A DNA stretch of 64,000 nucleotides. It comes from Dethiobacter alkaliphilus (GTDB lineage: Bacteria; Bacillota; Dethiobacteria; DTU022; UBA8154). The stretch's first letter is position 1. Each line of letters starts with the position of its first letter. This document shows, one piece after another, positions 1 to 64,000 of this stretch. The stretch spans positions 9,064 to 73,063 of the forward strand of contig JAENYV010000003.1 in assembly GCA_016841605.1 (NCBI GenBank), in the 5' to 3' direction. The notes below the pieces were generated by a model that had not been told where the DNA came from, did not search any database, and saw nothing but the letters and a program-made list of their open reading frames with translations. The position numbers and the translations under genes are program-made.

Positions 1-69
1 ATTTAATAAATCAATAGCTAATAAAGATTAAACAAGACAAGGAAAACCGGAAGGTGAAAAAAGAAAAAG

Positions 70-414
70 ATGTCTGATCCTATGATTGCAAAGGCCGCGG
101 AGGAAGGGTATCTGGAGTCAGCAGACGGGATATGGCGTAAGACCCTCGTTTACGGGGAAAAAACCTTGTTGACCGAGTTCCGGCTGCAGAAGGGCAGCAG
201 ATTACCTGCCCACAGCCATCCCCATGAGCAGACCGGTTATCTTGTTTCCGGAGAAATTATTCTGTTTTTGGCTGGAAAACGGCATGAAATAAAACCGGGG
301 GATTCCTGGTCCATCCCCGGAGATTTGGAGCACAGTGCGGAGATTTTGGCGGATTCTGTTGCTGTGGAGGTATTTTCGCCCGTGCGGGATGATTTCCTGC
401 CCGCAAAAAAATGA
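70..414 (+). CDS. cupin-domain protein (cupin_2 barrel)
   Basis: 114-aa ORF with AGGTGA RBS; H-x-H...E...H metal-binding pattern (HSHPHEQ...GDLEHS) typical of small cupins. Confidence 0.65.
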   Translation: MSDPMIAKAAEEGYLESADGIWRKTLVYGEKTLLTEFRLQKGSRLPAHSHPHEQTGYLVSGEIILFLAGKRHEIKPGDSWSIPGDLEHSAEILADSVAVEVFSPVRDDFLPAKK

Positions 415-533
415 GGTTCTTGCAGGCAGCGATCAACAGGCCGCAGGCCGGCAAGATACCCTAATGCCCAGTCGTATCGATAAAGTTAATAGACCGGAGC
501 AACATCGAATTGCTTCAGAGCAATTGATCAAAT

Positions 534-932
534 CTATGCTGTTTGTGTTTTATAACGAATGATTCCCCGGCCAAGTAATTCCAACAAGAACTTGGCTTTT
601 TCTCGCAATAATTCGTCCTTGCATCCCAGAAATTGAGAAAACGCATCTTCCTTTATCAGGGCTGCCTCGTCCAAAGTCTTCCCTTTCACCAATGTACAAA
701 GAATCTCTATGGTTACGTTGGTTATGGGATCACTGATACATTGATACTTGATATCAAAAATAATGTTGTTGACCACTTGGATATAGAGATACAAGAAATC
801 GTCCGTGTTTCCACAGACGGGGCTGACTTCACCGAAAGTTTCCAGGAAAATGGATGCATTTTCAAGTTTACCTATATGCTCAAATCCAGTTTTTAATAAT
901 TTTTGGTAATACGCTGTAACTGCTTCTTGCAT
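534..932 (-). CDS. NifU/IscU-like Fe-S cluster scaffold-domain protein (divergent)
   Basis: 132 aa; SPVCGNTDD, KYQC and GKTLDEAALI segments resemble IscU N-terminal-domain motifs; directly downstream of a cysteine desulfurase. Confidence 0.45.
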   Translation of the reverse strand: MQEAVTAYYQKLLKTGFEHIGKLENASIFLETFGEVSPVCGNTDDFLYLYIQVVNNIIFDIKYQCISDPITNVTIEILCTLVKGKTLDEAALIKEDAFSQFLGCKDELLREKAKFLLELLGRGIIRYKTQTA

Positions 933-965
933 TTCGTTATCCCCCCTAATTCACTGACTTCAAGC

Positions 966-2309
966 TTAGATATAGCCGCGCTCTTTAAATATCTCATCTA
1001 GCGTTTCCAGGAATATCCGACATTCATCCATGGTATTGTAGAAGTAGCAGGAAACCCGGTACACCATTCTATGCTCACTGTGCGATATGGGGCGGGTCCA
1101 TTCCTGTCCGAACTTCTCGTTAAAATAGGGATGCACACAGAAAACACCGTCCCTGATCATGACGTTATTCTTTTCGCTAAGCTCGGCTGCTATCCCCAAC
1201 GCATTCGGCCGTTTGACTTCGAAGGTCAAGATTCCGCCCCTTTGTGACGCATTTTGGGGGCCGATGATTCTGAACCATCCCGTATCTCCATAACGGTTTA
1301 TCAGTTCCTCGGTCAGAAAATGGTTCAAGCTGCCTTCATGCTCCCTTATCCTGTCCATTCCAATCTGCTGTAGGTATTGAACAGCTACTCCCGAGGCAAT
1401 CTGGGCGGGGTAATTCTGAATTCCTGCTTCGAATCTATACGGCGGAAGCATAAGGGTGTAGTAATGATATGTCGAATTGGCGACTGTTCCACCGCCCTGA
1501 ATGACAGGTGCGATCACATGATCCGCCTCATCCTCTTCATGGGGATTTTGTCCAAGAAGTTCTTTTTTCCCATAAAGCACACCCACCCCTCGCGGCCCAC
1601 ACATCTTATGAAGTGAAAAAGCCAGGAAATCGACGTCCAGGTTCTGAACGTCAATCGTTTGGTGGGGCGCGGTCTGAGCGCCGTCCAGGAGTACCAGGGC
1701 ACCGTATTGATGTGCAATTTTGGTTATTTCTTTTGCAGGTATGGTATAACCGGTTATGTTTGACGTGTAGGCCATACTGACCAATCTGACCCGGTCCGTT
1801 TTCATCTTCCGCTCGAAAGCATCTAGATCAAAGTCATCCTGTTCATTGGGTACTGTAAAATCAACCTTGATACGTCCAGTTTTCTGCAACTTCAGCCAGG
1901 GAAGCAAATTCGAATTGTGTTCCTTATCGGTCAGTAAAACAACATCCCCGGGCTGGAATGGAAAACCAAGTGCCACCATATTGAGGGCATGAGTTGTATT
2001 CATGGTAAAAATGATTTCTTTTTCAGAACCCGCGTTGATAAACTCGGCAATGATCCGGCGTGGCCCCTTTATGCCCTTTCCGGAATTTCCTTCAATGCGT
2101 TCGGAAACCTCTTGGGCAAACCAATGACGGCTTCTTGTGCCGCTACATGAGGGATATTCCGTATAATACTCTTGAATTGCCTCAATGACCTGTCTGGGCA
2201 CCATGGTTGTGCACGCATTATCCAGATAAATGGGGGGTTTCCCCTTTCTCTGTCTCTTAAGTGAGGGAAAGTTTTCTCTACATTCCTCAATTGATTTTCT
2301 GCTATCCAT
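966..2309 (-). CDS. cysteine desulfurase, class V aminotransferase (SufS/CsdA-like)
   Basis: PLP-lysine motif SLHKMCGPRGVGVLYG and class V fold-type architecture; start moved to the internal ATG at 2307-2309 (MDSRKS...) because the ORF-track N-terminus has no RBS. Confidence 0.8.
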   Translation of the reverse strand: MDSRKSIEECRENFPSLKRQRKGKPPIYLDNACTTMVPRQVIEAIQEYYTEYPSCSGTRSRHWFAQEVSERIEGNSGKGIKGPRRIIAEFINAGSEKEIIFTMNTTHALNMVALGFPFQPGDVVLLTDKEHNSNLLPWLKLQKTGRIKVDFTVPNEQDDFDLDAFERKMKTDRVRLVSMAYTSNITGYTIPAKEITKIAHQYGALVLLDGAQTAPHQTIDVQNLDVDFLAFSLHKMCGPRGVGVLYGKKELLGQNPHEEDEADHVIAPVIQGGGTVANSTYHYYTLMLPPYRFEAGIQNYPAQIASGVAVQYLQQIGMDRIREHEGSLNHFLTEELINRYGDTGWFRIIGPQNASQRGGILTFEVKRPNALGIAAELSEKNNVMIRDGVFCVHPYFNEKFGQEWTRPISHSEHRMVYRVSCYFYNTMDECRIFLETLDEIFKERGYI

Positions 2310-2400
2310 ACTGTTCCGCCTCGTCCTGGTAACCTGGTTTATTATTGCTATTACCAAAGGTTCCAATTGTTTTTATTAAAAGCAGTATCACCTTTATATT

Positions 2401-2562
2401 TTATTTGGATTTTTCATTTTCTCCAGGTAAAATTTTAAAGTCACAACAGCCCTTTTTACCCGCCTCTTCTTTTACTTCAACAATTTTCATGTCACAACAT
2501 CCTGACTTTGGCCTTTTAAGAAAGCCAAACAAACCCTTCTTTTCTTTTTTTTCTGTTTTCAT
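2401..2562 (-). CDS. 53-aa Cys-rich small peptide with two tandem GCCD-x-KI repeats
   Basis: Hand-translated ORF missing from the ORF track: MKTEKKEKKGLFGFLKRPKSGCCDMKIVEVKEEAGKKGCCDFKILPGENEKSK. GGAGG RBS 8 nt upstream. The motif recurs at the N-terminus of the next gene. Confidence 0.45.
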   Translation of the reverse strand: MKTEKKEKKGLFGFLKRPKSGCCDMKIVEVKEEAGKKGCCDFKILPGENEKSK

Positions 2563-2592
2563 TTTCAAACATCCTCCGGTATTATCTTTCTA

Positions 2593-2841
2593 TTATTTGG
2601 ATTTAGCCAAATAGCGTTTATATTCCGCAAACAAAGCTCTCTTGTATTCTCTTTCAGCACTTTCCGGGACATAATTTTTTTGTTGCACTATATCCAACAG
2701 TTTTTCAGTAGCTTTTTCATCCGCTAAGTCAAGGTCCTTTATATCCAGAAAAGCTTGTTCTAATCCGAACAAACCTACCTGTATACCGCCAACGTTTAGC
2801 TTATAGATCTTAGGTGCATTAGGATCACAACAGCTGCTCAT
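2593..2841 (-). CDS. 82-aa protein with N-terminal vicinal-cysteine motif (SSCCDPNAPKIYKL); uncharacterised
   Basis: ORF directly downstream of the ArsP-like permease; its N-terminal CCD..KI motif matches the repeats of the 53-aa peptide. Confidence 0.55.
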   Translation of the reverse strand: MSSCCDPNAPKIYKLNVGGIQVGLFGLEQAFLDIKDLDLADEKATEKLLDIVQQKNYVPESAEREYKRALFAEYKRYLAKSK

Positions 2842-2865
2842 ATATATATCTTTCCTCCTTTCATT

Positions 2866-3786
2866 TTATAATAATGGGTGAAGAGTTTGGAAAATGCACC
2901 CGGTCAGGATAGCCACAGTGAGAATCGTAACCGCAAAGGTAGCCACCAACCTGGGCTTAAATATTGATGCCAATAGGGTTAATTCAGGAATACTTGCTCC
3001 CGCTCCGCCGATTATCAGCGCCAATAACGTTCCCAGACTCATACCTTTGGCCAGCAATACAGAAGCAATAGGGATCAAAGTTTCAACCCGAATATACATG
3101 GGAACTCCAATGACGGCAGCAACCGGTATCGCAAGAGGGTTACCCGGTCCGGCCACTTTAATGATGAATTGCTCCGGCACAAAACCGTAAATAAACGAAC
3201 CGATAGCGGCACCTATAATTAAGTAAGGAACGACCTGAAGAAATAAGGCCCACGTTTGCATACCGGCACGTATCACCTTTTCTTTTTTAGTTAACGGTTC
3301 ATCATTTGATCCATCTTCTGTACAACAACCAAATTGGATGCGTACATTTTTATATGTGCCGGCTAGACCCATTCGCTCCCATAATGCTCCAATGAAAACA
3401 GCTAAAATAAAAGTTATTATCCCATAAAGAAGAGTAAATTTCCAACCCATCATAGTTAGAAAAAGTATAAGTATGACCGGATTAAGAAGAGGTGAAGAAA
3501 TTAGAAAGGACATGGATGCACCAAAAGGGGCGCCTCCGTTAAGTAAACCTACCAAGATGGGAATGGTGGAGCAGGAGCAAAAAGGGGTAAGTGCCCCTAA
3601 AGCAGCCCCCAGTATATTTCCAAGCCACTTTTTCGGTTTTGTGAGAAACCGTTTTATTGTTTCTTCGCTGACAAACTCCTGGAGCAAAGCAATCAGAAAA
3701 GAGATACCAATGAATAACGCCAGCAGTTCACCGGTGATCAAGAGAAAGTACTTTCCTGCAATAACGAGATTATTTATCTCAAACAT
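2866..3786 (-). CDS. arsP: DUF318/COG0701 permease, ArsP-like (putative organoarsenical efflux permease)
   Basis: 306-aa polytopic membrane protein with the ArsP signature TPFCSCSTIP; sits in an ars island next to padR. Confidence 0.7.
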   Translation of the reverse strand: MFEINNLVIAGKYFLLITGELLALFIGISFLIALLQEFVSEETIKRFLTKPKKWLGNILGAALGALTPFCSCSTIPILVGLLNGGAPFGASMSFLISSPLLNPVILILFLTMMGWKFTLLYGIITFILAVFIGALWERMGLAGTYKNVRIQFGCCTEDGSNDEPLTKKEKVIRAGMQTWALFLQVVPYLIIGAAIGSFIYGFVPEQFIIKVAGPGNPLAIPVAAVIGVPMYIRVETLIPIASVLLAKGMSLGTLLALIIGGAGASIPELTLLASIFKPRLVATFAVTILTVAILTGCIFQTLHPLL

Positions 3787-3804
3787 AATAATCCCTCTTG
3801 TCCG

Positions 3805-4158
3805 TTATTCTTCTTTTCCCAACCCCAGGATATAGACGGCAACTTCTCTCCATGCCGCTGAAGCCACTTGATATGCACGTTCCCCGGCAGATGTAATTGT
3901 ATACACTTTTCGTTCACGCCCGGAAACCACCTGGGTAGTTAAATTGACCATTCCGGCATCCGTAAACTCTTTTAATACCGGATAAAGACTTCCCTCAGTA
4001 GGTGCACAACAACCATTTGTAAGAGATGAAACATGCTTGGTTATTTCATAGCCGTGTAGCGATTGCTGGTTAAGCACATGTAAGATAAAGAAACGGGAAA
4101 GGCTCATTTTAATCAGGCTGGCCCAGTATTCCGGAGACTCATATTTAGTATCATTCAT
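3805..4158 (-). CDS. PadR-family transcriptional regulator
   Basis: 117 aa with the PadR winged-helix signature (FFILHVL...HGYEI...GSLYPVL..E..G). Confidence 0.8.
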   Translation of the reverse strand: MNDTKYESPEYWASLIKMSLSRFFILHVLNQQSLHGYEITKHVSSLTNGCCAPTEGSLYPVLKEFTDAGMVNLTTQVVSGRERKVYTITSAGERAYQVASAAWREVAVYILGLGKEE

Positions 4159-4204
4159 TAAATAGTAACTACTCCTTATATATTATCCTTTGATGTATAT
4201 GCCC

Positions 4205-4245
4205 CAAATATATTATGATTTGTATAACATAATTTGTCAAGAAGA
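4205..4245 (-). promoter_or_regulatory. sigma-A-type promoter with embedded PadR-like operator (ATGA-N8-ACAT) upstream of padR
   Basis: Minus strand reads TTGACA, a 17-nt spacer, then CATAAT; the spacer contains ATGTTATACAAATCAT, which matches the PadR ATGT-N8-ACAT consensus with one mismatch. Confidence 0.4.
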
Positions 4246-4371
4246 AATTATGAATGAAGCATTGCCCCCTGGTTTTTTTAATTGTATCGTGCCCGCTAAA
4301 CCCTGGACTTGCTTCCGGAATTGCTTAATCCCCACTTTTGCCCCAGTGCACTTTGCTTCTTACCGTTACAG

Positions 4372-5436
4372 TCAACTTTTTTGCAGCATCGAGGGAAACC
4401 AGTATTTTGTTCTTAGACAGAAACTTACAAGTAAAAGCATAATGGGAACCTCAATCAGTACCCCCACAACCGTGGAAAGTGCGGCCCCCGATTCCAGGCC
4501 GAAGAGGGTAATTGCGGTGGCGATGGCTACCTCGAAGTGGTTGCTGGCGCCGATCATTGAAGCAGGAGCGGCTTCTTCATAAGTGATGCCTATTATTTTG
4601 GAGGCGCCGTAACCCAGCCAAAAAATAAATAGCGTCTGGATAACGAGAGGAACGGCAATCAAGGCCACTACGAGGGGGAAACGCAGTATTACTTCTCCCT
4701 GCAGCATAAAGAGGAAGATAAGAGTGGCCAAAAGGGCGAGAATGGAGATGTTGCCCATGTTTTTTATAAAGACACCCTCATACCATTCCATACCCTTACT
4801 TTTAATGAGTCGGGTACGGGTAAAGTAGCCGGCTACCAGGGAAACACCCACATAAAGCAGAACACTGTAAAAGATGGTCATAAAAGGGACAACCATCTCG
4901 GCAACACCTAGTAAAAAATTGCCGAGGGGAGCATAGAGGACCAGCATGGTGAGAGAGTTAATGGCGACCATAACCAGTGTCAGCCCCATAAATCCTCTGG
5001 AGAGATAGCACCAGACCAGTACCATGGCAGTACAGGGTGCTATCCCTAAAAGGATCATCCCGGCAATATATTCCGTAGCCATATTATATTCCATATATGG
5101 AGCCCAGATGATGCGCATGAACAGCCACGCAAAGAAAAACATGGTAAAAGGCTTGATGCCCCAATTTATTATTAAAGTCATAAGAACCGGTTTGGGCGCC
5201 TTGACGGCGTTAACCACTTCGCTAAAGTCGATCTGCAACATAATGGGGTACATCATGGCAAAGAGAAAGATAGCGACAGGAATATTGACCTGGGCTACCT
5301 GCAGAGAGTTGAGCAGCTGCGCGGAGGCCGGAAAAGCTGCCCCCAGGCCGATCCCCGCTAATATACATAAAGCAACCCAAACTGTTAAATACTTGTGAAA
5401 AAAACTCAGCTGATACTCTTTTGTTTCATTCATCAT
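4372..5436 (-). CDS. acr3: arsenite efflux transporter, ACR3 family
   Basis: N-terminus LSFFHKYLTVWVALCILAGIGLGAAFP matches the conserved ACR3 start; ~10 TM segments; start placed at ATG 5434-5436, which has a GGAGG RBS. Confidence 0.85.
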   Translation of the reverse strand: MMNETKEYQLSFFHKYLTVWVALCILAGIGLGAAFPASAQLLNSLQVAQVNIPVAIFLFAMMYPIMLQIDFSEVVNAVKAPKPVLMTLIINWGIKPFTMFFFAWLFMRIIWAPYMEYNMATEYIAGMILLGIAPCTAMVLVWCYLSRGFMGLTLVMVAINSLTMLVLYAPLGNFLLGVAEMVVPFMTIFYSVLLYVGVSLVAGYFTRTRLIKSKGMEWYEGVFIKNMGNISILALLATLIFLFMLQGEVILRFPLVVALIAVPLVIQTLFIFWLGYGASKIIGITYEEAAPASMIGASNHFEVAIATAITLFGLESGAALSTVVGVLIEVPIMLLLVSFCLRTKYWFPSMLQKS

Positions 5437-5478
5437 TCGAAGCCTCCACAGAAAAATTAATCTACGCGCCACCTGTTT

Positions 5479-6654
5479 TTATCCGGGGAAAAAAGCACCG
5501 TAAAGCAAACCCGCCAGAGTAGACATGAGAACCACCAGAGCGACATAAACCAGCGTTTTGGGGGTTCCCATTACGCTGCGGATAACCAGCATGTTGGGTA
5601 GACTCAGCGCCGGTCCCGCCAACAGCAGGGCGAGGGCGGGACCCTGGCCCATCCCCAGGCCGAGAAGTCCCTGCATAATGGGAATTTCGGTCAGGGTGGC
5701 AAAATACATAAATGCACCGACAATAGAGGCTAAAAAATTGGCCTGCAGGGAGTTGCCTCCCACTGCCGTTTCAATAACGCCTGAGGGGATAAGGCCCGCT
5801 TCAACTCCGGGGCGCCCCATGAGCAACCCTGCCACAAGGACACCACCGAAAAGCAGCGGCAGGATCTGCTTGGCAAAAGTCCAGCTGGCATCTACCCAGC
5901 TGAGGCGTTCATAATCTTCAAACCAGCGCACCAGAACAAAAGCGAGTATCCCCAACAGGATAATAACCAGGTACCACTTGATGGCGAAGATAAAATTCCA
6001 GAAACCTGTCGCCTCCTGCGGCCTTCCCCAGGCTGCAAAGATCAGGATGAGTACGAGCACCACAAAATAAAAGAGGTTCTGGGCCGGGCTGCGCCTTTCT
6101 TCCTGGTCAAACATCTGCCCCATTGATGCTTTAGCTTTTTCTGCTTCCTCATGACGGTAAATAAAAGCCATGAACAGCCCGATTACCACGGCAAAAAGAA
6201 CGGCCCCCACAGCCCTGGCCAGACCCAGCTGCCAGCCCAAAACCCGCGCCGTGAGAATTATGGCCAGGATGTTAATAGCCGGGCCGGAGTACAGGAAAGC
6301 GGTGGCCGGGCCGATCCCCGCTCCTTTTTTCCAGATGCCGGCAAATAGAGGCAGTACCGTGCATGAGCATACCGCGAGGATACCTCCGGAAACGGAGGCC
6401 ACTGAGTAGGCAAGGTATTTGGGAGCTCCTCCTCCGAAGTACTTGAGAACCGCGCCCTGGGAAACAAAAATAGAAATAGCCCCGGCAATAAAAAAAGCGG
6501 GTACCAGGCAGAAAAGGACATGTTCCCGGGCATATTCCTGCAGCATATGGAATGCTTCCAGAATAGAGACCTGCACTAGCGTATTGTTGAATGGGACAAA
6601 ATAGGCTGCCAGAAATACGCCTACAATCAGTGTTAACTTATGCCATTCCTTCAT
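5479..6654 (-). CDS. DUF318/COG0701 family permease (second ArsP-like paralog)
   Basis: 391-aa membrane protein with a conserved AVCSCTVLP motif, analogous to the ArsP CSCS motif; AGGAG RBS. Confidence 0.65.
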   Translation of the reverse strand: MKEWHKLTLIVGVFLAAYFVPFNNTLVQVSILEAFHMLQEYAREHVLFCLVPAFFIAGAISIFVSQGAVLKYFGGGAPKYLAYSVASVSGGILAVCSCTVLPLFAGIWKKGAGIGPATAFLYSGPAINILAIILTARVLGWQLGLARAVGAVLFAVVIGLFMAFIYRHEEAEKAKASMGQMFDQEERRSPAQNLFYFVVLVLILIFAAWGRPQEATGFWNFIFAIKWYLVIILLGILAFVLVRWFEDYERLSWVDASWTFAKQILPLLFGGVLVAGLLMGRPGVEAGLIPSGVIETAVGGNSLQANFLASIVGAFMYFATLTEIPIMQGLLGLGMGQGPALALLLAGPALSLPNMLVIRSVMGTPKTLVYVALVVLMSTLAGLLYGAFFPG

Positions 6655-6721
6655 TTATCTTCATCTCCTGATAACTGTTATTTAACCGGCTTTCGGGAAT
6701 ACCCGGTTAAAGGCTAATTTT

Positions 6722-6930
6722 TTATGATAGCTCTTCCTTAATCCACTTTTTAATTTCTTCTTTGCGGGGTACACGGCCGAATACTTTGACTTTTTCGTTT
6801 ACCACCAGTCCCGGAGTCATCATGATATCGTGCTCCATGATTTTATCCATAAGCATTAATAATTAAAAACATGGCCAATTCCAGTAAATAAAACAGACAG
6901 ATCAAGTCTCAAAATGAGCAGGATTTTAGA
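6722..6930 (-). pseudogene. decayed thioredoxin-fold 'redox-active disulfide protein 2' (TM0996/MTH895-like) remnant
   Basis: A 44-codon ORF (MLMDKIMEHDIMMTPGLVVNEKVKVFGRVPRKEEIKKWIKEEL) matches the C-terminal half of that family. The upstream out-of-frame segment reads ..DLSVLFTGIGHV.., resembling a mutated VLGTGCxxC active site. Confidence 0.4.
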
Positions 6931-6933
6931 GTT

Positions 6934-7359
6934 TTACTCTATCAGTTCTCTAATTATGTCCTGAACAAGCTTAGAAATTTGATCCCTGACCGCTCGGAAT
7001 TTAGCCATTTTTTCAACATCTGATCCCTCTGCTCCGGCCGGGTCTTCCAAAGGCCAGTGACGCTTTTGAACCTTCCCCGCTACTACCGGGCAGCTTTCCC
7101 GGGCATCTCCGCACAGGGTTATAATGTAATCAGCTTGATCCAGTATATTCTTATCGATAGCTTTAGAAATTTGAGCGGATATATCTATCCCGGCTTCTTT
7201 CATTACAGCAACAGCCTTGGGGTTAACACCGGCAGGGGAGATCCCGGCGCTGTAAACTTCCATGCCATCTCCGCCAAAGTATCTGGCAAAGCCCTCCGCC
7301 ATCTGGCTGCGGCATGAGTTGCCGGTGCACAAAAAAACTATTTTAATCTTGGGTTTCAT
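6934..7359 (-). CDS. arsC: arsenate reductase ArsC (thioredoxin-coupled, LMW-PTP family)
   Basis: MKPKIKIVFLCTGNSCRSQMAEG P-loop plus the LCGDARESCP Cys pair; G-run RBS before ATG 7357-7359. The 202-aa ORF-track version reads through A8/G7/A7 homopolymers into upstream sequence. Confidence 0.9.
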   Translation of the reverse strand: MKPKIKIVFLCTGNSCRSQMAEGFARYFGGDGMEVYSAGISPAGVNPKAVAVMKEAGIDISAQISKAIDKNILDQADYIITLCGDARESCPVVAGKVQKRHWPLEDPAGAEGSDVEKMAKFRAVRDQISKLVQDIIRELIE

Positions 7360-7504
7360 TTTTTTGTAATCCCCCCCATTTTTTTTGTTGAAGTCGACCG
7401 TATACGGTCTTCCTTTTACCTGGACTGTTATCTTTTCATTTATCTTTTCAGCAGTTTGTCGTTTTAGTAATATGGCTAAACTAGCCATCAGAGCCACCGC
7501 CTCA

Positions 7505-7780
7505 TCACCGAATAGTTTTCTTAATTTGGATCTCATCTCCATCTTTTATTTCTTTAGCGGGACCTTCTGCATCTACTTTCTTTTTATTAACCAGCACTTC
7601 AATATTTGAATGCAGTGCCGGCGCATCTCCTATCTCATAAAATAGAATGTCTTTCATTTTGGGTAAAAGGCTTACAAGATGGTTGAGGCATTCGCCCACT
7701 GTTTTGCCATTTACCTCAAATTCCTGTTTTCCTTTCGTAATGACAGACAGGCTGCTTTGAAGATATAACTTTATACTCAT
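7505..7780 (-). CDS. MoaD/ThiS-like beta-grasp small protein (no C-terminal GG)
   Basis: 91 aa (MSIKLYLQ...KDGDEIQIKKTIR); the C-terminal DGDE-I-x-I pattern is MoaD-like; start overlaps the arsR stop. Confidence 0.45.
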   Translation of the reverse strand: MSIKLYLQSSLSVITKGKQEFEVNGKTVGECLNHLVSLLPKMKDILFYEIGDAPALHSNIEVLVNKKKVDAEGPAKEIKDGDEIQIKKTIR

Positions 7781-8181
7781 CTCAGGGTACCTCCTGCAGT
7801 AGAAGTTTTGCTTGCCAGGCACCCCGTGCCCCCTCTGGTAACGCACGCGGGACCAATGCGTTCAGCTTTCTTAAGCCTCTCAAGATCCTCCTTTGTGACA
7901 GGGCTGCTTTCGAGAGCCCGCATGATGCCGGTCAGTATGTCGTTAACATAATTTTTCGTCTGGTCGGTATCAATGGAGTAAAGCGCCCAGCGGCCCTCCC
8001 TCCTTAAGTTGAGCAGTCCCGTATCGTAAAGGGCGCTCAATATCCGCGATGCCTTGGACTGAGAAATCTCCATAACCTGCATTACCTCGCATACGCAACA
8101 CTCCCTTTCCTGGAGAAGGTTGAGGACTCTGAGCCTCGACTCGTCGGAAAGGACTTTAAGCAACTTCGTAAGTTTTCTCAT
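7777..8181 (-). CDS. arsR: ArsR/SmtB-family metalloregulator
   Basis: HTH with metal-binding ECCVCEV motif (the ELCVCDL equivalent); first gene of the arsR-arsC unit. Confidence 0.85.
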   Translation of the reverse strand: MRKLTKLLKVLSDESRLRVLNLLQERECCVCEVMQVMEISQSKASRILSALYDTGLLNLRREGRWALYSIDTDQTKNYVNDILTGIMRALESSPVTKEDLERLKKAERIGPACVTRGGTGCLASKTSTAGGTLR

Positions 8182-8194
8182 AAAAAAACCTCCA

Positions 8195-8240
8195 GCAAAT
8201 TCAAATGCATATTATTGCATATATGCATATAATAGCTTGC
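8195..8240 (-). promoter_or_regulatory. putative arsR promoter/operator (repeated ATGCAT palindromes)
   Basis: AAATGCATATTATTGCATATATGCATATAAT lies immediately upstream of the arsR RBS; it carries three palindromic ATGCAT/TATGCATA units and a -10-like TAATAT. Confidence 0.35.
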
Positions 8241-8482
8241 CCAGGACTTTTTGTCAATGTTCTTAAAGAAGAAAGTTAAAAGGTGACATGAACTTTTTGG
8301 GGCCAACGAAAGACTCCTTTTGTTGTTGTACTTAAATAAGCAAAACACTACGGGAAAACCCGTACAAAGAAAAATGGCACGATAATTGTTCCATGCCATT
8401 TAGTAAAAGACTTTATTTCTTATTTCTTATTTCTTTACACTTTTTATTAATTTCCTGATAGGCAAGTTTCATCGCATCAATG

Positions 8483-8710
8483 CTAATGGTACAGCCCATT
8501 TGATATCTTTTTCAGCAAAGCATCCAGCAGAGTCAACAGCCTGCTCATTTTATCGCGGTCGCTGCTGGGACGCATACTTTGATAAATTAACATCCGGACT
8601 GCTTCCCTGTTATTTAAACGCGTAATATAATTTTTATTTGCCTGCTGAAGAAAAACAACGGTCTGCAAGGGTACCTTTATGTTTGCATTCAGGTTGCTCT
8701 TCCGCTCCAC
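8483..8710 (-). CDS. hypothetical protein (orphan, 75 aa)
   Basis: ORF only; no recognisable motif; low coding confidence. Confidence 0.25.
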   Translation of the reverse strand: MERKSNLNANIKVPLQTVVFLQQANKNYITRLNNREAVRMLIYQSMRPSSDRDKMSRLLTLLDALLKKISNGLYH

Positions 8711-8798
8711 GGCGTACCGTAGACATGAAATTGCGCCTCCCTTAATCCGTCAGGTGCGCTAAATTCTGCTAAATTCTGCTATTTGCAAAACTTTTTAC

Positions 8799-9593
8799 TT
8801 AGGATAGTAAGGCACGGTCATTGCTAAATTCCTCACCGCTGGCTTGGCCGAAACGTTGCAAAAGAGCCTCCACAGTTAACTGTTGTTTGGTCTCGCCTTT
8901 TATATCCAACAAAATGCGGCCGTCATACATCATTATCAACCGGTTACCATGCTTAATGGCATCCCTCATATTATGGGTAACCATCAAAGTAGTAAGCTTA
9001 CCTTCTTCAATGAATTTATCGCTAAGCTCCAGGACCTTGGCTGCTGTTTTGGGATCAAGGGCTGCCGTATGTTCATCCAGCAGTAAGAGCTTTGGTTTCC
9101 TGAGCGTAGCCATTAAAAGTGTCAAGGCCTGACGCTGACCGCCGGAAAGTAATCCAACCCTGGCACCCAGGCGATTCTCCAACCCTAAATCCAAAGGTCT
9201 GAGTAACTCTTTATAGAGCTCCCTCTCTTTCTGACTGATACCCCACCTTAAACTGCGATTCCGGCCACGGCGGTAAGCAAGGGCCAAATTTTCTTCAATT
9301 TCCATATTGGCGGCAGTTCCGACCATCGGATCCTGAAAAACACGTCCCAAAATGCCGGCACGTTTATGTTCGGAAAACTTGGTTACATCAATACCGTCAA
9401 TGATAATGGCTCCCTGGTCAACTGCATGGACACCTGCTATACAGTTGAGCAAAGTTGACTTGCCCGATCCGTTGCCACCGATTAAAGTAACAAAATCACC
9501 TTCCTCAAGGTTAAGGCTTATATTGCGTAAGGCAGTTTTTTCATTGACAGTACCGATATTAAAAGTTTTATATACTCCGCCTACTGACAGCAC
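8799..9593 (-). CDS. ABC transporter ATP-binding protein (COG1101-type)
   Basis: Walker A GGNGSGKST and signature LSGGQRQ; C-terminal extension typical of COG1101. Confidence 0.85.
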   Translation of the reverse strand: MLSVGGVYKTFNIGTVNEKTALRNISLNLEEGDFVTLIGGNGSGKSTLLNCIAGVHAVDQGAIIIDGIDVTKFSEHKRAGILGRVFQDPMVGTAANMEIEENLALAYRRGRNRSLRWGISQKERELYKELLRPLDLGLENRLGARVGLLSGGQRQALTLLMATLRKPKLLLLDEHTAALDPKTAAKVLELSDKFIEEGKLTTLMVTHNMRDAIKHGNRLIMMYDGRILLDIKGETKQQLTVEALLQRFGQASGEEFSNDRALLS

Positions 9594-9594
9594 C

Positions 9595-10521
9595 TTACAT
9601 CCCCACCTTCATACTTTTCGTAATGGGACTAAGGTAAGATCTGAACACAGGCAATGCTAAAGCAATGGCCACAGTAATAGCTGTAAACAACTTCAAATCA
9701 TTAGCAGGCATACCTATTTCCAGAACTAAGGCAATAATAACACGATAAGTTATCGCTCCGAGAACAAGAGAAACCAAGCGACTGAAGAAGTTCCTTTTTC
9801 CAAAAAGAACTTCACCTATTATTACAGAGGCTAAACCTATGACAATAGATCCGATACCCATTTGAACATCGGCAAAGCTTTGCTGCTGGGCGATCAGAGC
9901 GCCGCTGACAGCTACTAAACCGTTGCTGATAATTAAACCTAAGATGATCATATTATTTGTATTAATCCCTTGAGCCCGGGACATTTGGGGATTATCCCCC
10001 GTGGAGCGGACAGAACAACCCACCTCTGTTCCAAAGAACCAATATAAAATCCCGATTATTCCCAAAACACAAAGCAAGCCTAAGGTAATGACAGGAACTA
10101 CCTGGCTGATGCCTAAATTTACAAACACAGTATTTTTATCCACACCCATATCTTTAAAGACTGTATACACAGTTTCCATCCGTAGCAGCGAAAGATTCGC
10201 TTTGCCAAGTATACGTAAATTTATGGAATAAAGGGCAATCATAGTTAAAATACCGGATAACAGGGCCGGGACTTTCAGCCTTGTATGCAATAAACCTGTG
10301 ATAAGACCTGCCGCCATACCGCCGACAAGAGCCAAAAAGGTTGCCGCATACGGGTTGATACCGGAGTAAATAGCTTGGGCGGCAATGGCAGCGCCCATGG
10401 CGATGCTCCCTTCTACCGTCAAGTCAGCAATATCCAAAATTCGGTAGGTAATATAGACACCTATCGTCATAATTGCCCACAAAAGGCCCAACATAACCGC
10501 GCCTAAAATAATCTGCAGCAT
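9595..10521 (-). CDS. ABC transporter permease (COG4120-type)
   Basis: ~10-TM permease; start moved to ATG 10519-10521, which has a GGTGG RBS. Confidence 0.75.
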   Translation of the reverse strand: MLQIILGAVMLGLLWAIMTIGVYITYRILDIADLTVEGSIAMGAAIAAQAIYSGINPYAATFLALVGGMAAGLITGLLHTRLKVPALLSGILTMIALYSINLRILGKANLSLLRMETVYTVFKDMGVDKNTVFVNLGISQVVPVITLGLLCVLGIIGILYWFFGTEVGCSVRSTGDNPQMSRAQGINTNNMIILGLIISNGLVAVSGALIAQQQSFADVQMGIGSIVIGLASVIIGEVLFGKRNFFSRLVSLVLGAITYRVIIALVLEIGMPANDLKLFTAITVAIALALPVFRSYLSPITKSMKVGM

Positions 10522-10657
10522 GCCACCACCCGTTTCTAATCTTTTTAAGCAAAATTGTGTGACCGACAGCACGCGGCAGCCCCCCCGTTTCCCCAGTGAG
10601 CTGCCGTATGCTGATAACGTACAGAAAGATAACAAATTTTACCGTTCTCTTCTTGTC

Positions 10658-11686
10658 TTATTCAATAATATATTGCTGTAAATCAGCCGGAATCTCCAAT
10701 CCTATTTCTTCAGCTACAGTTCCATTGATGGCGAAATCAAAACCACTGGCAGATTCAATGGGCATGGAAGCGGTTTCTGCTTCTCCTTTAAAAATTTTAA
10801 CAGCCATCAAACCGGTTTGGTATCCCAAATCATAATAGTTTATCCCTAAAGTAGCCAATCCTCCTGAGTTTACCATACCGGATTCACCACAAATAACAGG
10901 AGTCTTGGATTCCGATGTTACACCATGCACAATTGGCATTGCCGATGCAAAGATATTATCAGTGGGAATATAGATCGCATCACATTCATTAACAATAGAT
11001 TGCGTAGCCTGCTGTACTTCATTTGAATTAGAGACGGTCACTTCAACATAAGTAAGGCCCAATTTTTCAATTGCTTCTTTGGCAAGCTGGGCCTGCAAGA
11101 TGGAATTGTCTTCACTTGAGGTATAAAGAACCCCGACTGTTTTTGCCTCAGGAACCAGTTTAACCAGCAGGTCAATCTGCTCTTTAATGGGGTTCATATC
11201 CGTCGTCCCGCTGACATTTCCCCCGGGAGCTTCATTGGAGTCCACCAACCTTGCGACCACATAATCGGTAATTGCTGTTCCCAAGATGGGGATCTCGGTT
11301 GTTTTGCCGGCCATAGATTGAGCTGCCGGAGTTGCAATGGCAAGGACCAGATCAACTTTGTTGCCGACAAAACGATCGCTGATCGTAGACATATTGGCCG
11401 AATCACCCTGCGCGTTTTGGTAATCAATGGTGATATTTTCACCTTCTTGATAACCATTATCTTGCAGAGCCACGATAAACCCTTCTCTCGCCGAATCCAG
11501 GGCAATATGGTCTACATACTGAATAATACCGATATTTAAGTTTTCTCCAGCGCTACCGCCACCGTCACTACCGTCACCGACCGGTTCCGTCCCCTCTGAA
11601 TCCGTCGTTCCCCCTGAACAGCCTGCAAAAGTCAAAATTAACATAACAGACAGTATCAGGGTTAAAATTTTTGCATATTTCTTCAT
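10658..11686 (-). CDS. ABC transporter substrate-binding lipoprotein (COG2984-type)
   Basis: Lipoprotein signal LTFAGCSGG; strong GGAGGGG RBS before ATG 11684-11686. Confidence 0.8.
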   Translation of the reverse strand: MKKYAKILTLILSVMLILTFAGCSGGTTDSEGTEPVGDGSDGGGSAGENLNIGIIQYVDHIALDSAREGFIVALQDNGYQEGENITIDYQNAQGDSANMSTISDRFVGNKVDLVLAIATPAAQSMAGKTTEIPILGTAITDYVVARLVDSNEAPGGNVSGTTDMNPIKEQIDLLVKLVPEAKTVGVLYTSSEDNSILQAQLAKEAIEKLGLTYVEVTVSNSNEVQQATQSIVNECDAIYIPTDNIFASAMPIVHGVTSESKTPVICGESGMVNSGGLATLGINYYDLGYQTGLMAVKIFKGEAETASMPIESASGFDFAINGTVAEEIGLEIPADLQQYIIE

Positions 11687-11760
11687 GACTTCCCCTCCGG
11701 ATAATTTAATTAATTTTTTCAATTAAACCTTTTCAGGTTAAATTGACATTTAAGTATATA

Positions 11761-12050
11761 TGTAAAAAAACGCCGCCTGTCTAACAGGGGCGAATAATCG
11801 CGGTACCACCTTGTCTTCATTGTATACAATCCTTGTATACAACAACCTCAGCGAGCAACAACCATTGCTCCTCCACGATAACGGCTGGAATCCGACATAG
11901 CCTACAGGGCTTTCGCCGTTCAGTATGTGGCTCTCAAGATGAATTCACAGTACCTAATATCCTGCTTTCTCACACCAACCGAAAGCTCTCTGCATGAATT
12001 AGCATTACTGCTACTGGTTCCTGGTCATAACCTTTAGTAAATAAATAATA
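11761..12050 (-). promoter_or_regulatory. T-box riboswitch leader controlling the ABC importer operon
   Basis: Minus strand shows the stem I AGAGA motif, a distal GCTTTC...GAAAGC helix and the T-box AAGGTGGTACCGCGAT, followed by a terminator and T7 run (11761-11800). Confidence 0.55.
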
Positions 12051-12328
12051 TATTATTACATCTGTATTTGTCAACCGTTTTGTGGCTTCATTCCACAGAT
12101 ACGGTCCATCTACAAGACCAAATAGGTAAAAAATTTGGCTTTTATGTTAAACTTTTCTACGAAATATCAAGGCAAGAAGGAGTAATAAACAGGAATATCG
12201 AAGATAATGTCGAATTTGGAGATAATGTCTAATTTGAAGATGAGAGATGATTATCACAATACAATATTTCAACGGACCGGAGGCGCCTGGGCGACAGGAA
12301 GAATGGGTGGGGGGTTAAATCTATTTCA

Positions 12329-13597
12329 ATGGAAAAAAAAGTTGGTCATGATAATAAATTTATAAATAACGAAATACAAACACAATTATCCGGTGAAGCA
12401 ATCATAAAGCAGAATTATTTGGGTAATAAAGGCATAATTGTGTTCTTAGCGATGCTAAGCGCTTTTGTGCCGCTTTCAACCGACCTTTATCTTCCTGCTT
12501 TGCCCACCATGACCAGGTATTTTCATGTGCATGAATTTCAAACAAATTTGACTCTTATCCTCTTCTTTATCTTTTTCAGTCTCGGAACTCTCATCTGGGG
12601 ACCGTTGAGCGACAAATACGGACGCAGACCCATCTTGCTTCTCGGTCTTACAGGATATACTATTGCAAGTATTTTATGCGCTGTTTCGTTAAATATCTAC
12701 CAGTTGATCTTTTTCCGGATTTTGCAGGCTTCCGGGGGTAGCGTTGCCAGCGCTTTGGCTACAGCCATTGTCAGAGATATGTATCAGGGGAGAAAACGGG
12801 AATCAACTTTGGCGCTTGTGCAGTCGATGGTAGTTATCTCCCCTGCCGTCGCGCCGGTTATCGGCGCACTTTTATTACAATTCACATCCTGGAGAGGGGT
12901 TTTTGCTACTCAGGCAATTTTGGGCGTCATAGCATTTACCGGTGCGGCCGTTTTCCAAGAAACGCTACAATTAAAAAGTAACGGCACTATTATACAGACA
13001 ATTGGGCGCCTTTTGGTGGTTCTCAAAAATCCCGGATTTTCCTCCTTACTGATTATTTTCTCTATGCCGACCATAGCCACTATGGCATTCATATCATCAT
13101 CTTCTTATATCTATCAAGATACTTTCGGTTTGAGCAGTCAGGTATACAGCTATTATTTTGCCTTTAATGCCGCAGGGATGCTGATCGGGCCACTAATCTA
13201 TATAATGCTTTCGGCTCGCTTTAAACGTTTTTCGATCATCAACACCTGCTTTGCTGTTATGGTATTGGGCGGAATTCTGGTTTATCTGTTGGGACGTAAC
13301 GGACCGTGGTTTTTAGCCGTAATGCTGCTGCCCGCGACTATTGTGGCAAGCTGCACCCGTCCGCCGGGGACATACTTTATGCTGGAGCAACAGAAAGAAG
13401 ATGCCGGCTCGGCTTCTTCTCTGATGAGTTCGTTTGCAATTATGATGGGAAGTTTCGGGATAATTATGGTCTCACTCGGCCTTGGTAATTTAATACAGGT
13501 TGTCGCCGTGCTGAATATTATACTCGGAACACTGTGCGGAGGGTTGTGGCTGGCCATAACGAGAAGACCGTTTTTAAAGTCGGTAAGGGGAATGTAA
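12329..13597 (+). CDS. MFS transporter (Bcr/CflA-like drug:H+ antiporter)
   Basis: 12 TM segments; MFS motif GPLSDKYGRRPILL. Confidence 0.8.
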   Translation: MEKKVGHDNKFINNEIQTQLSGEAIIKQNYLGNKGIIVFLAMLSAFVPLSTDLYLPALPTMTRYFHVHEFQTNLTLILFFIFFSLGTLIWGPLSDKYGRRPILLLGLTGYTIASILCAVSLNIYQLIFFRILQASGGSVASALATAIVRDMYQGRKRESTLALVQSMVVISPAVAPVIGALLLQFTSWRGVFATQAILGVIAFTGAAVFQETLQLKSNGTIIQTIGRLLVVLKNPGFSSLLIIFSMPTIATMAFISSSSYIYQDTFGLSSQVYSYYFAFNAAGMLIGPLIYIMLSARFKRFSIINTCFAVMVLGGILVYLLGRNGPWFLAVMLLPATIVASCTRPPGTYFMLEQQKEDAGSASSLMSSFAIMMGSFGIIMVSLGLGNLIQVVAVLNIILGTLCGGLWLAITRRPFLKSVRGM

Positions 13598-13678
13598 ATC
13601 AGAGCTATTGAACTGTAGACAAAATGTACAATTTACATAAAGAAAATGAAAAAAATCACATAAATTGCTAACACTAAA

Positions 13679-14332
13679 TTACTGGTTGCTAAAAATGTCC
13701 AAACCGGGAAATACCGTATGGGAATCAAGCGGCTGTTTTTCATCAACAAACAAACCTTTAATTATATAAGCTGACCGCGTATCTAGAATAAAATCCCAGT
13801 TTTGATAGGTTAAAAGAGAATTACCATATTTTTCATAAATTTTAACGCGTACCCGGACCATGCCGTCCTCTTCCTTTTTGGCGTCCATAAATTCGTAGTC
13901 TACAATAGCGGGGTAAAGGCCGCCAATGGGGATGACAACTTCCGGTCCGAGCAAGTTGGTGTCGAAATTGCTGCTTACCAATTCTTTACCTGTTTCGTCG
14001 CGCTCGTCAAAGGCCATGATAAAACGGGTAATCCTATTACGGATACTAATCCATTCTCCCTCAGTCAATCCCACAGAGCCCGACCATATATCCGGAGAAT
14101 GATTGATATTTACTGCCCGGTTATCTTCATCCCACTTTACATTTGCACCCAAGACTTCTGCTACCCACCTGATAGGAGCCATTGTTCTGCCGCTAATAAG
14201 TTGCGGCGGGACATCGGGCTTAGTTTCTCGGCCGTTGATAAATAGCTTGATAGGGGCATCAGCACAAACTGTAGCGGCAAAAATACAAACCAGCAAACAA
14301 ACACTGATAACAGCCAACCACTTCTTTTCCAT
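13679..14332 (-). CDS. secreted copper-amine-oxidase N-terminal-domain (stalk) protein
   Basis: Signal peptide, then ISGRTMAPIRWVAEVLGANVKWDEDNRAVNI, the Cu_amine_oxidN1 repeat. Confidence 0.55.
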   Translation of the reverse strand: MEKKWLAVISVCLLVCIFAATVCADAPIKLFINGRETKPDVPPQLISGRTMAPIRWVAEVLGANVKWDEDNRAVNINHSPDIWSGSVGLTEGEWISIRNRITRFIMAFDERDETGKELVSSNFDTNLLGPEVVIPIGGLYPAIVDYEFMDAKKEEDGMVRVRVKIYEKYGNSLLTYQNWDFILDTRSAYIIKGLFVDEKQPLDSHTVFPGLDIFSNQ

Positions 14333-14407
14333 ATGGCAAAAGCTCCTTTAAAATTTACTCAAGGCTATATTATTTCTCATAGACATAGACGAAAAGAAGA
14401 CCATACG

Positions 14408-14487
14408 GTTTTAACCCTTTTAGATATAATTCACTGTTAATCCTCTATATCTTTCTCTTTCCTTCATTTTCTCTCTAACAATAAAAT
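14408..14487. repeat. ~80-bp intergenic element, copy 1 (TTAGATATAATTCACT core)
   Basis: About 80% identical over ~80 bp to copy 2 at 15381-15457, in the same orientation; sits upstream of the minus-strand gene 13679-14332. Confidence 0.6.
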
Positions 14488-14496
14488 TTGTTTAAC

Positions 14497-15222
14497 CTAT
14501 CCTTTCGTATGTTTTTCAATAACTTCAAGATAAAGATTCCTGTAAGCTTCTATATCAAATATCATTGCTTTTTCAGCTTCTTCGGGATCACGATTTTTAA
14601 TAGAGCTATAAATTGCATAATGGGTTTTCATTACAAGATCAATATTATTTTCTTCCAGAGCAATATTTGAATAAGTTTGGAAAATAAGCTTACGAATGGC
14701 CTGAACTATATAAAAAAGAACCTTATTTTGTGACGCTAGAGCAACAATTTCATGCAAATCAAAAGTTTTTTTATAAAATTCTTCTTTGGAATCTACTCTC
14801 AGATTAAGAACTTTGGACATTGCTGCAAGATTTTCTTCTGAGCGGTTAAGGGCCGCCATTCTTACAGTTATACATTCAATTGCTTTTCTTGCTTCCATCA
14901 GCTCATCAAAACTGGCTTTCTGTGTTTGTAAAAGTAAATCAAGACCATTAACAATTATTCCCGAATCGATTTTATTAACGAATCTTCCCCCCTTATAGCC
15001 CTGTACAGTGGTAATTAATCCGATCCCTTCCAGCTCCCTTAAACCTTCTCGCGTAGCCGCACGACTTATTCCTAAAGTCTGAGATAGCTCAATTTCAGTC
15101 GGCAACTGGTCTCCAACTTTGTATACGCCGGAGATAATGTAATCTTTTAACATCTCAAAAACGTAATTATGAGCAGATCTTTTTTTATACGGTTTAAAAT
15201 TCGGCTTAGTCTTTTTGTTCAT
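14497..15222 (-). CDS. GntR-family transcriptional regulator (FadR/FCD subfamily)
   Basis: N-terminal wHTH (LPTEIELSQTLGISRAATREGLRELE) plus a C-terminal FCD-like helical domain; AAGGAG RBS at ATG 15220-15222. Confidence 0.85.
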   Translation of the reverse strand: MNKKTKPNFKPYKKRSAHNYVFEMLKDYIISGVYKVGDQLPTEIELSQTLGISRAATREGLRELEGIGLITTVQGYKGGRFVNKIDSGIIVNGLDLLLQTQKASFDELMEARKAIECITVRMAALNRSEENLAAMSKVLNLRVDSKEEFYKKTFDLHEIVALASQNKVLFYIVQAIRKLIFQTYSNIALEENNIDLVMKTHYAIYSSIKNRDPEEAEKAMIFDIEAYRNLYLEVIEKHTKG

Positions 15223-15380
15223 AAAAAAATACTCCTTATACAATAATTTTACATATAAATGTCTGACATAGCTATGATACATAATATTTTATTTTTGATA
15301 ACTATGTCAAGTACTAATTAGGGATAGATTAATAAACCTAAAGAACAAACTGCTCCTTTACCCCTTTCCATCTTCAAATA

Positions 15381-15457
15381 GGTTTAACCCCTTTAGATAT
15401 AATTCACTATTAGACCTACCATATCTTCCCTTCATTACCTTCTAATAATAAAAATCA
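15381..15457. repeat. ~80-bp intergenic element, copy 2
   Basis: Direct repeat of 14408-14487; located in the gntR promoter region. Confidence 0.6.
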
Positions 15458-15606
15458 AGCCAGACATGCCAATTAACAGTCTGACTATAAAATACTCTTA
15501 TTCAGTCTCTTTGGGTTCCTCATTCCCCAAGCCCTTAATGCCTATATGAATAAAACTGTAAGCAATGCGGATATATTCTACTCTGTCTCTCAAAACTTGC
15601 CTGCAG

Positions 15607-16206
15607 TTAGAGTATTGCGGTTCTTTTACGAACTCCCATTTTTTTTAGTATATTGCTGACATGAATTTTAACTGTATTTTCCGAAATAAACAGGGTAGAG
15701 GCTATAACTTTGTTTGACATACCCTGCTTGATTAATGCCGCTATTTCTCGTTCCCGTAAAGAAAGATTTTGTAAGTTATTTTGGTTTTGCAGTTCCTTAA
15801 ACAAAGCTGAACCCAAAGAATCGGAAATTAGGATGTTGCCTCTCCAAATTTTTTGAATACTCTCCTCTAGATCAGAAAAAGGCGTACTTTTTAGAAGATA
15901 GCCGTCAATTTTATACTGAGAAGCCTCAAAAATATCTTTTTCATTTCTTGACACAGTCAATAAAATTACAGTTGTATCAGGGCTTAGAGCTTTGATTTTC
16001 GGAATGGCTTCAAAGCTTTTTTCATCGTGATTAATATACAAATCCAAAAGTAATACATTCGGTTGTAGTTTTTTTATCAGTTCGATACCGTCAATCAGAT
16101 TGTCGGCATCGGCAAGAACCATGCTCCACTCGGTCTGGTTAAGTAACTGAATCAGACCTCGTCGGAATATTTCATGGTCATCAATTACTATAATACCTAA
16201 TTTCAT
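15607..16206 (-). CDS. response regulator, NarL/LuxR family
   Basis: REC domain (IVIDDHE...D) plus C-terminal LuxR HTH (LSLREREIAALIKQGMSNKVIA); GGGAGG RBS. Confidence 0.85.
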   Translation of the reverse strand: MKLGIIVIDDHEIFRRGLIQLLNQTEWSMVLADADNLIDGIELIKKLQPNVLLLDLYINHDEKSFEAIPKIKALSPDTTVILLTVSRNEKDIFEASQYKIDGYLLKSTPFSDLEESIQKIWRGNILISDSLGSALFKELQNQNNLQNLSLREREIAALIKQGMSNKVIASTLFISENTVKIHVSNILKKMGVRKRTAIL

Positions 16207-16239
16207 CGCTTTCCTCCCAATTGTCCTATAAAACGCCAA

Positions 16240-17838
16240 TTATACTTGAACAGAAACTGTGATCTGCGTCCCTTGCTTTTGGCAAGATGTAATTTTAAAA
16301 ATAGCGCCGATTTCTTCTGCACGCTCCCGCATAACAGACAAACCGTAACCCACACTTTTATTGCTTTTATCAAAACCTTGGCCGTTATCATCGATTTTAA
16401 TGAGAAGTTGATTGTTTTGCTGTGTAATCGAAATGGAGGCGCTTCTAGCTTTACTGTGTTTTCGGATATTGGTGAGGCTTTCCTGAATGATACGAAACAA
16501 CTGGATCTGTGTATTCATCGGCATCTGACAATTAAGCTGATTAATTTCAATATTTAATTCGATATCTGGGTAACTGCTCATAAATGATTGAAGATATTTG
16601 TTTACAATATCAGTAAAGGAGTCATCTTCCTCTGTTTTTAACAATCTTAAGCCCAAAATCGTATCGTGTATATCATTATTTGTTAAATACACTAAATCTT
16701 TACATTCTTGAATTTCATCCAAAACAGAATAAGGCACCTCTTCGTTGGCATTCTGCCGTTGAATAAACTCCAGTTTATTGGCAATTGCAGACAACTGTTG
16801 CGCCAAAGAATCATGCAACTCGCGGGATATGCGGCTATATTCCTTGGCTATGGCATGATCTTGTGACTCTTTAATATACAAATATTTTCTCATGGCAACC
16901 AAGAGATTGTTACCAATTTGGGTCAGAGAGATGATATCAAAATCTTTATACTGGTTGTGCTCCTGGCCAAAGGCCAAAATAGCAATAGCAGTATCCTCCA
17001 AATCCAAATACATTAAATTAAGCTTCTCAATATTGCAGGAATTGAAAAAGTTAATTAAAGCAGGCTCTGTCAATGATGACCTTTCAATAATCAAAGGTAC
17101 TTTGTTAGTATCCTTTTCCAGTAGGTTGATTAGTTCCGGTGTAAACAGGCTGTCCTTTTCCTTAATACCTTTTGCAAATACCTTGTTGGAGGGTTTTAAG
17201 ATAATAAAGGTACAATTGGCGTTTAGTAAAACCATGCTTTCTTCCAAAGCAATATTGCACAAATGGTTCAGGTCATTAATTCTAAAAAGTTCCGTCCCTA
17301 AGACATACATCTTTTTGATTTGCCGTTCCTGCTCGATACTGATACGCAAACTTAGATGATCTTTAAGATAAAGCCCGAAAAGATTTCCTAAAAGCGAAAG
17401 TGTCTCTCTTTGTTCCAGCGTAAACTTCTTACTCTCTTGATAGCCGAAATTCAAAAGCCCCATAACTTTTTCTCCTGCCAGCAACGGTACGGAAATAAAA
17501 CTCCTGAAGCCTGCTTTGAAAACTACCGGCCGGACAAAGCGCGGGTCATTTTCCGTATCTTCGCTGATCCTAACAGAATGCAGAGAAACGGTTGTACCGC
17601 CAAAACCAAAACCCTGAACAACCGTCTGAATGTTTTCGGTATATTCCGGCGGAAAACCGACGGAATATACCAACTTAAAAATGTTCGTATTATTGGGGCT
17701 GGGCAAATAGACTGCGCCTGCATCAAAATTATATACAGATAGAATATGATGAAAACTAGTCAATATACCATCATGGTATTTTTCTAATAAATTATATTTT
17801 AGGCTTAAGCGTTTATTGAATATACCCGATTGCAACAT
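16240..17838 (-). CDS. sensor histidine kinase with tandem GAF domains (NarL-type HisKA_3)
   Basis: H-box ELHDSLAQQLSAI, HATPase N/G boxes and two N-terminal GAF-like segments; AAGGAG RBS. Confidence 0.85.
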   Translation of the reverse strand: MLQSGIFNKRLSLKYNLLEKYHDGILTSFHHILSVYNFDAGAVYLPSPNNTNIFKLVYSVGFPPEYTENIQTVVQGFGFGGTTVSLHSVRISEDTENDPRFVRPVVFKAGFRSFISVPLLAGEKVMGLLNFGYQESKKFTLEQRETLSLLGNLFGLYLKDHLSLRISIEQERQIKKMYVLGTELFRINDLNHLCNIALEESMVLLNANCTFIILKPSNKVFAKGIKEKDSLFTPELINLLEKDTNKVPLIIERSSLTEPALINFFNSCNIEKLNLMYLDLEDTAIAILAFGQEHNQYKDFDIISLTQIGNNLLVAMRKYLYIKESQDHAIAKEYSRISRELHDSLAQQLSAIANKLEFIQRQNANEEVPYSVLDEIQECKDLVYLTNNDIHDTILGLRLLKTEEDDSFTDIVNKYLQSFMSSYPDIELNIEINQLNCQMPMNTQIQLFRIIQESLTNIRKHSKARSASISITQQNNQLLIKIDDNGQGFDKSNKSVGYGLSVMRERAEEIGAIFKITSCQKQGTQITVSVQV

Positions 17839-18113
17839 AGCAATGCTCCTTTCCGGTTACACATCAAGACAAATATCATTGTCACAATCAAGGAAAACTC
17901 TGAAATATTATGAATTTATAATTAGTTTAGCGGCTCTAAAAGTTTGTGTCAAGGGTTATAGCCCAAAAATAATACTCCTATATTATCTTAATTAGGCCAT
18001 TATAACTATGTATGTAATATTGCATATATAATACTTTATCTTTACAATTATAATGTAAGTCAAAATATTCGTTGTTCATTATTATTATTAAAATTGTACA
18101 AGGAGTGGGTTTT

Positions 18114-18902
18114 ATGAGCAAAATGATTAGTTACAATCGCTTAAACTGTGACGCCCGTGATATCAAACAGGCAAAAGAACAACTAGTTTTGGCCAGCCGC
18201 ATACTTGCCAACGAGGAAATTCTGGATGGTCTCGGCCATATAAGTATCAGAAACCCTGAAAACCCTGATACTTTCTTGCAGAGCAGATCTCTTTCTCCCG
18301 AGTTTATTACCATGGACGATATTATGGAAATTGCTATGGACGGTACTGTTGTGGTCGGTATCGAAGGAAAAAAACCTTACGGTGAGCGCATACTGCACGG
18401 TGCTATCTTAGAAGCGCGTCCCGATTTAGGATGTGTATTCCATGGCCATCCCTTGGCACTTATTCCTTTCACCGTCTGCAAAGATATGCCCTTAAAACCC
18501 GTAATGAACTATGGTGCAATCTTCTATAACGGTTATAGTTACTATGATGACTCCGATGTTAGTAGCGGAACTATTATCGTAACTCCCGAAGAAGGTGCAC
18601 GCGTTGCCCGAGCAATGGGCGACAAATATGCTTGTCTGCTCCGTGGACACGGCGTGGTAACCGGTGCACAAAATATTCCTCAGCTGGTGCTTGACACAAT
18701 TCTTTTAACTAAAAACGCTGAAGTACAGCTGCGTATCGAAGCTACCGGTAAAGAGCCTAAGCTTACCACCGGTGAAGAAGGCAGGGCTTACAGAACAATT
18801 ATGCATGGTGACAACGCTTTGCTCCGCTGCTGGAACTATTATGTTGACCGAGCTAAAAAGGCTATGCCCGACATTCGTGATCTGCAGGGTTTAGGTATGT
18901 AA
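18114..18902 (+). CDS. class II aldolase/adducin-family protein
   Basis: LILASRILANEEILDGLGHISIR plus the GHPLALIPF His motif; AGGAGTGG RBS at 18114. Confidence 0.75.
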   Translation: MSKMISYNRLNCDARDIKQAKEQLVLASRILANEEILDGLGHISIRNPENPDTFLQSRSLSPEFITMDDIMEIAMDGTVVVGIEGKKPYGERILHGAILEARPDLGCVFHGHPLALIPFTVCKDMPLKPVMNYGAIFYNGYSYYDDSDVSSGTIIVTPEEGARVARAMGDKYACLLRGHGVVTGAQNIPQLVLDTILLTKNAEVQLRIEATGKEPKLTTGEEGRAYRTIMHGDNALLRCWNYYVDRAKKAMPDIRDLQGLGM

Positions 18903-18981
18903 TTTGATTCTAAAATAAATATTTATAGTACGGGAATGTATTTATGAATTTATTTTTTATCTTGTCCAAGGGAGGATATCT

Positions 18982-20853
18982 ATGAATAATTTTCAAAAAC
19001 AATTTTTAAATATTTTTACAAAAATAATTGCAGTTGGGTTTAGTTTATGGCAGTTATATACGTTAAGTTTTGGTAGGATAGACCCTGTTCTCTCCAGACG
19101 GCTTTTTGTTGTTTGGTTGCTTTTACTTATATACTTGCTTGAATTGAATAAGCCTCAAAAAAAATATTATACAGCAAATTTAGTTTTTAATTATGTAGGG
19201 ATTATTTCTTCAATTTTAATTGGTTGGTATTGTTTTGCTAATTTTGAACGATTGGCTACTCGCTGGGCGATGGTTAGTCCTGTAACAAATGCTGATATTT
19301 TGGTAGGGATAGTACTAATTTTATTAATTTTCATTGGAGTAAAACGATATGCAGGTTGGCCTCTTGTAGGAATAGGATTAGGTTTTATTTGTTATGGTTT
19401 TATTGGTAAATTTTTAGGTTTTAAGTATTTTCCACTTGCAAAAATTATTGATCAATTAACCCTTACTTTTTACGGAATTTATAGTACTCCCATTGGTGTT
19501 GCATCGACAATTGTTTTCTCTTTTGTTCTCTTTGGAACTTTTTTACGTAATGCCGGAGGAGGGGAATTTTTTGTTTCTTTAGCTAATCGACTTCTAGGCA
19601 AAAGTAGAGGAGGCCCTGCAAAAGTAGCTGTATTTGGTAGCCTTTTGATGGGATCTATATCCGGAAGCGCCAGCGCCAACGTTGTAACTACAGGAACTGT
19701 TACTATTCCATTGATGAAAAAAATTGGACTTCCGGCAGAATTTGCAGGAGCAGTTGAAGCAGTAGCATCTACCGGAGGCGCAATTATGCCTCCAGTCATG
19801 GGAAGTGCTGCTTTTATAATGTCGGAATTAACTGGAATTTCATATATAACAATTGTAGGTGCAGCTTTAATTCCTGCAATATTATTTTATATTGCCCTTT
19901 TTATTAGTATTGATCTTAAATCTGCAAAACTCGGTATAAAAGGCTCAAATATTATTGAAAAAATTCCTGCCATGGAGTTAATTATTGGGTGTGTTGTTTT
20001 TTTAACACCTTTAGTTATTATTTTCATTCTTCTTATAAAAGGTTTTTCACCGGCAAGAACCGGTGTAATTGCAACTGCAATTTTGATTATATTAAGCTGG
20101 ATAAGTAACAAAACACGATTAACCCCAATTAAAATACTAAAAAGCCTTGAAGAAACATCAAAAGGTATGCTTATGGTAATGTTAGCCTGTGGTGCGGCTG
20201 GAATAGTACTAGGTATGATTAGTATAACCGGCATAGCCAGCCATCTTATTGGTACCATGATGGTTACTTTCCACAGTTCAGTAATGCCTCTTTTAATAAT
20301 TACCATGATAATTAACATTATTTTAGGAATGGGAATGCCGAATTCAGCAACTTATATTCTTGTTGCTGCCCTGATGGCACCTGCTTTAATAAATTTAGGG
20401 ATACCGGTGCTTATAGCCCATTTGTTTATTATTTTCTTTTCATCAATGTCACATATCACACCGCCTGTTATGGTAGCTGGTTATGTTGCTTCAGCTTTAG
20501 CTGAAGCTGAGCCGATGAAATTAGGTTTAAATAACCTTCGTTTGGCATTTATTGCCTTTATTGTACCATACTTTATGGTTTATGAGCCTGCTCTTATAGG
20601 ACATGATCATTTTCTGCTCGTTATTCTAGCGTTTCTTTCCTCTTGTGTGGGTATTTATTTTATCGTTACATCGTTTGAGGGTTGGTTTGTTCATAATCAA
20701 CCTACGTTATATAGAATTATATGGATGATAAGTGGTTTACTTTTACTCTATCCCGGTTACCTTACGGATATCATAGGCCTTTTTATGGGTTCAATGCTTA
20801 TCTTGATTGTATTAAGAAAAGCAAGAACTATAGATTCAGTCCGTTTAAATTGA
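18982..20853 (+). CDS. TRAP transporter fused 4TM/12TM permease (TAXI-type)
   Basis: 623-aa polytopic protein; GGGAGG RBS; a TAXI receptor gene follows. Confidence 0.85.
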   Translation: MNNFQKQFLNIFTKIIAVGFSLWQLYTLSFGRIDPVLSRRLFVVWLLLLIYLLELNKPQKKYYTANLVFNYVGIISSILIGWYCFANFERLATRWAMVSPVTNADILVGIVLILLIFIGVKRYAGWPLVGIGLGFICYGFIGKFLGFKYFPLAKIIDQLTLTFYGIYSTPIGVASTIVFSFVLFGTFLRNAGGGEFFVSLANRLLGKSRGGPAKVAVFGSLLMGSISGSASANVVTTGTVTIPLMKKIGLPAEFAGAVEAVASTGGAIMPPVMGSAAFIMSELTGISYITIVGAALIPAILFYIALFISIDLKSAKLGIKGSNIIEKIPAMELIIGCVVFLTPLVIIFILLIKGFSPARTGVIATAILIILSWISNKTRLTPIKILKSLEETSKGMLMVMLACGAAGIVLGMISITGIASHLIGTMMVTFHSSVMPLLIITMIINIILGMGMPNSATYILVAALMAPALINLGIPVLIAHLFIIFFSSMSHITPPVMVAGYVASALAEAEPMKLGLNNLRLAFIAFIVPYFMVYEPALIGHDHFLLVILAFLSSCVGIYFIVTSFEGWFVHNQPTLYRIIWMISGLLLLYPGYLTDIIGLFMGSMLILIVLRKARTIDSVRLN

Positions 20854-20953
20854 ACAATTTATTAAAAGGAGATGGAAAAATGAGTTTAAAAACGCAATAA
20901 CTATTAATTTAAGTCCGTTTAAATTAAATAATTTTTTAAAAGGAGATGTAAAA

Positions 20954-22024
20954 ATGGGTTCAAAAAGGTATTGGTTAATTAGGTTATTATTTGTATTTCT
21001 TATTGGGTTTGTCTATATAGCAGGTTGTAGCCCCAATGAAAAGGATATTTCACAACAAGGTAGTTCCACCGAAAAGGATGCTTTACAGCAAGGTGAAGGA
21101 CAAGGTAACGAAAAGGATTTTACGCTGGAATTAACAATAGCTATGGCAAGTCCGGGAGGCGTATGGCAGGCAATATGTGAAGGTGCTGCTCAGGCAATCA
21201 GGCAGGAATATCCAGGGTCAAGGATCGAAGTAATTTCTGGAAGTATGGGGGGTAATGCAGTAAGTGTTCAGGAAAAAACTGTTAGCTTTGCTTTATCCCA
21301 TGCTCCAAATGCAAGGCTTGCTATAAACGGATCCCCTCCATACGATAGCAAAAATCCGGACATTATGGGACTTTCAGCAGTATATATTGGACCCCTTCAT
21401 TTTTTGGTACCCGTAGATAGTCCAATTTATTCTTTTAAAGATATTAAGGAAAATAAATATCCGGTAAAAATGTCAATAAATTCAAAAGGATCAACCGTAG
21501 AATTTCTTTCGGAAGCAGTTTTTAAACAAAATGGTATTACTATTGACGATATTAAAAGTTGGGGAGGAGAGATTTCGTACTTATCAACTGCAGACGGTTT
21601 TTCGTATCTTCGTGAGAAAGTTTACAATATGGGTACTCTTTGTTCATATTTACCAAGTACTCAAGTTTTAGAACTTTCTTCCGGTTTAGATATTAGATTA
21701 ATTTCTCTAGAAGAAGATACAATTGACAATATATGCAAAAATTATGGGACGGTAAGATCGGTGATTCCTGGAGGTGTTTATTCATTTCAAAACGAAGAAA
21801 CAATTACTGTTGGAAGCCCAAATATCTTTATAACTAACAAAGATATGCCTGATGAAGTTGCATATAAAATCGTTGAGGCATTGGATAAGCAGCGCGATTA
21901 TCTCGGTAATGTCCATGAAACTTTTAAAACTCTCACACTAGAAAAAATGTTTAAAGATATGGGTGACATTCCCGTACATCCTGGTGCGTTAAAATATTAT
22001 CAGGAACATGGGGTTGTTAACTAA
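20954..22024 (+). CDS. TAXI-family TRAP transporter solute receptor (lipoprotein)
   Basis: Lipobox IAGCSPNEKD; TAXI-like fold; AAGGAG RBS. Confidence 0.8.
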   Translation: MGSKRYWLIRLLFVFLIGFVYIAGCSPNEKDISQQGSSTEKDALQQGEGQGNEKDFTLELTIAMASPGGVWQAICEGAAQAIRQEYPGSRIEVISGSMGGNAVSVQEKTVSFALSHAPNARLAINGSPPYDSKNPDIMGLSAVYIGPLHFLVPVDSPIYSFKDIKENKYPVKMSINSKGSTVEFLSEAVFKQNGITIDDIKSWGGEISYLSTADGFSYLREKVYNMGTLCSYLPSTQVLELSSGLDIRLISLEEDTIDNICKNYGTVRSVIPGGVYSFQNEETITVGSPNIFITNKDMPDEVAYKIVEALDKQRDYLGNVHETFKTLTLEKMFKDMGDIPVHPGALKYYQEHGVVN

Positions 22025-22157
22025 TATAATGTAATTTTCTTGATAATGCGTCTAGTACTTTTGATGATGTAGTTGATCCGGTAGCTATTAGCCACAAGGC
22101 TGTTAAGAGATGATAAAGAACAAGTAAAGGGCATTATCAATGTTAAGGAGGTTTACG

Positions 22158-23609
22158 ATGGCTGAAAAAAGCTTAGTTACATATAAGGATCTTCGTGAGT
22201 TTCTGGAAATGGTTAAAGAAATCGGAGAACTAAAAGTAGTCGAAGGTGCTTCCTCGGAGGAAGATATAGGTATGGCTGCGGAACTTCTTCACAAGACTTC
22301 CGGCAGTCCCGCGGTACTGTTTGACAATATCCCCGGTTACCCTTCAGGATATAGAGTTTTAGTCAATGCTTTAAGAACTGAAGAAAGACTTGCTATTACA
22401 ATAGGGTTACCTCAGCATCTAAGTAAGCTTGAACTAAGTGAAGCTATGAACAGAAAATTTAAAGAAAATAAACCCATTCCACCGGAATATGTGGATGACG
22501 GGCCTATTTTAGAAAATGTGCATATAGGTGATGATGTAAACGTACTGGAATTTCCAGCTCCTTTTTGGCATGAATTTGACGGAGGCCGTTATATCGGAAC
22601 CGGAAGCTATGATATTACGATTGATCCAGATGAAAAATGGGTTAATTTAGGGACCTATCGGGTAATGGTTGATGACGAAAAACATGTATTCTTTTTTATT
22701 TCTCCCGGTAAACAAGGGCGTATCCACAGAGATAAATATTTTGCCGGAAAAGAGCCCTGCCCTGTAGCAGTGGTAGTCGGAGGTGACCCCCTGCTGTATC
22801 TTGCCGGATGTACCGAACTGCCATATGGTCTAAGCGAATATAATTGGGCGGGTGGAGTACGGGGAGAACCTTTTAAGGTAATAAAGGGCAAATTTACCGG
22901 CCTTCCTATTCCTGCTAATGCAGAGATCGTTTTAGAAGGTTTTGCTCACTATGATGACTTGAAGGAAGAGGGTCCTTTTGGAGAATGGACTGGATATTAT
23001 GCCAGTGGTTCACGTCGTGAACCCAGAATTGAAGTTAAGGCAATTTATCATCGCAATAATCCGATTATTTTAGGATGCCCTCCTAATAGGCCCCCTGATG
23101 AAATTGCCTTTTACCGTGCTTTTATGCGTTCTCCCTTACTTAAAGAAGAGATGGAAAAAGCAGGTGTCCCGGACATTAAAGCTGTTTGGGGTCATGAAGT
23201 CGGAAGCTCACGTTTGTTATTGGCAGTTGCCATAAAGCAGCGCTATCCGGGGCATGCAATGCAGGCCGGTCATATAGCTTCTCAATGTCATGTGGGGGCT
23301 TATTGTGGGCGCTATATAATTGTAGTGGATGAAGATGTGGATGTTACCGACCTTGATGAATTGATGTGGGCAGTGTGTACACGGTCAGATCCCGCTACTT
23401 CTATCGATATCATTAATCGGGCCTGGAGCACTCATCTCGATCCCCGTATTAGTCCTGAAGATAAGGAAAAGGGAAGACTGTGGAATTCCAGAGCAATAAT
23501 TGACGCAACTAGGCCTTACGACTGGAAAGATGATTTTCCTCGTGTTAATATCCCCAGTCCTGAGCGCAGAAAAAAAACTTTGGATAAGTGGGGATATCTC
23601 CTTAAGTAA
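22158..23609 (+). CDS. UbiD-family (prFMN-dependent) aromatic acid decarboxylase/carboxylase
   Basis: Typical UbiD N-terminus (YKDLREFLEMVKEIGEL) and conserved core; AAGGAGG RBS at 22158. Confidence 0.85.
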   Translation: MAEKSLVTYKDLREFLEMVKEIGELKVVEGASSEEDIGMAAELLHKTSGSPAVLFDNIPGYPSGYRVLVNALRTEERLAITIGLPQHLSKLELSEAMNRKFKENKPIPPEYVDDGPILENVHIGDDVNVLEFPAPFWHEFDGGRYIGTGSYDITIDPDEKWVNLGTYRVMVDDEKHVFFFISPGKQGRIHRDKYFAGKEPCPVAVVVGGDPLLYLAGCTELPYGLSEYNWAGGVRGEPFKVIKGKFTGLPIPANAEIVLEGFAHYDDLKEEGPFGEWTGYYASGSRREPRIEVKAIYHRNNPIILGCPPNRPPDEIAFYRAFMRSPLLKEEMEKAGVPDIKAVWGHEVGSSRLLLAVAIKQRYPGHAMQAGHIASQCHVGAYCGRYIIVVDEDVDVTDLDELMWAVCTRSDPATSIDIINRAWSTHLDPRISPEDKEKGRLWNSRAIIDATRPYDWKDDFPRVNIPSPERRKKTLDKWGYLLK

Positions 23610-23900
23610 AAAGTTCATTACAACATATTTTAAATGAATGTAAGCTATGATAAGTCCAAGCAGTAACGCTGTTTTTTGTTTCATCCGGTTTGTTTTCAGC
23701 GTTGCGTATTGAACATTCTTCCGGTTTAAGTTATGTTTTATCTTTTAAAGCGGTGTCGTACCAGTTTTGCTCTTGCTGGGACAGACGCCGCTGCTCTGTA
23801 TTACTTACACCGGAAATAATTATGTCAAGTACCAATGAATAATAATACTTTGCGTCGCTATCAAATAAAAATAAGACTATAAAGCCCTTGCTATAACTCA

Positions 23901-24689
23901 CTAAGGCCTTTCAAATGATTTATCTAAAAATTCTCCACCCCCAAAATTAATTGATATTTTTTTTGCAGAATCAACTAAAATTGAAGCTATTTCTTTAATG
24001 CCGGCCTGCTTAATACGGTCGACCGGGCCAACAACTGATACAGAAGCTATCACATTACCTGAATATCCCCATATAGGTGCTGATACTCCTGCCCCCCCTA
24101 TCGTTCTTTCTTCAATACCAACTGCATATCCTTCCTTTCGAACAATTGCCAGTTCATCCTTTAAAGTATCTATATCAGTAAAGGTTTTGTTTTGTAGATT
24201 ATTTTTCTTTACAATAGCTTCGACTTTTTTTTCATCTATATATGCTAAAATAACCTTGCCTGAACTGCCGATATGTGCCGGTAAGGCTTGACCTATTTGT
24301 ATTGCGGGGCGTAACCCTTGAGGTCCATTAATTTTTTCAATACATATTTTAAATGAATCCGAAAGAACACTTAATAGAACAGTCTCCCCAGTTTTATAAA
24401 CAAGTTCTTGCATAAAAGGCAAAGCTACGGCACGTAATTCTAAAGAATTCCTAACAACATTACCCAGTTGGAAAATAACCATTCCTAAACTATAAGTTTC
24501 TCGGAAATTATTTTTTACTAGTAAACCTTCTTCTTCTAATGATTTAGCAATTCTGTGAACAGTACTTTTATGCAAACCAAGCATTTTACTAAGTTCAATT
24601 AAACTTAGTTCACTATTATCAAAACTAAAACACTTTAAAAGCTTTGCAGCCCTGTTAATTGCTCTAATTGTATAATCACCTTTAGCCAT
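23901..24689 (-). CDS. IclR-family transcriptional regulator
   Basis: N-terminal HTH (LSLIELSKMLGLHKSTVHRIAKSLEEEG) plus a C-terminal effector domain. Confidence 0.85.
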   Translation of the reverse strand: MAKGDYTIRAINRAAKLLKCFSFDNSELSLIELSKMLGLHKSTVHRIAKSLEEEGLLVKNNFRETYSLGMVIFQLGNVVRNSLELRAVALPFMQELVYKTGETVLLSVLSDSFKICIEKINGPQGLRPAIQIGQALPAHIGSSGKVILAYIDEKKVEAIVKKNNLQNKTFTDIDTLKDELAIVRKEGYAVGIEERTIGGAGVSAPIWGYSGNVIASVSVVGPVDRIKQAGIKEIASILVDSAKKISINFGGGEFLDKSFERP

Positions 24690-24956
24690 TAGTTTCCTCC
24701 TTTGATAATAGGTTTACTTTTAAAAATTTTGAGGGTTTTTTACTTCTTATTCCAAGGCTGCTTCACCTCATTTTTCCCAGCTAATATTTTTAAATTTATC
24801 CAGTGTATAGTTATATAATTGTTGTTGATTGTAACTGTCGTTTCCCTTAAACTTTATCATATCAAATAAACTGTTCCATGTCGCCGCTAAAATCGAAATA
24901 TTATCAATGTTTTCATCTAATCTTACTTTATGTTAGAAATGTCCTCCCTGCTGTGC

Positions 24957-25637
24957 CTAATATTTGTGGGTTAAGATCTCGATTACCTTTTTAGTGCTAA
25001 CAACTGTCGCATATTTGGAATTCATGTCAAACAAATTGACTAAATGGGGTATTTCTGCCCGATCAAATACCCCGTCTTCCACTACAACTACCTCAAAACC
25101 ACTTGAAAATCCATCTGTTACTGTAGCTCTTACACACCCTGAAGTAGTACAACCTGTCACCAAAAGAGTATCAATTTTCTGACGGTACAGATAACTTCTC
25201 AGCGGCGTTTCAAAAAAAGCACTAGCCTTTGTCTTTTTTATAATTAATTCATCTTCTTGTGGAGCAATTTCATCAACTATTAAATTATATTGAGGGTCAT
25301 AGGCCGTTTGAGGACGTGTTGTAGTAGGTCCGAAATATTTTGCTTTACCACCTTGAGGAACATCAAGAGGAACAATAAATACAATGCCAATATCTTTTTC
25401 TCTACATACTTTTAGTAAAGCAGCTATATTAGTTATTTCATTTTCTACTGAACATGCCATTGGATGATCCGTTTGAATCTTTGCATTATTACTTTTTACT
25501 TGACGTTTTAGCACATCAATTATAAGTAATGCAATGTTACCTCCTAAACTTAATTCGCCTTTTACAAATCCGGCTTTTTTGTAAATAGCTCTTTCTTTCT
25601 CCGGTATAATTTCTTCCCACTTATGCACAATAATCAC
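24957..25637 (-). CDS. isochorismatase-family cysteine hydrolase (amidase-like)
   Basis: LLIIDV...K...CG(C)TTSGCVRAT catalytic triad context; GTG start likely. Confidence 0.65.
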   Translation of the reverse strand: MIIVHKWEEIIPEKERAIYKKAGFVKGELSLGGNIALLIIDVLKRQVKSNNAKIQTDHPMACSVENEITNIAALLKVCREKDIGIVFIVPLDVPQGGKAKYFGPTTTRPQTAYDPQYNLIVDEIAPQEDELIIKKTKASAFFETPLRSYLYRQKIDTLLVTGCTTSGCVRATVTDGFSSGFEVVVVEDGVFDRAEIPHLVNLFDMNSKYATVVSTKKVIEILTHKY

Positions 25638-25754
25638 TCCCTAAAATTTAGTTTTTCTTAAACATACTTACTCATGCTTCCTTAAAAATTTACATAAGGT
25701 ACTTTCGGAGTGTACTCTTGGAATGAAAAAATAAGTTAAATATTGGTTTTGGAA

Positions 25755-27134
25755 TTAACCATAACGTCCAACATTACCCCTTGCTAATGATGTGAAGATG
25801 CCACAGATACAAAAGATAGTAAAAAGTAGAAAAGTAATTTTTATACTAAATAAAAAAAGGTGGGGGGATTGAGGTATTGTTGAAGTCTTTCCCATGACAA
25901 TGTTAAATATCAACATGACGATACCCATACTAAATAGTTGACCCATTTTTCGCATAGTAGAAAGTATTGCCGAAGCCACTCCAAAATATTTCTTTTCAAC
26001 AGAGTTCATAACTGCATTTGTATTAGGAGATACAAAAAGAGCAAAACCAAAGCCAATGACTAATAGGCTAAACACTACAAAAAACATAGATGTTTGTGCA
26101 TTTAAGAATATTAAAGGTACTAGTCCCACAGCTAAAACCGCCATACCGGCAGAAGATAAAACCCTTGGTTGAATTCTATCGGAAAGTTTCCCTGCCAGAG
26201 GTGAGAAAAAAACCATCACAATCGGCTGGGACATTAGAATCAAACCTGCAGTTTGAGGACTCAGGTCTTTAATATACTGGAGATAAAGACTAAGGAGAAA
26301 ACCTATGGCAAAGGTTGCGCTATAATTAATTAATGCTGCAAGATTAGAAAAAGCAAAAACCCTATTATTTATGAAAAGTTTCATATTTAAAACAGGAGTC
26401 TCAACCCTCATTTCCCACCTAATGAAAAATAATATACCCAGGATTCCTGCAAAAAACAAACAAATACCAAACAATTCCGGTATAAGGGTCAGACCATACA
26501 CTATTAATAGCAGCGAAATGCAATAAATTAGTAAACCAATGACATCAAGATTTTCTCCATCTGCTTCAATCCACTCTCCTTTTAATTGACAAAAGACAAG
26601 ATAAAATGATAGCAATCCAAACGGAACAATAAAAATAAATATACTTCTCCACCCAAAGTTTTGGGTTAGCACACCCCCCAGCACAGGCCCGAGAGAAAGC
26701 CCCAGGTAAACGATAGTAATGTTTATTCCCAAAGCCCAACCTCTCTCACCTGGTGAAAAAACTGAAGTCAGTATAGCAACACCTGTCGAAAAGATCATCG
26801 CACTTCCGACTCCTTGGAAAAATCTAAATAAAAGAAGAGGGAGGACAGATGTAGAGATCGCACAAAGAAAAGAAAAGAAGGTAAAAATTAAAATACCATA
26901 AATAAAAATTAATTTTCTCCCATAAATATCCGAAATTTTTCCAAATGGAACAAGAAATATTACTGCAGGTAAAATAAATGAAGTTGTGATCCAGCCTAAT
27001 AAAATTGCATCTATTAAAAATTCTTCTCCGATTGAAGGAAGGGCAATATTAATGGATGAACTCATGAAAGGTGTTAAAAAAGAAGCAAACGCTGCAACAA
27101 TTAAAGCAACTTTTTTATTTTTATCTATTAACAT
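25755..27134 (-). CDS. MFS transporter (14-TM, DHA2-like)
   Basis: 459-aa polytopic protein with MFS signature loops. Confidence 0.8.
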
Positions 27135-27150
27135 GTTTACATCTCCGAAT

Positions 27151-27208
27151 GGTTTGGTGTGTATTTATCCAAACTAAGTTTCCGTAAAGATAAAAAACAC
27201 ACCGAACC
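27151..27208 (-). promoter_or_regulatory. 12-bp inverted repeat (GGTTTGGTGTGT ... ACACACCGAACC) directly upstream of the MFS RBS
   Basis: Arms separated by 34 nt; the 3-prime arm ends 8 nt before the GGAG RBS of gene 25755-27134. Confidence 0.3.
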
Positions 27209-27255
27209 ACCCTTTCTGCTGCAATATCCGGCTATAACTAATTCTTAATTCTTTT

Positions 27256-27591
27256 TTAACCGATTTTTTTATCCCAGTCCACGATCAGGTCTTTAATAAT
27301 TTCATAACCTTTAAGAGGTTCCAGCGTGTATTCCTCTTTTTCAATCACCTTTATACAGGTGTGCACCGGATGACCGTCAACCAGCATGCGGCATGAATTA
27401 CAATACTGAACACCACAGCAGTATTGACGGAAGCCTAAAGTCGGATCTATTTCTTCATAAATATATTGCAGGGCCTGAAGAATGGTCATTTTACCTTTAA
27501 CCGGAACTTTGTAGGTCTCATACCCCGGCTTGTTTTCCAGACCTGCGGTATATCGGTAAATAGTAATGGTTACATTGTCGACATCCTTCAT
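27256..27591 (-). CDS. 2Fe-2S ferredoxin-like subunit (SdhB/FrdB N-terminal domain only)
   Basis: 111 aa with CCGVQYCNSC...C cysteines; lacks the C-terminal 4Fe-4S/3Fe-4S domain of canonical SdhB. Confidence 0.6.
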   Translation of the reverse strand: MKDVDNVTITIYRYTAGLENKPGYETYKVPVKGKMTILQALQYIYEEIDPTLGFRQYCCGVQYCNSCRMLVDGHPVHTCIKVIEKEEYTLEPLKGYEIIKDLIVDWDKKIG

Positions 27592-27667
27592 TATTTATCA
27601 TCCTCACTCTGACTCAGTCGTAAAGGATATCCCGCTATCCGGATATTTATAATGACAGCGCGACACC

Positions 27668-29317
27668 TTAGACTGCTTTTAATCTTTCCACAGGTACCAT
27701 ATCAACAATTGGGCACTCATCTTTCCAGAGCAATCTGGTATGTTGGGCAACAGGACCTTCCTGAGGATAATCTTCCCGATAGTGGGCTCCCCGGCTTTCC
27801 CGACGCGCCCTGGCAGAGGCGACAATCATCCTCGCGACTTTGAACATACCCGGTACGGCTATTGCTTCCATCAGGGAAAGGTTCATGGCTACTAATCCCC
27901 CCGTTACTCCCAATCTCGGCAAAAAATCTTCTTCCATAGTTCTTAAAATATTCTCTGCCCGGCTGAGACCACCTTCGTCCCTGACTACATGGACGTATTG
28001 ATCCATTACATTCTGAATGGCATGCTTTATATAAACAGGTGAAACGGCGTCTCCTTCACTTTCAGAAGCTATTAACCTTTTTATTCTCTCTGTTTCAACA
28101 CCAAACTCAGATGCCTTGCGGTTATCTTTCTCCGGCGTGTTTTCCTGTGCAAAAAGAGCGGCATATTTCCCCGCACGACGGCCAAACACCATAATTTCAG
28201 GAAAGGCATTACCAGCCGTACGCCTTGCTCCATGCACATTGCCCGATACTTCTCCGGCCGCGAATAAACCGGCAACCGAAGTTTCACACTGTTCATTAAT
28301 TCTTACTCCACCCATGGAAAAAAGGCTGCTGACAGCAACTTCGATACGACCCTGAAACGGCGTTAAAGCAAGGCGATACAATGTTTTGTCGCGAACTTTT
28401 GCCGCCGGATGACGCGCAAAACTGCGATACGTTTTATCTGTTAAGTCAATGTATACCGGTCCCCGTCCTTCGGTTATTTCTGCCGCAACCTGACGTGCTG
28501 CCAGGGGTGAGTATGGACCTTCTCCGGGAGTAATAAACTCCTGTCCCATACTGTTAAAAAAGGGACCCCAGGGCAGGTGACGCAAACCGGAGATGATCTC
28601 CGGCCGGACCGGGACAACCGCCAGCTGAATCATTTCCATATCAACCAACTCACAACCGGCTTGAGCAGCCAGCCAGCAACCTTCCCCTACAGACCCCGTG
28701 GGGATACCCAGGGGAGAATTAGCACTGTTTGAATACAATTCACCAAGACCGCCCGTCGCCAGAATTATTGCCGGGCATTTTACCAGTATAAATTGTCCTC
28801 TCTTCAGATCAAAAACCGAAGCCCCCCATACCTTTCCCTCGTTAACCAATAGGCGCGTAACGAGCCAACCCTCGGCAAGAGTAATTCCCCGCTCAGAGCG
28901 GATGGATTTACGTAAAACCTGCATCATAACCTTACCGGGAATCATCACACTGCGCGGATGGCTTAAAGTAGGTTCAAAATGAGAAGGCTGCCAACTTATC
29001 CCGGCTCCCATCCCTTCCAATTCTTTCAAACACGAAAGTGATTCCTCACTTAAAACCTTGAGCAGCCGCTCGTCATTGAGCCCACATCCCAGGCGCAACT
29101 GATCCGCGCAGTAAAGCTCCGGGCTGTCCTCCGCCATAAAGGGTGTCTGGTAACCCCCGTTGGCTGTTGGCGTAAGACCGCTCTTTCCAACAGGCCCCTT
29201 GCCGGCTAAAATCACTTTCGCCCCCCATCGCGAGGCCTCCAGCGCGGCACGAGCGCCTGCACCCCCACCTCCGATTACCAAAACATCAGTCGTTAAGCTT
29301 TCATAGTTGTAAACCAC
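27668..29317 (-). CDS. FAD-binding flavoprotein of the succinate dehydrogenase/fumarate reductase (FAD_binding_2) family
   Basis: N-terminal GXGXXG (VIGGGGAGARAALEA) and a C-terminal capping domain. Confidence 0.8.
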   Translation of the reverse strand: MVYNYESLTTDVLVIGGGGAGARAALEASRWGAKVILAGKGPVGKSGLTPTANGGYQTPFMAEDSPELYCADQLRLGCGLNDERLLKVLSEESLSCLKELEGMGAGISWQPSHFEPTLSHPRSVMIPGKVMMQVLRKSIRSERGITLAEGWLVTRLLVNEGKVWGASVFDLKRGQFILVKCPAIILATGGLGELYSNSANSPLGIPTGSVGEGCWLAAQAGCELVDMEMIQLAVVPVRPEIISGLRHLPWGPFFNSMGQEFITPGEGPYSPLAARQVAAEITEGRGPVYIDLTDKTYRSFARHPAAKVRDKTLYRLALTPFQGRIEVAVSSLFSMGGVRINEQCETSVAGLFAAGEVSGNVHGARRTAGNAFPEIMVFGRRAGKYAALFAQENTPEKDNRKASEFGVETERIKRLIASESEGDAVSPVYIKHAIQNVMDQYVHVVRDEGGLSRAENILRTMEEDFLPRLGVTGGLVAMNLSLMEAIAVPGMFKVARMIVASARARRESRGAHYREDYPQEGPVAQHTRLLWKDECPIVDMVPVERLKAV

Positions 29318-29334
29318 TAAATATTTCCTCCTTA

Positions 29335-30459
29335 TTAAGAAGGTACAATATCTGTTAAAACAACAGGCTGTCCCGTTGTTAACAGAATTGTATCACCATG
29401 CAATACCTTACAGCCACCTGTTTCCATGCTGACCCGAAGACTGACAGCCATTCCCGGCAATGGCTTAAAGTCATCGCCGGCAAGATCAGGCCCTTCTTCC
29501 AACTCAAGGCCTATGCCTCCTCCTAATCCGATCTTCCCCTGTACCCGGGCGGCAAGCATGCTCAAGTTTTCTTTTTGAAAATTTACCGGGCTAAGAGCCT
29601 TAATCAGAGCAGCTTCCTGTTCCATAGCCGCGAGGATGCTTGTTTCTTGAGCGCTTTTGCTATTGCCGACAACTACTGTTCTGCACATGGAAGACCAGTA
29701 TCGCAAAATTTGCGTTGATAGAATTATACGCAGAGAATCTCCATCTTTTAAAATGTAGTCACTAACCGGTCCGGGTTCATTCCCATCTACCGCCATTAAT
29801 AATTGTATATCCTCGCATCCCTGCTTGCGAGCCAAATAGTCAGCTCCGGCTTCAAGGGCCCGTAAAGATATCCCGGGGACTGCTTTCTCTAGAATATCGG
29901 ACATACATGCAGTTGCTAAGCAGGAACTTCTTTGAAGCAATAATTGTTCTCTTTCTGTTTTCACTCTGCGCCAACTGGATACTTCCCCGGTTATATCTAT
30001 CCATTTTACAGCAGTTAGACCCTGGCGCAAAAGAGACAATATTGTATAAGGAACGTCGTTCCAGCCCGCAAGTCCTAAATTTCCCACGCTCATTCCTTTT
30101 TGTTTCAGTAAGTCAAGAGAGTTTTGGCCAAGATTACGACACGCTTGAACCTCAACCGGCGTTACTCTTTGAATATAGGGCACATCCCTGGCAGGCACCT
30201 CAAGCAGCAATAAAGGGTCCCCTTCTACCGGAAGTATAAGAAAACCGTCACGCCAGGCAATATGACAACTATAGTTGGTAAAGTAACAAAGATTGCCGGA
30301 TTTTAACGCATTACCATATACTAATACCCCCGCAAGATCCTTGCTGCGAGCCAGCGCTTTTAATGACGTAATGCGGTTCTTCAGCTCTGATGGCGTTAAC
30401 TTGTCTTGATCCCATTCGATAGGCCCTCTTTTTATGACGGCGACTTTAGTTAGACTCAT
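29335..30459 (-). CDS. creatinase/prolidase-like M24-family protein (divergent)
   Basis: Creatinase_N-like N-terminus followed by a pita-bread fold; metal ligands poorly conserved. Confidence 0.6.
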   Translation of the reverse strand: MSLTKVAVIKRGPIEWDQDKLTPSELKNRITSLKALARSKDLAGVLVYGNALKSGNLCYFTNYSCHIAWRDGFLILPVEGDPLLLLEVPARDVPYIQRVTPVEVQACRNLGQNSLDLLKQKGMSVGNLGLAGWNDVPYTILSLLRQGLTAVKWIDITGEVSSWRRVKTEREQLLLQRSSCLATACMSDILEKAVPGISLRALEAGADYLARKQGCEDIQLLMAVDGNEPGPVSDYILKDGDSLRIILSTQILRYWSSMCRTVVVGNSKSAQETSILAAMEQEAALIKALSPVNFQKENLSMLAARVQGKIGLGGGIGLELEEGPDLAGDDFKPLPGMAVSLRVSMETGGCKVLHGDTILLTTGQPVVLTDIVPS

Positions 30460-30559
30460 AGTTCACCATAAATGGCTCATTCACAAAAATTATGCAAACC
30501 CTGTCTGAAGACACCGGTAAAAAACGGATAATGTCTTCAATGTTAAGTTCCTGAGCCAT
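30446..30559 (-). CDS. 37-aa small ORF translationally coupled to the downstream M24-like gene
   Basis: MAQELNIEDIIRFLPVSSDRVCIIFVNEPFMVNYESN; strong GGAGGTG RBS; overlaps the next start by 14 nt; absent from the ORF track. Confidence 0.35.
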   Translation of the reverse strand: MAQELNIEDIIRFLPVSSDRVCIIFVNEPFMVNYESN

Positions 30560-30624
30560 TTATACACCTCCTTCCTCTTCGCTAATCTATTGTAGTATCT
30601 TCGCTCGTATCCTTGTTTATTTTT

Positions 30625-31725
30625 TTAACATGAAAAAAGCTCCATGGGTAAACCAGAAAGTTTTTCACAGCCGTTTTCAGTGACAACTACCATTTCCCCA
30701 AGAGCAAGATAACCGGTTTCCGGCAAGTACTGATTGGGGTGGACTACTAAGACCATACCCGGTTCCATGGGTATCTTGTTGTTTTCATCAATATTGAAAG
30801 ACTGGGTCAGGCCAAAACCATGACCTCTTGTTCTCATGTAAGGCGGCCCGCAATACTCTTTATAACCCGCCTCACTGATGACCTTATTTTGCACATTATA
30901 CACTTCGTTCCAGAGAACCCCGGGGCGTATAATATCCAGGGCAGCCTGCATTGCTTCGACAAGGATTGTATACTTTTCCTGCAATTGCCGATCAGGTTGG
31001 CCCAGATAAATAGTCCGACAAAGCTGTGCCGAATAGGTAACACTGCCATACGCAGGTGTAATTTCAAAAAGTAAAAGCTCTCCTGGAAGAAGTTTCTTAT
31101 TTCTTCCCACAACCATACCCGAGCTATGAGTGCCGGAAGACATAAGCTGAAAATTGTCGGTTGCCCCATTCAAGCGCATAATGTATTCGATCTCAGCTAA
31201 CAACTCGTACTCTTTGATGCCCGGTTTCGCTTCTTGACAGGCCTTCATAAAACCAAGATCCGCTATATTGGCTGCCTTACGCAGTATCTCAAGCTCTTCA
31301 GAACTTTTTACTAAGGCGGCCTCCTCCAGAAATTTACTGCCTGAAGGAGCATTAGCTAAAAACATTTGCATTGTTGTTTCATAACGTGCAGGAACAAGTT
31401 CTTTGCCAATCAAAACAGCATTACCGCATTCCTGCCACTTGTTAATAGTTATTTGCTGTAGGGAATCTATGAGAGCTATATTCGTAGCCCAAGAGGTTTC
31501 AGCTGCTCTCTGCAGATCCCATTCTTCCGACAACCAGAGTTGCATCTCCCCTTCTTTGTTCAGAGTTGCCCAGGCTTCTCCTGCAGCAAGATTATAACCC
31601 GTAAGATAAAAAATGTTATCCGGCTTAAGAACATTAGAATATGCTACTAAAAGACCTATGCCTTTCCGCTCCATTAAGGTAAGTATTCTTGTTATCCTCT
31701 GTTTTGCTTCCGCTTTGTTTATCAA
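30625..31725 (-). CDS. M24-family metallohydrolase (Xaa-Pro dipeptidase/creatinase/ectoine-hydrolase-like)
   Basis: Pita-bread fold with HGFGL and conserved Asp/Glu ligands; TTG start with GAGGAG RBS. Confidence 0.75.
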   Translation of the reverse strand: MINKAEAKQRITRILTLMERKGIGLLVAYSNVLKPDNIFYLTGYNLAAGEAWATLNKEGEMQLWLSEEWDLQRAAETSWATNIALIDSLQQITINKWQECGNAVLIGKELVPARYETTMQMFLANAPSGSKFLEEAALVKSSEELEILRKAANIADLGFMKACQEAKPGIKEYELLAEIEYIMRLNGATDNFQLMSSGTHSSGMVVGRNKKLLPGELLLFEITPAYGSVTYSAQLCRTIYLGQPDRQLQEKYTILVEAMQAALDIIRPGVLWNEVYNVQNKVISEAGYKEYCGPPYMRTRGHGFGLTQSFNIDENNKIPMEPGMVLVVHPNQYLPETGYLALGEMVVVTENGCEKLSGLPMELFSC

Positions 31726-31851
31726 AAATAATCAACTCCTCGTCATCCGGCCTGAAGTACCTGTTGTTTCGGTCTCGCAGACGGCACATTTTAAACCCCC
31801 AACTGTAGAGGTTTTTCCTTCTTCTGATGGTGACGCCCCGGCACAAATTGT

Positions 31852-33126
31852 CTATTTCTTCTTTAAATAGTCTCTTGGGTCAACTATCTCTCCGGCAACG
31901 GCAGAGGCCGCCACTGTATAGGGAGAGGCCAGGAAAACTTCATTGCTTCCTTCAGAACCCCCGCGCCCCGGCCAATTGCGGGGATGAGTTCCAATCATGA
32001 CCTCACTATCGGCAAGGTGGCCGACACAAAGCATTTGACAGGGCCCACAATATGGAGGATAAAAAGATGCGCCCGCCTTATGCAGTATTGCCATAGTGCC
32101 GTCAGCCATTGCCTGAGCCATAATGTCCTTTGTCCCGGGCACCACTATTAAGCGGACATCAGGATGGCACTTACGTCCATCAAAGATCTCAGCCGCCCGG
32201 TGCAGGTCATCCAATCCGCCGCCTGTGCATCCTCCGATAAATGCCTGATCAATTTTTTTCCCCAAGACATCGGTTACATTGTTTGTGTTGGTAGGAGAGA
32301 AAGGGCAAGCAATCTTAGGCTCCAGGTTAGTAATGTCAAATTCCTCGATTCTAGCAAACTCTGCCTTCGGATCGTCTACAATAACCTCAAAGTTAGGGTT
32401 GCGACTTGTTTTACGGGCAAATTCAATCGTTTTCTCGTCCGGTGGAATAAAACCGGTCATTCCTCCCATTTCTACAGCCAGGAGACTAAATATTACTCTT
32501 TGTTGAATGCTCAAATCCGCAATGTAAGAGCCTGTAAATTCAATCGTTTTCCATAATCCGCTGTCCTGTCCCATAATACCGATAACATGCTGGGCAACAT
32601 CACGGGCTAAAACACCCCTGCCCGGAGTGCCTTCGATCCGGATATTCAAAGTTTCCGGAACTTTAAACCATAATTTGCCCGATAACAGTACTTCTGTTAC
32701 TTCATAATTGGCAGGCGTGGAAAAGGCCCCTATGGCCCCATAAGCGGTAGTATGAGAATCGGCCCCTACCGCTACAGCACCGGGCCAGACATGACCTTTT
32801 TCTATTACGAGATAATGCCCTATACCGGAACCAAAATCGTAGACATGTTTTACGCCGTATTTTTTGTTCAGATCACGAACCCTCTTATACAGTTTTGCTG
32901 TACCGCGATCTGCGGAAGAGAACAAATGGTGCCCCAGCCCAAAGACAACTTTTTCCGGATCAAATACACCTTTGACGCCTCCGATTGCTTCAAAAGGATC
33001 ATAATGGCGTTGAATTGTATGGGCAAAGACCAGGTCTATATCAGCTGTTATAATTTCACCTGGAAAAACTTCTTTTTTACCGCACGCCCTGGCCAGAATT
33101 TTTTCTGTAGCTGTATGGTTAGACAT
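31852..33126 (-). CDS. aconitase-family hydro-lyase large subunit (LeuC-like)
   Basis: 3-isopropylmalate dehydratase/homoaconitase large-subunit architecture with a Cys triad (GGCTGG...CGPCQ). Confidence 0.8.
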   Translation of the reverse strand: MSNHTATEKILARACGKKEVFPGEIITADIDLVFAHTIQRHYDPFEAIGGVKGVFDPEKVVFGLGHHLFSSADRGTAKLYKRVRDLNKKYGVKHVYDFGSGIGHYLVIEKGHVWPGAVAVGADSHTTAYGAIGAFSTPANYEVTEVLLSGKLWFKVPETLNIRIEGTPGRGVLARDVAQHVIGIMGQDSGLWKTIEFTGSYIADLSIQQRVIFSLLAVEMGGMTGFIPPDEKTIEFARKTSRNPNFEVIVDDPKAEFARIEEFDITNLEPKIACPFSPTNTNNVTDVLGKKIDQAFIGGCTGGGLDDLHRAAEIFDGRKCHPDVRLIVVPGTKDIMAQAMADGTMAILHKAGASFYPPYCGPCQMLCVGHLADSEVMIGTHPRNWPGRGGSEGSNEVFLASPYTVAASAVAGEIVDPRDYLKKK

Positions 33127-33128
33127 TA

Positions 33129-33638
33129 TTAAGAACTCCTTTCATTTTTGAGGTACAATTTTAATAGCTGAGAGATGCCTCCCTGTTCCAGCATAGTAAA
33201 AACCGTTTCAGGCATGGGCGATATTGCAACGCTCCAGTTATCATCTCTGACAATTTTGCCTCCTGAGGTATGAAGAAGCACTTCAAGTTCATCACCTTCA
33301 TTAACTTGTTTACTAATACCGGGATAAATAATAGCAGGGATCCCGAGAGCAATACAGTTACGGTAGTATATTCTGGATATGGAGTCAGCTATAATTACAT
33401 TAATCCCTAAAGACTTCAAGACCGCGTTTGCCTGTTCCCGATGGGAACCATAACCAAAATTCCGCCCCGCAACAAGGATATCTCCTGCCTTGACCAGTTG
33501 ATAAAAATTCGGTCTTACCGCCTCAAAGGCATGTTTTTTTAGAATATCCATCCCTTCATGCATCCACTTTCCCGGAGTAATGATATCAGTATCAATGTTG
33601 TCGCCAAATTTGTGCACCCTACCCCTAAAGCTAAGCAT
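33129..33638 (-). CDS. aconitase-family hydro-lyase small subunit (LeuD-like)
   Basis: LeuD swivel domain; overlaps the upstream large-subunit gene by 8 nt. Confidence 0.8.
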   Translation of the reverse strand: MLSFRGRVHKFGDNIDTDIITPGKWMHEGMDILKKHAFEAVRPNFYQLVKAGDILVAGRNFGYGSHREQANAVLKSLGINVIIADSISRIYYRNCIALGIPAIIYPGISKQVNEGDELEVLLHTSGGKIVRDDNWSVAISPMPETVFTMLEQGGISQLLKLYLKNERSS

Positions 33639-34902
33639 TAAACCACTCCCTTGGATCCGTTATTTTCCCGGTTATTGCAGAGGCAGCGACAGTTGCCGGT
33701 GAAGCCAGGTAGATTGACGCCTGAGGGTTGCCCATACGGCCCTTGAAATTTCGGCTGGTGGAGGTAAGACAAACTTCCTCATCCGCTAAAGTGCCTATGT
33801 TGCCGATACATGGTCCACAACAGGAATTTGTTACTATCGCGCCGGCTTTAACTAGAGTTTCAATGTACCCTTTTGCCAGTGCCATTGTGTAAACCTCGCT
33901 AGAAGCAGGAGTAACGATTAATCTCACCTTGGGGGCAACTTTCTTATCTTTAAGAATATGTGCTGCAACAGCAAGGTCCTCCATTCGACCATTGGCGCAA
34001 CAACCGATCACAGCTTGCTGGATAGGGACGTTTTGTAGTTCCTCAGCCGGTTTAATATCTGCAAAACTATGGGGACATGCTACCAATGGTTCAAGTTGCG
34101 TTGCATCAATAGAATATTCCTCTTCGTAAACTGCATCGGAATCCGGGTAAACAGGAGATATTTCCCTGACACCATGGCCCTTTAGAAAACTAAGCGTTTT
34201 CTCATCTACTTCAAAGAAAGAAAATTTGGCTCCCAACTCAACTGATTGATTAGCAATACACATCCGGCCATCCAAACTCATATCCGATACGGCTTCTCCA
34301 CACCATTCAATAGCTTTGTATTGGGCTATTTCCGAACCAAAACGTCTGGCAACTTCCAAAAAGACATCCTTGCCGTTAAGATATTTACTTAACTTGCCTT
34401 CTATCTTTATCCTGATGGTCGGGGGAACCATGAACCAAAGTTCTCCGGTTAAAAGTATAAGGGCTGCCTCCGTTTCTCCAATACCGGTTCCGGCTACGTT
34501 AAGGGCCCCATAAAGAGTAGTATGAGAATCCGGAGAGACGACTAACTGCCCGGGGCGCAATAATCCGGACTCCGGCAAGACCTGATGACAGATGCCTGAA
34601 TTCACATCATAAAAATACGGGAGCTTTAATTGTTCGACTATAGCACGGATCTTGGCGTGCTTATTGGCCATTTTACTATTTTTACCGGGAGGAGGAGCAT
34701 AATGGTCCAGCACAATTGCTACCTTGCGCGCATCCCATACTCTGGGAATCCCTTCAACCGATCCTGCTTCCTCTATTATTTGCGACGTCATCGCTAAAGC
34801 CTCATGAAACATTATTAAATCAATAGCTGCATTTACAAATTCGCCGGAAGCTACCCTTTGCTTCTGGGCACATCTAGCCAGAATTTTTTCTGCAATAGTC
34901 AT
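33631..34902 (-). CDS. second aconitase-family hydro-lyase large subunit (LeuC-like paralog)
   Basis: Same architecture (CCANGR...CGPCIG); start set at the ATG that has a GGAGTGG RBS. Confidence 0.75.
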   Translation of the reverse strand: MTIAEKILARCAQKQRVASGEFVNAAIDLIMFHEALAMTSQIIEEAGSVEGIPRVWDARKVAIVLDHYAPPPGKNSKMANKHAKIRAIVEQLKLPYFYDVNSGICHQVLPESGLLRPGQLVVSPDSHTTLYGALNVAGTGIGETEAALILLTGELWFMVPPTIRIKIEGKLSKYLNGKDVFLEVARRFGSEIAQYKAIEWCGEAVSDMSLDGRMCIANQSVELGAKFSFFEVDEKTLSFLKGHGVREISPVYPDSDAVYEEEYSIDATQLEPLVACPHSFADIKPAEELQNVPIQQAVIGCCANGRMEDLAVAAHILKDKKVAPKVRLIVTPASSEVYTMALAKGYIETLVKAGAIVTNSCCGPCIGNIGTLADEEVCLTSTSRNFKGRMGNPQASIYLASPATVAASAITGKITDPREWFNA

Positions 34903-34962
34903 CCCCAAAGTTTTACCACTCCTATCTCTTTTCATTAATTAAGACGTAGCCCTGGCGGGATA

Positions 34963-35475
34963 TTAAGCAAGCGTTTGATAAAGATGCCTCCTATTTTTAA
35001 TCCAGTTTATTAAGCCTCCGCTTTGAAATATCTCCAGAAGTATTGGTGGGGTTGGGTCAGCTTGAAATAGCTCACCAGTCTCAAGATTCTCTATAATACC
35101 TTTTAAAATATCTACTTTAATTCGATCGCCTTTTTTAAATTTGTTTCTGATATTCCGGCATTGAAGAACCGGCAAACCAATATTCCAGGTATTTCTGTAA
35201 AATAACATCCCTGCACTTTCACAGACGACAGCGCCTACTCCGACCTGTTTCAAGATTTCGCCGGCAGGCCTTCCCGAAGAAGCACCAAAATTTTTTCCTG
35301 TAATAATTACATCACCCGGTTGAACTTTTTTAGCAAAATCCGGCTCGTAAAATTCTAATACATGCTGTAAAACTTTTTCTCGCCGTTCCTCTTCCCCTGA
35401 CATTAACATGCTTTCTGCATTAACGTTATCCCCTAAAAGCCATACAAATCCTTTTACTAATAATTGTGGCTCCAA
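34963..35475 (-). CDS. second aconitase-family small subunit (LeuD-like paralog)
   Basis: 170-aa swivel-domain protein. Confidence 0.75.
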   Translation of the reverse strand: MEPQLLVKGFVWLLGDNVNAESMLMSGEEERREKVLQHVLEFYEPDFAKKVQPGDVIITGKNFGASSGRPAGEILKQVGVGAVVCESAGMLFYRNTWNIGLPVLQCRNIRNKFKKGDRIKVDILKGIIENLETGELFQADPTPPILLEIFQSGGLINWIKNRRHLYQTLA

Positions 35476-35525
35476 AATTTGTCCTCCTTATTTCTTTGTA
35501 TTAATAAATATTTAATCTTCCAACA

Positions 35526-35548
35526 AATGTCTTGTATAACGAGACATT
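35526..35548 (-). promoter_or_regulatory. palindromic operator AATGTCT-N9-AGACATT ~50 bp upstream of the LeuD-like gene
   Basis: Perfect 7-bp inverted arms with a GT..AC core, typical of GntR/IclR-type sites. Confidence 0.4.
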
Positions 35549-35687
35549 GTTTCATTTTATAAGGTATAGTTTTCTCTAGAAGCTTTTTCATTCCTGCATG
35601 TATAATTATTTTAACTACTAGGTTACAGCAGAGAGGACCAACCAAGCTGGAAAGTAATAAACGATACTATATTTTGTCAAATTATTT

Positions 35688-36146
35688 CTACAATAAAATA
35701 CCAGGATATAATTTTAGGCTTAATACATTAAATAAGAAAGTGTAAATTGCCAACATAAAAATTATAGTAATCAAAAGCGAAATGTGTAACTTTTGCTTTG
35801 ATTTAAAAAGGAGAAACAGAAAAAGAAAAGTCCCTCCTCCCCATAAGACTCCAATCATACCAACCAAAATAACCAGCCCTAAAACCCAAAACCAAATCAG
35901 GAGTTCATCCCCGTGGGCAACCCACCAAGAAAATTTACTGCTTGTTTTCTCTAAGCCCTTTTGCTCAGCCTCTTTATCATGTTTAAATTCAACAAATATA
36001 TTAACAGCAGCTAAAATTACGGCAGGTATTCCAATTACAAGGGGCATAAACGCTGCAAATTTGTTAAATCCAAAAGCAAGGAGCACCATTATAATCAGAA
36101 TAAGAAGTAAAACTATGGCAAATATATTTTTCTCCTTACCCATCAT
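35688..36146 (-). CDS. tctB: tripartite tricarboxylate transporter TctB-family small membrane subunit
   Basis: 152-aa, 4-TM protein immediately downstream of tctA. Confidence 0.7.
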   Translation of the reverse strand: MMGKEKNIFAIVLLLILIIMVLLAFGFNKFAAFMPLVIGIPAVILAAVNIFVEFKHDKEAEQKGLEKTSSKFSWWVAHGDELLIWFWVLGLVILVGMIGVLWGGGTFLFLFLLFKSKQKLHISLLITIIFMLAIYTFLFNVLSLKLYPGILL

Positions 36147-37624
36147 ATCACTCCTTTTTTGTGCGCCATTTTACTTTTTATAACAGGTCCGAAAAAGATA
36201 AGGAGTAAAAGCATTGTTAATATTAGTACAACAGGACGTTTCATCATCTCAATACCGTAAAGGTTGTACGATAACCACATATTTCGTTCAATAATTACTC
36301 CCAGAATAAATCCTAGAATTAGAGCCGGGCGTGAATAACCCAATTTTTTCATTTCATATCCTATAAAACCAAAAATAAGAAGCGTAACTATATCGCCAAA
36401 GCTTCTACTGGCATTAAAAGCTCCGATCATTGTTATTATTAAAACAATAGGTGCCAAGATAGTCACGTTAACCGTAGTTATACGCGCAAGATACTTTACA
36501 AACGGAAGAATTAAAGCTGCGCCAAAAATGTTGGAAATAACCAGCATTGCGATAATTAATATTACGGAAGATAGTTGCGGACCTAACAAATCCCGTCCTG
36601 GAATTAATCCGATAATTGTTAGAGCGCCAAGAAGTACAGCCATACCCGCACTTCCAGGAATTCCAAAAGCCAATGTGGGCACTAATGCCCCCCCTTCTTT
36701 AGCGTTGTTGGCACTCTCAGGGCCCAATACCCCTTGAACTACTCCAGTTCCCATATTGTTTTTATTTCCCGAAGATTGCCCTGCATACCCATAAGCTATA
36801 AAGTTGGCGATATCTCCTCCAAGACCGGGAATAATCCCAATAACAGCTCCAATAACAGCGCATTTTACAACCAGCCACCAATTTTTAACAACGTCCAGAA
36901 GACCGGTTATGGGACTATCCTCTATTTTTACTCTTCCTTTAGCTATTGCTCCTCCCGTTATACATAAATGCACCATCTCAGATACAGCAAAAAGCCCCAG
37001 GAGAACAGGTAACATTTTTAACCCATCCCACAGATAAAGAGAATTAAAGGTATAACGCATTGCCCCGGTAACCCAATCTTCCCCGACGAGAGATATTAAA
37101 ATACCGAACATCCCGGCAATAGCTCCTTTAATAGGATTACTGCCGGAGAGGACTGAAATCATTGATACTCCTGTTAGAGCTAAAAAAAGCATTTCTGCCG
37201 GCCCAAAACTCATTACTATAGGTCTAACTACAGGTATCAGCATTAAAAGGACAATGGCTCCAATAATCCCTCCCAAGGTCGAAGAACCTAATGCCACTCC
37301 AATAGCCCTGCCTGCCTGGCCCTTTTGGGACATTGGATAGCCGTCAAATACTGTCGCAGCATTTACAGGACTACCCGGAACTCCAAACAAAATAGCAGAT
37401 ATTGAACCTCCGGTTGCCACAACGGCATGGGCACTAATTAATAAAGCAATAGCAGCTTCTGTTGAAAGATTGAAAACAAAGGGAAGCAACATTACAAGGA
37501 CAAAAACACCGCCTATTCCGGGGATAAAGCCCATAACCACCCCAAACAGCACACCTATAATCATATATATAATCTGAGGCGGTGTTAATGCACTTACCAG
37601 GCTAGTACCTAACATTTCAAGCAT
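36143..37624 (-). CDS. tctA: tripartite tricarboxylate transporter TctA-family permease
   Basis: ~490-aa TctA architecture; AGGAGTGA RBS at ATG 37622-37624. Confidence 0.85.
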   Translation of the reverse strand: MLEMLGTSLVSALTPPQIIYMIIGVLFGVVMGFIPGIGGVFVLVMLLPFVFNLSTEAAIALLISAHAVVATGGSISAILFGVPGSPVNAATVFDGYPMSQKGQAGRAIGVALGSSTLGGIIGAIVLLMLIPVVRPIVMSFGPAEMLFLALTGVSMISVLSGSNPIKGAIAGMFGILISLVGEDWVTGAMRYTFNSLYLWDGLKMLPVLLGLFAVSEMVHLCITGGAIAKGRVKIEDSPITGLLDVVKNWWLVVKCAVIGAVIGIIPGLGGDIANFIAYGYAGQSSGNKNNMGTGVVQGVLGPESANNAKEGGALVPTLAFGIPGSAGMAVLLGALTIIGLIPGRDLLGPQLSSVILIIAMLVISNIFGAALILPFVKYLARITTVNVTILAPIVLIITMIGAFNASRSFGDIVTLLIFGFIGYEMKKLGYSRPALILGFILGVIIERNMWLSYNLYGIEMMKRPVVLILTMLLLLIFFGPVIKSKMAHKKGVI

Positions 37625-37733
37625 TCTATCACTCCTAACTTTAGGGCTTGGCAAAGTGTGGGGCCGTTATTTATTGCATGTTTAGTACATTTTACGGCCC
37701 CTCCTTTGCTTCAATTGTAAGCTCTAAAAAATA

Positions 37734-38801
37734 TCATTTTGCCTCAAGAGCTTTAATTAACTCTTCAGGAAGCTGGAATGATGTATCAATTAATTTTTTT
37801 AATTCATCCCCTGCAAGAGGATTAATCGGCATATCAGCTTTTGCAGCCTTGTCTAATAGCTCAGGATTGTTCAAAACCTTCATAAAAGCATCACTTAAAA
37901 ATTCTACCCGCTCTTGCGGCACCCCGGGAGACGTGGCAATTGAGCGACCGGCTGCCGCGATAGATGATATGGCATTAATAATCTGCTTCGCTTCGTTAGA
38001 CTTTGCAAACGGTTTCGCATTAGGTACTCCAGGTAGTTCCGGCACTTCTTCCTCATTAATTACTACTATGGGTTTAAGGTCTCCATTGGCAATAGCAGAC
38101 AATTTACTGCTCATGGAGCCCATTGTTGCATCTACATCTCCCCGCATTACGGCGAGGTCAGTCCCTGAAGATCCTTCAAATCCGGTAACTATTTTGGATT
38201 GCAGTTCAAAAGCAGCGATCATGGCCACCGGATTAACATAAGTACTACCTGTCGTCGATGTGGAAGATATAGTCGTATTAGCTGTTAAAAAGTCTTCAAA
38301 AGCTTGAATCTTGCCTTCAGGAGAAACAACTAAAACCTGTGGATCCGAAGCTATACGTGCTACCCATTCAACATTTTTAAGGTCAAATTCCACACCTTCT
38401 TCATTAAGAACCTGAGAAGGGATAGTACCTATTAAATTAATAATGCAAATTGTTAAACCGTCCGGGTCTGAAGTATAAAACTTGTTAGTACCAATAATGC
38501 TGCCACCGCCGGGTATATTTTCCACAACTACACTTTTGGCTCCAAGTTCAGCTTCTAAGTAAGGCGCTACAAGACGAGCATAAGTATCAAATCCGCCCCC
38601 AGGATTAAAAGGAACTATAAAGGTAACTGTTTTTCCTTTATAGAAATCTGCTGCTGTCTCCTTAGCAGGTTCCTGCGTTTGATTTGCAGGTGCCGGTTGG
38701 TCTGCAGGTTTACTGCACCCAATAGGTAAAAACGCTATAATTATTAATAAGACGACCATTAGAAAACAAGTATTCCTAATCTTTTTACTATACCTAAACA
38801 T
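37734..38801 (-). CDS. tctC: TctC/Bug-family substrate-binding lipoprotein of the TTT transporter
   Basis: Lipobox LPIGCSKP; Bug-family fold. Confidence 0.8.
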   Translation of the reverse strand: MFRYSKKIRNTCFLMVVLLIIIAFLPIGCSKPADQPAPANQTQEPAKETAADFYKGKTVTFIVPFNPGGGFDTYARLVAPYLEAELGAKSVVVENIPGGGSIIGTNKFYTSDPDGLTICIINLIGTIPSQVLNEEGVEFDLKNVEWVARIASDPQVLVVSPEGKIQAFEDFLTANTTISSTSTTGSTYVNPVAMIAAFELQSKIVTGFEGSSGTDLAVMRGDVDATMGSMSSKLSAIANGDLKPIVVINEEEVPELPGVPNAKPFAKSNEAKQIINAISSIAAAGRSIATSPGVPQERVEFLSDAFMKVLNNPELLDKAAKADMPINPLAGDELKKLIDTSFQLPEELIKALEAK

Positions 38802-38903
38802 ACATGAAACCCCCTTTAAATTTAGCTACATAAACATGAAGCTTCTTACCAATCAAAATAAATTTCCTTGCCCAATGCCATAATAACTGATTTAAAATTT
38901 TAA

Positions 38904-40361
38904 TTAAATCCCCATGGACGCATATAGGCTACCACCTCCTGTTGTAAGGTTGGAAATATCTTCTTGCGAAATATATTCGTTTATGGGGAATTCTTCTATT
39001 ACTCTTTCCTCCGGCCTACCAACTTCCGGAAACGGCTTTCCGACTGGTTTTGTTGCATCAATAATAAACCCGCCAACTTGCAGATCACTCATAGAAGAAG
39101 GGTCATGACGATTAGCATCCAAGTTTTTTACCACCTGTACCTGATCCGTATTAGCATCGACCCTTGTCCCTACTGCCCATAAAACATCATTTAAGTCAAA
39201 TGGATTAATATCTATATCAACAATTATTACATTTTTAAGAAAATCACCTACTACGGATAAAGCATAGTGAGCTAAACGCTGAGTCTCGCCGGGATGATCG
39301 GGGGCAAATTGAATAACACATGTATACGGCTGTGCCCGATGTGCCACTTTAACCCCAGGGAACTTAGTTCTCAATTCATTGGTTAAGGTAATAGCCATAC
39401 TTATCTCACCATGTAATGTGTTGTGCCCAACCCAATTATTTTCACATATAGGATTATCACTATAATTAAAAGCAGTCGGAGTGAAAACAGGCTCCAGAGT
39501 TTGGGGTGAATAGTAACGCATAAAATCAATCCAGGGACCATTAAAATCACGCTCTTCCAGGCTCAAATAGCCTTCAACAACCATTTCCGCATCTGCAGGA
39601 ATTAAAAAATCATCTCCTAAAGTTGCTGAAGCAGTAAGGCGTAACGGCTCATTCAATAATCCACCTGCCACTGCATATTCATCAATGTTATAACCTGGTC
39701 GTACAGCACCGGCCAGCATAAGCAGCGGGTGGGCTCCAAATATCCAGGCAACAGGCATTTCTTTATAACCTAAAGCTCGGTACTTCTTCATATATGACCA
39801 AAGATGCCTATACTGGATCCTCGGTGCTGATCTTTGTGGCCCATGCACATGATGCCTGTGCCAGGAAAGGTTATAACGGCCGTTTTCCGGGTCCTTACCG
39901 ATAGCCAAACCGCAAATCCATCCCGGTTGGGCATCTTTGCTATCTTTCCTATATAGAGGAAGATCAAACAAGTTAACATCCTTACCTGTTAAAACCGTTG
40001 CCTTTACTTGGGCTTTACCGGGATCGACTTGAACAGGATTTATCGGACCTGAAAGGCGGTTGCTAAGTTCCATAATAATACCTTCAGCCGTCCATTTCTC
40101 TTTTGGTAATTCGCAAGCAATAGCCATGCGTGCATAGGAGCCCTCCTGCTGCCACTGTGCGCTACCAGGCCAACGCTTTCCACTTATTGTCTCAATGTTT
40201 TCAAATATTACTGCAGGAAACTTGCCGATTTTTTTTAGTTGCCAAACAATAGAACTACATTGGTTTTTATGGGGTTTTAAAGGTCCTTTGGCAATGCGAA
40301 TTATCTGCTCAGGATAATTATTTTCTAAATCACTTAAGAACGTTTTCGCCGACTTAACCAT
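38904..40361 (-). CDS. UbiD-family decarboxylase/carboxylase (paralog 2)
   Basis: UbiD core; 485 aa. Confidence 0.85.
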   Translation of the reverse strand: MVKSAKTFLSDLENNYPEQIIRIAKGPLKPHKNQCSSIVWQLKKIGKFPAVIFENIETISGKRWPGSAQWQQEGSYARMAIACELPKEKWTAEGIIMELSNRLSGPINPVQVDPGKAQVKATVLTGKDVNLFDLPLYRKDSKDAQPGWICGLAIGKDPENGRYNLSWHRHHVHGPQRSAPRIQYRHLWSYMKKYRALGYKEMPVAWIFGAHPLLMLAGAVRPGYNIDEYAVAGGLLNEPLRLTASATLGDDFLIPADAEMVVEGYLSLEERDFNGPWIDFMRYYSPQTLEPVFTPTAFNYSDNPICENNWVGHNTLHGEISMAITLTNELRTKFPGVKVAHRAQPYTCVIQFAPDHPGETQRLAHYALSVVGDFLKNVIIVDIDINPFDLNDVLWAVGTRVDANTDQVQVVKNLDANRHDPSSMSDLQVGGFIIDATKPVGKPFPEVGRPEERVIEEFPINEYISQEDISNLTTGGGSLYASMGI

Positions 40362-40431
40362 ATTATTTCAATCCTCCTTCACCTAAGCCTTAAAAATTAA
40401 TACTCAGGTTTGCTGCATTACTACTTCCATT

Positions 40432-42051
40432 CTATTTATCATCCTCACTCTGTCCCGATTGCATAAGGCGTTCTGCTGTTTTCCGATATTCTCCATTAAT
40501 AGCCCAAGTGGCTTCTTCCCTGTTTTCTTCGGTCCAGAGGCCCAATTCATAACCGAACCAGGGAGAACGTGGCATTAATTTGGGAAGACCAATTTTTTCC
40601 CACTTAGCCTGGGCTGCCTCCATATACTCCTTTGCCGGCAATGCCACGGGCGGATAAGGCCATTTCCTGGTTGCGTCTATTAAAATTGAAGAACAGCCGC
40701 GAGGTCCTGTACTACCCATAGGATAGAACCTCTCTATTAAAGAAGAAGAGGGGGGGGCTGAAGAAGGATCCAGGGCGGCAAAGCGACCTTCCATAATTTT
40801 GACGTCAAGGTGGGGTTGGTGCCGAAAAGCCAGTGCCCACATTACGGATTCCAAATCCCGGGGATCAATATCATCATCTACAGCTATGGCCACCTTGGGA
40901 AACCCGCCGGCCCTTGCCAATGATGCATTTAGAGCCTGCCAGGCTTCAGAGTGCGTAGGCCTAGGTGTCCATGTTTTGTGTATCTGAATAACACAGAGTT
41001 GCCAACCACCGGCTGCCTGATGGAAACCTACAGCCCGAACATTAGCCAAGCCGCAATCCCGTCTTAGAAACTTTAACATGCTAGACTCTTCACCGATTGA
41101 CCGAATCATGCTTGATTCACTTGGCGGCATCTGGCTAATGAAAGCATGATAGATGGGATCCTTCCTATGAGTTATACATTTGACTTTAAAAACCTGCTTA
41201 TAATCCCTTTCGGCAATATATCCGGTATACTCTCCAAAAGGAGCTTCAAGTTCTTTATAATCGGTAAGTACTTCACCTTCAATGACAATTTCGGCATAAG
41301 CCGGCACGAACAAATCCATCGTTTGACATTTAACGACTTCCAGAGGCTTGCCGTTAATAGCCCCGGATACTGCCAGTTCATCTACTCCGTACGGGACTTT
41401 TGTAACAGCAGTCATGGCAACTGAAGGTGGTCCCCCAATTACGATGGCTGCCGGCATGGGTTCTCGCATTTCCCGGTATTTTTGCCAATGAGCAGTAATA
41501 TGATTATGCCGCGTGGAAAGCCCTGTCTTCAGTTGTCCCTTCAACATTGCCCTGTAAGTTCCAACGTTTTGAATACCGGTTTCCGGATCTTTCGTATGCC
41601 AGGATCCGGCAGTTATATAGGGCGCAGGGTCAAAACCAGGTGTTGATATGGGAATAGGAAATTCTTCTAGCCCACCGTGCTCCAATAAACCGTCCCCTAG
41701 ATGTATCTCTTCCTGTACAGGACCTGAAGATACTATTTGCGGTTGCAATGGATTAGTTAATGCTTTCTCCCACTTGTCCTCAATTTCATTTGGCTGACAT
41801 TGCATTCCTAATGCATAGACTTCACGTGAAGCCCCAATAACTGCTACAGCTACCGAGCCTTTGTAACGTTCTCCTTTAGCTCCGGTTATATTTGAAAATA
41901 AAAACCCGCTTCGTTGATTTTCCGGAAGACCGCGGTACTGCCAGCGAACAAGCGGCATAAGCTCAGTATCCTTGCTCGTCTCATCTGATATTTCTCTCAG
42001 TAAACCCTTTTCTTTCAACACTTCCAGATAATCCCTTAAATCTTTGTACAT
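40432..42051 (-). CDS. UbiD-family decarboxylase/carboxylase (paralog 3)
   Basis: UbiD N-terminus (YKDLRDYLEVLKEKGLL); start at the ATG with a GGAAGGTGA RBS. Confidence 0.85.
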   Translation of the reverse strand: MYKDLRDYLEVLKEKGLLREISDETSKDTELMPLVRWQYRGLPENQRSGFLFSNITGAKGERYKGSVAVAVIGASREVYALGMQCQPNEIEDKWEKALTNPLQPQIVSSGPVQEEIHLGDGLLEHGGLEEFPIPISTPGFDPAPYITAGSWHTKDPETGIQNVGTYRAMLKGQLKTGLSTRHNHITAHWQKYREMREPMPAAIVIGGPPSVAMTAVTKVPYGVDELAVSGAINGKPLEVVKCQTMDLFVPAYAEIVIEGEVLTDYKELEAPFGEYTGYIAERDYKQVFKVKCITHRKDPIYHAFISQMPPSESSMIRSIGEESSMLKFLRRDCGLANVRAVGFHQAAGGWQLCVIQIHKTWTPRPTHSEAWQALNASLARAGGFPKVAIAVDDDIDPRDLESVMWALAFRHQPHLDVKIMEGRFAALDPSSAPPSSSLIERFYPMGSTGPRGCSSILIDATRKWPYPPVALPAKEYMEAAQAKWEKIGLPKLMPRSPWFGYELGLWTEENREEATWAINGEYRKTAERLMQSGQSEDDK

Positions 42052-42076
42052 CGTAAATATCACCTTCCTTTTACTT

Positions 42077-42244
42077 TTAAGCCACAGGAAAATTAGCGCT
42101 AATTATCTTGCCTTCTTTGCGAGAGAAGCGGGCCATGCACATTGGACAAAACTGTAAAAAATCAGCTCCCTGATCATAAATCATTTTGTGTACATTATAA
42201 ATATGGTTGCACTTAGGGCACTCGATATAAAATTCCTGAGCCAT
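42077..42244 (-). CDS. 55-aa zinc-ribbon protein (C-P-x-C ... C-P-x-C), possible small subunit of the UbiD pair
   Basis: MAQEFYIECPKCNHIYNVHKMIYDQGADFLQFCPMCMARFSRKEGKIISANFPVA; AAGGAGG RBS; first gene of the UbiD-UbiD-tctCAB unit; absent from the ORF track. Confidence 0.5.
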   Translation of the reverse strand: MAQEFYIECPKCNHIYNVHKMIYDQGADFLQFCPMCMARFSRKEGKIISANFPVA

Positions 42245-42381
42245 TTTAAACCTCCTTTCTGGAAATTAATTAAAAATTATAAAATAAATAGTTACCCATG
42301 GACAATAATAAAATTTAATTACGAAAAAGACTTCTTTAATATGCCCGAGGCAATCCGTAAATATATTTTTTAATAAGAACA

Positions 42382-42500
42382 ACAATTATCTCATAGAGCA
42401 AGATGCCGTCTCACTTTATTGGTGCAATATTTCTATATAACTTTTTTGATTCCTGCTACCAATAAAAATATTTTTATTAAAAACAGTAATTAGATAAGTA
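42382..42500. repeat. ~120-bp AT-rich intergenic element, copy A
   Basis: Similar over ~115 bp to copy B at 44218-44335 (core AGCAAGATGNCGTCT...TTCCTGC...ATAAAAATA), same orientation. Confidence 0.55.
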
Positions 42501-42650
42501 ATAAAAAAATAACATCCAATATTCAGAATTTTATCCTGTTATGCGATATTCTATCTTATTTTTCTTTCTATATTTCTTTTAAAAATCCTTTTTTATTTTG
42601 ATATTTTTTTTAAATTTTTTTTATTTAAATAATAATATATTTATTATCAA

Positions 42651-43955
42651 TTATTTTGGAAATAAATTTTTACTATTTGAAACAGGGTGAGGTAGATTTG
42701 GAGTAGACTCTGCTAAAAAGAAAGTAACCAGCAAGATACTGAGCATTAAAAGTAAGATTGACACTATTATTGAAGATGGATAACCGTATAAATCCATTAG
42801 CCAGCCTAAAAAAGCGGGACCCACCATGGTACCTAGATCAGAAAAAAGGCGGACTCTACCTAAGGTTCTTCCGAGTTTACCGCTATGTACTAAATCGGTG
42901 GCCATTACAACAGGTAGTCCGGTAGTAAAAGCGGCAACACCTAAAAACATACTCGCTAGCAAATAAAATAAAAAAGTATTTACTACTAAAAAAAGACCGT
43001 TAGCAAGGATCAAAACAATCAAGCCAATTTGTAATACTATTTTCCGACCATATCTATCTGCTAAATAACCACCCCAAAAAAGAGAACCCAGACTAAGGAA
43101 ACCGGAAAACGAAAGTGTAAGGCCAATTTGTAAACTATCCAGACCAATACTGCTACCAAATAAAGGCAATATAGTCCTTTCTAAACCGTTCCTATTTAAG
43201 AAGATAGCAAACGCTAAAAAATATATAATAAAAAAACCTAGTTTTTTTATATTAACCGAAGAATTAATCGCTTCTTCAGATATCGAATCGATATCTTTTT
43301 TTTTGTCTTCATTTGCATTACTATAAACGCGGGATGGTGATGACAATGCTATAATTAACCCGATCAAATTGAGGATAGCACAAAATAAAAAAACGGCGCG
43401 CCATTCAAAAAAAGTTGCCAAGACTCCCCCTATTAATGGAAAGCTTGAAACCCCTGCTCGCCGGGCAATCATATAATAAGACATTATTGTCGAGCGTCTA
43501 GCAGTCCCAGCCAGCTGTAGCAATTCAGTTTGAATGGAAACTACCGCCAAAGCAGAGCCAATACCTGCTGCTATTCTTCCTAGAAGAAGGAAGACAAAAG
43601 ATGAAGCAAATGCTGAAAGTAGTGAACCTGCTAAAATTATTGCCATTCCTAGAGCGGTAAGAATAGAACCTCCGTAGCGGTCACTTAAAGTACCGGCCGG
43701 AATATCAACCGCTACTCTGGCAAGAGCAAATGAAGAAACAAACAGACCCATATGAGTAGTGGATACATCTCCCCAGGCTTGAATTTGCGGCAAAATTGGA
43801 GCTACGATCCCTAAACCCGCCATGGCAAAGATGACATTAAAACAGAGAAGGAGAATCCTTTTTAAATTTGAATTATCGCCACATGGTGTAAATTTAAAAG
43901 ACCTGCATAAATTAAGAAATTTTTTAACAGAAAAATTAAGAAAAACGCTTTTCAT
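42651..43955 (-). CDS. MFS transporter
   Basis: 12-TM MFS protein; N-terminal ~40 residues may be over-extended. Confidence 0.75.
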   Translation of the reverse strand: MKSVFLNFSVKKFLNLCRSFKFTPCGDNSNLKRILLLCFNVIFAMAGLGIVAPILPQIQAWGDVSTTHMGLFVSSFALARVAVDIPAGTLSDRYGGSILTALGMAIILAGSLLSAFASSFVFLLLGRIAAGIGSALAVVSIQTELLQLAGTARRSTIMSYYMIARRAGVSSFPLIGGVLATFFEWRAVFLFCAILNLIGLIIALSSPSRVYSNANEDKKKDIDSISEEAINSSVNIKKLGFFIIYFLAFAIFLNRNGLERTILPLFGSSIGLDSLQIGLTLSFSGFLSLGSLFWGGYLADRYGRKIVLQIGLIVLILANGLFLVVNTFLFYLLASMFLGVAAFTTGLPVVMATDLVHSGKLGRTLGRVRLFSDLGTMVGPAFLGWLMDLYGYPSSIIVSILLLMLSILLVTFFLAESTPNLPHPVSNSKNLFPK

Positions 43956-44217
43956 TTAATGCGCCTCGTTCTGAAATGATTTTACATCTCTTCTCGTGCG
44001 GAACTGTCAGCATGAAGCACCGATAAGTAATATTCTTACACAGCCTCCATCCCCGTACCTTAACGTCATAATAAATTCTAGCGGCAATCGGAACAATAGT
44101 CAAACCAATCTGCCGGGGGCCGGTCCTTGACCTTGTCCATAAAATGTTTAAAATCTCTAGCTTACAACTGTACTATTTTAGATCAAATTGCCCATTTTTT
44201 ACCTCAAACAAATTTTC

Positions 44218-44335
44218 CGATAATTATTTCACATAGCAAGATGACGTCTTATTATTATATTTTCTACATCTCTTTTTTAATTCCTGCCTATTTTATAAAA
44301 ATAATTTTTATTTTTATAACTATTTAGATCTATTA
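44218..44335. repeat. ~120-bp AT-rich intergenic element, copy B
   Basis: Direct repeat of 42382-42500, so the pair flanks the MFS gene. Confidence 0.55.
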
Positions 44336-44495
44336 TCTCAACAATAGATAAAAGGAAAACTACCCGGTGTCTTAACAGAATAAAGAATAATGGATTTTTG
44401 AATTTATCAATAAATCTATGGTATACTTAGATCGGTTTAATGACACCCCTGCATACTTTGCAGGCTTATTTTTTGAAAGTGTGGCCTTTTTAGAA

Positions 44496-46232
44496 ATGAA
44501 TATTTTAGCAAAATTCGTCCAATATTATAAACCCTATCGCTTTCTTTTCTATACAGATATGTTATGCGCAATCATTGTCTCGGTAGTGGATCTCTCTTTT
44601 CCCCAGATTTTTTATTACTTAAGCAAAAACTTATTTACCCTGGATAAACAAACTATACTGCAGTCCATAGGGTATGTGGGCCTGGCCTTGCTGGCTCTCT
44701 ATATCCTCAAATATTTTTGTCAGTATTTTATTACCTGCTGGGGACATATCATGGGAGCCAGAATGGAAACCGACATGCGCAAAGACTTGTTTAACCATTT
44801 CCAACGACTCTCCTTTTCTTTCTACGATAAAAACAATACGGGAGAGATGATGTCCAGACTGGTCAATGATCTTTTTGATATCTCCGAACTTGCTCATCAC
44901 GGACCGGAAAATATATTTATTTCTGCATTAAAGATAGTCGGCTCCTTTATCCTTCTCATGTTGCTCAATGTCAAAATGACTTTAATCTTGCTCGTTGTCA
45001 CGATAATTATGGTCGTCTTCAGTATTTACCGAAACTTAAAGATGGAAGCCGTCTTTCTGGATAACCGGCGTAAAATTGCCGGGGTCAATTCCAGCCTCCA
45101 GGATAGCCTGGCCGGTATCCGGGTCGTTAAATCCTTTGCCAATGAGAAAGTCGAAAGAAGCAAATTTAGAAAAAGCAACGAGGACTTTTTAGCTTCCAAA
45201 TCCAAAAGCTATCAAATGATGGGCAGCTATCAGGCCTGGAATTCTTTCTTTTCAGGACTTTTATATATTGTTGTCATTGTCTCCGGAGGGATATCCATTG
45301 CAAATGGATCTTTAAGACTTACCGAACTGGCTATTTATCTTCTTTACATCAATATCTTCGTTCAACCTCTGGAAGTCTTAATCAACTTCACTGAACAATT
45401 TCAAAAGGGATTTGCCGGCTTTAGGCGCTTTGTGGATATCCTCAATACTGCACCGGATATTACGGATAAACCGGGAGCTTTGCCTTTGGATAACGTTACG
45501 GGAGAAATAGAATACAACAATGTTTCCTTTCGCTACAACAATGATTACGATGTTCTGCACAATGCCAGCATCAGGATTCCTGCCGGAAGTAAAATTGCTC
45601 TCGTCGGCCCTTCCGGCGGTGGAAAAACGACCTTATGTTCTCTTCTTCCCCGCTTCTATGATGTCACCGCAGGTGCAGTCACCATTGACGGAAAAGATAT
45701 CAGAGATATAACCCTGGAATCACTGAGAAATACTATTGGAATTGTCCAGCAGGATGTCTATATGTTCAGCGGCACAATCAAGGAGAATATTGCTTACGGC
45801 AAAGCAGGCGCAACTGATGAAGAGATTAAGGAGGCAGCCCTAAATGCAAATATTCATGATTTTGTAATGTCCCTCGATCAGGGTTATGATACGCATATAG
45901 GGGAACGCGGTGTCCGCCTTTCCGGCGGGCAAAAACAACGTCTCTCCATTGCCCGGGTATTTTTGAAGAATCCTCCTATTTTAATACTTGATGAGGCTAC
46001 CTCAGCCCTCGATAACGAGAGTGAAAAATATATCCAGCAATCTTTGGAAAGACTCTCCCGGAATCGGACCACTATTGTCATCGCCCACCGGCTCAGTACC
46101 ATTAAAAATGCCGATGAAATTATCATTATTACCGATGAAGGAATTAAGGAAAGGGGAAATCACAAAGAGTTGATTACCAAGGGAGGAATTTATGCCCATT
46201 ACTACAACATGCAGTTTGAGGGGCTGGAATAA
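44496..46232 (+). CDS. ABC exporter, fused permease/ATPase (MsbA/MdlB-like)
   Basis: 6-TM domain followed by Walker A GPSGGGKTT and signature LSGGQKQR; start uncertain (ORF track 44418). Confidence 0.8.
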   Translation: MNILAKFVQYYKPYRFLFYTDMLCAIIVSVVDLSFPQIFYYLSKNLFTLDKQTILQSIGYVGLALLALYILKYFCQYFITCWGHIMGARMETDMRKDLFNHFQRLSFSFYDKNNTGEMMSRLVNDLFDISELAHHGPENIFISALKIVGSFILLMLLNVKMTLILLVVTIIMVVFSIYRNLKMEAVFLDNRRKIAGVNSSLQDSLAGIRVVKSFANEKVERSKFRKSNEDFLASKSKSYQMMGSYQAWNSFFSGLLYIVVIVSGGISIANGSLRLTELAIYLLYINIFVQPLEVLINFTEQFQKGFAGFRRFVDILNTAPDITDKPGALPLDNVTGEIEYNNVSFRYNNDYDVLHNASIRIPAGSKIALVGPSGGGKTTLCSLLPRFYDVTAGAVTIDGKDIRDITLESLRNTIGIVQQDVYMFSGTIKENIAYGKAGATDEEIKEAALNANIHDFVMSLDQGYDTHIGERGVRLSGGQKQRLSIARVFLKNPPILILDEATSALDNESEKYIQQSLERLSRNRTTIVIAHRLSTIKNADEIIIITDEGIKERGNHKELITKGGIYAHYYNMQFEGLE

Positions 46233-46463
46233 GAAAGTAATGTAAATTTTCAGCAATAACAACAATTTTCATTATTTACCTTGTATTTTTTTCCTACCTG
46301 ATGTATTATAGTAATGGATGCCATGGTGATGTTGGGTACATGTGTTCAGTTATCGGTTTCTAAAATCTCTATTTTATAGATCAGAGGCATAACTTTCCAT
46401 GTAGACTTGCGATAATTTTTTATGCCTCATGCCAAAGGTGAAGATATATTTTTTTTGAAAACA

Positions 46464-46599
46464 TTATGCCAAATATGACATAATACCTTGGTGCTGGGTA
46501 ACATTTTAACATTTCAAAGTATCCGGCTTTGTATGACAAACGAAGTGTGAAAGTGAAAGGATTAATCTTGGCGCAATCATTATGTCAAAAATGACATAA
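46464..46599 (+). promoter_or_regulatory. two palindromic sites TTATG(C/T)CA-N4-TGACATAA upstream of the AOR gene
   Basis: Site 2 (46580-46599) is a perfect 8-4-8 palindrome; site 1 (46464-46483) has one mismatch; an ATGACAAAC half-site and a GTGAAAG x2 repeat lie between them. Confidence 0.4.
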
Positions 46600-46913
46600 A
46601 AAGAAAGTATGTGAAATGATGATCAAACAAACTTACCATTTCGAGCAGCTTAAATACTCTTTAATAAATATTTCCCAAAGAAGCCCACCCTGACCACCCG
46701 CATAATATACACAATACTCCGCTTATTTTACTCCAGTATATATCGACAGATCGATTGAGACTATATTTACCAAATACTCCAGATAAAATAATAAATGTTA
46801 ATTTATACCCTTTATTAGAAAAGAAATTATTCCTGGATTAAGATGTTTGGGTAAATTACAAGATAATATGAAATTAAAAAGTCTTCATATTTGATATAAA
46901 TAAAAAGATCGAG

Positions 46914-48893
46914 GTGTATAAAGTGAGATACGCTGAGACAGGGTTTAATTTAGAAATTGATTTATCAAGTGGAAATATTGAAAAAATAGAAACTGATCCT
47001 AAATTAACGGAACTTCATCTGGGAGGTCTTGGTACAAGCGTAAAGATACACTGGGATAGGGTTCCCCCTGAAGTTAAAGCATTTGATCCTGAAAATCTAC
47101 TGATATTCAGTAGCGCTCTTTTAGTAGGCACACCGGCCTACAGCTGTAATCGTACTATTGTCAGCTGTGTTTCTCCACAGACGGATTTACTGTGCTATCC
47201 AATGATGGGGGGATTTTGGTCGGCTGAATTGAAGTATGCCGGTTATGACAAAGTGATCTTACGGAACAAGTCCCCAAAACCGGTTTATATATGGATAAAT
47301 AATGACAAAGTAGAAATTCGAGATGCTGCTCATTTGAAGGGTAAAGGCGCTGTTGAAACCCAGGAACTTATTAGGGAGGAGTTGAACGAGCCGAAAGCTC
47401 AGGTTGCCGCTATCGGCCTGGCCGGTGAAAATCGCTGCTTTACGGCTTCTATTGAGCAGTCCAGATCGAGCGCCAGTCGAGGTGGGGCAGGCGCGGTGAT
47501 GGGTGACAAAGGTGTTAAGGCGATAGCTGTTCGTGGAACAAAAGATGTTTACCTGGCCCGAGGGGCTGAATTTATGGAGCATATGAAGGAAGTTAAGGCT
47601 TATATAAAGTTCCGCAACGAAAATCCCCTTAAGGATGTAATGACCATTTTAGCCGGCATCGGATCACCGCAGGAGATGCTGCACACCGATGAGAAGTGGC
47701 ACGTCGAAAGTTTTGCCTGGGGGAATGCCCGCGAGAGGAGAAAAAATTTTTGGACCAAAGAAATTGAAGAGAGCTGGATAAGATCTCAATTAAGTGCCGT
47801 CAAGCGGCTTATAAGCTGTTTTAATTGTCCGCAGCAATGCGGCGCATTAATTAACTTCGGGGATACTCAAAGATATATGATGAAATGCTTCTCCAAACTA
47901 ACCTATGGAATGGCGGCCTATGTCGACAATCTGGATTTTAGCTGGAAAATCTGTCAGCGGGCTTTTGAGTATGGAGTGGATTCATTCTCAACCCCGCAAA
48001 TTTTGGCTTTTGCTGTTGAGCTTTATGAAGCCGGCATTTTAACTGATAAGGATTTTGCAGGATGCCCCTCCGATAAAGAGGGGAGATTTTTCTGGCTGCT
48101 TGATAGATTGGTCAGGCGGGAAGGAATTGGAGATATACTGGCTGACGGCACTTATTGGGCTGCCAGAAAAATCGGCAAGGGCGCCGAAAAATATGACCAC
48201 AATACTATTAAAAAACATGAGCAGATGAATATCAAGCTGGGTATGATGGATCCTCTTTACTACCTGATGTTTTCCACCAATGAAAAGATAAGTATTACTC
48301 AAATTGAGGGAAATTGGCCGCAAGTGCCCTTTGCTACAAAAGAGGCAAGAGAAGATTTTGTCAAGGACTGGCCGCAGCTTCCTGATGAAAAATTTAAACA
48401 ATATTTGCTGAACTGGGAGCCGCGCGGAGAATACGCAAATCCATATTATCCAACTCCGGAAATCGCCAGTGAAATTGTGGATTGGATGGAGGCATTGCAC
48501 AATATTGATGATGCCCTCGGGTTCTGTGCCGGCATGGCATCATTTTGTCTGAAGCCTCCTTATCATCTACACAATTACCCGAAATTAGTCTCTGCAGCGA
48601 CCGGGATGGATTTGGATGAAAACGGACTAAGAAAAATAGCCGGTAGGAGCCGGAATTTACATAGAGCATTCAATAATCGAAGAGGCATGACGAGGGCCGA
48701 TGAGAAACCGCCTGAAGACCATTGGAAGCACAGATTTCCCGAGATTGAAGAAAATTTGTTAACTACGTATTACAAATTTAAAGGATGGAGTTATGACGGT
48801 ATTCCTACAAAAGAAAAATTACAGGAGCTGGATTTGGGATATGTTGCCGAAGACCTTGAAAAGAGAGGGATATTAAAAGATGGCCAAAATTAA
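46914..48893 (+). CDS. tungsten-type aldehyde:ferredoxin oxidoreductase (AOR family)
   Basis: AOR_N and AOR C-terminal domain organisation; 659 aa. Confidence 0.85.
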   Translation: MYKVRYAETGFNLEIDLSSGNIEKIETDPKLTELHLGGLGTSVKIHWDRVPPEVKAFDPENLLIFSSALLVGTPAYSCNRTIVSCVSPQTDLLCYPMMGGFWSAELKYAGYDKVILRNKSPKPVYIWINNDKVEIRDAAHLKGKGAVETQELIREELNEPKAQVAAIGLAGENRCFTASIEQSRSSASRGGAGAVMGDKGVKAIAVRGTKDVYLARGAEFMEHMKEVKAYIKFRNENPLKDVMTILAGIGSPQEMLHTDEKWHVESFAWGNARERRKNFWTKEIEESWIRSQLSAVKRLISCFNCPQQCGALINFGDTQRYMMKCFSKLTYGMAAYVDNLDFSWKICQRAFEYGVDSFSTPQILAFAVELYEAGILTDKDFAGCPSDKEGRFFWLLDRLVRREGIGDILADGTYWAARKIGKGAEKYDHNTIKKHEQMNIKLGMMDPLYYLMFSTNEKISITQIEGNWPQVPFATKEAREDFVKDWPQLPDEKFKQYLLNWEPRGEYANPYYPTPEIASEIVDWMEALHNIDDALGFCAGMASFCLKPPYHLHNYPKLVSAATGMDLDENGLRKIAGRSRNLHRAFNNRRGMTRADEKPPEDHWKHRFPEIEENLLTTYYKFKGWSYDGIPTKEKLQELDLGYVAEDLEKRGILKDGQN

Positions 48894-49419
48894 AAAGAAG
48901 ATCAAGACAATCAGGGTTGATGCGGATAAGTGCAATGGTTGCCGGGCATGTGAGATAATCTGTTCCGCCTTTCATGCTGAACCGAAATACAGCAGCGTTA
49001 ATCCGGCAAGGTCTCGTATTCAGGTGATTACTCACCGGCTAAGAGACATATGGGTTCCGGTATTCGCAGGTGAATATGCTGAAGCCGAATGTCTGGGAAG
49101 AAACAAATATGTAATTGAGGAAAAAGAGTATGACGAATGCACCTTCTGCAGGGCTTCCTGTCCCTCCAGAAACCTTTTCAAAGAACCTGATTCCGGTCTC
49201 CCGTTAAAATGCGACATGTGTGAAGATGAGCCGCCGCAAGAAGAGCCGCTCTGTGTCCAGGCGTGTTTAAATGATGTCTTGATCTACGAAGAAAGAGAAG
49301 AGGATGTAGAAGAAGAAGTGCGGCCGGAAGATTTGGAGACCGGGTTGAAATTACTGGTAGACAAATATGGTCCGCAGAAGCTAACGGATACCCTTATCAG
49401 AATAGCGCAGAAAGGGTAA
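48880..49419 (+). CDS. 4Fe-4S ferredoxin-like protein (AOR partner)
   Basis: CNGCRACEIIC and further Cys clusters; start overlaps the AOR stop. Confidence 0.7.
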   Translation: MAKIKKKIKTIRVDADKCNGCRACEIICSAFHAEPKYSSVNPARSRIQVITHRLRDIWVPVFAGEYAEAECLGRNKYVIEEKEYDECTFCRASCPSRNLFKEPDSGLPLKCDMCEDEPPQEEPLCVQACLNDVLIYEEREEDVEEEVRPEDLETGLKLLVDKYGPQKLTDTLIRIAQKG

Positions 49420-49545
49420 AATACTGCGACTCCGGATTAAGACCGCGCCATGCGGGAAAAAGGCAGAAGCAGAACCGATAACCATAATGAATCAGGCCCT
49501 ATCTACGATACTGCTCTTTTCTACTTATTTAGGAGGTGTTGAAAA

Positions 49546-50862
49546 ATGACTATTCCCGTGCCTGTTGAAGAAGCACTGAAAATGCAAAGTTGTTCCGGTC
49601 AGGTTAGCCAATCTTCCCAAGCTGTATCACTTGAAACAGCACTGGAAATAATTTTACGGTATGCCCAACCTGTCGGTACAGAAAGAATCAGCACCCGCTC
49701 TGCACTGGGAAGGGTGCTGTCGGAAAATCTTTATGCTCCGGTAAACCTTCCTCCCTTTAATCGCTCCCCCCTTGACGGTTATGCTGTCCGGGCGAAAGAC
49801 ATTGCCGATGCCACGCCTGATCGTCCGGTCTTGTTGGAAATCAGTCAGGAAATTCCGGCAGGAAGCTACAGTGAGATTGAACTTGCCGGGAACCAGGCGG
49901 CCAAAATTATGACCGGCGCCCCGCTTCCCCCAGGCGCTGATGTGGTAATTAAATTTGAAGATGTAAAAAAAACAGATAATAAAATCGGGGTCGTTTCTTC
50001 ACTGCCTGCTTATGCTAATTATTGTTTTGCCGGAGAGGATATACAGCAGGGTGAACAAGTGCTTTGCGGGGGAAAGGTCATTGAACCGGCAAGTATCGGT
50101 ATTCTGGCAGCTTTGGGTATCCCGGTTGTGCCTGTCTACACTAAACCCAAAATTGCCGTTATCGGGACCGGAGATGAGCTGATTGAGGTAAATAATCGAT
50201 TAAAACCAGGCCAAATCTTTGACAGTAATTCATATGCACTGGCAGCCTATGTCCGGCAGGCAGGCGTCGAACCGGTTATGGCGGGAATCGTTGGCGATAA
50301 TACGGAAATGATTGCCTGCAAAATTGCGGAAAATATAGAAAGTGCCCATATGATTATTACTACCGGCGGGATATCTGTGGGTAATTTCGATTTTGTTAGA
50401 GAAGCCCTTGGTTCCCTTGGGGCGAGAATCCTCTTTCATCGAATAGCTATGCGCCCCGGGACGCCTACTCTGGTCGCTTTAAAAAATGGTAAGTTAATTA
50501 TTTGCCTTTCCGGTAATCAAGCCGCTGCCTTTGTCACTTTCCAGTTATTGGCCGGGCCGGCGCTTGCGGGATTGATGGGCATTACAAAACGCCGGCTAAC
50601 CGGTACAACCGCGGTGTTGGCTGATGATTATCGAAAAACCGGCACACAAAGAAACTTTACGAGTGGCCGCGCCTATTTTGATGACGGCATTTTAAAGGTC
50701 AGGATTACTGAAAAACAAAATTCCGGTAATATTAAGTCTACCCTTTCTATCAATGCATTGATTGATATGCCGGCAGGTACCGGATACTTCAAAGCCGGGA
50801 CACGGATAAATGTTTTTTTATTACATCCATTATGCCGTTATTGGCATAATGGATCGCTTTAG
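49546..50862 (+). CDS. moeA: molybdopterin molybdo/tungsto-transferase MoeA
   Basis: MoeA N-terminal/MoCF_biosynth architecture (GxGDxL, TTGGIS); GGAGGTG RBS. Confidence 0.85.
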   Translation: MTIPVPVEEALKMQSCSGQVSQSSQAVSLETALEIILRYAQPVGTERISTRSALGRVLSENLYAPVNLPPFNRSPLDGYAVRAKDIADATPDRPVLLEISQEIPAGSYSEIELAGNQAAKIMTGAPLPPGADVVIKFEDVKKTDNKIGVVSSLPAYANYCFAGEDIQQGEQVLCGGKVIEPASIGILAALGIPVVPVYTKPKIAVIGTGDELIEVNNRLKPGQIFDSNSYALAAYVRQAGVEPVMAGIVGDNTEMIACKIAENIESAHMIITTGGISVGNFDFVREALGSLGARILFHRIAMRPGTPTLVALKNGKLIICLSGNQAAAFVTFQLLAGPALAGLMGITKRRLTGTTAVLADDYRKTGTQRNFTSGRAYFDDGILKVRITEKQNSGNIKSTLSINALIDMPAGTGYFKAGTRINVFLLHPLCRYWHNGSL

Positions 50863-50876
50863 ACCGGTCCTCCAAA

Positions 50877-50907
50877 GATTAGCCGGCAGTTTCAATGCCG
50901 GCTAATC
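50877..50907. terminator. bidirectional intrinsic terminator hairpin between moeA and trmL
   Basis: Perfect 12-bp inverted repeat GATTAGCCGGCA-N7-TGCCGGCTAATC with T-rich flanks. Confidence 0.55.
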
Positions 50908-51024
50908 TCCCTATTTAATCTATTTAATTGCTCTTGGACCTGAAGAAAATGACGGGCCAACATCCTAAGAGCTTATTCCGGACCCCAGAAACCGAATAGT
51001 AAGCGCACCGATGGAACTTTCCCC

Positions 51025-51489
51025 CTACCCCATCCCGGGGAAGCCCTGCCCACGCAGGGCTTCGTAAAGGACCAGGGCAACGCTGTTGGCCAGATTGAGG
51101 GAACGGGGAATACCTTTTACCATGGGGATGCGCAGGCACCGGTCCTGCCATTTTTCCAGCAGTTCAACAGGGAGCCCGGCGGTTTCTTTGCCGAAAACCA
51201 GAAAATCATCAAAATTGTACTGCACATCCGTATAGATTTTCCCTTTGGCCCTCGTGGAGAGAAAATAAAAGGGGTTCTCCGGGTACGCTTGCCTCAGGGC
51301 ATCAAAATCAATATAACGGAAAAGTTTCAAATGGGGCCAGTAATCCAGACCGGCCCGGCGCAGATAACGGTCATCCAGGGAAAAGCCGAGTTTACCCACC
51401 AGGTGCAGCGTTGAAGCAGTCATTACACAGGTACGGGCAATATTTCCCGTGTTCTGCGGTATCTCAGGTTCCACCAGGACAATGTGCAT
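51025..51489 (-). CDS. trmL: tRNA (cytidine/uridine-2'-O)-methyltransferase TrmL (SpoU family)
   Basis: SPOUT fold motifs (IPQNTGNIARTC...GKETAGLP...LNLANSVA). Confidence 0.8.
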   Translation of the reverse strand: MHIVLVEPEIPQNTGNIARTCVMTASTLHLVGKLGFSLDDRYLRRAGLDYWPHLKLFRYIDFDALRQAYPENPFYFLSTRAKGKIYTDVQYNFDDFLVFGKETAGLPVELLEKWQDRCLRIPMVKGIPRSLNLANSVALVLYEALRGQGFPGMG

Positions 51490-51511
51490 TGCGTCTTCGA
51501 CCTCGTTAAAT

Positions 51512-53959
51512 TTAATTGGCAGGCGTATTCTCCCCGCTCTCGTTCTGGGCTTCCGCTTTTTCCTGCTCCTTGCCCTGCCGGGTGAGCAGGTCGTTATACA
51601 GTTTCAGCTTTTGCTGAACGAGATAATTAATCGTCCCCTCGGGATAACGGCCGTCTTCTACCCGCTCCCCCGCGGGAATGCCTGTCAGGATCTCCAGGCC
51701 TTCATCAATGGTATTAACAGCATAAATATGAAATTTACCTTCTTTCACAGCAGAGACCACTTCTTCCTCCAGCATCAAGTTGACGACATTTTGCTGAGGA
51801 ATCATGACCCCCTGGCCTCCGGTTAAACCCTTGAGCTTGCAGGCGGCAAAAAAGCCCTCGATCTTATTCGTTATACCGCCGACAGGTTGTATCTCCCCTT
51901 TTTGGTTGACAGATCCCGTTACAGCGATGCCCTGCTTTAGGGGAAGACCGGCCATGCTCGAAAGGAGAGCATAAAGCTCCGTGCTCGAGGCGCTGTCCCC
52001 ATCCACTCCATCATAGGACTGCTCAAAGCAAATACCAGCGGTAAGTGTCAGAGGGGTCTCCCGGGCATACTTCTGACCCAGGTAGCCGCTGAGAATCAGC
52101 ACACCCTTATCGTGTATGCGCCCGCTCATCTTGCTTTCCCGCTCAATATTGACAATTCCTCTGCGGCCCAGATATGTTGTCACCGTAATCCGGGAGGGTT
52201 TACCAAAAGAATAATCCCCCATATCCAGGATGGCCAGCCCGTTGACCTGACCTTCTTTTTCTCCTTCCAGGTCGAGCAGAATCGTCCCTTCATCAATCAT
52301 TTCCAGCAGTTTATTTTTATATTTATCGGAACGGAAGACTTTCTCCCTGACGGCTTTTTCCACAAACGGGCCGGATACGTAATCGCTCCCGGCCACCATA
52401 GCCCAGGTGTCGGCTTCGTAGAGAATCTCCACAATATCGTTGAAACAGGTTGTAAGCTTCTCCTGGTGTTCGGCGAGGCGTGAACTGTACTCTACAACCC
52501 TGGCAACGCCGGAGCGGTCAAAATGTCGTAACCCTTCCCTTTGACAGTGTGTGGAGATAAAATTGGCCATATGGCGAATGTTTTCCGGGGAGCGGTCCAT
52601 CACCGTCTCGAAATCAACCTTCAATTTAAACAGTTTGCGAAAATCTTCGTCGTGTGTGTAAAGAAGGTGATAAAGATAGGGGTTGCCGATCAGGATGACC
52701 TTAACATCAAGAGGGATGGGCTGCGGTTTTAGAGAAGCCATGGGCAGGATGGCATACTGTTCGCCAATGGATTCAATACGGACCTCTTTATTGGTCAGAA
52801 CCCTTTTCAGCACCTCCCAGGATTGCAGGTTGAGGAGCAGATCTTTTGCCTGGAGAATAAGGTACCCTCCGTTGGCCTTGTGCAGTGCTCCTCCTTTAAT
52901 CATGGTAAAGTCGGTTGTTACCGTTCCCAAACGGTTTTCATATTCGATCCGGCCGATCAGATTATAATACGTAGGGTTGGTTTCCACCACTACCGGAGCA
53001 CCTTTGGTTTCCATGTTGTCGATAATCAAATTGACAAAATATTTTTTTGCAGCGGTTTCCTTACCGGATCGTTTCAGCCAGGGGAAAGGAAGCTGTTTTT
53101 CTTCATCATCGTCTTTAAAATCGCTCAAATTATCCACAACATCTTCCTGCAAGGCTTCCAGGTACTGGACCACCATGGAATAATCCTCGTATTTTTCCTT
53201 GAGATCTTCAATAAGATAATCCACGGCAAAATGACCGGTTTTGTGTTCCAGTTCTTTGAATTTATCCTTTAACTTCTTTTCTTCGTTCTGGATGCGACGG
53301 ACGATCTCCATGGCTTTAAACTGCACTTCCGTGGATTTCTTTTCCATCTCTTCTTTTTCTTCTTTTTCCAGCTGGTTAAATTCTTCCTCGCTCAGCTCTT
53401 TCCCGTCCCGGGCGGGAACGCTTAGAAATCCCGTCCCGCTGCGTTTGAGAATAAACCCTTTCTCTATGGCGGCATTGTTGAGCTCATCCATCAGGGAAGA
53501 ACGGATTTCCTGAAATTCTTTCAGAACAGCCCCTTTTTGCCGTTCATAATCATCCGTATTAAATGCTTTCGGGATGGATTCATTGAGTTCTTCCAGAAGA
53601 GTACTGATATCCCGGGCAAAAAGATTGCCCAAACCGGCCGGCAAATTGACGGCAATAGGAGCATCGGGATTTTTAAAGTTATAAAGGTAGCACCAGTCGT
53701 CGGGAATAGGTTGTTTTTCAGCCACCTCCCGGGTGCTGGACCTTGCATAGTTCATTTTACCCGATCCTGTCAGCCCGGTAATAAAAATATTATAACCGTG
53801 TTTGTTAATCCTCAGGCCGAACTCCATGGCATTAACCGCTCTTTCCTGTCCCACAATACTATCCAGCGAGGGAATTTCCTCGGTAGTCTGAAATGAAAAA
53901 AGACTGGTGTCACATGCTTTAAAAATCATTTCGGGTTTCAGGCGTTTTTCCTCGATCAC
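51512..53959 (-). CDS. Lon-like ATP-dependent protease (YcbZ/LonH-type AAA+ with Lon_C domain)
   Basis: Walker A GLTGSGKM; C-terminal Lon protease domain with Ser-Lys dyad context (DGDSAS...K); likely GTG start at 53959 with AAGGGGGT RBS. Confidence 0.8.
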   Translation of the reverse strand: MIEEKRLKPEMIFKACDTSLFSFQTTEEIPSLDSIVGQERAVNAMEFGLRINKHGYNIFITGLTGSGKMNYARSSTREVAEKQPIPDDWCYLYNFKNPDAPIAVNLPAGLGNLFARDISTLLEELNESIPKAFNTDDYERQKGAVLKEFQEIRSSLMDELNNAAIEKGFILKRSGTGFLSVPARDGKELSEEEFNQLEKEEKEEMEKKSTEVQFKAMEIVRRIQNEEKKLKDKFKELEHKTGHFAVDYLIEDLKEKYEDYSMVVQYLEALQEDVVDNLSDFKDDDEEKQLPFPWLKRSGKETAAKKYFVNLIIDNMETKGAPVVVETNPTYYNLIGRIEYENRLGTVTTDFTMIKGGALHKANGGYLILQAKDLLLNLQSWEVLKRVLTNKEVRIESIGEQYAILPMASLKPQPIPLDVKVILIGNPYLYHLLYTHDEDFRKLFKLKVDFETVMDRSPENIRHMANFISTHCQREGLRHFDRSGVARVVEYSSRLAEHQEKLTTCFNDIVEILYEADTWAMVAGSDYVSGPFVEKAVREKVFRSDKYKNKLLEMIDEGTILLDLEGEKEGQVNGLAILDMGDYSFGKPSRITVTTYLGRRGIVNIERESKMSGRIHDKGVLILSGYLGQKYARETPLTLTAGICFEQSYDGVDGDSASSTELYALLSSMAGLPLKQGIAVTGSVNQKGEIQPVGGITNKIEGFFAACKLKGLTGGQGVMIPQQNVVNLMLEEEVVSAVKEGKFHIYAVNTIDEGLEILTGIPAGERVEDGRYPEGTINYLVQQKLKLYNDLLTRQGKEQEKAEAQNESGENTPAN

Positions 53960-54092
53960 AATTCTACCCCCTTTGACTTCGCTGTAAAAACGATTCAAAT
54001 AAAGATTCAAATAAACCATCCGAATATTTTAAAATATTATAATTAATTCTCCCCGGAATCAAATAATCCTTTTTATTTCCGCGGGGAAATGA

Positions 54093-54692
54093 TTAAAGAA
54101 AACATTTGGGACAATGGGGAGAAAGTACGCAATTGTCGCAAAGGGGCTTTTGAGCGCGGCACACCTTTCGCCCGTGGGCGATCAAACGGTGATGGGTTAA
54201 AGACCAGAGGTCCTTTGGAAGCAGCAGGCAGAGATCCTCTTCCACAACATAGGGATTATTTCCCTCAGTCAGACCCAATCTGCGGCTTACCCGCGCCACA
54301 TGAGTATCCACGGCAAGGGCCGGCACATGGAAGACAGTGCTGAGGATTATGCCGGCCGACTTGCGGCCTACTCCGGGAAGACTTTCCAGTTCCTCTCTGG
54401 TACCCTGAACTTGACCACCGTATTTTTCCAGAAGAATACGGCTGGTTTCCATAATTTGACGGCTTTTCTGACGAAAAAGGCCCAGGCTTTTTATCTGTTC
54501 CTCCAGGGCGGAGAGCCCCAGTTCCAGAATATCTGCGGGTCCCTGCACCCTTGAAAAAAGTTTTTCCGTAACCCTGTTTACCTGGCGGTCCGTTGTCTGA
54601 GCCGAAAGGATTACCGCCACCAGAAGCTGGAAAGGGTTTGTATATTGCAGAGCTGTCTTAGCCTGGGGATACTCCTCCGCCAGAAGACGCAA
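54093..54692 (-). CDS. nth: endonuclease III (Nth), DNA glycosylase/AP lyase
   Basis: HhH-GPD motif plus C-terminal 4Fe-4S cluster C-x6-C-x2-C-x5-C; TTG start uncertain. Confidence 0.85.
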   Translation of the reverse strand: MRLLAEEYPQAKTALQYTNPFQLLVAVILSAQTTDRQVNRVTEKLFSRVQGPADILELGLSALEEQIKSLGLFRQKSRQIMETSRILLEKYGGQVQGTREELESLPGVGRKSAGIILSTVFHVPALAVDTHVARVSRRLGLTEGNNPYVVEEDLCLLLPKDLWSLTHHRLIAHGRKVCRAQKPLCDNCVLSPHCPKCFL

Positions 54693-54733
54693 AATCTCTT
54701 TCGTTCTACTTTTCAGTTGCTCTGCTCTCCTTT

Positions 54734-55288
54734 TTAGTATATTACGTAATTTTTACGTCCTTCTTCATAGAGGTCTTTTCCATAAATATCGTTTATTACC
54801 GTAACCGGAAAATCTTCCACCGTGAGCCGCCGGATCGCCTCCGGACCCAATTCGGGATAGGCCACAATCTCCGCAGCCAGGATCTTTTTTGCCAGGAGGG
54901 CGCCGGCACCTCCCGTGGCCGCCAGGTAGACTCCCTGAAAATCCTGGAAAGCTTTGCGGACTTCCGGGCTGCGGCTCCCCTTGCCGATCACAGCTTTAAC
55001 TCCGTATTCCAGGAGGGCAGGAGTATAGGGGTCCATTCTGCCGCTGGTTGTCGGTCCGGCTGAACCGATGGCCTGCCCGGGCTTCGCGGGGGCAGGCCCC
55101 ACATAGTAGAGAATCTGTCCTGTTAAATCCACAGGAAGCGTCTCTCCTTTAGCTAAGCGCTCTACCAATCTTTTATGCGCCGAGTCCCTGGCAGTATAAA
55201 TCACACCTGAAACAAGCACCGTATCGCCTGCCTGCAGTTTCTTAACATCACTATCCGTCAACGGAGCACGGATCCGTTTCGCTTCCAT
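54734..55288 (-). CDS. class I fumarate hydratase, beta (C-terminal) subunit
   Basis: APLTDSDVKKLQAGDTVLVSGVIYTARDSAHKRL matches Fe-S hydro-lyase beta; AAGGAGG RBS. Confidence 0.8.
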   Translation of the reverse strand: MEAKRIRAPLTDSDVKKLQAGDTVLVSGVIYTARDSAHKRLVERLAKGETLPVDLTGQILYYVGPAPAKPGQAIGSAGPTTSGRMDPYTPALLEYGVKAVIGKGSRSPEVRKAFQDFQGVYLAATGGAGALLAKKILAAEIVAYPELGPEAIRRLTVEDFPVTVINDIYGKDLYEEGRKNYVIY

Positions 55289-55330
55289 GGGAAAACCTCC
55301 TTCAAGCGCTTCCAAAATAATTTCCTGTCG

Positions 55331-56173
55331 CTAGAGCACTCTCTGCGCGTGGCGTGCGGCATGACAGTTGAGATTTACCGCTGCCGGCATGCCGGCAATG
55401 TGACAGGGAGCCGTCTCCAGATGAACCGCCAGGGCTGTAAAGCGTCCTCCAAATCCCTGGGGTCCGATACCGCTTCTGTTGATTCGCTCCAGCAGTTCCT
55501 TCTCCAAATCCGCGTAAAAGGCTTGTGGATGGGGTTCTCCCAGCGGTCTGAGGAGAGCTTTTTTCGCCAGGAAAGCAACTTTTTCAAAATTTCCTCCCAG
55601 GCCCACTCCCACCACCACAGGCGGGCAGGGGTTGGCCCCTGCTCCGCTGACGGTCTCGACAACAAAATCAGTCAAACCTTTGACCCCCTGGGCGGGGGTA
55701 AGCATCCTCACAGCGCTCATATTCTCGCTGCCGCCCCCTTTCGGGGCCATGGTAATTTTGATCTTATCACCCGGAATAAGGCGCAGATGAATAACAGCCG
55801 GCGTATTATCCTTTGTATTAACTCTCTCCAGAGGATCGGAAACGATGGAGCTACGAAGAAAGCCCCGGAGATACCCCTGACGGACGCCTTCATTCACTGC
55901 CTCGTTAAAATCGCCTCCGGTAAGCAGAACTTCTTGTCCAAGATCGATAAAAAGGACAGCGGTTCCCGTATCCTGGCAAAGGGGGACTTCTTCATCCCGG
56001 GCCAGGCGGGCATTCTCCAACAGCTGCCTGAAAACATCTTTTCCCACAGGAGACGGCTCTTCCTGCAAACCTTTTTGCAAAGCCTTAACTACATCTTCGC
56101 CAAGAAAATAATTGGCCTCTTGGCACAGCTTTGCTACAGCTTCGGTTATCTCTTTAACATGGACTTCTCTCAC
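55331..56173 (-). CDS. class I fumarate hydratase, alpha (N-terminal) subunit
   Basis: REVHVKEITEAVAKLCQEANYFL typical alpha N-terminus; GTG start with GGGAGG RBS. Confidence 0.8.
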   Translation of the reverse strand: MREVHVKEITEAVAKLCQEANYFLGEDVVKALQKGLQEEPSPVGKDVFRQLLENARLARDEEVPLCQDTGTAVLFIDLGQEVLLTGGDFNEAVNEGVRQGYLRGFLRSSIVSDPLERVNTKDNTPAVIHLRLIPGDKIKITMAPKGGGSENMSAVRMLTPAQGVKGLTDFVVETVSGAGANPCPPVVVGVGLGGNFEKVAFLAKKALLRPLGEPHPQAFYADLEKELLERINRSGIGPQGFGGRFTALAVHLETAPCHIAGMPAAVNLNCHAARHAQRVL

Positions 56174-56245
56174 CTTCAAAACCTCCCGTCCTGCCTCCGT
56201 CCGACTTAAAACGGATGACCCTCTTTTTGCTTCTCCTTCTGCCAA

Positions 56246-56288
56246 GGGAACCCGGATTCCGGATCCCGGATTCCCATTCCGGGTTACC
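56246..56288 (-). repeat. GC-rich nested inverted/direct repeat (CCGGATTCC x3) overlapping the gatB stop
   Basis: AACCCGGA...TCCGGGTT 8-bp stem with internal CCGGGATCCGG palindrome; no U-tract. Confidence 0.3.
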
Positions 56289-57723
56289 CGTCAAGCCTCT
56301 GGCGCAAAAGTTGCTGGACCAGCTGGGGATTTGCCTGTCCTTTGGTATGCTTCATTGTACTCCCCACCAGAAAGGCCAGTGCTTTTTTGTTTCCTGAAGT
56401 ATAATCCTCTACTGCGCCCTTATTTTCCGCCAAAACTTTATCGATTACATTCAACAGGCTCTTTTCATCGCTAATCTGGACGAGCCCCTTGGCCTGGACA
56501 ACTTCCCTGGGAGCTTTGCCCGTTTGAAAGGTTTCTTCCAGGACTTCTTTGGCTGTCCTGCCGCTGATAACACCCTCATCAAGGAGGCTCAGCAGTTCCG
56601 CCAGATGTACCGGCTGAAAGGAAAGGACTCCGATTTCCCCCCCCTGTTCGTTAACAAGCTTCAGCACATCTCCGAGCAGCCAGTTGCTCACTTTCTGAGC
56701 ATCGCGGTACCCTTTCAGGGTTTCCTCAAAGAAATCGGCCAGTCCCTGGGAGGAGGTGATCACTTCCGCCTGGTACGGAGTAAGTTGGTATTCTTCAATA
56801 TAGCGCGAGGCTCGCTGGACGGGAAGTTCCGGCAGCAGCTCCCTGATTTTCCGCACCCGCTCAGCCGTGATATTTAGAGGAGGAAGGTCCGGTTCGGGGA
56901 AATAGCGATAATCTTTTTCCTCTTCTTTACCCCGCATCTCCAGGGTGATTCCCTGTTCCTCAAACCATCTCCTGGTTTCCTGGTAGACTCTCTCCCCCTC
57001 CCGCAGCAGTTTCTCCTGCCGGTAAACTTCGTATTCCAGACCTTTTTGGACAGCCTTGAAAGAGTTCATATTCTTGATCTCCACTTTTGCTCCGAATTCC
57101 TTGGAACCAACCGGCCTCAGAGAGATATTGGCGTCACAGCGGAGGCTTCCCTCCTCCATTTTGCAATCCGATGTTCCGGTATACAGGAGGATCCTCTTTA
57201 AGGACTCCAGATAGAGACGGGCCTCTTCCGGTGAACGGAGATCAGGGGCTGAGACGATCTCCATCAGGGGAACACCGCAGCGGTTGAAATCCACATAAGA
57301 AGAAGAGCCACTGGGATCATGCTGGAGTTTCCCGGCATCTTCCTCCAGGTGCAGCCGATCGATGCGGATCCGGCGAATCGTCTCTCCTTCCTTGACCACA
57401 TCAAGATACCCGTTCCGGGCTACGGGGAAATCGTACTGGGATATTTGATAAGCCTTGGGCAGATCAGGATAAAAGTAATTTTTGCGGTCAAATCTGCTGA
57501 AGGTTGATATTTCACAGTTTAGAGCCAGAGCCGCCTTTAAGGCCAGGTCCAGAGCGCTTTCGTTGAAAACGGGAAGAGAGCCGGGCAGGCCAAGGCATAC
57601 CGGGCAGACATTGGTATTGGGCTTCTGCCCGAAACTGTTTGGACAGGAACAGAAAATCTTGCTTTTTGTTTGGAGTTCGGCATGAACTTCCAGACCGATG
57701 ATAATTTCATATTCATGAGACAC
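56284..57723 (-). CDS. gatB: Asp-tRNA(Asn)/Glu-tRNA(Gln) amidotransferase subunit B
   Basis: Conserved GatB N-terminus IIGLEVHAEL and C-terminal YqeY/GatB domain. Confidence 0.9.
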   Translation of the reverse strand: MSHEYEIIIGLEVHAELQTKSKIFCSCPNSFGQKPNTNVCPVCLGLPGSLPVFNESALDLALKAALALNCEISTFSRFDRKNYFYPDLPKAYQISQYDFPVARNGYLDVVKEGETIRRIRIDRLHLEEDAGKLQHDPSGSSSYVDFNRCGVPLMEIVSAPDLRSPEEARLYLESLKRILLYTGTSDCKMEEGSLRCDANISLRPVGSKEFGAKVEIKNMNSFKAVQKGLEYEVYRQEKLLREGERVYQETRRWFEEQGITLEMRGKEEEKDYRYFPEPDLPPLNITAERVRKIRELLPELPVQRASRYIEEYQLTPYQAEVITSSQGLADFFEETLKGYRDAQKVSNWLLGDVLKLVNEQGGEIGVLSFQPVHLAELLSLLDEGVISGRTAKEVLEETFQTGKAPREVVQAKGLVQISDEKSLLNVIDKVLAENKGAVEDYTSGNKKALAFLVGSTMKHTKGQANPQLVQQLLRQRLDG

Positions 57724-57725
57724 CT

Positions 57726-59204
57726 TTAACCCCCCCTTTTAACATTGACTTCCGGTAACTGATTCCTCACTCCCAGCAGGCTTTCCAGAGCATAACAAAA
57801 CTGGAAGATGCGCCCCTCATCAAAAGGACGGCCCAGCACCTGAAGACCTACCGGCATCCCATCCACAAACCCGCAGGGAATGGATATAGCCGGTACCCCG
57901 GCGAGATTTGCGGTAATCGTACAGATATCGCTGAGGTACATGGTCAGCGGATCATCCGTTTTCTCTCCCGCTTTGAAAGCGACAGTTGGAGAGGTCGGGG
58001 TAACGATAAAATCATAGTTCTCGAACACTTTCTGAAAATCCTCCCGAATCAGGGTACGGGCTTTCAGGGATTGTAGATAATATGCATCATAATAACCGGA
58101 GCTCAGGGAATACGTGCCCAGCATAATCCGCCGTTTTACTTCCGGACCGAAACCTTCATTGCGCGTTTTTTTGTAAAGAGAAAGGAGATTTTTTGCCTCG
58201 GCAGCACGATAGCCATACTGTACTCCGTCATACCTGGCCAGGTTGGAAGACGCCTCTGCTGTGGCCACGAGATAATAAGCGGGAAGGGCGCACGACGTAT
58301 AAGGCATGGAGACCTCCTCGATCTCCATCCCCAGCCCCGAACATTTTCTTACGGCTTCCATGACTACTTTTTTTACCTCTGCATTAATACCTTCTTCGAA
58401 ATAGTCCCTGGGAAGGGCCACCTTTAACCCCTTCACATCCCTGCCCAGATAATCCGTGTAATTCTCCTTTTCTCTCGGTACAGAAGTTGAATCTCTGGGA
58501 TCATGCCCCGCGATGACATCCATGACCAGGGCGCAATCCCGAATATCTCTCGTCAGCGGGCCAATCTGGTCCAGGGATGAGGCAAAGGCAATAAGTCCGT
58601 ACCGGGAAACAAGCCCGTAAGTAGGTTTGAGACCCACCACTCCGCAGAGCGAAGCAGGCTGACGCACTGAACCTCCCGTATCGGAGCCCAGCGCAAAAAA
58701 GACCTCTCCCGCGGCTACCAGCGCGGCCGACCCACCGCTGGAACCTCCCGGTACCCGGGTGGTATCCCAGGGGTTGCGGGTCGTATAGTAAGCGGAATTC
58801 TCCGTGGACGAACCCATGGCAAATTCGTCCAGGTTGGCCTTGCCCACGAGGACCGTTCCGGTTTCCTTTAACTTTTCAACAACGTGGGCATCATAAGGCG
58901 GACGATACTTCCGTAATATTTTGGAAGCGCAGGTTGTGGGAATCCCGCGGGTACAAAGATTGTCTTTCAATGCCATGGGAACACCGGCCAGAAGGGAGAG
59001 AGATTCTCCGGAAGCCCGCGCTTTATCAATTTTTTCGGCTTCCAGCAGTGTTTCATTCTCATCCAGAAGGGTAATAAAACCCTGAATTTCTTCTTCCACT
59101 TCCCCGATGCGCCTTAGCACGGATGCCGTTAACTCTTGTGAGGTAACTTCCTTGTTCTGAAGGGCTCCAGCCGCCTCTGCTGCCGACATTTTATAATAAT
59201 CCAT
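57726..59204 (-). CDS. gatA: Asp-tRNA(Asn)/Glu-tRNA(Gln) amidotransferase subunit A
   Basis: Amidase signature GGSSGGSAA and Ser-cisSer-Lys triad. Confidence 0.9.
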
Positions 59205-59222
59205 GCCTTTATTCCTCCGTTT

Positions 59223-59525
59223 CTAGCTCTCTTCCTCGATGACCGGGGGAACTTTAAACAGTCCCCTGGCCGAATCCGGTGCTTCCTCCAGGACTTCCGG
59301 CAGCAACTCTCTGCCTTTTTCCTCGCTGCGGTCTTCCCGAAAAACATTTTTCAACTGCTGGACGTGGGTTGTCGGTTCGACACCGGAGAGATTAAGCTCC
59401 TTCAACCGTTGAATATAATCCAGGATTACATTGAACTGTTGGGTAATTGACTCCTTTTCCTCCGGTAAAAGGTCAAGCCTGGCCAGAGAAGCAACGTATT
59501 CCACTTCTTTTCGGCTTACACTCAT
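59223..59525 (-). CDS. gatC: Asp-tRNA(Asn)/Glu-tRNA(Gln) amidotransferase subunit C
   Basis: MSVSRKEVEYVASLARLDL; AAGGAGGTG RBS; first of the gatCAB order. Confidence 0.8.
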   Translation of the reverse strand: MSVSRKEVEYVASLARLDLLPEEKESITQQFNVILDYIQRLKELNLSGVEPTTHVQQLKNVFREDRSEEKGRELLPEVLEEAPDSARGLFKVPPVIEEES

Positions 59526-59659
59526 TTTTTTCACCTCCTTTTAAACTTGCAGGAAAAAAGATATCTTTGCCGAAATAAACATGGTAAAAGCAGGACAGTT
59601 TATTTAAATTTATGAAAATGATCAAACTATTACCTGAATCCTGAGGAGGAAGATAAAAA

Positions 59660-59929
59660 ATGCCTGTACTTCATAATTTAATGGAAGACGCCGTTAATAA
59701 CACAGTTACCGAACTGATATCCAAAGAAAAAAACGTATGTTCTTGTGAACAGTGCCGCCTGGATATTGCCGCCATCGCGTTGAACAGCCTCCCTCCCCGT
59801 TATGTAGTTACCAGCAAGGGCGCCAGCTATGCCCGTGCCGATCTTCTGGAAATGCAAAAATATATTGATGTTATCGGTGCTGTAACAAAGGCTATTAAGC
59901 TGGTCAAGGAACACCCCCGGCATCCGTAA
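59660..59929 (+). CDS. ComFB-family late competence development protein
   Basis: 89 aa with the CSCEQC...C four-cysteine ComFB signature. Confidence 0.6.
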   Translation: MPVLHNLMEDAVNNTVTELISKEKNVCSCEQCRLDIAAIALNSLPPRYVVTSKGASYARADLLEMQKYIDVIGAVTKAIKLVKEHPRHP

Positions 59930-60011
59930 AGAAGTCGGAAATCAGGAGCCGGGAGCCGGAATTGAAGATACTTATGATAAACCTCTTTTGCCATTCCGAC
60001 CGGGCAAAATA

Positions 60012-62024
<2,013 letters not shown>

Positions 62025-62068
62025 CTAGCCGTTATTATACCTCATATCTCCCCGAAAAAAAACAAAGA

Positions 62069-62101
62069 CCGGCATTTTTTAGCATTTTTAAAAAAGCCGG
62101 C
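62069..62101. terminator. intrinsic terminator hairpin downstream of purD
   Basis: CCGGCATTTTTT-loop-AAAAAAGCCGG stem flanked by A8/T8 runs on both strands. Confidence 0.5.
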
Positions 62102-62138
62102 AAAAAAAATAACACTTAATCAGCGAAAGATTAAAATT

Positions 62139-63416
62139 TTACGGATGAAGAGCCCGGTAAGCAATATCCCTGCGGTAATGAACCCCTTCAAAAGTAATTA
62201 TCTTCGTCAAACTATAAGCCCTTTTGACGGCATCAGCCAGGGAGAGATCCCAGGCAGTCAGATTCAGAACCCTGCCGCCCGCAGTAACAATCCGGTCGTC
62301 TTCCAAAGCAGTTCCGGCATGAAAAACAAAGGTATTTTCCACTTCTCCCGCTTTTTCCAACCCGGAAATTTTTTTATTTTTTTCATATTTGCCGGGGTAG
62401 CCCCCGGAAGCCATGACGACACAGACTGCTGCATCATTGTACCAGACCGGAGGGGCCAGGGAAGAGAGATTACCTGTCGCCGCGTGATAGAGGATGGGGA
62501 AAAGGTCGGACTGCAGCCTGGGAAGAAGTACCTGGGTTTCAGGGTCTCCGAAACGGGCATTAAACTCCAGGACTTTCAGGCCCTTGGAGGTTAAAATTAA
62601 TCCCCCGTAGATCACCCCCCGATAGTCGATTCCTTCTGCTTGAAAACCGGCAAGTACAGCTTCAAAAATTTGTTTGTTAACCTCATCGGCCAGATCTGAA
62701 GTCAGAACAGGAGGGGGAGAATAGGCGCCCATCCCACCCGTATTCGGTCCGATATCACCTTCAAAAACCGCTTTATGATCCTGGGCCGCCGGGAAAACCA
62801 CGTATGAAGAGCCGTCGGTCACAGCGAAAACAGAAATTTCCTCTCCCTCCAGAAATTCCTCCACTACGATCTTCTCTCCGGCTGAAGCGCCGAATTCTTT
62901 CTTTTCCATGATCCTTTCCACGGCCAAAGCTGCCTCGCGGTAATCCTGGGCGACGACGACCCCTTTGCCCGCAGCCAGGCCGTCGGCCTTCACCACCAGG
63001 GGATAAGACGCTTCCTGCAAGTAGCGAAAAGCGTCCCCGGGAGAGCTGAATACTTTAAAGGCAGCAGTGGGGATGCCGTTTCGCACCATAAAATCTTTTG
63101 CCCAGATTTTACTCCCTTCCAGCAGAGCACCCGCTCCGGAAGGACCAAAAACAGCGAGTCCATTTTCCCTGAACAGGTCTGTCAGTCCGTCCAGGAGGGG
63201 AGCTTCCGGACCGACGACGGTAAGCTGAATTTTTTGCGAAGAGGCAAAATCCAGCAACTTCTCCTTTTCTTCCGCTTCTATGGGGATACAACGGGCCAGG
63301 GAGGCAATCCCCGCATTCCCCGGAGCACAGAAAATTTCCTGCACCTGAGAACTTTGCGCCAGTTTCCAAACCAGGGCATGTTCTCTTCCACCGCCTCCAA
63401 CAACCAGTACACGCAC
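62139..63416 (-). CDS. purD: phosphoribosylamine--glycine ligase PurD
   Basis: VRVLVVGGGGREHAL N-terminus and ATP-grasp domain; GTG start with GAAGGAGGAG RBS. Confidence 0.85.
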   Translation of the reverse strand: MRVLVVGGGGREHALVWKLAQSSQVQEIFCAPGNAGIASLARCIPIEAEEKEKLLDFASSQKIQLTVVGPEAPLLDGLTDLFRENGLAVFGPSGAGALLEGSKIWAKDFMVRNGIPTAAFKVFSSPGDAFRYLQEASYPLVVKADGLAAGKGVVVAQDYREAALAVERIMEKKEFGASAGEKIVVEEFLEGEEISVFAVTDGSSYVVFPAAQDHKAVFEGDIGPNTGGMGAYSPPPVLTSDLADEVNKQIFEAVLAGFQAEGIDYRGVIYGGLILTSKGLKVLEFNARFGDPETQVLLPRLQSDLFPILYHAATGNLSSLAPPVWYNDAAVCVVMASGGYPGKYEKNKKISGLEKAGEVENTFVFHAGTALEDDRIVTAGGRVLNLTAWDLSLADAVKRAYSLTKIITFEGVHYRRDIAYRALHP

Positions 63417-63529
63417 TTTAAGCTCTCCTCCTTCAGCAAATTCCCAGCGATTTTCTTCGCTCACTGATTCAGCCGAACTATAGCTCCCACTTTTGGAGTA
63501 GAAGACTTCTGCCGGCGTTTGATCATTGA

Positions 63530-64000
63530 TTAGTGTTTAAAATACCGTTTCCCGGTAAACAGCATGGCAATGTTGTATTTCTCGCAGGTCGCGATCACTT
63601 CCTCATCTACTCCGGATCCGCCCGGCTGGACAATGGCGGTAACTCCTTCCGCGGCAGCGATCTCCACGCCGTCTTTAAAAGGGAAAAAAGCATCGGAAGC
63701 CATCACGCTTCCCCTAACATTTTGTCCGGCCTGGTTTAAGGCAATTCGGACCGAACCGACACGGCTCATCTGACCGGCGCCGATACCCAAGGTTTGCAAC
63801 CTTTTGGCAAGAACAACCGCGTTGGAATTAACATGCTTGACAACTATCAAGGCAAACAGCAAATCTCGCATCTCCTGCTCCGTCGGCTTTCTTCCGGTCA
63901 CACACATCCACTCTCCGGGAGAATAGATCTCCGGCCGATCCTCCTGCAGTAGAAGCCCGCCGCTGACCTTTTTAAAGTCATAATCACAGTTTTTCCCCGC
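63530..64000 (-). CDS. purH: bifunctional AICAR transformylase/IMP cyclohydrolase PurH (C-terminal part; continues beyond window)
   Basis: AICARFT-domain C-terminus (GGSGVDEEVI...FTGKRYFKH); N-terminus lies off the window. Confidence 0.8.
   Translation of the reverse strand, partial: AGKNCDYDFKKVSGGLLLQEDRPEIYSPGEWMCVTGRKPTEQEMRDLLFALIVVKHVNSNAVVLAKRLQTLGIGAGQMSRVGSVRIALNQAGQNVRGSVMASDAFFPFKDGVEIAAAEGVTAIVQPGGSGVDEEVIATCEKYNIAMLFTGKRYFKH

What the first reader, a model, noticed from the sequence alone, without database searches (positions are those of the whole stretch)
2401..2841. Family of tiny vicinal-cysteine (CCD-x-KI) proteins beside an ArsP-like permease: candidate novel As(III)-binding metallochaperones
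Two adjacent minus-strand genes share the motif C-C-D-x(0-4)-K-I-[VLY]. A 53-aa peptide carries it twice in tandem (GCCDMKIV, GCCDFKIL). An 82-aa protein starts with SSCCDPNAPKIYKL. The 53-aa gene has a good RBS but is too short for standard ORF callers. Vicinal Cys pairs are the classic As(III)/Sb(III) ligand geometry, as in ArsD Cys12-Cys13 and the ArsR CVC site. These genes end an operon padR-arsP-CC protein-CC peptide, directly upstream of sufS and an iscU-like gene. I know no described ars component with this motif. They could be metallochaperones feeding the permease, sequestration peptides, or substrates for sulfur transfer.
Basis: partly seen in the sequence, partly recalled or inferred. 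Interest (0 to 1): 0.8.

Follow-up and report, generated by a model that had tools for sequence, protein, structure and literature searches.

The report
Cysteine-pair helpers of arsenic permease
Two tiny, previously unnamed genes carrying adjacent-cysteine "hooks" are real, conserved partners of an arsenic-type export permease in anaerobic bacteria, and most likely catch or pass on toxic arsenic compounds, although no binding has been measured.

Summary
On the minus strand, padR (4158-3805), an ArsP_1 permease (3786-2866), an 82-aa protein (2841-2593, MSSCCDP...) and a 53-aa peptide (2562-2401, GCCDMKIV + GCCDFKIL) form one unit. It lies directly downstream of an arsR-arsC-arsP-acr3 cluster. 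Both small genes are conserved and under coding selection.

The 82-aa protein belongs to a large domain family absent from Pfam and NCBIfam: 553 clusters, a beta-hairpin plus three helices, and no PDB relative. Most members are fused to Thioredoxin_3 (MTH895/ArsE-like) domains. Stand-alone members instead carry an N-terminal CC tail (101/135 versus 5/108). The peptide is found fused to this domain in other bacteria.

In this module PadR (GCCAPTEG) and the permease (FCSCS, plus a loop GCC) also carry cysteine pairs. ArsM, Acr3, ArsC and ArsR recur nearby. Sister loci have candidate selenocysteine versions (C-U-D-T, U-C-D).

Best reading, from context only: these are dithiol arms that capture trivalent arsenicals, possibly methylarsenite, and pass them to the permease. 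A pure redox role or another thiophilic metal is not excluded. Arsenic binding is untested.

The parts
4212..4240 (-). Sigma-70-like promoter upstream of padR (TTGACA-17-CATAAT). It overlaps an inverted repeat TTATG-N10-CATAA, a possible PadR operator.
   Evidence: 11 of 12 consensus matches; sequence read. The operator reading is inference only.
3805..4158 (-). PadR-family regulator carrying a vicinal Cys pair (NGCCAPTEGSLYP) just before the conserved GxLYP segment. Candidate sensor of the module.
   Evidence: PF03551, 2.2e-21. GCCAPT[ED/V]G is conserved in 12 of 12 homologous loci.
2866..3786 (-). 306-aa ArsP_1-family permease (the short, roughly 300-aa ArsP type). It has a TM motif TPFCSCSTIP and a central-loop motif VRIQFGCCTED.
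   Evidence: PF03773, 1.4e-58. It scores below the cut-offs of SaoE and SO_0444. F-C-[SA]-C-S (FCSCS in 8, FCACS in 2) is found in 10 of 10 loci and the loop GCC in 8 of 10.
2593..2841 (-). 82-aa protein. A flexible N-terminal tail (MSSCCDPNAP) carries the Cys pair, followed by a beta-hairpin (12-25) and three helices with a conserved NY[IV]P...Y...A...E core. It belongs to an unnamed domain family.
   Evidence: family. (AlphaFold pLDDT 91.3; tail about 66). (no PDB relative). (no Pfam or NCBIfam hit).
2401..2562 (-). 53-aa Lys/Glu-rich peptide: a KKGLFGFLKR segment followed by two GCCD[MF]KI[VL] repeats.
   Evidence: 12 homologues, both CC pairs invariant. (third-position substitution bias, RBS conserved). 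(homologous N-terminal extension fused to the 82-aa domain in P0211, P0071, P0067, P0121).
966..2309 (-). SufS-like class-V aminotransferase (cysteine desulfurase or selenocysteine lyase type). The likely start is the ATG at 2309; the mechanical ORF runs to 2366. No terminator was found between it and the peptide gene. It is a frequent neighbour of the module.
   Evidence: PF00266, 6.6e-93. TIGR01979 scores 335 bits, below its 475 cut-off. It is adjacent to the module in L004, L005, L009, L017, L032 at 85-91% identity. No terminator seen.
534..932 (-). NifU/IscU-like protein retaining three Cys (VCGNTD, YQCISD, LGCKDE).
   Evidence: PF01592, 7.5e-6. It travels with the SufS-like gene.
4372..8181 (-). 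Adjacent upstream ars cluster: arsR (8181-7777, CCVC site), a MoaD-like beta-grasp gene, arsC (7542-6934), a Thioredoxin_3 remnant (6856-6722), a 391-aa ArsP_1 permease (6654-5479) and acr3 (5472-4372).
   Evidence: Acr3 scores 371 bits on TIGR00832 (cut-off 283). ArsC scores 190 bits on TIGR02691 (cut-off 174). Promoter-like site at 8257-8229.

Best explanation
The 82-aa protein and the 53-aa peptide are accessory thiol-arm proteins of a PadR-controlled ArsP-type efflux module.

Proposed mechanism (inferred):
1. A trivalent arsenical enters or is made in the cell. It is most economically a two-coordinate species such as methylarsenite, though As(III) bridged between two pairs is possible.
2. 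It binds the vicinal Cys pair of PadR and de-represses the operon.
3. The soluble 82-aa protein captures the arsenical on the Cys pair of its flexible N-terminal tail.
4. The Lys-rich peptide, with two Cys pairs, buffers or concentrates it, possibly at the membrane face.
5. By thiol exchange the ligand passes to the permease's cytoplasmic-loop Cys pair, then to the transmembrane C-S-C site, and is exported.

The folded core of the 82-aa protein (conserved NY[IV]P patch) is the docking or scaffold part. In most relatives the same core carries a Thioredoxin_3 CxxC domain instead of the CC tail.

Shown here: gene reality, conservation, synteny, the domain family, the fusions and the motif distribution. 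Inferred: ligand identity, binding, hand-over and docking.
For: 1. Reality and selection of both genes.
2. Conserved order PadR - ArsP(about 300 aa) - domain - peptide, or peptide - domain, in L002-L009, L017, L025, L031, L036, L044.
3. Cys pairs occur in all four proteins: PadR GCCAPT in 12/12 loci, permease F-C-[SA]-C-S (FCSCS 8, FCACS 2) in 10/10 and loop GCC in 8/10, and CC invariant in both small proteins. CC is otherwise rare in the window.
4. Rosetta-stone fusions of a peptide-like segment to the domain: P0211 sits directly after PadR-ArsP_1 in L036, and BLASTP of the peptide against the P0211 N-terminus gives E = 2e-5.
5. The CC tail and a fused Trx3 CxxC domain are alternatives: 101/135 stand-alone members have the tail versus 5/108 fused members, Fisher P = 1e-31.
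6. Of 59 family genes in the fetched loci, 38 lie within 2.5 kb of an ArsP_1 permease, and 55 lie within 2.5 kb of ArsP, Acr3, ArsR, ArsC, Trx3 or PadR.
7. ArsM passes its NCBIfam cut-off directly beside the module or fusion in L005, L002 and L039.
8. The Cys pair lies on a low-confidence, flexible tail of an otherwise confident fold.
9. Sister loci replace the motif by in-frame TGA (C-U-D-T in 14/14; U-C-D in L017), marking the pair as the functional site.
10. Literature: ArsP exports MAs(III) and Rox(III) but not As(III) (PMC6205960). MAs(III) needs two Cys and As(III) three (PMC11868830). ArsD sets the precedent for a Cys-pair arsenic chaperone (PMC6205960).
Against: - No binding, expression or phenotype data exist.
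- The window has no arsM, so an internal MAs(III) source is not evident here.
- ArsP_1 is a broad family that includes Cu/Zn efflux (SO_0444) and SaoE. This permease is below the cut-off for every named subfamily.
- The CC tail is not conserved across the domain family, so the core function of the domain is something else. Docking is my inference.
- The complementarity with Trx3 fits a redox function at least as well.
- AlphaFold did not pack the domain against Trx3 confidently (pTM 0.61).
- The membrane-binding idea for KKGLFGFLKR got no support from a hydrophobic-moment test (1473 of 2000 shuffles were as good).
- Some family members sit in contexts without a permease (L013, L014, L018-L020, L040, L041).
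Confidence: 0.45

Rival explanations
1. Redox arm rather than ligand carrier. The vicinal Cys pair (or Cys-Sec pair) on a flexible tail cycles between dithiol and vicinal disulfide or selenenylsulfide, like the C-terminal GCUG/SCCS tail of thioredoxin reductases. It would do the job that the fused Thioredoxin_3 CxxC does in most relatives: keep the permease cysteines reduced, or supply electrons to ArsC-type chemistry.
For: The CC tail and fused Trx3 are mutually exclusive. Trx3, thioredoxin, DsbD/CcdA and rhodanese genes recur beside family members. Sec substitution is typical of redox sites. [quoted passage not shown] The TrxR tail analogy comes from my own knowledge.
Against: Vicinal disulfides are strained and rare. 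Every partner in the module (regulator, permease loop, peptide) carries the same pair, which fits ligand relay better than electron transfer. The peptide has no fold to tune a redox potential. No reductase for the pair is encoded in the module.
Confidence: 0.25
2. The same relay architecture, but for another thiophilic species such as Hg(II) or organomercury, Sb(III), Cd, or Cu/Zn. Vicinal Cys pairs also serve two-coordinate Hg(II), as in MerT.
For: The permease's nearest named NCBIfam models are SaoE and the SO_0444 Cu/Zn exporter, both below cut-off. The CC/CU theme in the SAO system was interpreted as heavy-metal or organometal handling (bioRxiv 10.1101/2022.07.06.499078). ArsR/SmtB and PadR regulators are not arsenic-specific.
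Against: Neighbours are consistently Acr3, ArsC (thioredoxin type) and ArsM, all above curated cut-offs. No mer, cop or czc genes were seen in the loci examined.
Confidence: 0.12
3. Sulfur (or selenium) trafficking. The Cys pairs accept persulfide or perselenide from the adjacent SufS-like/NifU-like pair, for thiolation of arsenicals or for Fe-S repair under arsenic stress.
For: The SufS-like + NifU-like pair lies next to the module in the window and in L004, L005, L009, L017, L032 at 85-91% identity. No terminator was found between the peptide gene and the SufS-like gene. Other class-V aminotransferases and rhodaneses occur in related loci.
Against: About half of the module loci lack the pair (L006, L008, L025, L031, L036). 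Known persulfide carriers use single Cys. The domain's main partner across the family is Trx3/ArsP_1, not SufS.
Confidence: 0.08
4. The peptide ORF is not a functional protein. It would be a chance ORF, a leader peptide, or a RiPP precursor.
For: It is very short and of low complexity (Lys/Glu-rich), and it is often uncalled.
Against: Substitutions are third-position dominated, the Cys residues are invariant with varying codons, and the RBS is conserved. The peptide is fused in frame to the domain in other taxa. No RiPP-modifying enzymes are nearby.
Confidence: 0.02

Closest known systems
ArsD arsenic metallochaperone (PF06953)
   Same: A small cytosolic protein encoded in ars operons. It uses a vicinal Cys pair to bind trivalent metalloid and hand it to the efflux machinery (PMC6205960; the Cys12-Cys13-Cys18 detail is from my own knowledge).
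   Different: ArsD has a thioredoxin fold, a three-Cys site, and ArsA ATPase as partner. The 82-aa protein has no sequence match, a beta-hairpin plus three-helix fold, only two Cys, and sits beside a secondary permease.
Thioredoxin_3 / MTH895-ArsE family ('redox-active disulfide protein 2', PF13192, TIGR00412)
   Same: A habitual neighbour of ArsP_1 permeases in ars islands (PMC2963123). Most members of the 82-aa domain family are N-terminal extensions of exactly this domain.
   Different: The window protein has no Trx3 domain and no CxxC. It carries a CC tail instead.
SAO system of anaerobes (SaoE permease, SaoT thioredoxin-like, SaoC CC/CU-COOH protein)
   Same: A recurring CC/CU motif across several proteins around an ArsP-family permease and a small thioredoxin-like protein. 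Terminal CC is sometimes replaced by CU (bioRxiv 10.1101/2022.07.06.499078).
   Different: No homology to SaoC, which is a roughly 158-aa lipoprotein. There is no ABC importer and no MerB-like SaoL. The permease is below the SaoE cut-off (113 versus 325 bits). The context here is Acr3/ArsC/ArsM.
VcpD, 'ArsD-related vicinal cysteine protein' (NCBIfam NF047871)
   Same: NCBI curators have named a vicinal-cysteine protein family related to ArsD. A roughly 113-aa ORF in sister loci weakly resembles it (E = 0.01).
   Different: The 82-aa protein and the peptide do not match it. I found no paper describing the Vcp system in the library searched.
MAs(III)-selective ArsR of Shewanella putrefaciens (SpArsR)
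   Same: A two-Cys site suffices for methylarsenite and excludes As(III), and it controls an arsP gene (PMC11868830, PMC12124457).
   Different: It has an ArsR/SmtB fold. Here the regulator is a PadR with a GCCAPTEG pair, and its ligand is unknown.
C-terminal GCUG / SCCS redox tail of thioredoxin reductases (own knowledge)
   Same: A vicinal Cys-Sec or Cys-Cys pair on a flexible terminal tail. The 95-aa paralogue ends ...A-C-U-D-T.
   Different: That tail belongs to a flavoenzyme that reduces it. No such reductase is encoded in this module.

Membership tests
ArsD (PF06953) | Sequence match to the ArsD profile | tested here: not met
   No Pfam or NCBIfam hit at E <= 0.1 for the 82-aa protein or the peptide.
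ArsD (PF06953) | Thioredoxin-like fold | tested here: not met
ArsD (PF06953) | Three-Cys As(III) site (Cys12, Cys13, Cys18) | tested here: not met
   The 82-aa protein has only C4 and C5.
ArsD-like function (arsenic chaperone) | Binds a trivalent arsenical and transfers it to a transporter | not testable with these tools
   Needs ITC or XAS and transport assays.
Thioredoxin_3 / MTH895-ArsE (PF13192) | Trx3 domain with CxxC | tested here: not met
   The window protein has none. Relatives such as P0040, P0183 and P0188 have it C-terminal to the shared domain.
New domain family defined here (alignments A1, A3, A4) | Profile match, beta-hairpin + 3 helices, G23 / L48 / N56-Y57-x-P59 / Y66 / A69 / E73 core | tested here: met
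   373 representatives at E <= 1e-3. 553 clusters. Invariant columns. Model.
ArsP_1 permease (PF03773), for the neighbouring 306-aa gene | Profile match and the conserved C-S-C transmembrane motif | tested here: met
   PF03773, 1.4e-58. TPFCSCS present.
ArsP (methylarsenite efflux permease, C. jejuni type) | Transports MAs(III)/Rox(III) and not As(III) | not testable with these tools
   Function known from PMC6205960 and PMC11653729. Orthology to the characterised protein was not tested here.
SaoE / SO_0444 subfamilies | Score above the NCBIfam curated cut-off | tested here: not met
   113 versus 325 bits, and 101 versus 300 bits.
PadR (PF03551), for the regulator | Profile match | tested here: met
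   2.2e-21. The extra GCCAPTEG pair is conserved in 12/12 loci.
SaoC (CC-COOH protein) | Signal or lipoprotein peptide, about 158 aa, C-terminal CC/CU | tested here: not met
   82 aa, no hydrophobic N-terminus, and the CC is N-terminal. The description of SaoC comes from bioRxiv 10.1101/2022.07.06.499078.
Metallothionein-like peptide (for the 53-aa peptide) | High Cys content in Cys-x-Cys / Cys-Cys clusters | tested here: not met
   4 Cys in 53 residues (7.5%); the rest is Lys/Glu-rich.
Selenoprotein (95-aa paralogue in sister loci, not in the window) | In-frame TGA at a conserved position with coding continuation | tested here: met
   C-TGA-GAC-ACy-TGA in 14/14 copies. The Thr codon varies ACC/ACT/ACA.
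Selenoprotein (95-aa paralogue) | SECIS-like hairpin downstream of the UGA | tested here: inconclusive
   A conserved 9-bp stem with a GGU loop lies about 21 nt after the UGA in 13/14 copies. There is no covariation, and the energy z-score is only -0.7.
Selenoprotein (95-aa paralogue) | Cys-containing homologue at the same position; Sec machinery in the genome | tested here: inconclusive
   One long paralogue (L023:5605-5925) ends GACCQL and aligns within one residue. selA/selB/selC were not searched for.

The most novel reading that the evidence does not exclude
The module is a dedicated vicinal-dithiol (and in some species selenothiol) relay for two-coordinate organoarsenicals such as methylarsenite. 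It would comprise a PadR sensor with a Cys pair, a soluble carrier of a new fold (CC tail, or C-terminal C-U-D-T in a paralogue), a micro-peptide with two Cys pairs (U-C in one species), and a permease with a loop Cys pair feeding its C-S-C site. That would be the first metallochaperone system described for a secondary arsenical permease. It would also add two or three new selenoprotein families to arsenic biology.
Probability: 0.3. Interest if true: 0.85.

Novelty: new variant of a known kind. Interest (0 to 1): 0.68.

Why it matters
Arsenic efflux by secondary permeases (ArsP, Acr3) is thought to need no chaperone. ArsD, which serves the ArsAB pump, is the arsenite metallochaperone described in the literature I read.

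A conserved, unannotated domain family of hundreds of clusters accompanies ArsP-type permeases. It carries either a Cys-pair tail or a thioredoxin-like domain. This points to a missing step in how anaerobes handle trivalent arsenicals, including the 'primordial antibiotic' methylarsenite.

It also gives a concrete role to the long-unexplained 'redox-active disulfide protein 2' genes of ars islands. It offers a 53-residue peptide and an 82-residue protein as compact candidate arsenical binders for biosensing. And it flags candidate selenoproteins that annotation pipelines currently truncate.

Tried and rejected
- Pfam and NCBIfam scans of both small proteins, the fusions and the 95-aa paralogue found nothing for the shared domain.
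- A profile search of PDB sequences gave only E >= 0.7 noise.
- tblastn against plasmids found no match.
- I tested the idea that KKGLFGFLKR is an amphipathic, MinD-like membrane-targeting helix using the hydrophobic moment. It was not distinguishable from shuffles. It remains a resemblance recalled from memory only.
- SECIS folding energies are not significant on their own.
- The Thioredoxin_3 fragment at 6856-6722 is not a Sec-truncated gene. The upstream in-frame stop is TAA, so it is an N-terminally deleted remnant.
- No second copy of either small gene and no arsM exist in the window.
- Literature searches for ArsE/MTH895, PadR+arsP and VcpD found no description of these proteins.
- The primary ArsP and SpArsR papers are not held, so I cite those facts through PMC6205960 and PMC11868830.
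- Look-ups of P0001 and P0040 contigs failed, so the source organism is inferred only from the nearest loci. L006, an uncultured Dethiobacter, has permeases and Acr3 at 91-94% identity.
Full report
**1. What is in the sequence**

On the minus strand the window carries two consecutive units.

- The first runs from arsR to acr3. It holds arsR (8181-7777, with a CCVC site), a MoaD-like beta-grasp gene, a thioredoxin-type arsC (7542-6934), a Thioredoxin_3 remnant (6856-6722), a 391-aa ArsP_1 permease (6654-5479) and acr3 (5472-4372).
- The second starts at a strong promoter-like site (TTGACA-17-CATAAT, 4240-4212). It holds padR (4158-3805), a 306-aa ArsP_1 permease (3786-2866), the 82-aa ORF (2841-2593) and the 53-aa ORF (2562-2401). 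A SufS-like gene (2309-966) and a NifU-like gene (932-534) follow, with no terminator detected in between.

They are SSCCDPNAPKIYKL, GCCDMKIV and GCCDFKIL.

CC is rare in this genome. There are 3 CC and 0 CCD in 16,852 residues of long ORFs. Three CCD in 135 residues is therefore far beyond chance (Poisson P = 2e-6).

**2. Both small genes are real**

The 82-aa protein has 20 close homologues (62-100% identity) with M1, C4, C5, D6 and P7 invariant.

The peptide has 12 homologues with both Cys pairs invariant. Among eight peptide orthologues taken from genomic loci:
- Substitutions fall 302/187/652 on codon positions 1/2/3.
- The four Cys codons vary between TGT and TGC.
- Each gene is preceded by GGAGG.

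The peptide start is the ATG at 2562 (53 aa), not the TTG at 2568.

**3. The 82-aa protein belongs to a large, unnamed domain family**

An exhaustive HMMER search with the close-family profile found 373 representatives at 50% identity (E <= 1e-3). A second profile search found 553 clusters at 90% identity.

Pfam and NCBIfam have no model for the domain. No PDB sequence matches it.

AlphaFold with a 113-sequence alignment gives a confident model (pLDDT 91.3, pTM 0.78). The model has:
- a less confident N-terminal tail, with residues 1-10 (which hold the Cys pair at 4-5) at pLDDT about 66;
- a beta-hairpin at residues 12-25;
- three helices.

**4. Domain architecture gives the main functional clue**

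Most family members are 160-175-aa proteins. In them the domain precedes a Thioredoxin_3 (MTH895/ArsE, 'redox-active disulfide protein 2') domain with GPGCxxC. One member is fused to DUF2703.

The N-terminal Cys pair and the fused Trx3 domain are largely mutually exclusive. 101 of 135 stand-alone members have CC in the tail. Some of the remaining stand-alone members have CxC instead (15 stand-alone members have a CxC). Only 5 of 108 fused members have CC (Fisher P = 1e-31).

So a common core carries one of two alternative dithiol devices.

**5. The peptide is a partner module**

In other bacteria a segment homologous to the peptide is fused in frame to the N-terminus of the domain. Its pattern is KKGL[FL]SR[IF]F..G..CC[DN]VRIEEIPEE. 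The examples are P0211, P0071, P0067 and P0121. BLASTP of the peptide against P0211 gives E = 2e-5.

P0211 is encoded directly after PadR-ArsP_1(298 aa) in L036. That is the position occupied in the window by the two separate genes.

In L005, L009 and L010 a variant peptide (MLKKLFETLK...GGGCCNIEIVP...NNNCCGQ) lies between the permease and the domain gene.

**6. Synteny**

In 46 fetched loci I found 59 genes or fragments of the domain family:
- 38 lie within 2.5 kb of an ArsP_1 permease.
- 55 lie within 2.5 kb of at least one of ArsP, Acr3, ArsR, ArsC, Trx3 or PadR.

The four-gene unit PadR - ArsP(about 300 aa) - domain - peptide recurs in Dethiobacteria, Desulfotomaculaceae, Pelotomaculum and other Bacillota MAGs.

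Fused members sit in these orders:
- ArsR - ArsP_1 - [domain::Trx3] - Acr3
- ArsR - ArsP_1 - Trx3 - [domain::Trx3] - ? - DsbD - Acr3
- ArsR - ArsP_1 - [domain::Trx3] - Trx3 - ArsM

ArsM passes the NCBIfam cut-off directly beside the module in L005 and L002, and beside the fusion in L039.

Not every member has a permease neighbour. Some follow only ArsR (L013, L014, L018, L020). Others sit with Trx3, thioredoxin and rhodanese (L041), or are orphans (L040).

**7. A Cys-pair theme runs through the module**

- PadR homologues all carry GCCAPT[E/D]G immediately before the conserved G[SA]LYP segment (12/12 loci).
- The short permease carries the family's TPFC[SA]CS motif (10/10 loci).
- The permease also carries a central-loop motif V[RM]I..GCC (8/10 loci).

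With the CC tail and the two CC pairs of the peptide, every protein of the unit has a vicinal pair.

From the literature:
- As(III) sites in ArsR proteins use three Cys, whereas methylarsenite needs only two. The two-Cys SpArsR responds to MAs(III) only (PMC11868830).
- ArsP from C. jejuni exports MAs(III) and trivalent roxarsone but not arsenite (PMC6205960; see also PMC11653729).

This is why I favour a two-coordinate trivalent organoarsenical as ligand. That step is inference. The window itself has no arsM.

**8. Selenocysteine variants in sister loci point to the pair as the active site**

None of these variants is in the window.

- **A 95-aa paralogue.** It lacks the N-terminal CC (MSSSDPKASKIYKIDVGG...). 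It ends ...PAC-TGA-GAC-ACy-TGA-TAA in 14 of 14 copies, and the Thr codon varies ACC/ACT/ACA. In 13 of 14 copies a conserved hairpin (9-bp stem, GGU loop) follows about 21 nt later. Read through, the C-terminus is C-U-D-T, a Sec version of C-C-D.
- **The L017 peptide gene.** It has TGA in place of the first Cys of the first pair (E-U-C-D-MKIVEV). A local palindrome there is absent from the Cys versions.
- **A third ORF of about 113 aa, ArsD-like.** It is weakly similar to NCBIfam VcpD (E = 0.01). It has an in-frame TGA after Cys or Gly in 10 of 10 intact copies, followed by an A/T-C-C-G motif in 8 of the 10.

Hairpin energies and covariation are not decisive, and I did not check for Sec machinery. 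These remain candidates.

**9. Mechanism**

My best-supported model (confidence about 0.45) is a thiol relay:
1. The PadR Cys pair senses the arsenical.
2. The 82-aa protein captures it on its flexible CC tail.
3. The peptide buffers or concentrates it.
4. The ligand passes to the permease loop pair, then to the C-S-C site, and is exported.

The conserved helical core (NY[IV]P patch) would be the docking or scaffold element that relatives use to position a Trx3 domain.

The main rival (about 0.25) is that the pair is a redox arm, functionally equivalent to the Trx3 CxxC. A different thiophilic metal (about 0.12) and persulfide traffic with the SufS/NifU-like pair (about 0.08) are not excluded. 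A spurious or RiPP-type peptide is disfavoured.

**10. Comparison with known systems**

The module works like ArsD (a Cys-pair arsenic chaperone), but it fails every membership feature of that family tested here: profile, fold and three-Cys site.

It shares the CC/CU theme with the SAO system, which also has an ArsP-family permease and a small thioredoxin-like partner (bioRxiv 10.1101/2022.07.06.499078). It has none of that system's defining proteins.

NCBI has a model named 'ArsD-related vicinal cysteine protein VcpD', so the general idea of vicinal-cysteine ars accessories has been noticed by curators. Neither small protein matches that model, and I found no paper on it.

I rate the finding as a new variant of a known kind, namely thiol-based accessory or chaperone proteins of arsenic resistance. 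It has a new fold and a new partner, a secondary permease.

**11. Verdict**

The genes, the conservation and the arsenic context are solid. The 'one family' reading and the 'As(III)' reading need revision. Binding is untested.
- Interest is 0.68.

Noticed in passing
L025:7998-8300, L031:7998-8300, L026:7998-8300, L033:7989-8291, L024:5032-5334, L032:8001-8303, L020:6161-6463, L016:1911-2213, L015:7444-7746, L023:6078-6380, L021:219-521, L042/L043:4001-4300, L045:3986-4290: A 95-aa paralogue of the 82-aa domain lacks the N-terminal CC. It ends PAC/LVC-TGA-GAC-ACy-TGA in 14/14 copies, with wobble variation in the Thr codon. A conserved hairpin UUCUGUUUU-GGU-AAAACAGAA follows about 21 nt downstream in 13/14 copies. 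It is a candidate selenoprotein with C-terminus C-U-D-T.
   Followed up: partly
L017:2960-3112: The peptide orthologue of a Desulfotomaculaceae MAG has TGA where the first Cys of the first pair should be (MGKEKKEKKGFFDFFKRPKPSE-U-CDMKIVEVDN...GCCDFEVVP). A palindrome UUGUCGAGGUCGACAA about 14 nt downstream is absent from the Cys versions. This is a single example.
   Followed up: partly
L011:~5400-5760, L025:~7450-7800 and a minus-strand copy, L015 (-), L031 (-), L032:~4980-5330, L042, L043, L045, L017:2567-2950: An ORF of about 113 aa (KVSVTIFGTNAPMPASSC-TGA-GPPTEDACCGS...LPLIVLNGQPRFHGGIS) has an in-frame TGA in 10/10 intact copies, and two consecutive TGAs in L017. With U read as C it weakly resembles NCBIfam NF047871, 'ArsD-related vicinal cysteine protein VcpD' (E = 0.01). 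It has no Pfam hit.
   Followed up: partly
window 6722-6856 (-): The Thioredoxin_3 / MTH895-ArsE gene beside the 391-aa permease is only a C-terminal remnant of 44 aa. The in-frame stop upstream is TAA, so it is a deletion and not a Sec codon. Orthologous loci have intact 79-84-aa genes.
   Followed up: yes
window 534-2309 (-); L004:2881-4662, L005:4458-6231, L009:5546-7320, L017:4153-5925, L032:9482-11270: A divergent SufS-like / NifU-like pair travels with the PadR-ArsP module. Its identity (85-91% and 72-85%) is higher than that of the small proteins (60-78%) across different taxa. This suggests a horizontally moving island and a possible functional link such as Fe-S repair or S/Se mobilisation.
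   Followed up: partly
window 3805-4158 (-) and 4212-4240: The PadR regulator carries a conserved GCCAPTEG vicinal pair next to its GxLYP segment (12/12 loci). Its promoter contains the inverted repeat TTATG-N10-CATAA between the -35 and -10 hexamers. I found no arsenic-responsive PadR of this kind in the literature searched.
   Followed up: partly
L005:7806-7967, L009:~7800-7964, L010:2-58: A variant peptide (MLKKLFETLKMKGSGGGCCNIEIVPKD...NNNCCGQ) lies between the permease and the domain gene. ArsM lies directly downstream of the domain gene.
   Followed up: partly
L023:5605-5925: A long version of the domain protein carries both an N-terminal CC (MGSCCGYD) and a C-terminal ...SGACCQL. The C-terminal motif aligns within one residue of the C-U of the 95-aa paralogue.
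   Followed up: partly
window 7505-7846 (-): A MoaD/SAMP-like beta-grasp ORF lies inside the ars operon between arsR and arsC. It scores below the NCBIfam cut-off and ends ...KKTIR, without the C-terminal Gly-Gly of sulfur carriers.
   Followed up: no
L034:1455-2279: In a Candidatus Eisenbacteria MAG the domain is followed by two tandem Thioredoxin_3 domains in one 274-aa ORF, immediately after a 461-aa ArsP_1 permease.
   Followed up: no

Follow-up and report, generated by a model that had tools for sequence, protein, structure and literature searches.

In the reductive catabolism of pyrimidines and orotate, a dihydropyrimidine or dihydroorotate dehydrogenase acts first and a cyclic amidohydrolase second. 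Known anaerobic pyridine pathways activate the ring by means of a Mo-hydroxylase. The nicotinate route of Eubacterium barkeri is anaerobic and CoA-free: an Fe-S flavoenzyme reduces the pyridone ring, a hydrolase opens a cyclic enamide, and hydration of a substituted maleate falls to dimethylmaleate hydratase (DmdAB), a LeuCD-type enzyme. This nicotinate fermentation cluster is reportedly that of Alhapel et al. 2006.

Aromatic-acid decarboxylases of the UbiD family are known to include enzymes with a zinc-ribbon accessory subunit (PMC8379154). Specifically, VdcCD, the vanillate/4-hydroxybenzoate decarboxylase, comprises a UbiD-family subunit and a small protein with two CXXC zinc-ribbon motifs, which is needed for activity and touches the loops bearing the catalytic motif (PMC8379154). 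The substrate of another UbiD enzyme, PhdA (7PDA), is an N-heteroaromatic carboxylate (PMC10850782).

Here, we analyzed a 64,000-nucleotide stretch of Dethiobacter alkaliphilus DNA, referred to as the window. Its 24-kb cluster would follow the same logic as that of E. barkeri: reduction, hydrolytic opening, and LeuCD-type hydration. However, the window lacks the Mo nicotinate dehydrogenase, the amidohydrolase-type enamidase, the B12 mutase, methylitaconate isomerase, and dimethylmalate lyase, and in their place carries UbiD decarboxylases together with an M24 heteropair and two LeuCD pairs. No Mo-hydroxylase was found in it. The likeness to pyrimidine and orotate catabolism lies in the ene-reduction of a heterocycle and subsequent hydrolytic ring opening, and the reductase of the Firmicute versions is of the DHO_dh + Fer4 type. 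In this case the hydrolase has the M24 rather than the amidohydrolase fold, and pyrimidine catabolism has no counterpart to the downstream LeuCD steps and polycarboxylate transporters. No published pathway matches the cluster, and two of the enzymes encoded there are unusual members of known families. Targeted full-text literature searches found no paper describing the gene combination, which is absence of evidence only.

Gene content of the locus

All genes listed in an earlier note on this DNA were found with the domains it gave, and the gene content spans 18072-42244 (Table 1). The note's coordinates were likewise correct, except that its first position, 18114, is an internal ATG of the 18072-18902 ORF. 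The minus strand carries 17 genes in one direction with gaps of ≤267 bp. The word "island", used in the note, is descriptive only: no integrase or transposase occurs among the annotated ORFs of the window, no tRNA was found, and there are no flanking repeats of note. As had been noted, there is also no CoA ligase, CoA transferase, or UbiX among these ORFs, which comprise all those of ≥120 aa, minus out-of-frame ORFs overlapping annotated genes and a 125-aa ORF at 63530-63907. The AOR-family gene and its 4Fe-4S companion are possibly associated with the cluster. The evidence is weak: AOR-family genes recur beside related clusters in four loci (L090, L031, L035, L026), at ~30% identity to the window protein.

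Table 1. Features of the locus and their positions in the window
Feature	Position	Strand	Basis or remark
Class II aldolase/adducin-fold protein (Ald2)	18072..18902	+	Pfam Aldolase_II
Fused TRAP permease (DctQM type)	18982..20853	+	TIGR02123, 538 bits, above cut-off
TAXI-family TRAP solute-binding protein	20954..22024	+	TIGR02122, 156 bits, above cut-off
UbiD#1, canonical prFMN-type decarboxylase	22140..23609	+	three UbiD Pfam domains
IclR-family regulator	23901..24689	-	Pfam
Isochorismatase-like hydrolase	24957..25637	-	Pfam; RutB and BiuH matches weak
DHA2-type MFS transporter	25755..27134	-	domain profiles
2Fe-2S protein, 111 aa, SdhB N-terminal domain only	27256..27591	-	Pfam Fer2_3
Non-canonical SdhA/FrdA/NadB-family FAD flavoprotein	27668..29317	-	FAD_binding_2 + Succ_DH_flav_C
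M24a, degenerate pita-bread-fold partner subunit	29335..30459	-	weak Pfam M24 match, E = 9e-11
M24b, prolidase-fold subunit, remodelled active site	30625..31725	-	ligand alignment, AF2 model
LeuC2 (31852-33126) + LeuD2 (33129-33638), aconitase-family [4Fe-4S] hydro-lyase pair	31852..33638	-	
LeuC1 (33631-34935) + LeuD1 (34963-35475), second aconitase-family pair	33631..35475	-	
Tripartite tricarboxylate transporter: TctB (35688-36146), TctA (36143-37654), TctC (37734-38801)	35688..38801	-	Pfam
UbiD#2, distinct UbiD clade	38904..40361	-	RYNLSWHR + NGPWxD motifs
UbiD#3, canonical UbiD	40432..42063	-	C-terminal extension of ~60 aa; database start gives 539 aa
Zinc-ribbon protein, 55 aa, CPxC...CPxC	42077..42244	-	identity to homologues at related loci
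AOR-family (aldehyde:ferredoxin oxidoreductase) protein + 4Fe-4S protein	46914..49419	+	Pfam

Conservation of the cluster

The gene cluster is real and is conserved across several bacterial phyla. In the porewater metagenome contig L004, 14 window genes are syntenic at 38-81% amino-acid identity and form a single operon comprising IclR (a 58% orthologue, at its head), LeuD-C-D-C, M24-M24, FAD, Fer2, UbiD#2 (81%), TctCAB, and the zinc ribbon. The hydro-lyase subunits are 75% (LeuC2), 66% (LeuD2), 74% (LeuC1), and 72% (LeuD1) identical to their counterparts there. Most of these 14 genes recur in a co-directional operon of L088, a Thermodesulfobacteriota genome, which holds LeuCD, a cupin, TctABC, a 45% orthologue of UbiD#1, FAD, Fer2, and M24-M24; synteny of TctBAC extends to L090. 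The core has not come together by chance, since L004 and L088 each carry its genes in one co-directional operon. The earlier proposal of a functionally linked, uncharacterized catabolic unit is borne out.

Among 80 species genomes sampled by M24b similarity alone, ~20 have LeuC/D, 10 the FAD protein, 9 Fer2, and 9 UbiD. LeuC is missing from all 80 control loci, which were picked by UbiD similarity, and a weak M24 match occurs in one of them. The M24 heteropair is the cluster's most widely conserved element, a feature that the earlier note overlooked. Its partners in the 80 genomes include two LeuCD pairs, an ene-reductase, UbiD or Amidohydro_2 decarboxylases, MmgE/PrpD proteins, and carboxylate transporters. 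Its neighbours further include caprolactamase-like HyuAB, amidase, Amidohydro_1 and _2, OCD/mu-crystallin, and xanthine-dehydrogenase-type Mo-hydroxylases, which are typical of N-heterocycle and lactam catabolism. At loci of alphaproteobacterial and other non-delta lineages, MmgE/PrpD proteins stand in for LeuCD; two loci (L008, L010) have LeuCD and M24 genes without either type of reductase. The transporters of related clusters are all carboxylate systems (TTT, DctPQM, TAXI, DASS), with TAXI-TRAP serving the Firmicute versions in L011, L016, and L036.

We consider it unlikely that the 24 kb merely juxtaposes independent units (TRAP/UbiD/decarboxylase, UbiD/TTT, LeuCD/M24/flavoprotein, and efflux/amidase), each with a different substrate. 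At other loci the modules do combine variously: HyuAB/PrpD accompany the M24 pair, ABC transporters accompany pairs of UbiD genes, and Mo enzymes accompany UbiD#2. Moreover, L004 has the genes in a different order, conservation does not extend to the isochorismatase and MFS genes, and the plus-strand block, which is not present in L004, is a separate transcription unit with its own histidine kinase and response regulator adjacent. Nevertheless, two different lineages, L004 and L088, hold LeuCD, M24, FAD/Fer2, UbiD, and TctABC in one operon, and LeuCD, UbiD, and the M24 pair are also combined in L048 and L057. Finally, operons of L001 and L048 contain both UbiD#1-like and UbiD#3-like genes, and Ald2-like genes adjoin M24 pairs in four loci (L067, L070, L079, L082); these associations link the two divergent blocks, as the earlier note had assumed.

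Three genes listed in the earlier note are missing from the orthologous clusters and have no assignable place in the pathway. Neither L004 nor L088 contains the isochorismatase-like gene, in whose product an Asp/Lys/Cys triad was read by eye, or the DHA2-type MFS gene. The third, a 37-aa ORF said to be coupled to M24, does exist (30446-30559), but it is not conserved, as the orthologous M24b-M24a gap in L004 is just 30 nt.

The M24 heteropair

M24a and M24b constitute a conserved heteropair, their genes being adjacent in 74 of the 80 genome loci. The M24a family has 208 representatives at E ≤ 1e-10. In M24a, five of five metal ligands are replaced. In M24b, E221/Q234/H302/H329/G343 occupy the positions of the prolidase ligands D/D/H/E/E, and the remodelled E/Q/H/H site is invariant in 26 sequences, along with Y291, C292, and R300. 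The AF2 model of M24b (pLDDT 92.9) had a TM score of 0.83 to prolidase. Indeed, M24b (TM 0.78-0.86 to query length) has the two-domain pita-bread fold of the M24B family, whose prolidase, creatinase, and ectoine hydrolase hydrolyse C-N bonds in carboxylate-bearing substrates. In contrast to these homodimers, M24a/M24b are an obligate gene pair, and the corresponding equivalog cut-offs were missed by a wide margin. The lost and remodelled metal sites rule out prolidase identity, and the earlier reading of the proteins as ectoine-hydrolase- or prolidase-like does not fit their active sites. We propose that M24b is a C-N ring or amide hydrolase, although the remodelled site could perform chemistry other than hydrolysis.

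Decarboxylases

UbiD#1 carries the N..R and EGPFGE motifs, and its true start is likely at 22158, as suggested by an RBS+ATGGCT repeat. Its best PDB match and closest solved relative is the phenazine-1-carboxylate decarboxylase PhdA (7PDA, 371 bits), from which it differs in genomic context and is far from orthologous. UbiD#3 belongs to a large family (6057 matches at E ≤ 1e-30); in L001 its homologues adjoin UbiD#1-like genes, and in L003 they lie beside genes for M24 and FAD_binding_2 proteins. Neighbours of the UbiD#2 clade elsewhere include a NicX-like and a maleate-isomerase-like gene.

For both UbiD#2 and UbiD#3, the closest solved relative is HmfF (6H6V, 6H6X), a 2,5-furandicarboxylate decarboxylase that removes the carboxyl alpha to the ring heteroatom. 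JGI names UbiD#2 homologues "FDCA decarboxylase" or "FDCA decarboxylase 1" and annotates those of UbiD#3 as HmfF-type. Even so, a furan pathway, in which both enzymes would be of the HmfF type and the remaining genes would degrade furoate, is highly improbable. The match scores were just ~156-173 bits; HmfF has the motif EGPFGE, which NGPWxD replaces in UbiD#2; and the window contains no hmf genes, including HmfG/UbiX, nor furoyl-CoA synthetase or Mo-dependent furoyl-CoA dehydrogenase. In addition, opening of the furoate ring would yield no LeuCD substrate.

The zinc ribbon was 67-73% identical to its homologues in L004, L090, L091, and L092, and 50-69% identical to those in L093 and L101. Wherever found, it has a UbiD#2-clade gene beside it or close by. 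The short UbiD#2-clade locus L094, of 2,844 bp, yielded no zinc ribbon, and the protein is absent from those loci of the set whose UbiD is just 26-34% identical to UbiD#2. By analogy to VdcD and VdcC, we propose that it is the small subunit of UbiD#2, a pairing missed by the earlier note. Both systems combine a UbiD subunit with a two-CXXC small protein. However, no sequence similarity between the zinc ribbon and VdcD was detectable, UbiD#2 reached 200 bits where the VdcC cut-off is 650 bits, its catalytic motif is N...D as opposed to E...E, and no VdcB/UbiX gene is adjacent.

The best PDB match of Ald2 was 2Z7B, listed merely as "Mlr6791 protein", which we take to be 3-hydroxy-2-methylpyridine-4,5-dicarboxylate decarboxylase. 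The score was just 109 bits, versus 70 bits for fuculose-1-phosphate aldolase. The NCBIfam model for 3,4-dihydroxyphthalate decarboxylase (PhtC) gave just 81 bits, below its cut-off of 200. Mlr6791 and PhtC each remove one carboxyl from a hydroxylated aromatic ortho-dicarboxylate, and Ald2 probably decarboxylates a hydroxylated aromatic or pyridine dicarboxylate non-oxidatively. As Ald2 is more likely a decarboxylase than an aldolase, the final aldol cleavage suggested previously is left without evidence.

Probable reductases and hydro-lyases

As compared to FrdA of W. succinogenes, the flavoprotein has the replacements His43->Gly, His257->Ala, Glu270->Ser, and His369->Leu, while retaining the equivalents of Arg301 and Arg404. 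Identity as a fumarate reductase was rejected, as the His and Glu of catalysis and the His that binds FAD covalently are missing. The protein missed every equivalog cut-off and is a probable ene-reductase. The 2Fe-2S protein adjoins it in L004, L088, and 9 genome loci. In three Firmicute clusters, FAD/Fer2 is replaced by a dihydroorotate/dihydropyrimidine-dehydrogenase-like protein with two Fer4 motifs, encoded directly upstream of LeuC, an alternative reductase that had also been overlooked. Such swaps between unrelated enzymes, of FAD/Fer2 for the DHO_dh-like protein and of LeuCD for MmgE/PrpD, point to the chemistry.

LeuC2/LeuD2 passed the subfamily models and failed the LeuC/LeuD equivalogs; the three Cys ligands were read by eye in the sequence. 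The substrate loop of LeuD1 is divergent. Since aliphatic hydroxy-acids are the usual substrates of LeuCD and PrpD enzymes, it is the context alone that points to a cyclic starting compound.

Aliphatic tricarboxylates, unsaturated or saturated, such as tricarballylate, trans-aconitate, or itaconate, are the substrates to be weighed against a ring compound, and we regard them as rather doubtful. TctABC would import them, the flavoprotein would interconvert tricarballylate and aconitate like TcuA, UbiD would interconvert aconitate and itaconate + CO2 by Fdc1-type acrylic-acid chemistry, the LeuCD pairs would be aconitases, and the M24 pair would be an isomerase or have an accessory role. The TTT, DctPQM, and DASS transporters and the aconitase-family/PrpD enzymes all act on citrate-like acids, both carboxylate-binding Arg of fumarate reductases are kept in the flavoprotein, and decarboxylation of alpha,beta-unsaturated acids by UbiD-family enzymes is established for Fdc1. 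However, these substrates leave unexplained the recurrence of the M24 pair with the caprolactamase-like, amidase, amidohydrolase, OCD/mu-crystallin, and Mo-hydroxylase neighbours named above, as well as the dihydroorotate/dihydropyrimidine-dehydrogenase type of the alternative reductase. The nearest solved relatives of the UbiDs use heteroaromatic acids; a VdcD-like partner, such as that of UbiD#2, is typical of enzymes for aromatic acids. Finally, TcuA was not among the flavoprotein's 25 best NCBIfam matches, and a literature search found no paper tying UbiD to aconitate.

Proposed pathway

None of the cluster's enzymes reached an equivalog cut-off. Together with the low rank of phthaloyl-CoA decarboxylase, one of the weakest PDB matches of the UbiDs, this agrees with the earlier statement that the cluster is not one for phthalate, benzoyl-CoA, or phenylphosphate. 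The nearest solved relatives use aromatic or heteroaromatic carboxylates: PhdA for UbiD#1, HmfF for UbiD#2 and UbiD#3, the pyridine-dicarboxylate decarboxylase for Ald2, and the terephthalate-binding TphC for TctC (7NDR, 63 bits). The three UbiD enzymes need prFMN, yet the window lacks UbiX, which counts against our best explanation, as do the missed cut-offs, the lack of a Mo-hydroxylase, the reductase-free loci L008 and L010, and the separate plus-strand transcription unit.

We give even odds to this explanation, in which the locus specifies a single system for the catabolism of a di- or tricarboxylic acid that is cyclic and most likely N-heterocyclic (pyridine-, pyridone-, or pyrimidine-like), operating without O2 and CoA thioesters. 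The order of steps anticipated in the earlier note, from uptake through decarboxylation, reduction, and ring hydrolysis to hydration, agrees with the comparative data, each step being deduced from sequence and gene context. The acid would be imported by TctABC and TAXI-TRAP under control of the IclR protein; the isochorismatase and the DHA2 MFS gene would be lineage-specific additions. Surplus ring carboxyls would be removed by up to four decarboxylases: UbiD#1, UbiD#3, the two-subunit UbiD#2/zinc ribbon, and the aldolase-fold enzyme. The flavoprotein, with electrons passing via its 2Fe-2S partner, would reduce a C=C bond of the ring that is in conjugation with a carboxylate or amide, and the M24a/M24b heteromer would open the C-N ring hydrolytically or deamidate. 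Finally, the two LeuCD-type [4Fe-4S] enzymes would hydrate or isomerise the open-chain acid thus formed, a substituted maleate- or aconitate-like compound, and a malate-, citrate-, or isocitrate-like product would enter central metabolism.

Gene content and organization of the cluster

All of the genes that the earlier note had listed were found in the window (table). The minus strand carries 17 co-directional genes separated by gaps of no more than 267 bp. None of the proteins of the cluster reached an NCBIfam equivalog cut-off. Judged by sequence, each belongs to a known superfamily yet fails membership in every characterised family considered, and the whole looks like a UbiD-containing anaerobic catabolic cluster with two enzyme subfamilies that appear new. 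As had been claimed, none of the annotated ORFs of 120 aa or more in the 64-kb window encodes a CoA ligase, a CoA transferase or UbiX, the flavoprotein type for prFMN synthesis. Counts in a promoter and terminator scan were equal to or below shuffled expectation, so the scan was not used for operon definition. An Rfam search found no riboswitch in the vicinity of the cluster.

Features of the window, in order of position
Feature	Position	Strand	Remark
Arsenic-resistance-like group	2866-8181	-	two ArsP-type permeases, SBF/ACR3-like carrier, LMW phosphatase-type arsenate reductase, ArsR regulator
ABC importer operon	8799-11722		substrate-binding protein, permease, ATPase
T-box leader	11783-12037	-	upstream of ABC importer operon
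GntR/FCD regulator, GAF histidine kinase, LuxR-type response regulator	14497-17838	-	divergent, directly upstream of plus-strand block
Ald2 (class II aldolase-fold)	18072-18902	+
Fused TRAP permease	18982-20853	+
58-nt tandem duplication	20835-20892; 20909-20966		88% identity
TAXI binding protein	20954-22024	+
UbiD#1	22140-23609	+
DHA2-type MFS gene, isochorismatase-like gene, IclR	23901-27134	-	transcription order; last in run
111-aa 2Fe-2S protein	27256-27591	-
20-nt exact repeat	27592-27611; 40433-40452
FAD flavoprotein	27668-29317	-
M24a	29335-30459	-
37-aa ORF	30446-30559
M24b	30625-31725	-
LeuD2/LeuC2	31852-33638	-
LeuD1/LeuC1	33631-35475	-
TctC, TctA, TctB	35688-38801	-	transcription order
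UbiD#2	38904-40361	-	after UbiD#3
UbiD#3	40432-42063	-	after zinc-ribbon ORF
55-aa zinc-ribbon ORF	42077-42244	-	first in transcription order
AOR-family gene, overlapping 4Fe-4S protein gene, moeA	46914-50862	+	about 5 kb past cluster

Outside the cluster, the annotated genes of the window are those of an ars-type operon, of ABC and MFS transporters, of regulators, of an AOR/Fer4/MoeA group and of housekeeping functions. The T-box leader scored 93.2 bits against a gathering threshold of 93, and its position suggests tRNA-sensed control of an amino-acid-type importer. Cu_amine_oxidN1 and LonC-type domains are present among the window's proteins; like T-box leaders, they are typical of Bacillota. 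Regulators of the GntR/FCD type also head related clusters of the DctPQM type. AOR-family genes adjoin related clusters in four comparison loci (L090, L026, L031 and L035), with an identity of only ~30%, so a link between the AOR gene and the cluster is only a possibility. Both the TAXI start codon and its ribosome-binding site fall within the 58-nt duplication, which has left the end of the TRAP permease gene with a second start-like site.

Conservation of the cluster in other organisms

Gene neighbourhoods were compared to evaluate the claim that the cluster is one unit, and synteny in unrelated organisms proved decisive in its favour. Specifically, a rock-porewater metagenome contig (L004) encodes, in one co-directional operon, IclR, LeuD-LeuC-LeuD-LeuC, M24-M24, FAD, Fer2_3, UbiD, TctC-TctA-TctB and a 56-aa ORF. 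Its proteins are 38-81% identical to those of the window, and its UbiD is the orthologue of UbiD#2 (81%). A Thermodesulfobacteriota locus (L088, the same as L009) carries LeuC-LeuD, a cupin, TctA-B-C, UbiD, FAD, Fer2_3 and M24-M24; here the UbiD is UbiD#1-like (45%) and has the canonical motif. UbiD#1-like and UbiD#3-like genes share one operon in a Dehalococcoidia genome (L001; 52% and 62%) and likewise in L048, and Ald2-like genes adjoin the M24 pairs of L067, L070, L079 and L082. The two divergent blocks of the window are thus linked by context.

The isochorismatase gene, the DHA2 MFS gene and the 37-aa ORF had no counterparts in L004 or L088, and were treated as lineage-specific or spurious. 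For the peripheral genes, the rival description of the cluster as a mosaic of independent units is partly true. The 37-aa ORF exists, and the proposal that it is a conserved gene coupled to M24 was dropped.

The window contains no integrase or transposase among its annotated ORFs, no tRNA and no flanking repeats, and the idea of a mobile genomic island was rejected. With neither a tRNA nor a mobile-element gene, 'island' is merely descriptive. The GC content is uneven, at 34-49%. An exact 20-nt repeat, TATTTATCATCCTCACTCTG, occurs twice within the cluster. At one site it makes up the final codons and stop codon of UbiD#3, immediately upstream of UbiD#2; at the other, it directly precedes the start of the 2Fe-2S gene. 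Since UbiD#2 directly follows the 2Fe-2S gene in L004, the repeat may be what remains of a rearrangement that brought in UbiD#3 and changed the order of the genes.

Neighbours of the M24 pair

A scan of one genome per species, using an M24b alignment as the query, yielded 80 loci; the same scan with the single M24b sequence gave no matches. M24a adjoined M24b in 74 of the 80 loci, which makes the M24 pair the most conserved element. All ORFs of the M24b loci were clustered, and the clusters were labelled using Pfam and NCBIfam. The resulting neighbour counts also take in L001-L007, L088, L089 and the window itself, beyond the 80-locus scan. The most frequent neighbours were NMT1-type ABC binding proteins (24 loci), LeuC and LeuD, usually as two pairs (23), caprolactamase-like HyuB (21) and HyuA (15), the FAD flavoprotein (17), TctC (16), UbiD (15), MmgE/PrpD (13), Amidohydro_2 (12) and the 2Fe-2S protein (11). 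OCD/mu-crystallin, amidase, Amidohydro_1, Rieske oxygenases and xanthine-dehydrogenase-type Mo-hydroxylases were also found beside the pair. By comparison, 80 control loci picked by UbiD similarity contained no LeuC and a single weak M24 match. These came from a metagenome scan with a UbiD#2 alignment, are mostly distant UbiDs, and were used solely as a control and for the zinc-ribbon coupling described below.

The module occurs in Thermodesulfobacteriota and other Deltaproteobacteria, Bacillota, Cryosericota and Binatia, in genomes from groundwater, sediment, peat and gut. Carriers of related modules include Lachnospiraceae bacterium ZAX-1 (L016), Robertmurraya sp. 2P01SA (L042) and 'Candidatus Cryosericum terrychapinii' strain SMC7 (L012). 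In three Firmicute clusters (L011, L016, L036), the FAD/Fer2 proteins are replaced by a dihydroorotate/dihydropyrimidine-dehydrogenase-like protein with two 4Fe-4S motifs, encoded directly upstream of LeuC. Reductases of the FAD type and of the dihydroorotate-dehydrogenase type both reduce C=C bonds conjugated to a carboxylate or amide. Similarly, MmgE/PrpD takes the place of LeuCD beside the M24 pair in alphaproteobacterial and other non-delta loci; both dehydratase types act on 2-hydroxy-polycarboxylates. Two loci (L008 and L010; Deltaproteobacteria, Syntrophales) have LeuCD-M24 clusters without either reductase; between their TctC and TctA genes lie genes for a bicupin and for an EutA-like protein (reactivase-type ATPase).

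Isolated elements, namely UbiD#2, UbiD#3, M24 and FAD_binding_2 genes, were also present in Chloroflexota. One such locus (L003, Chloroflexi GCA_016210495) has a UbiD#3 homologue (55%) amid two 424-aa M24 genes and four FAD_binding_2 genes, three of them with Succ_DH_flav_C; further genes of this neighbourhood encode a small 4Fe-4S ferredoxin, luciferase-like oxidoreductases and many ABC binding proteins. The association of UbiD, M24 and flavoprotein thus exists with other subfamily members too.

The M24 proteins

M24b was aligned to the Pyrococcus prolidase. The di-metal ligands D209, D220, H284, E313 and E327 of the prolidase correspond to E221, Q234, H302, H329 and G343 in M24b, residues that are invariant in 26 homologues with identities down to 37%. 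The same holds for Y291, C292, P294, P295, M297 and R300, located in a four-residue insertion. In M24a, all five ligands are lost, with Ile, Ser, Gly, Arg and Gly at these positions, and the Pfam model barely matched. An M24B prolidase or Xaa-Pro peptidase was rejected, as neither protein has the five-ligand set of Asp, Asp, His, Glu and Glu. Creatinase and the ectoine hydrolase DoeA were likewise rejected: the DoeA model gave 69.5 bits against a cut-off of 613 and creatinase 1CHM gave 46 bits, only the fold being common.

The AlphaFold model of M24b, a confident one (pLDDT 92.9), matched prolidases, DoeA and creatinase with TM scores of 0.78-0.86 (query length). Structure prediction and fold search confirmed the fold and did not narrow the function; in M24b the fold is kept and the chemistry is not. 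Together, M24a and M24b probably form a heteromer of one catalytic and one structural subunit. The M24a family is fast-evolving, with 208 representatives at E ≤ 1e-10 among 1.84 billion. One metagenomic protein of 558 aa (P0165) carries annotations for Creatinase_N, Peptidase_M24 and Aconitase_C (LeuD) domains. It is possibly a fusion of M24b and LeuD types, which would imply physical coupling, or alternatively a gene-calling artefact.

UbiD proteins, zinc ribbon and Ald2

All three UbiDs have the UbiD domains. UbiD#1 and UbiD#3 possess the family's Asn and Glu for Mn/prFMN binding, its catalytic Arg and its E-x4-E/D motif, as Asn...Arg with EGPFGE or EAPFGE. UbiD#2 keeps the Asn, the Arg and the second acid (Asp), and the first Glu is replaced by an Asn that is invariant across its clade. 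This clade comprises about 90 sequence clusters in which RYNLSWHR and NGPWxD are invariant. The closest solved relative of UbiD#1 is the phenazine-1-carboxylate decarboxylase PhdA (371 bits), while that of UbiD#2 and UbiD#3 is HmfF (156 and 173 bits, respectively). As HmfF has EGPFGE where UbiD#2 has NGPWID, the JGI label 'FDCA decarboxylase 1' on members of the clade is unsafe. The hmf furan pathway was rejected based on these 156-173 bits, the differing UbiD#2 motif and the absence of hmf-type genes from the window.

Other characterised UbiD systems were similarly rejected. With the VdcC equivalog (NF041204), whose cut-off is 650, the three UbiDs scored 272, 200 and 230 bits. For phenylphosphate carboxylase, the best scores were 290 bits against 469 (beta) and 196 against 565 (alpha). 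Phthaloyl-CoA decarboxylase (Pcd) was among the weakest PDB UbiD matches of UbiD#1 and UbiD#3 (56-77 bits) and did not occur among those of UbiD#2 at E ≤ 1e-10. These missed cut-offs, the weak or absent Pcd match and the lack of CoA ligase and transferase in the window agree with the claim that this is not a phthalate or phenylphosphate cluster.

The 55-aa zinc ribbon (CPxC...CPxC) is 67-73% identical in L004, L090, L091 and L092 and 50-69% identical in L093 and L101, in each case encoded next to or near a UbiD#2-clade gene. Residues C9, C12, C33 and C36 are invariant. Seven of the eight clade loci showed the coupling, against none of the loci with more distant UbiDs: the zinc ribbon was not found where the UbiD was only 26-34% identical to UbiD#2, nor on the short (2,844-bp) clade locus L094. 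[quoted passage not shown] UbiD#2 is likewise genetically coupled to a small two-CXXC zinc ribbon; however, no sequence similarity to VdcD was detectable, making the relation one of analogy, not membership. Elsewhere, UbiD#2-clade genes occur with a Mo-hydroxylase and a NicX-like gene (L092), a Mo oxidoreductase and AOR (L090), or a maleate-isomerase/arylmalonate-decarboxylase-like gene (L091).

The best match of Ald2 was Mlr6791 (PDB 2Z7B; 109 bits), which we take to be 3-hydroxy-2-methylpyridine-4,5-dicarboxylate decarboxylase; fuculose-phosphate aldolase scored 70 bits. Ald2 also had a sub-threshold match to 3,4-dihydroxyphthalate decarboxylase.

Flavoprotein, LeuCD enzymes and transporter

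Relative to Wolinella FrdA, the flavoprotein has Gly for the covalent-FAD His43, Ala for the substrate His257, Ser for Glu270 and Leu for His369, and it missed all equivalog cut-offs. With both His, the Glu and the covalent-FAD His replaced, it is not a fumarate reductase, succinate dehydrogenase or L-aspartate oxidase. The retained residues are FrdA Arg301 and Arg404, and the protein probably still binds a carboxylate. Its 2Fe-2S partner corresponds to the N-terminal 2Fe-2S domain of SdhB only.

Both LeuCD pairs are of the small heterodimeric aconitase/IPMI type, scoring 505 and 417 bits for NF001614 (cut-off 385) and 158 and 116 bits for TIGR02087 (cut-off 109), and the three Cys ligands of a [4Fe-4S] cluster were read in their sequences. 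A 3-isopropylmalate isomerase was rejected, with 419 and 346 bits for LEU2 against 611 and 120 and 119 bits for leud against 246. A reverse 2-oxoacid elongation pathway was also rejected, as LeuA- and LeuB-type genes are absent. In the TTT (tripartite tricarboxylate transporter), TctA (402 bits) and TctC (66 bits) scored above their cut-offs and TctB just under (27.1 against 29.1). Among solved structures, terephthalate-binding proteins are closest to TctC. Transporters of related clusters are of the TTT, DctPQM, TAXI-TRAP or DASS/CitMHS types, which argues for an anionic di- or tricarboxylate substrate.

Proposed route and significance

In the best-supported model, the cluster would encode a catabolic route, independent of CoA and O2, for a cyclic polycarboxylate that is probably N-heterocyclic. 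The order that the earlier note had proposed, from uptake through decarboxylation, reduction and ring hydrolysis to hydration, is retained in this model. Specifically, a polycarboxylate would be taken up, its carboxyl groups trimmed and the product ene-reduced. The M24 heteromer would then open a C-N bond hydrolytically, and the two LeuCD enzymes would hydrate or isomerise the resulting substituted maleate- or aconitate-like product. On chemical grounds, ring opening would yield an acid of the aconitate or maleate type if the ring bears vicinal carboxyls or a carboxyl para to the heteroatom. Example skeletons are isonicotinate/citrazinate, pyridine-2,4- or -3,4-dicarboxylate and 2-pyrone-4,6-dicarboxylate, although we place little weight on any specific substrate.

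The main rival is metabolism of aliphatic tricarballylate, aconitate or itaconate. It accounts for the transporters, LeuCD/PrpD and the retained Arg pair of the flavoprotein, but leaves unexplained the lactamase, amidase and Mo-hydroxylase contexts, as well as the dihydroorotate-dehydrogenase-type reductase and the VdcD-like partner.

In its logic, the closest known system is nicotinate fermentation in Eubacterium barkeri, in which ring reduction and enamide hydrolysis are followed by a LeuCD-type hydratase. It differs in that domains of Mo nicotinate dehydrogenase, enamidase, the B12-dependent mutase and dimethylmalate lyase are all absent from the window. Reductive pyrimidine/orotate catabolism is also similar in logic, but its defining enzymes are absent here. 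A targeted full-text literature search found no description of this gene combination.

Tentatively, and with rather less than even confidence, we propose that the cluster represents an undescribed anaerobic route for heteroaromatic polycarboxylates that is free of CoA and O2. It would use two new enzyme types, a heteromeric M24 'pseudo-prolidase', its metal site remodelled, that opens a reduced ring and a UbiD/zinc-ribbon decarboxylase of the Asn/Asp type, and would deliver ring carbon directly to aconitase-like enzymes. Candidate substrates would be a pyridine di- or tricarboxylate, or a lignin- or spore-derived pyridone or pyrone dicarboxylate.

To our knowledge, almost all that is understood of how aromatic and heteroaromatic acids are degraded anaerobically concerns CoA-thioester pathways or fermentations initiated by Mo-hydroxylases. 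If correct, this proposal would add a different strategy, in which a widespread module unites prFMN decarboxylases and aconitase-type enzymes with an ene-reductase linked to ferredoxin and an M24 hydrolase of a new kind. It would also provide functions for three large unannotated subfamilies: the M24a/M24b pair, the UbiD#2/zinc-ribbon clade, whose current designation as FDCA decarboxylase would be a mislabel, and the truncated SdhAB-like reductase. Finally, the UbiD enzymes could serve as reversible carboxylation catalysts for heteroaromatic acids.
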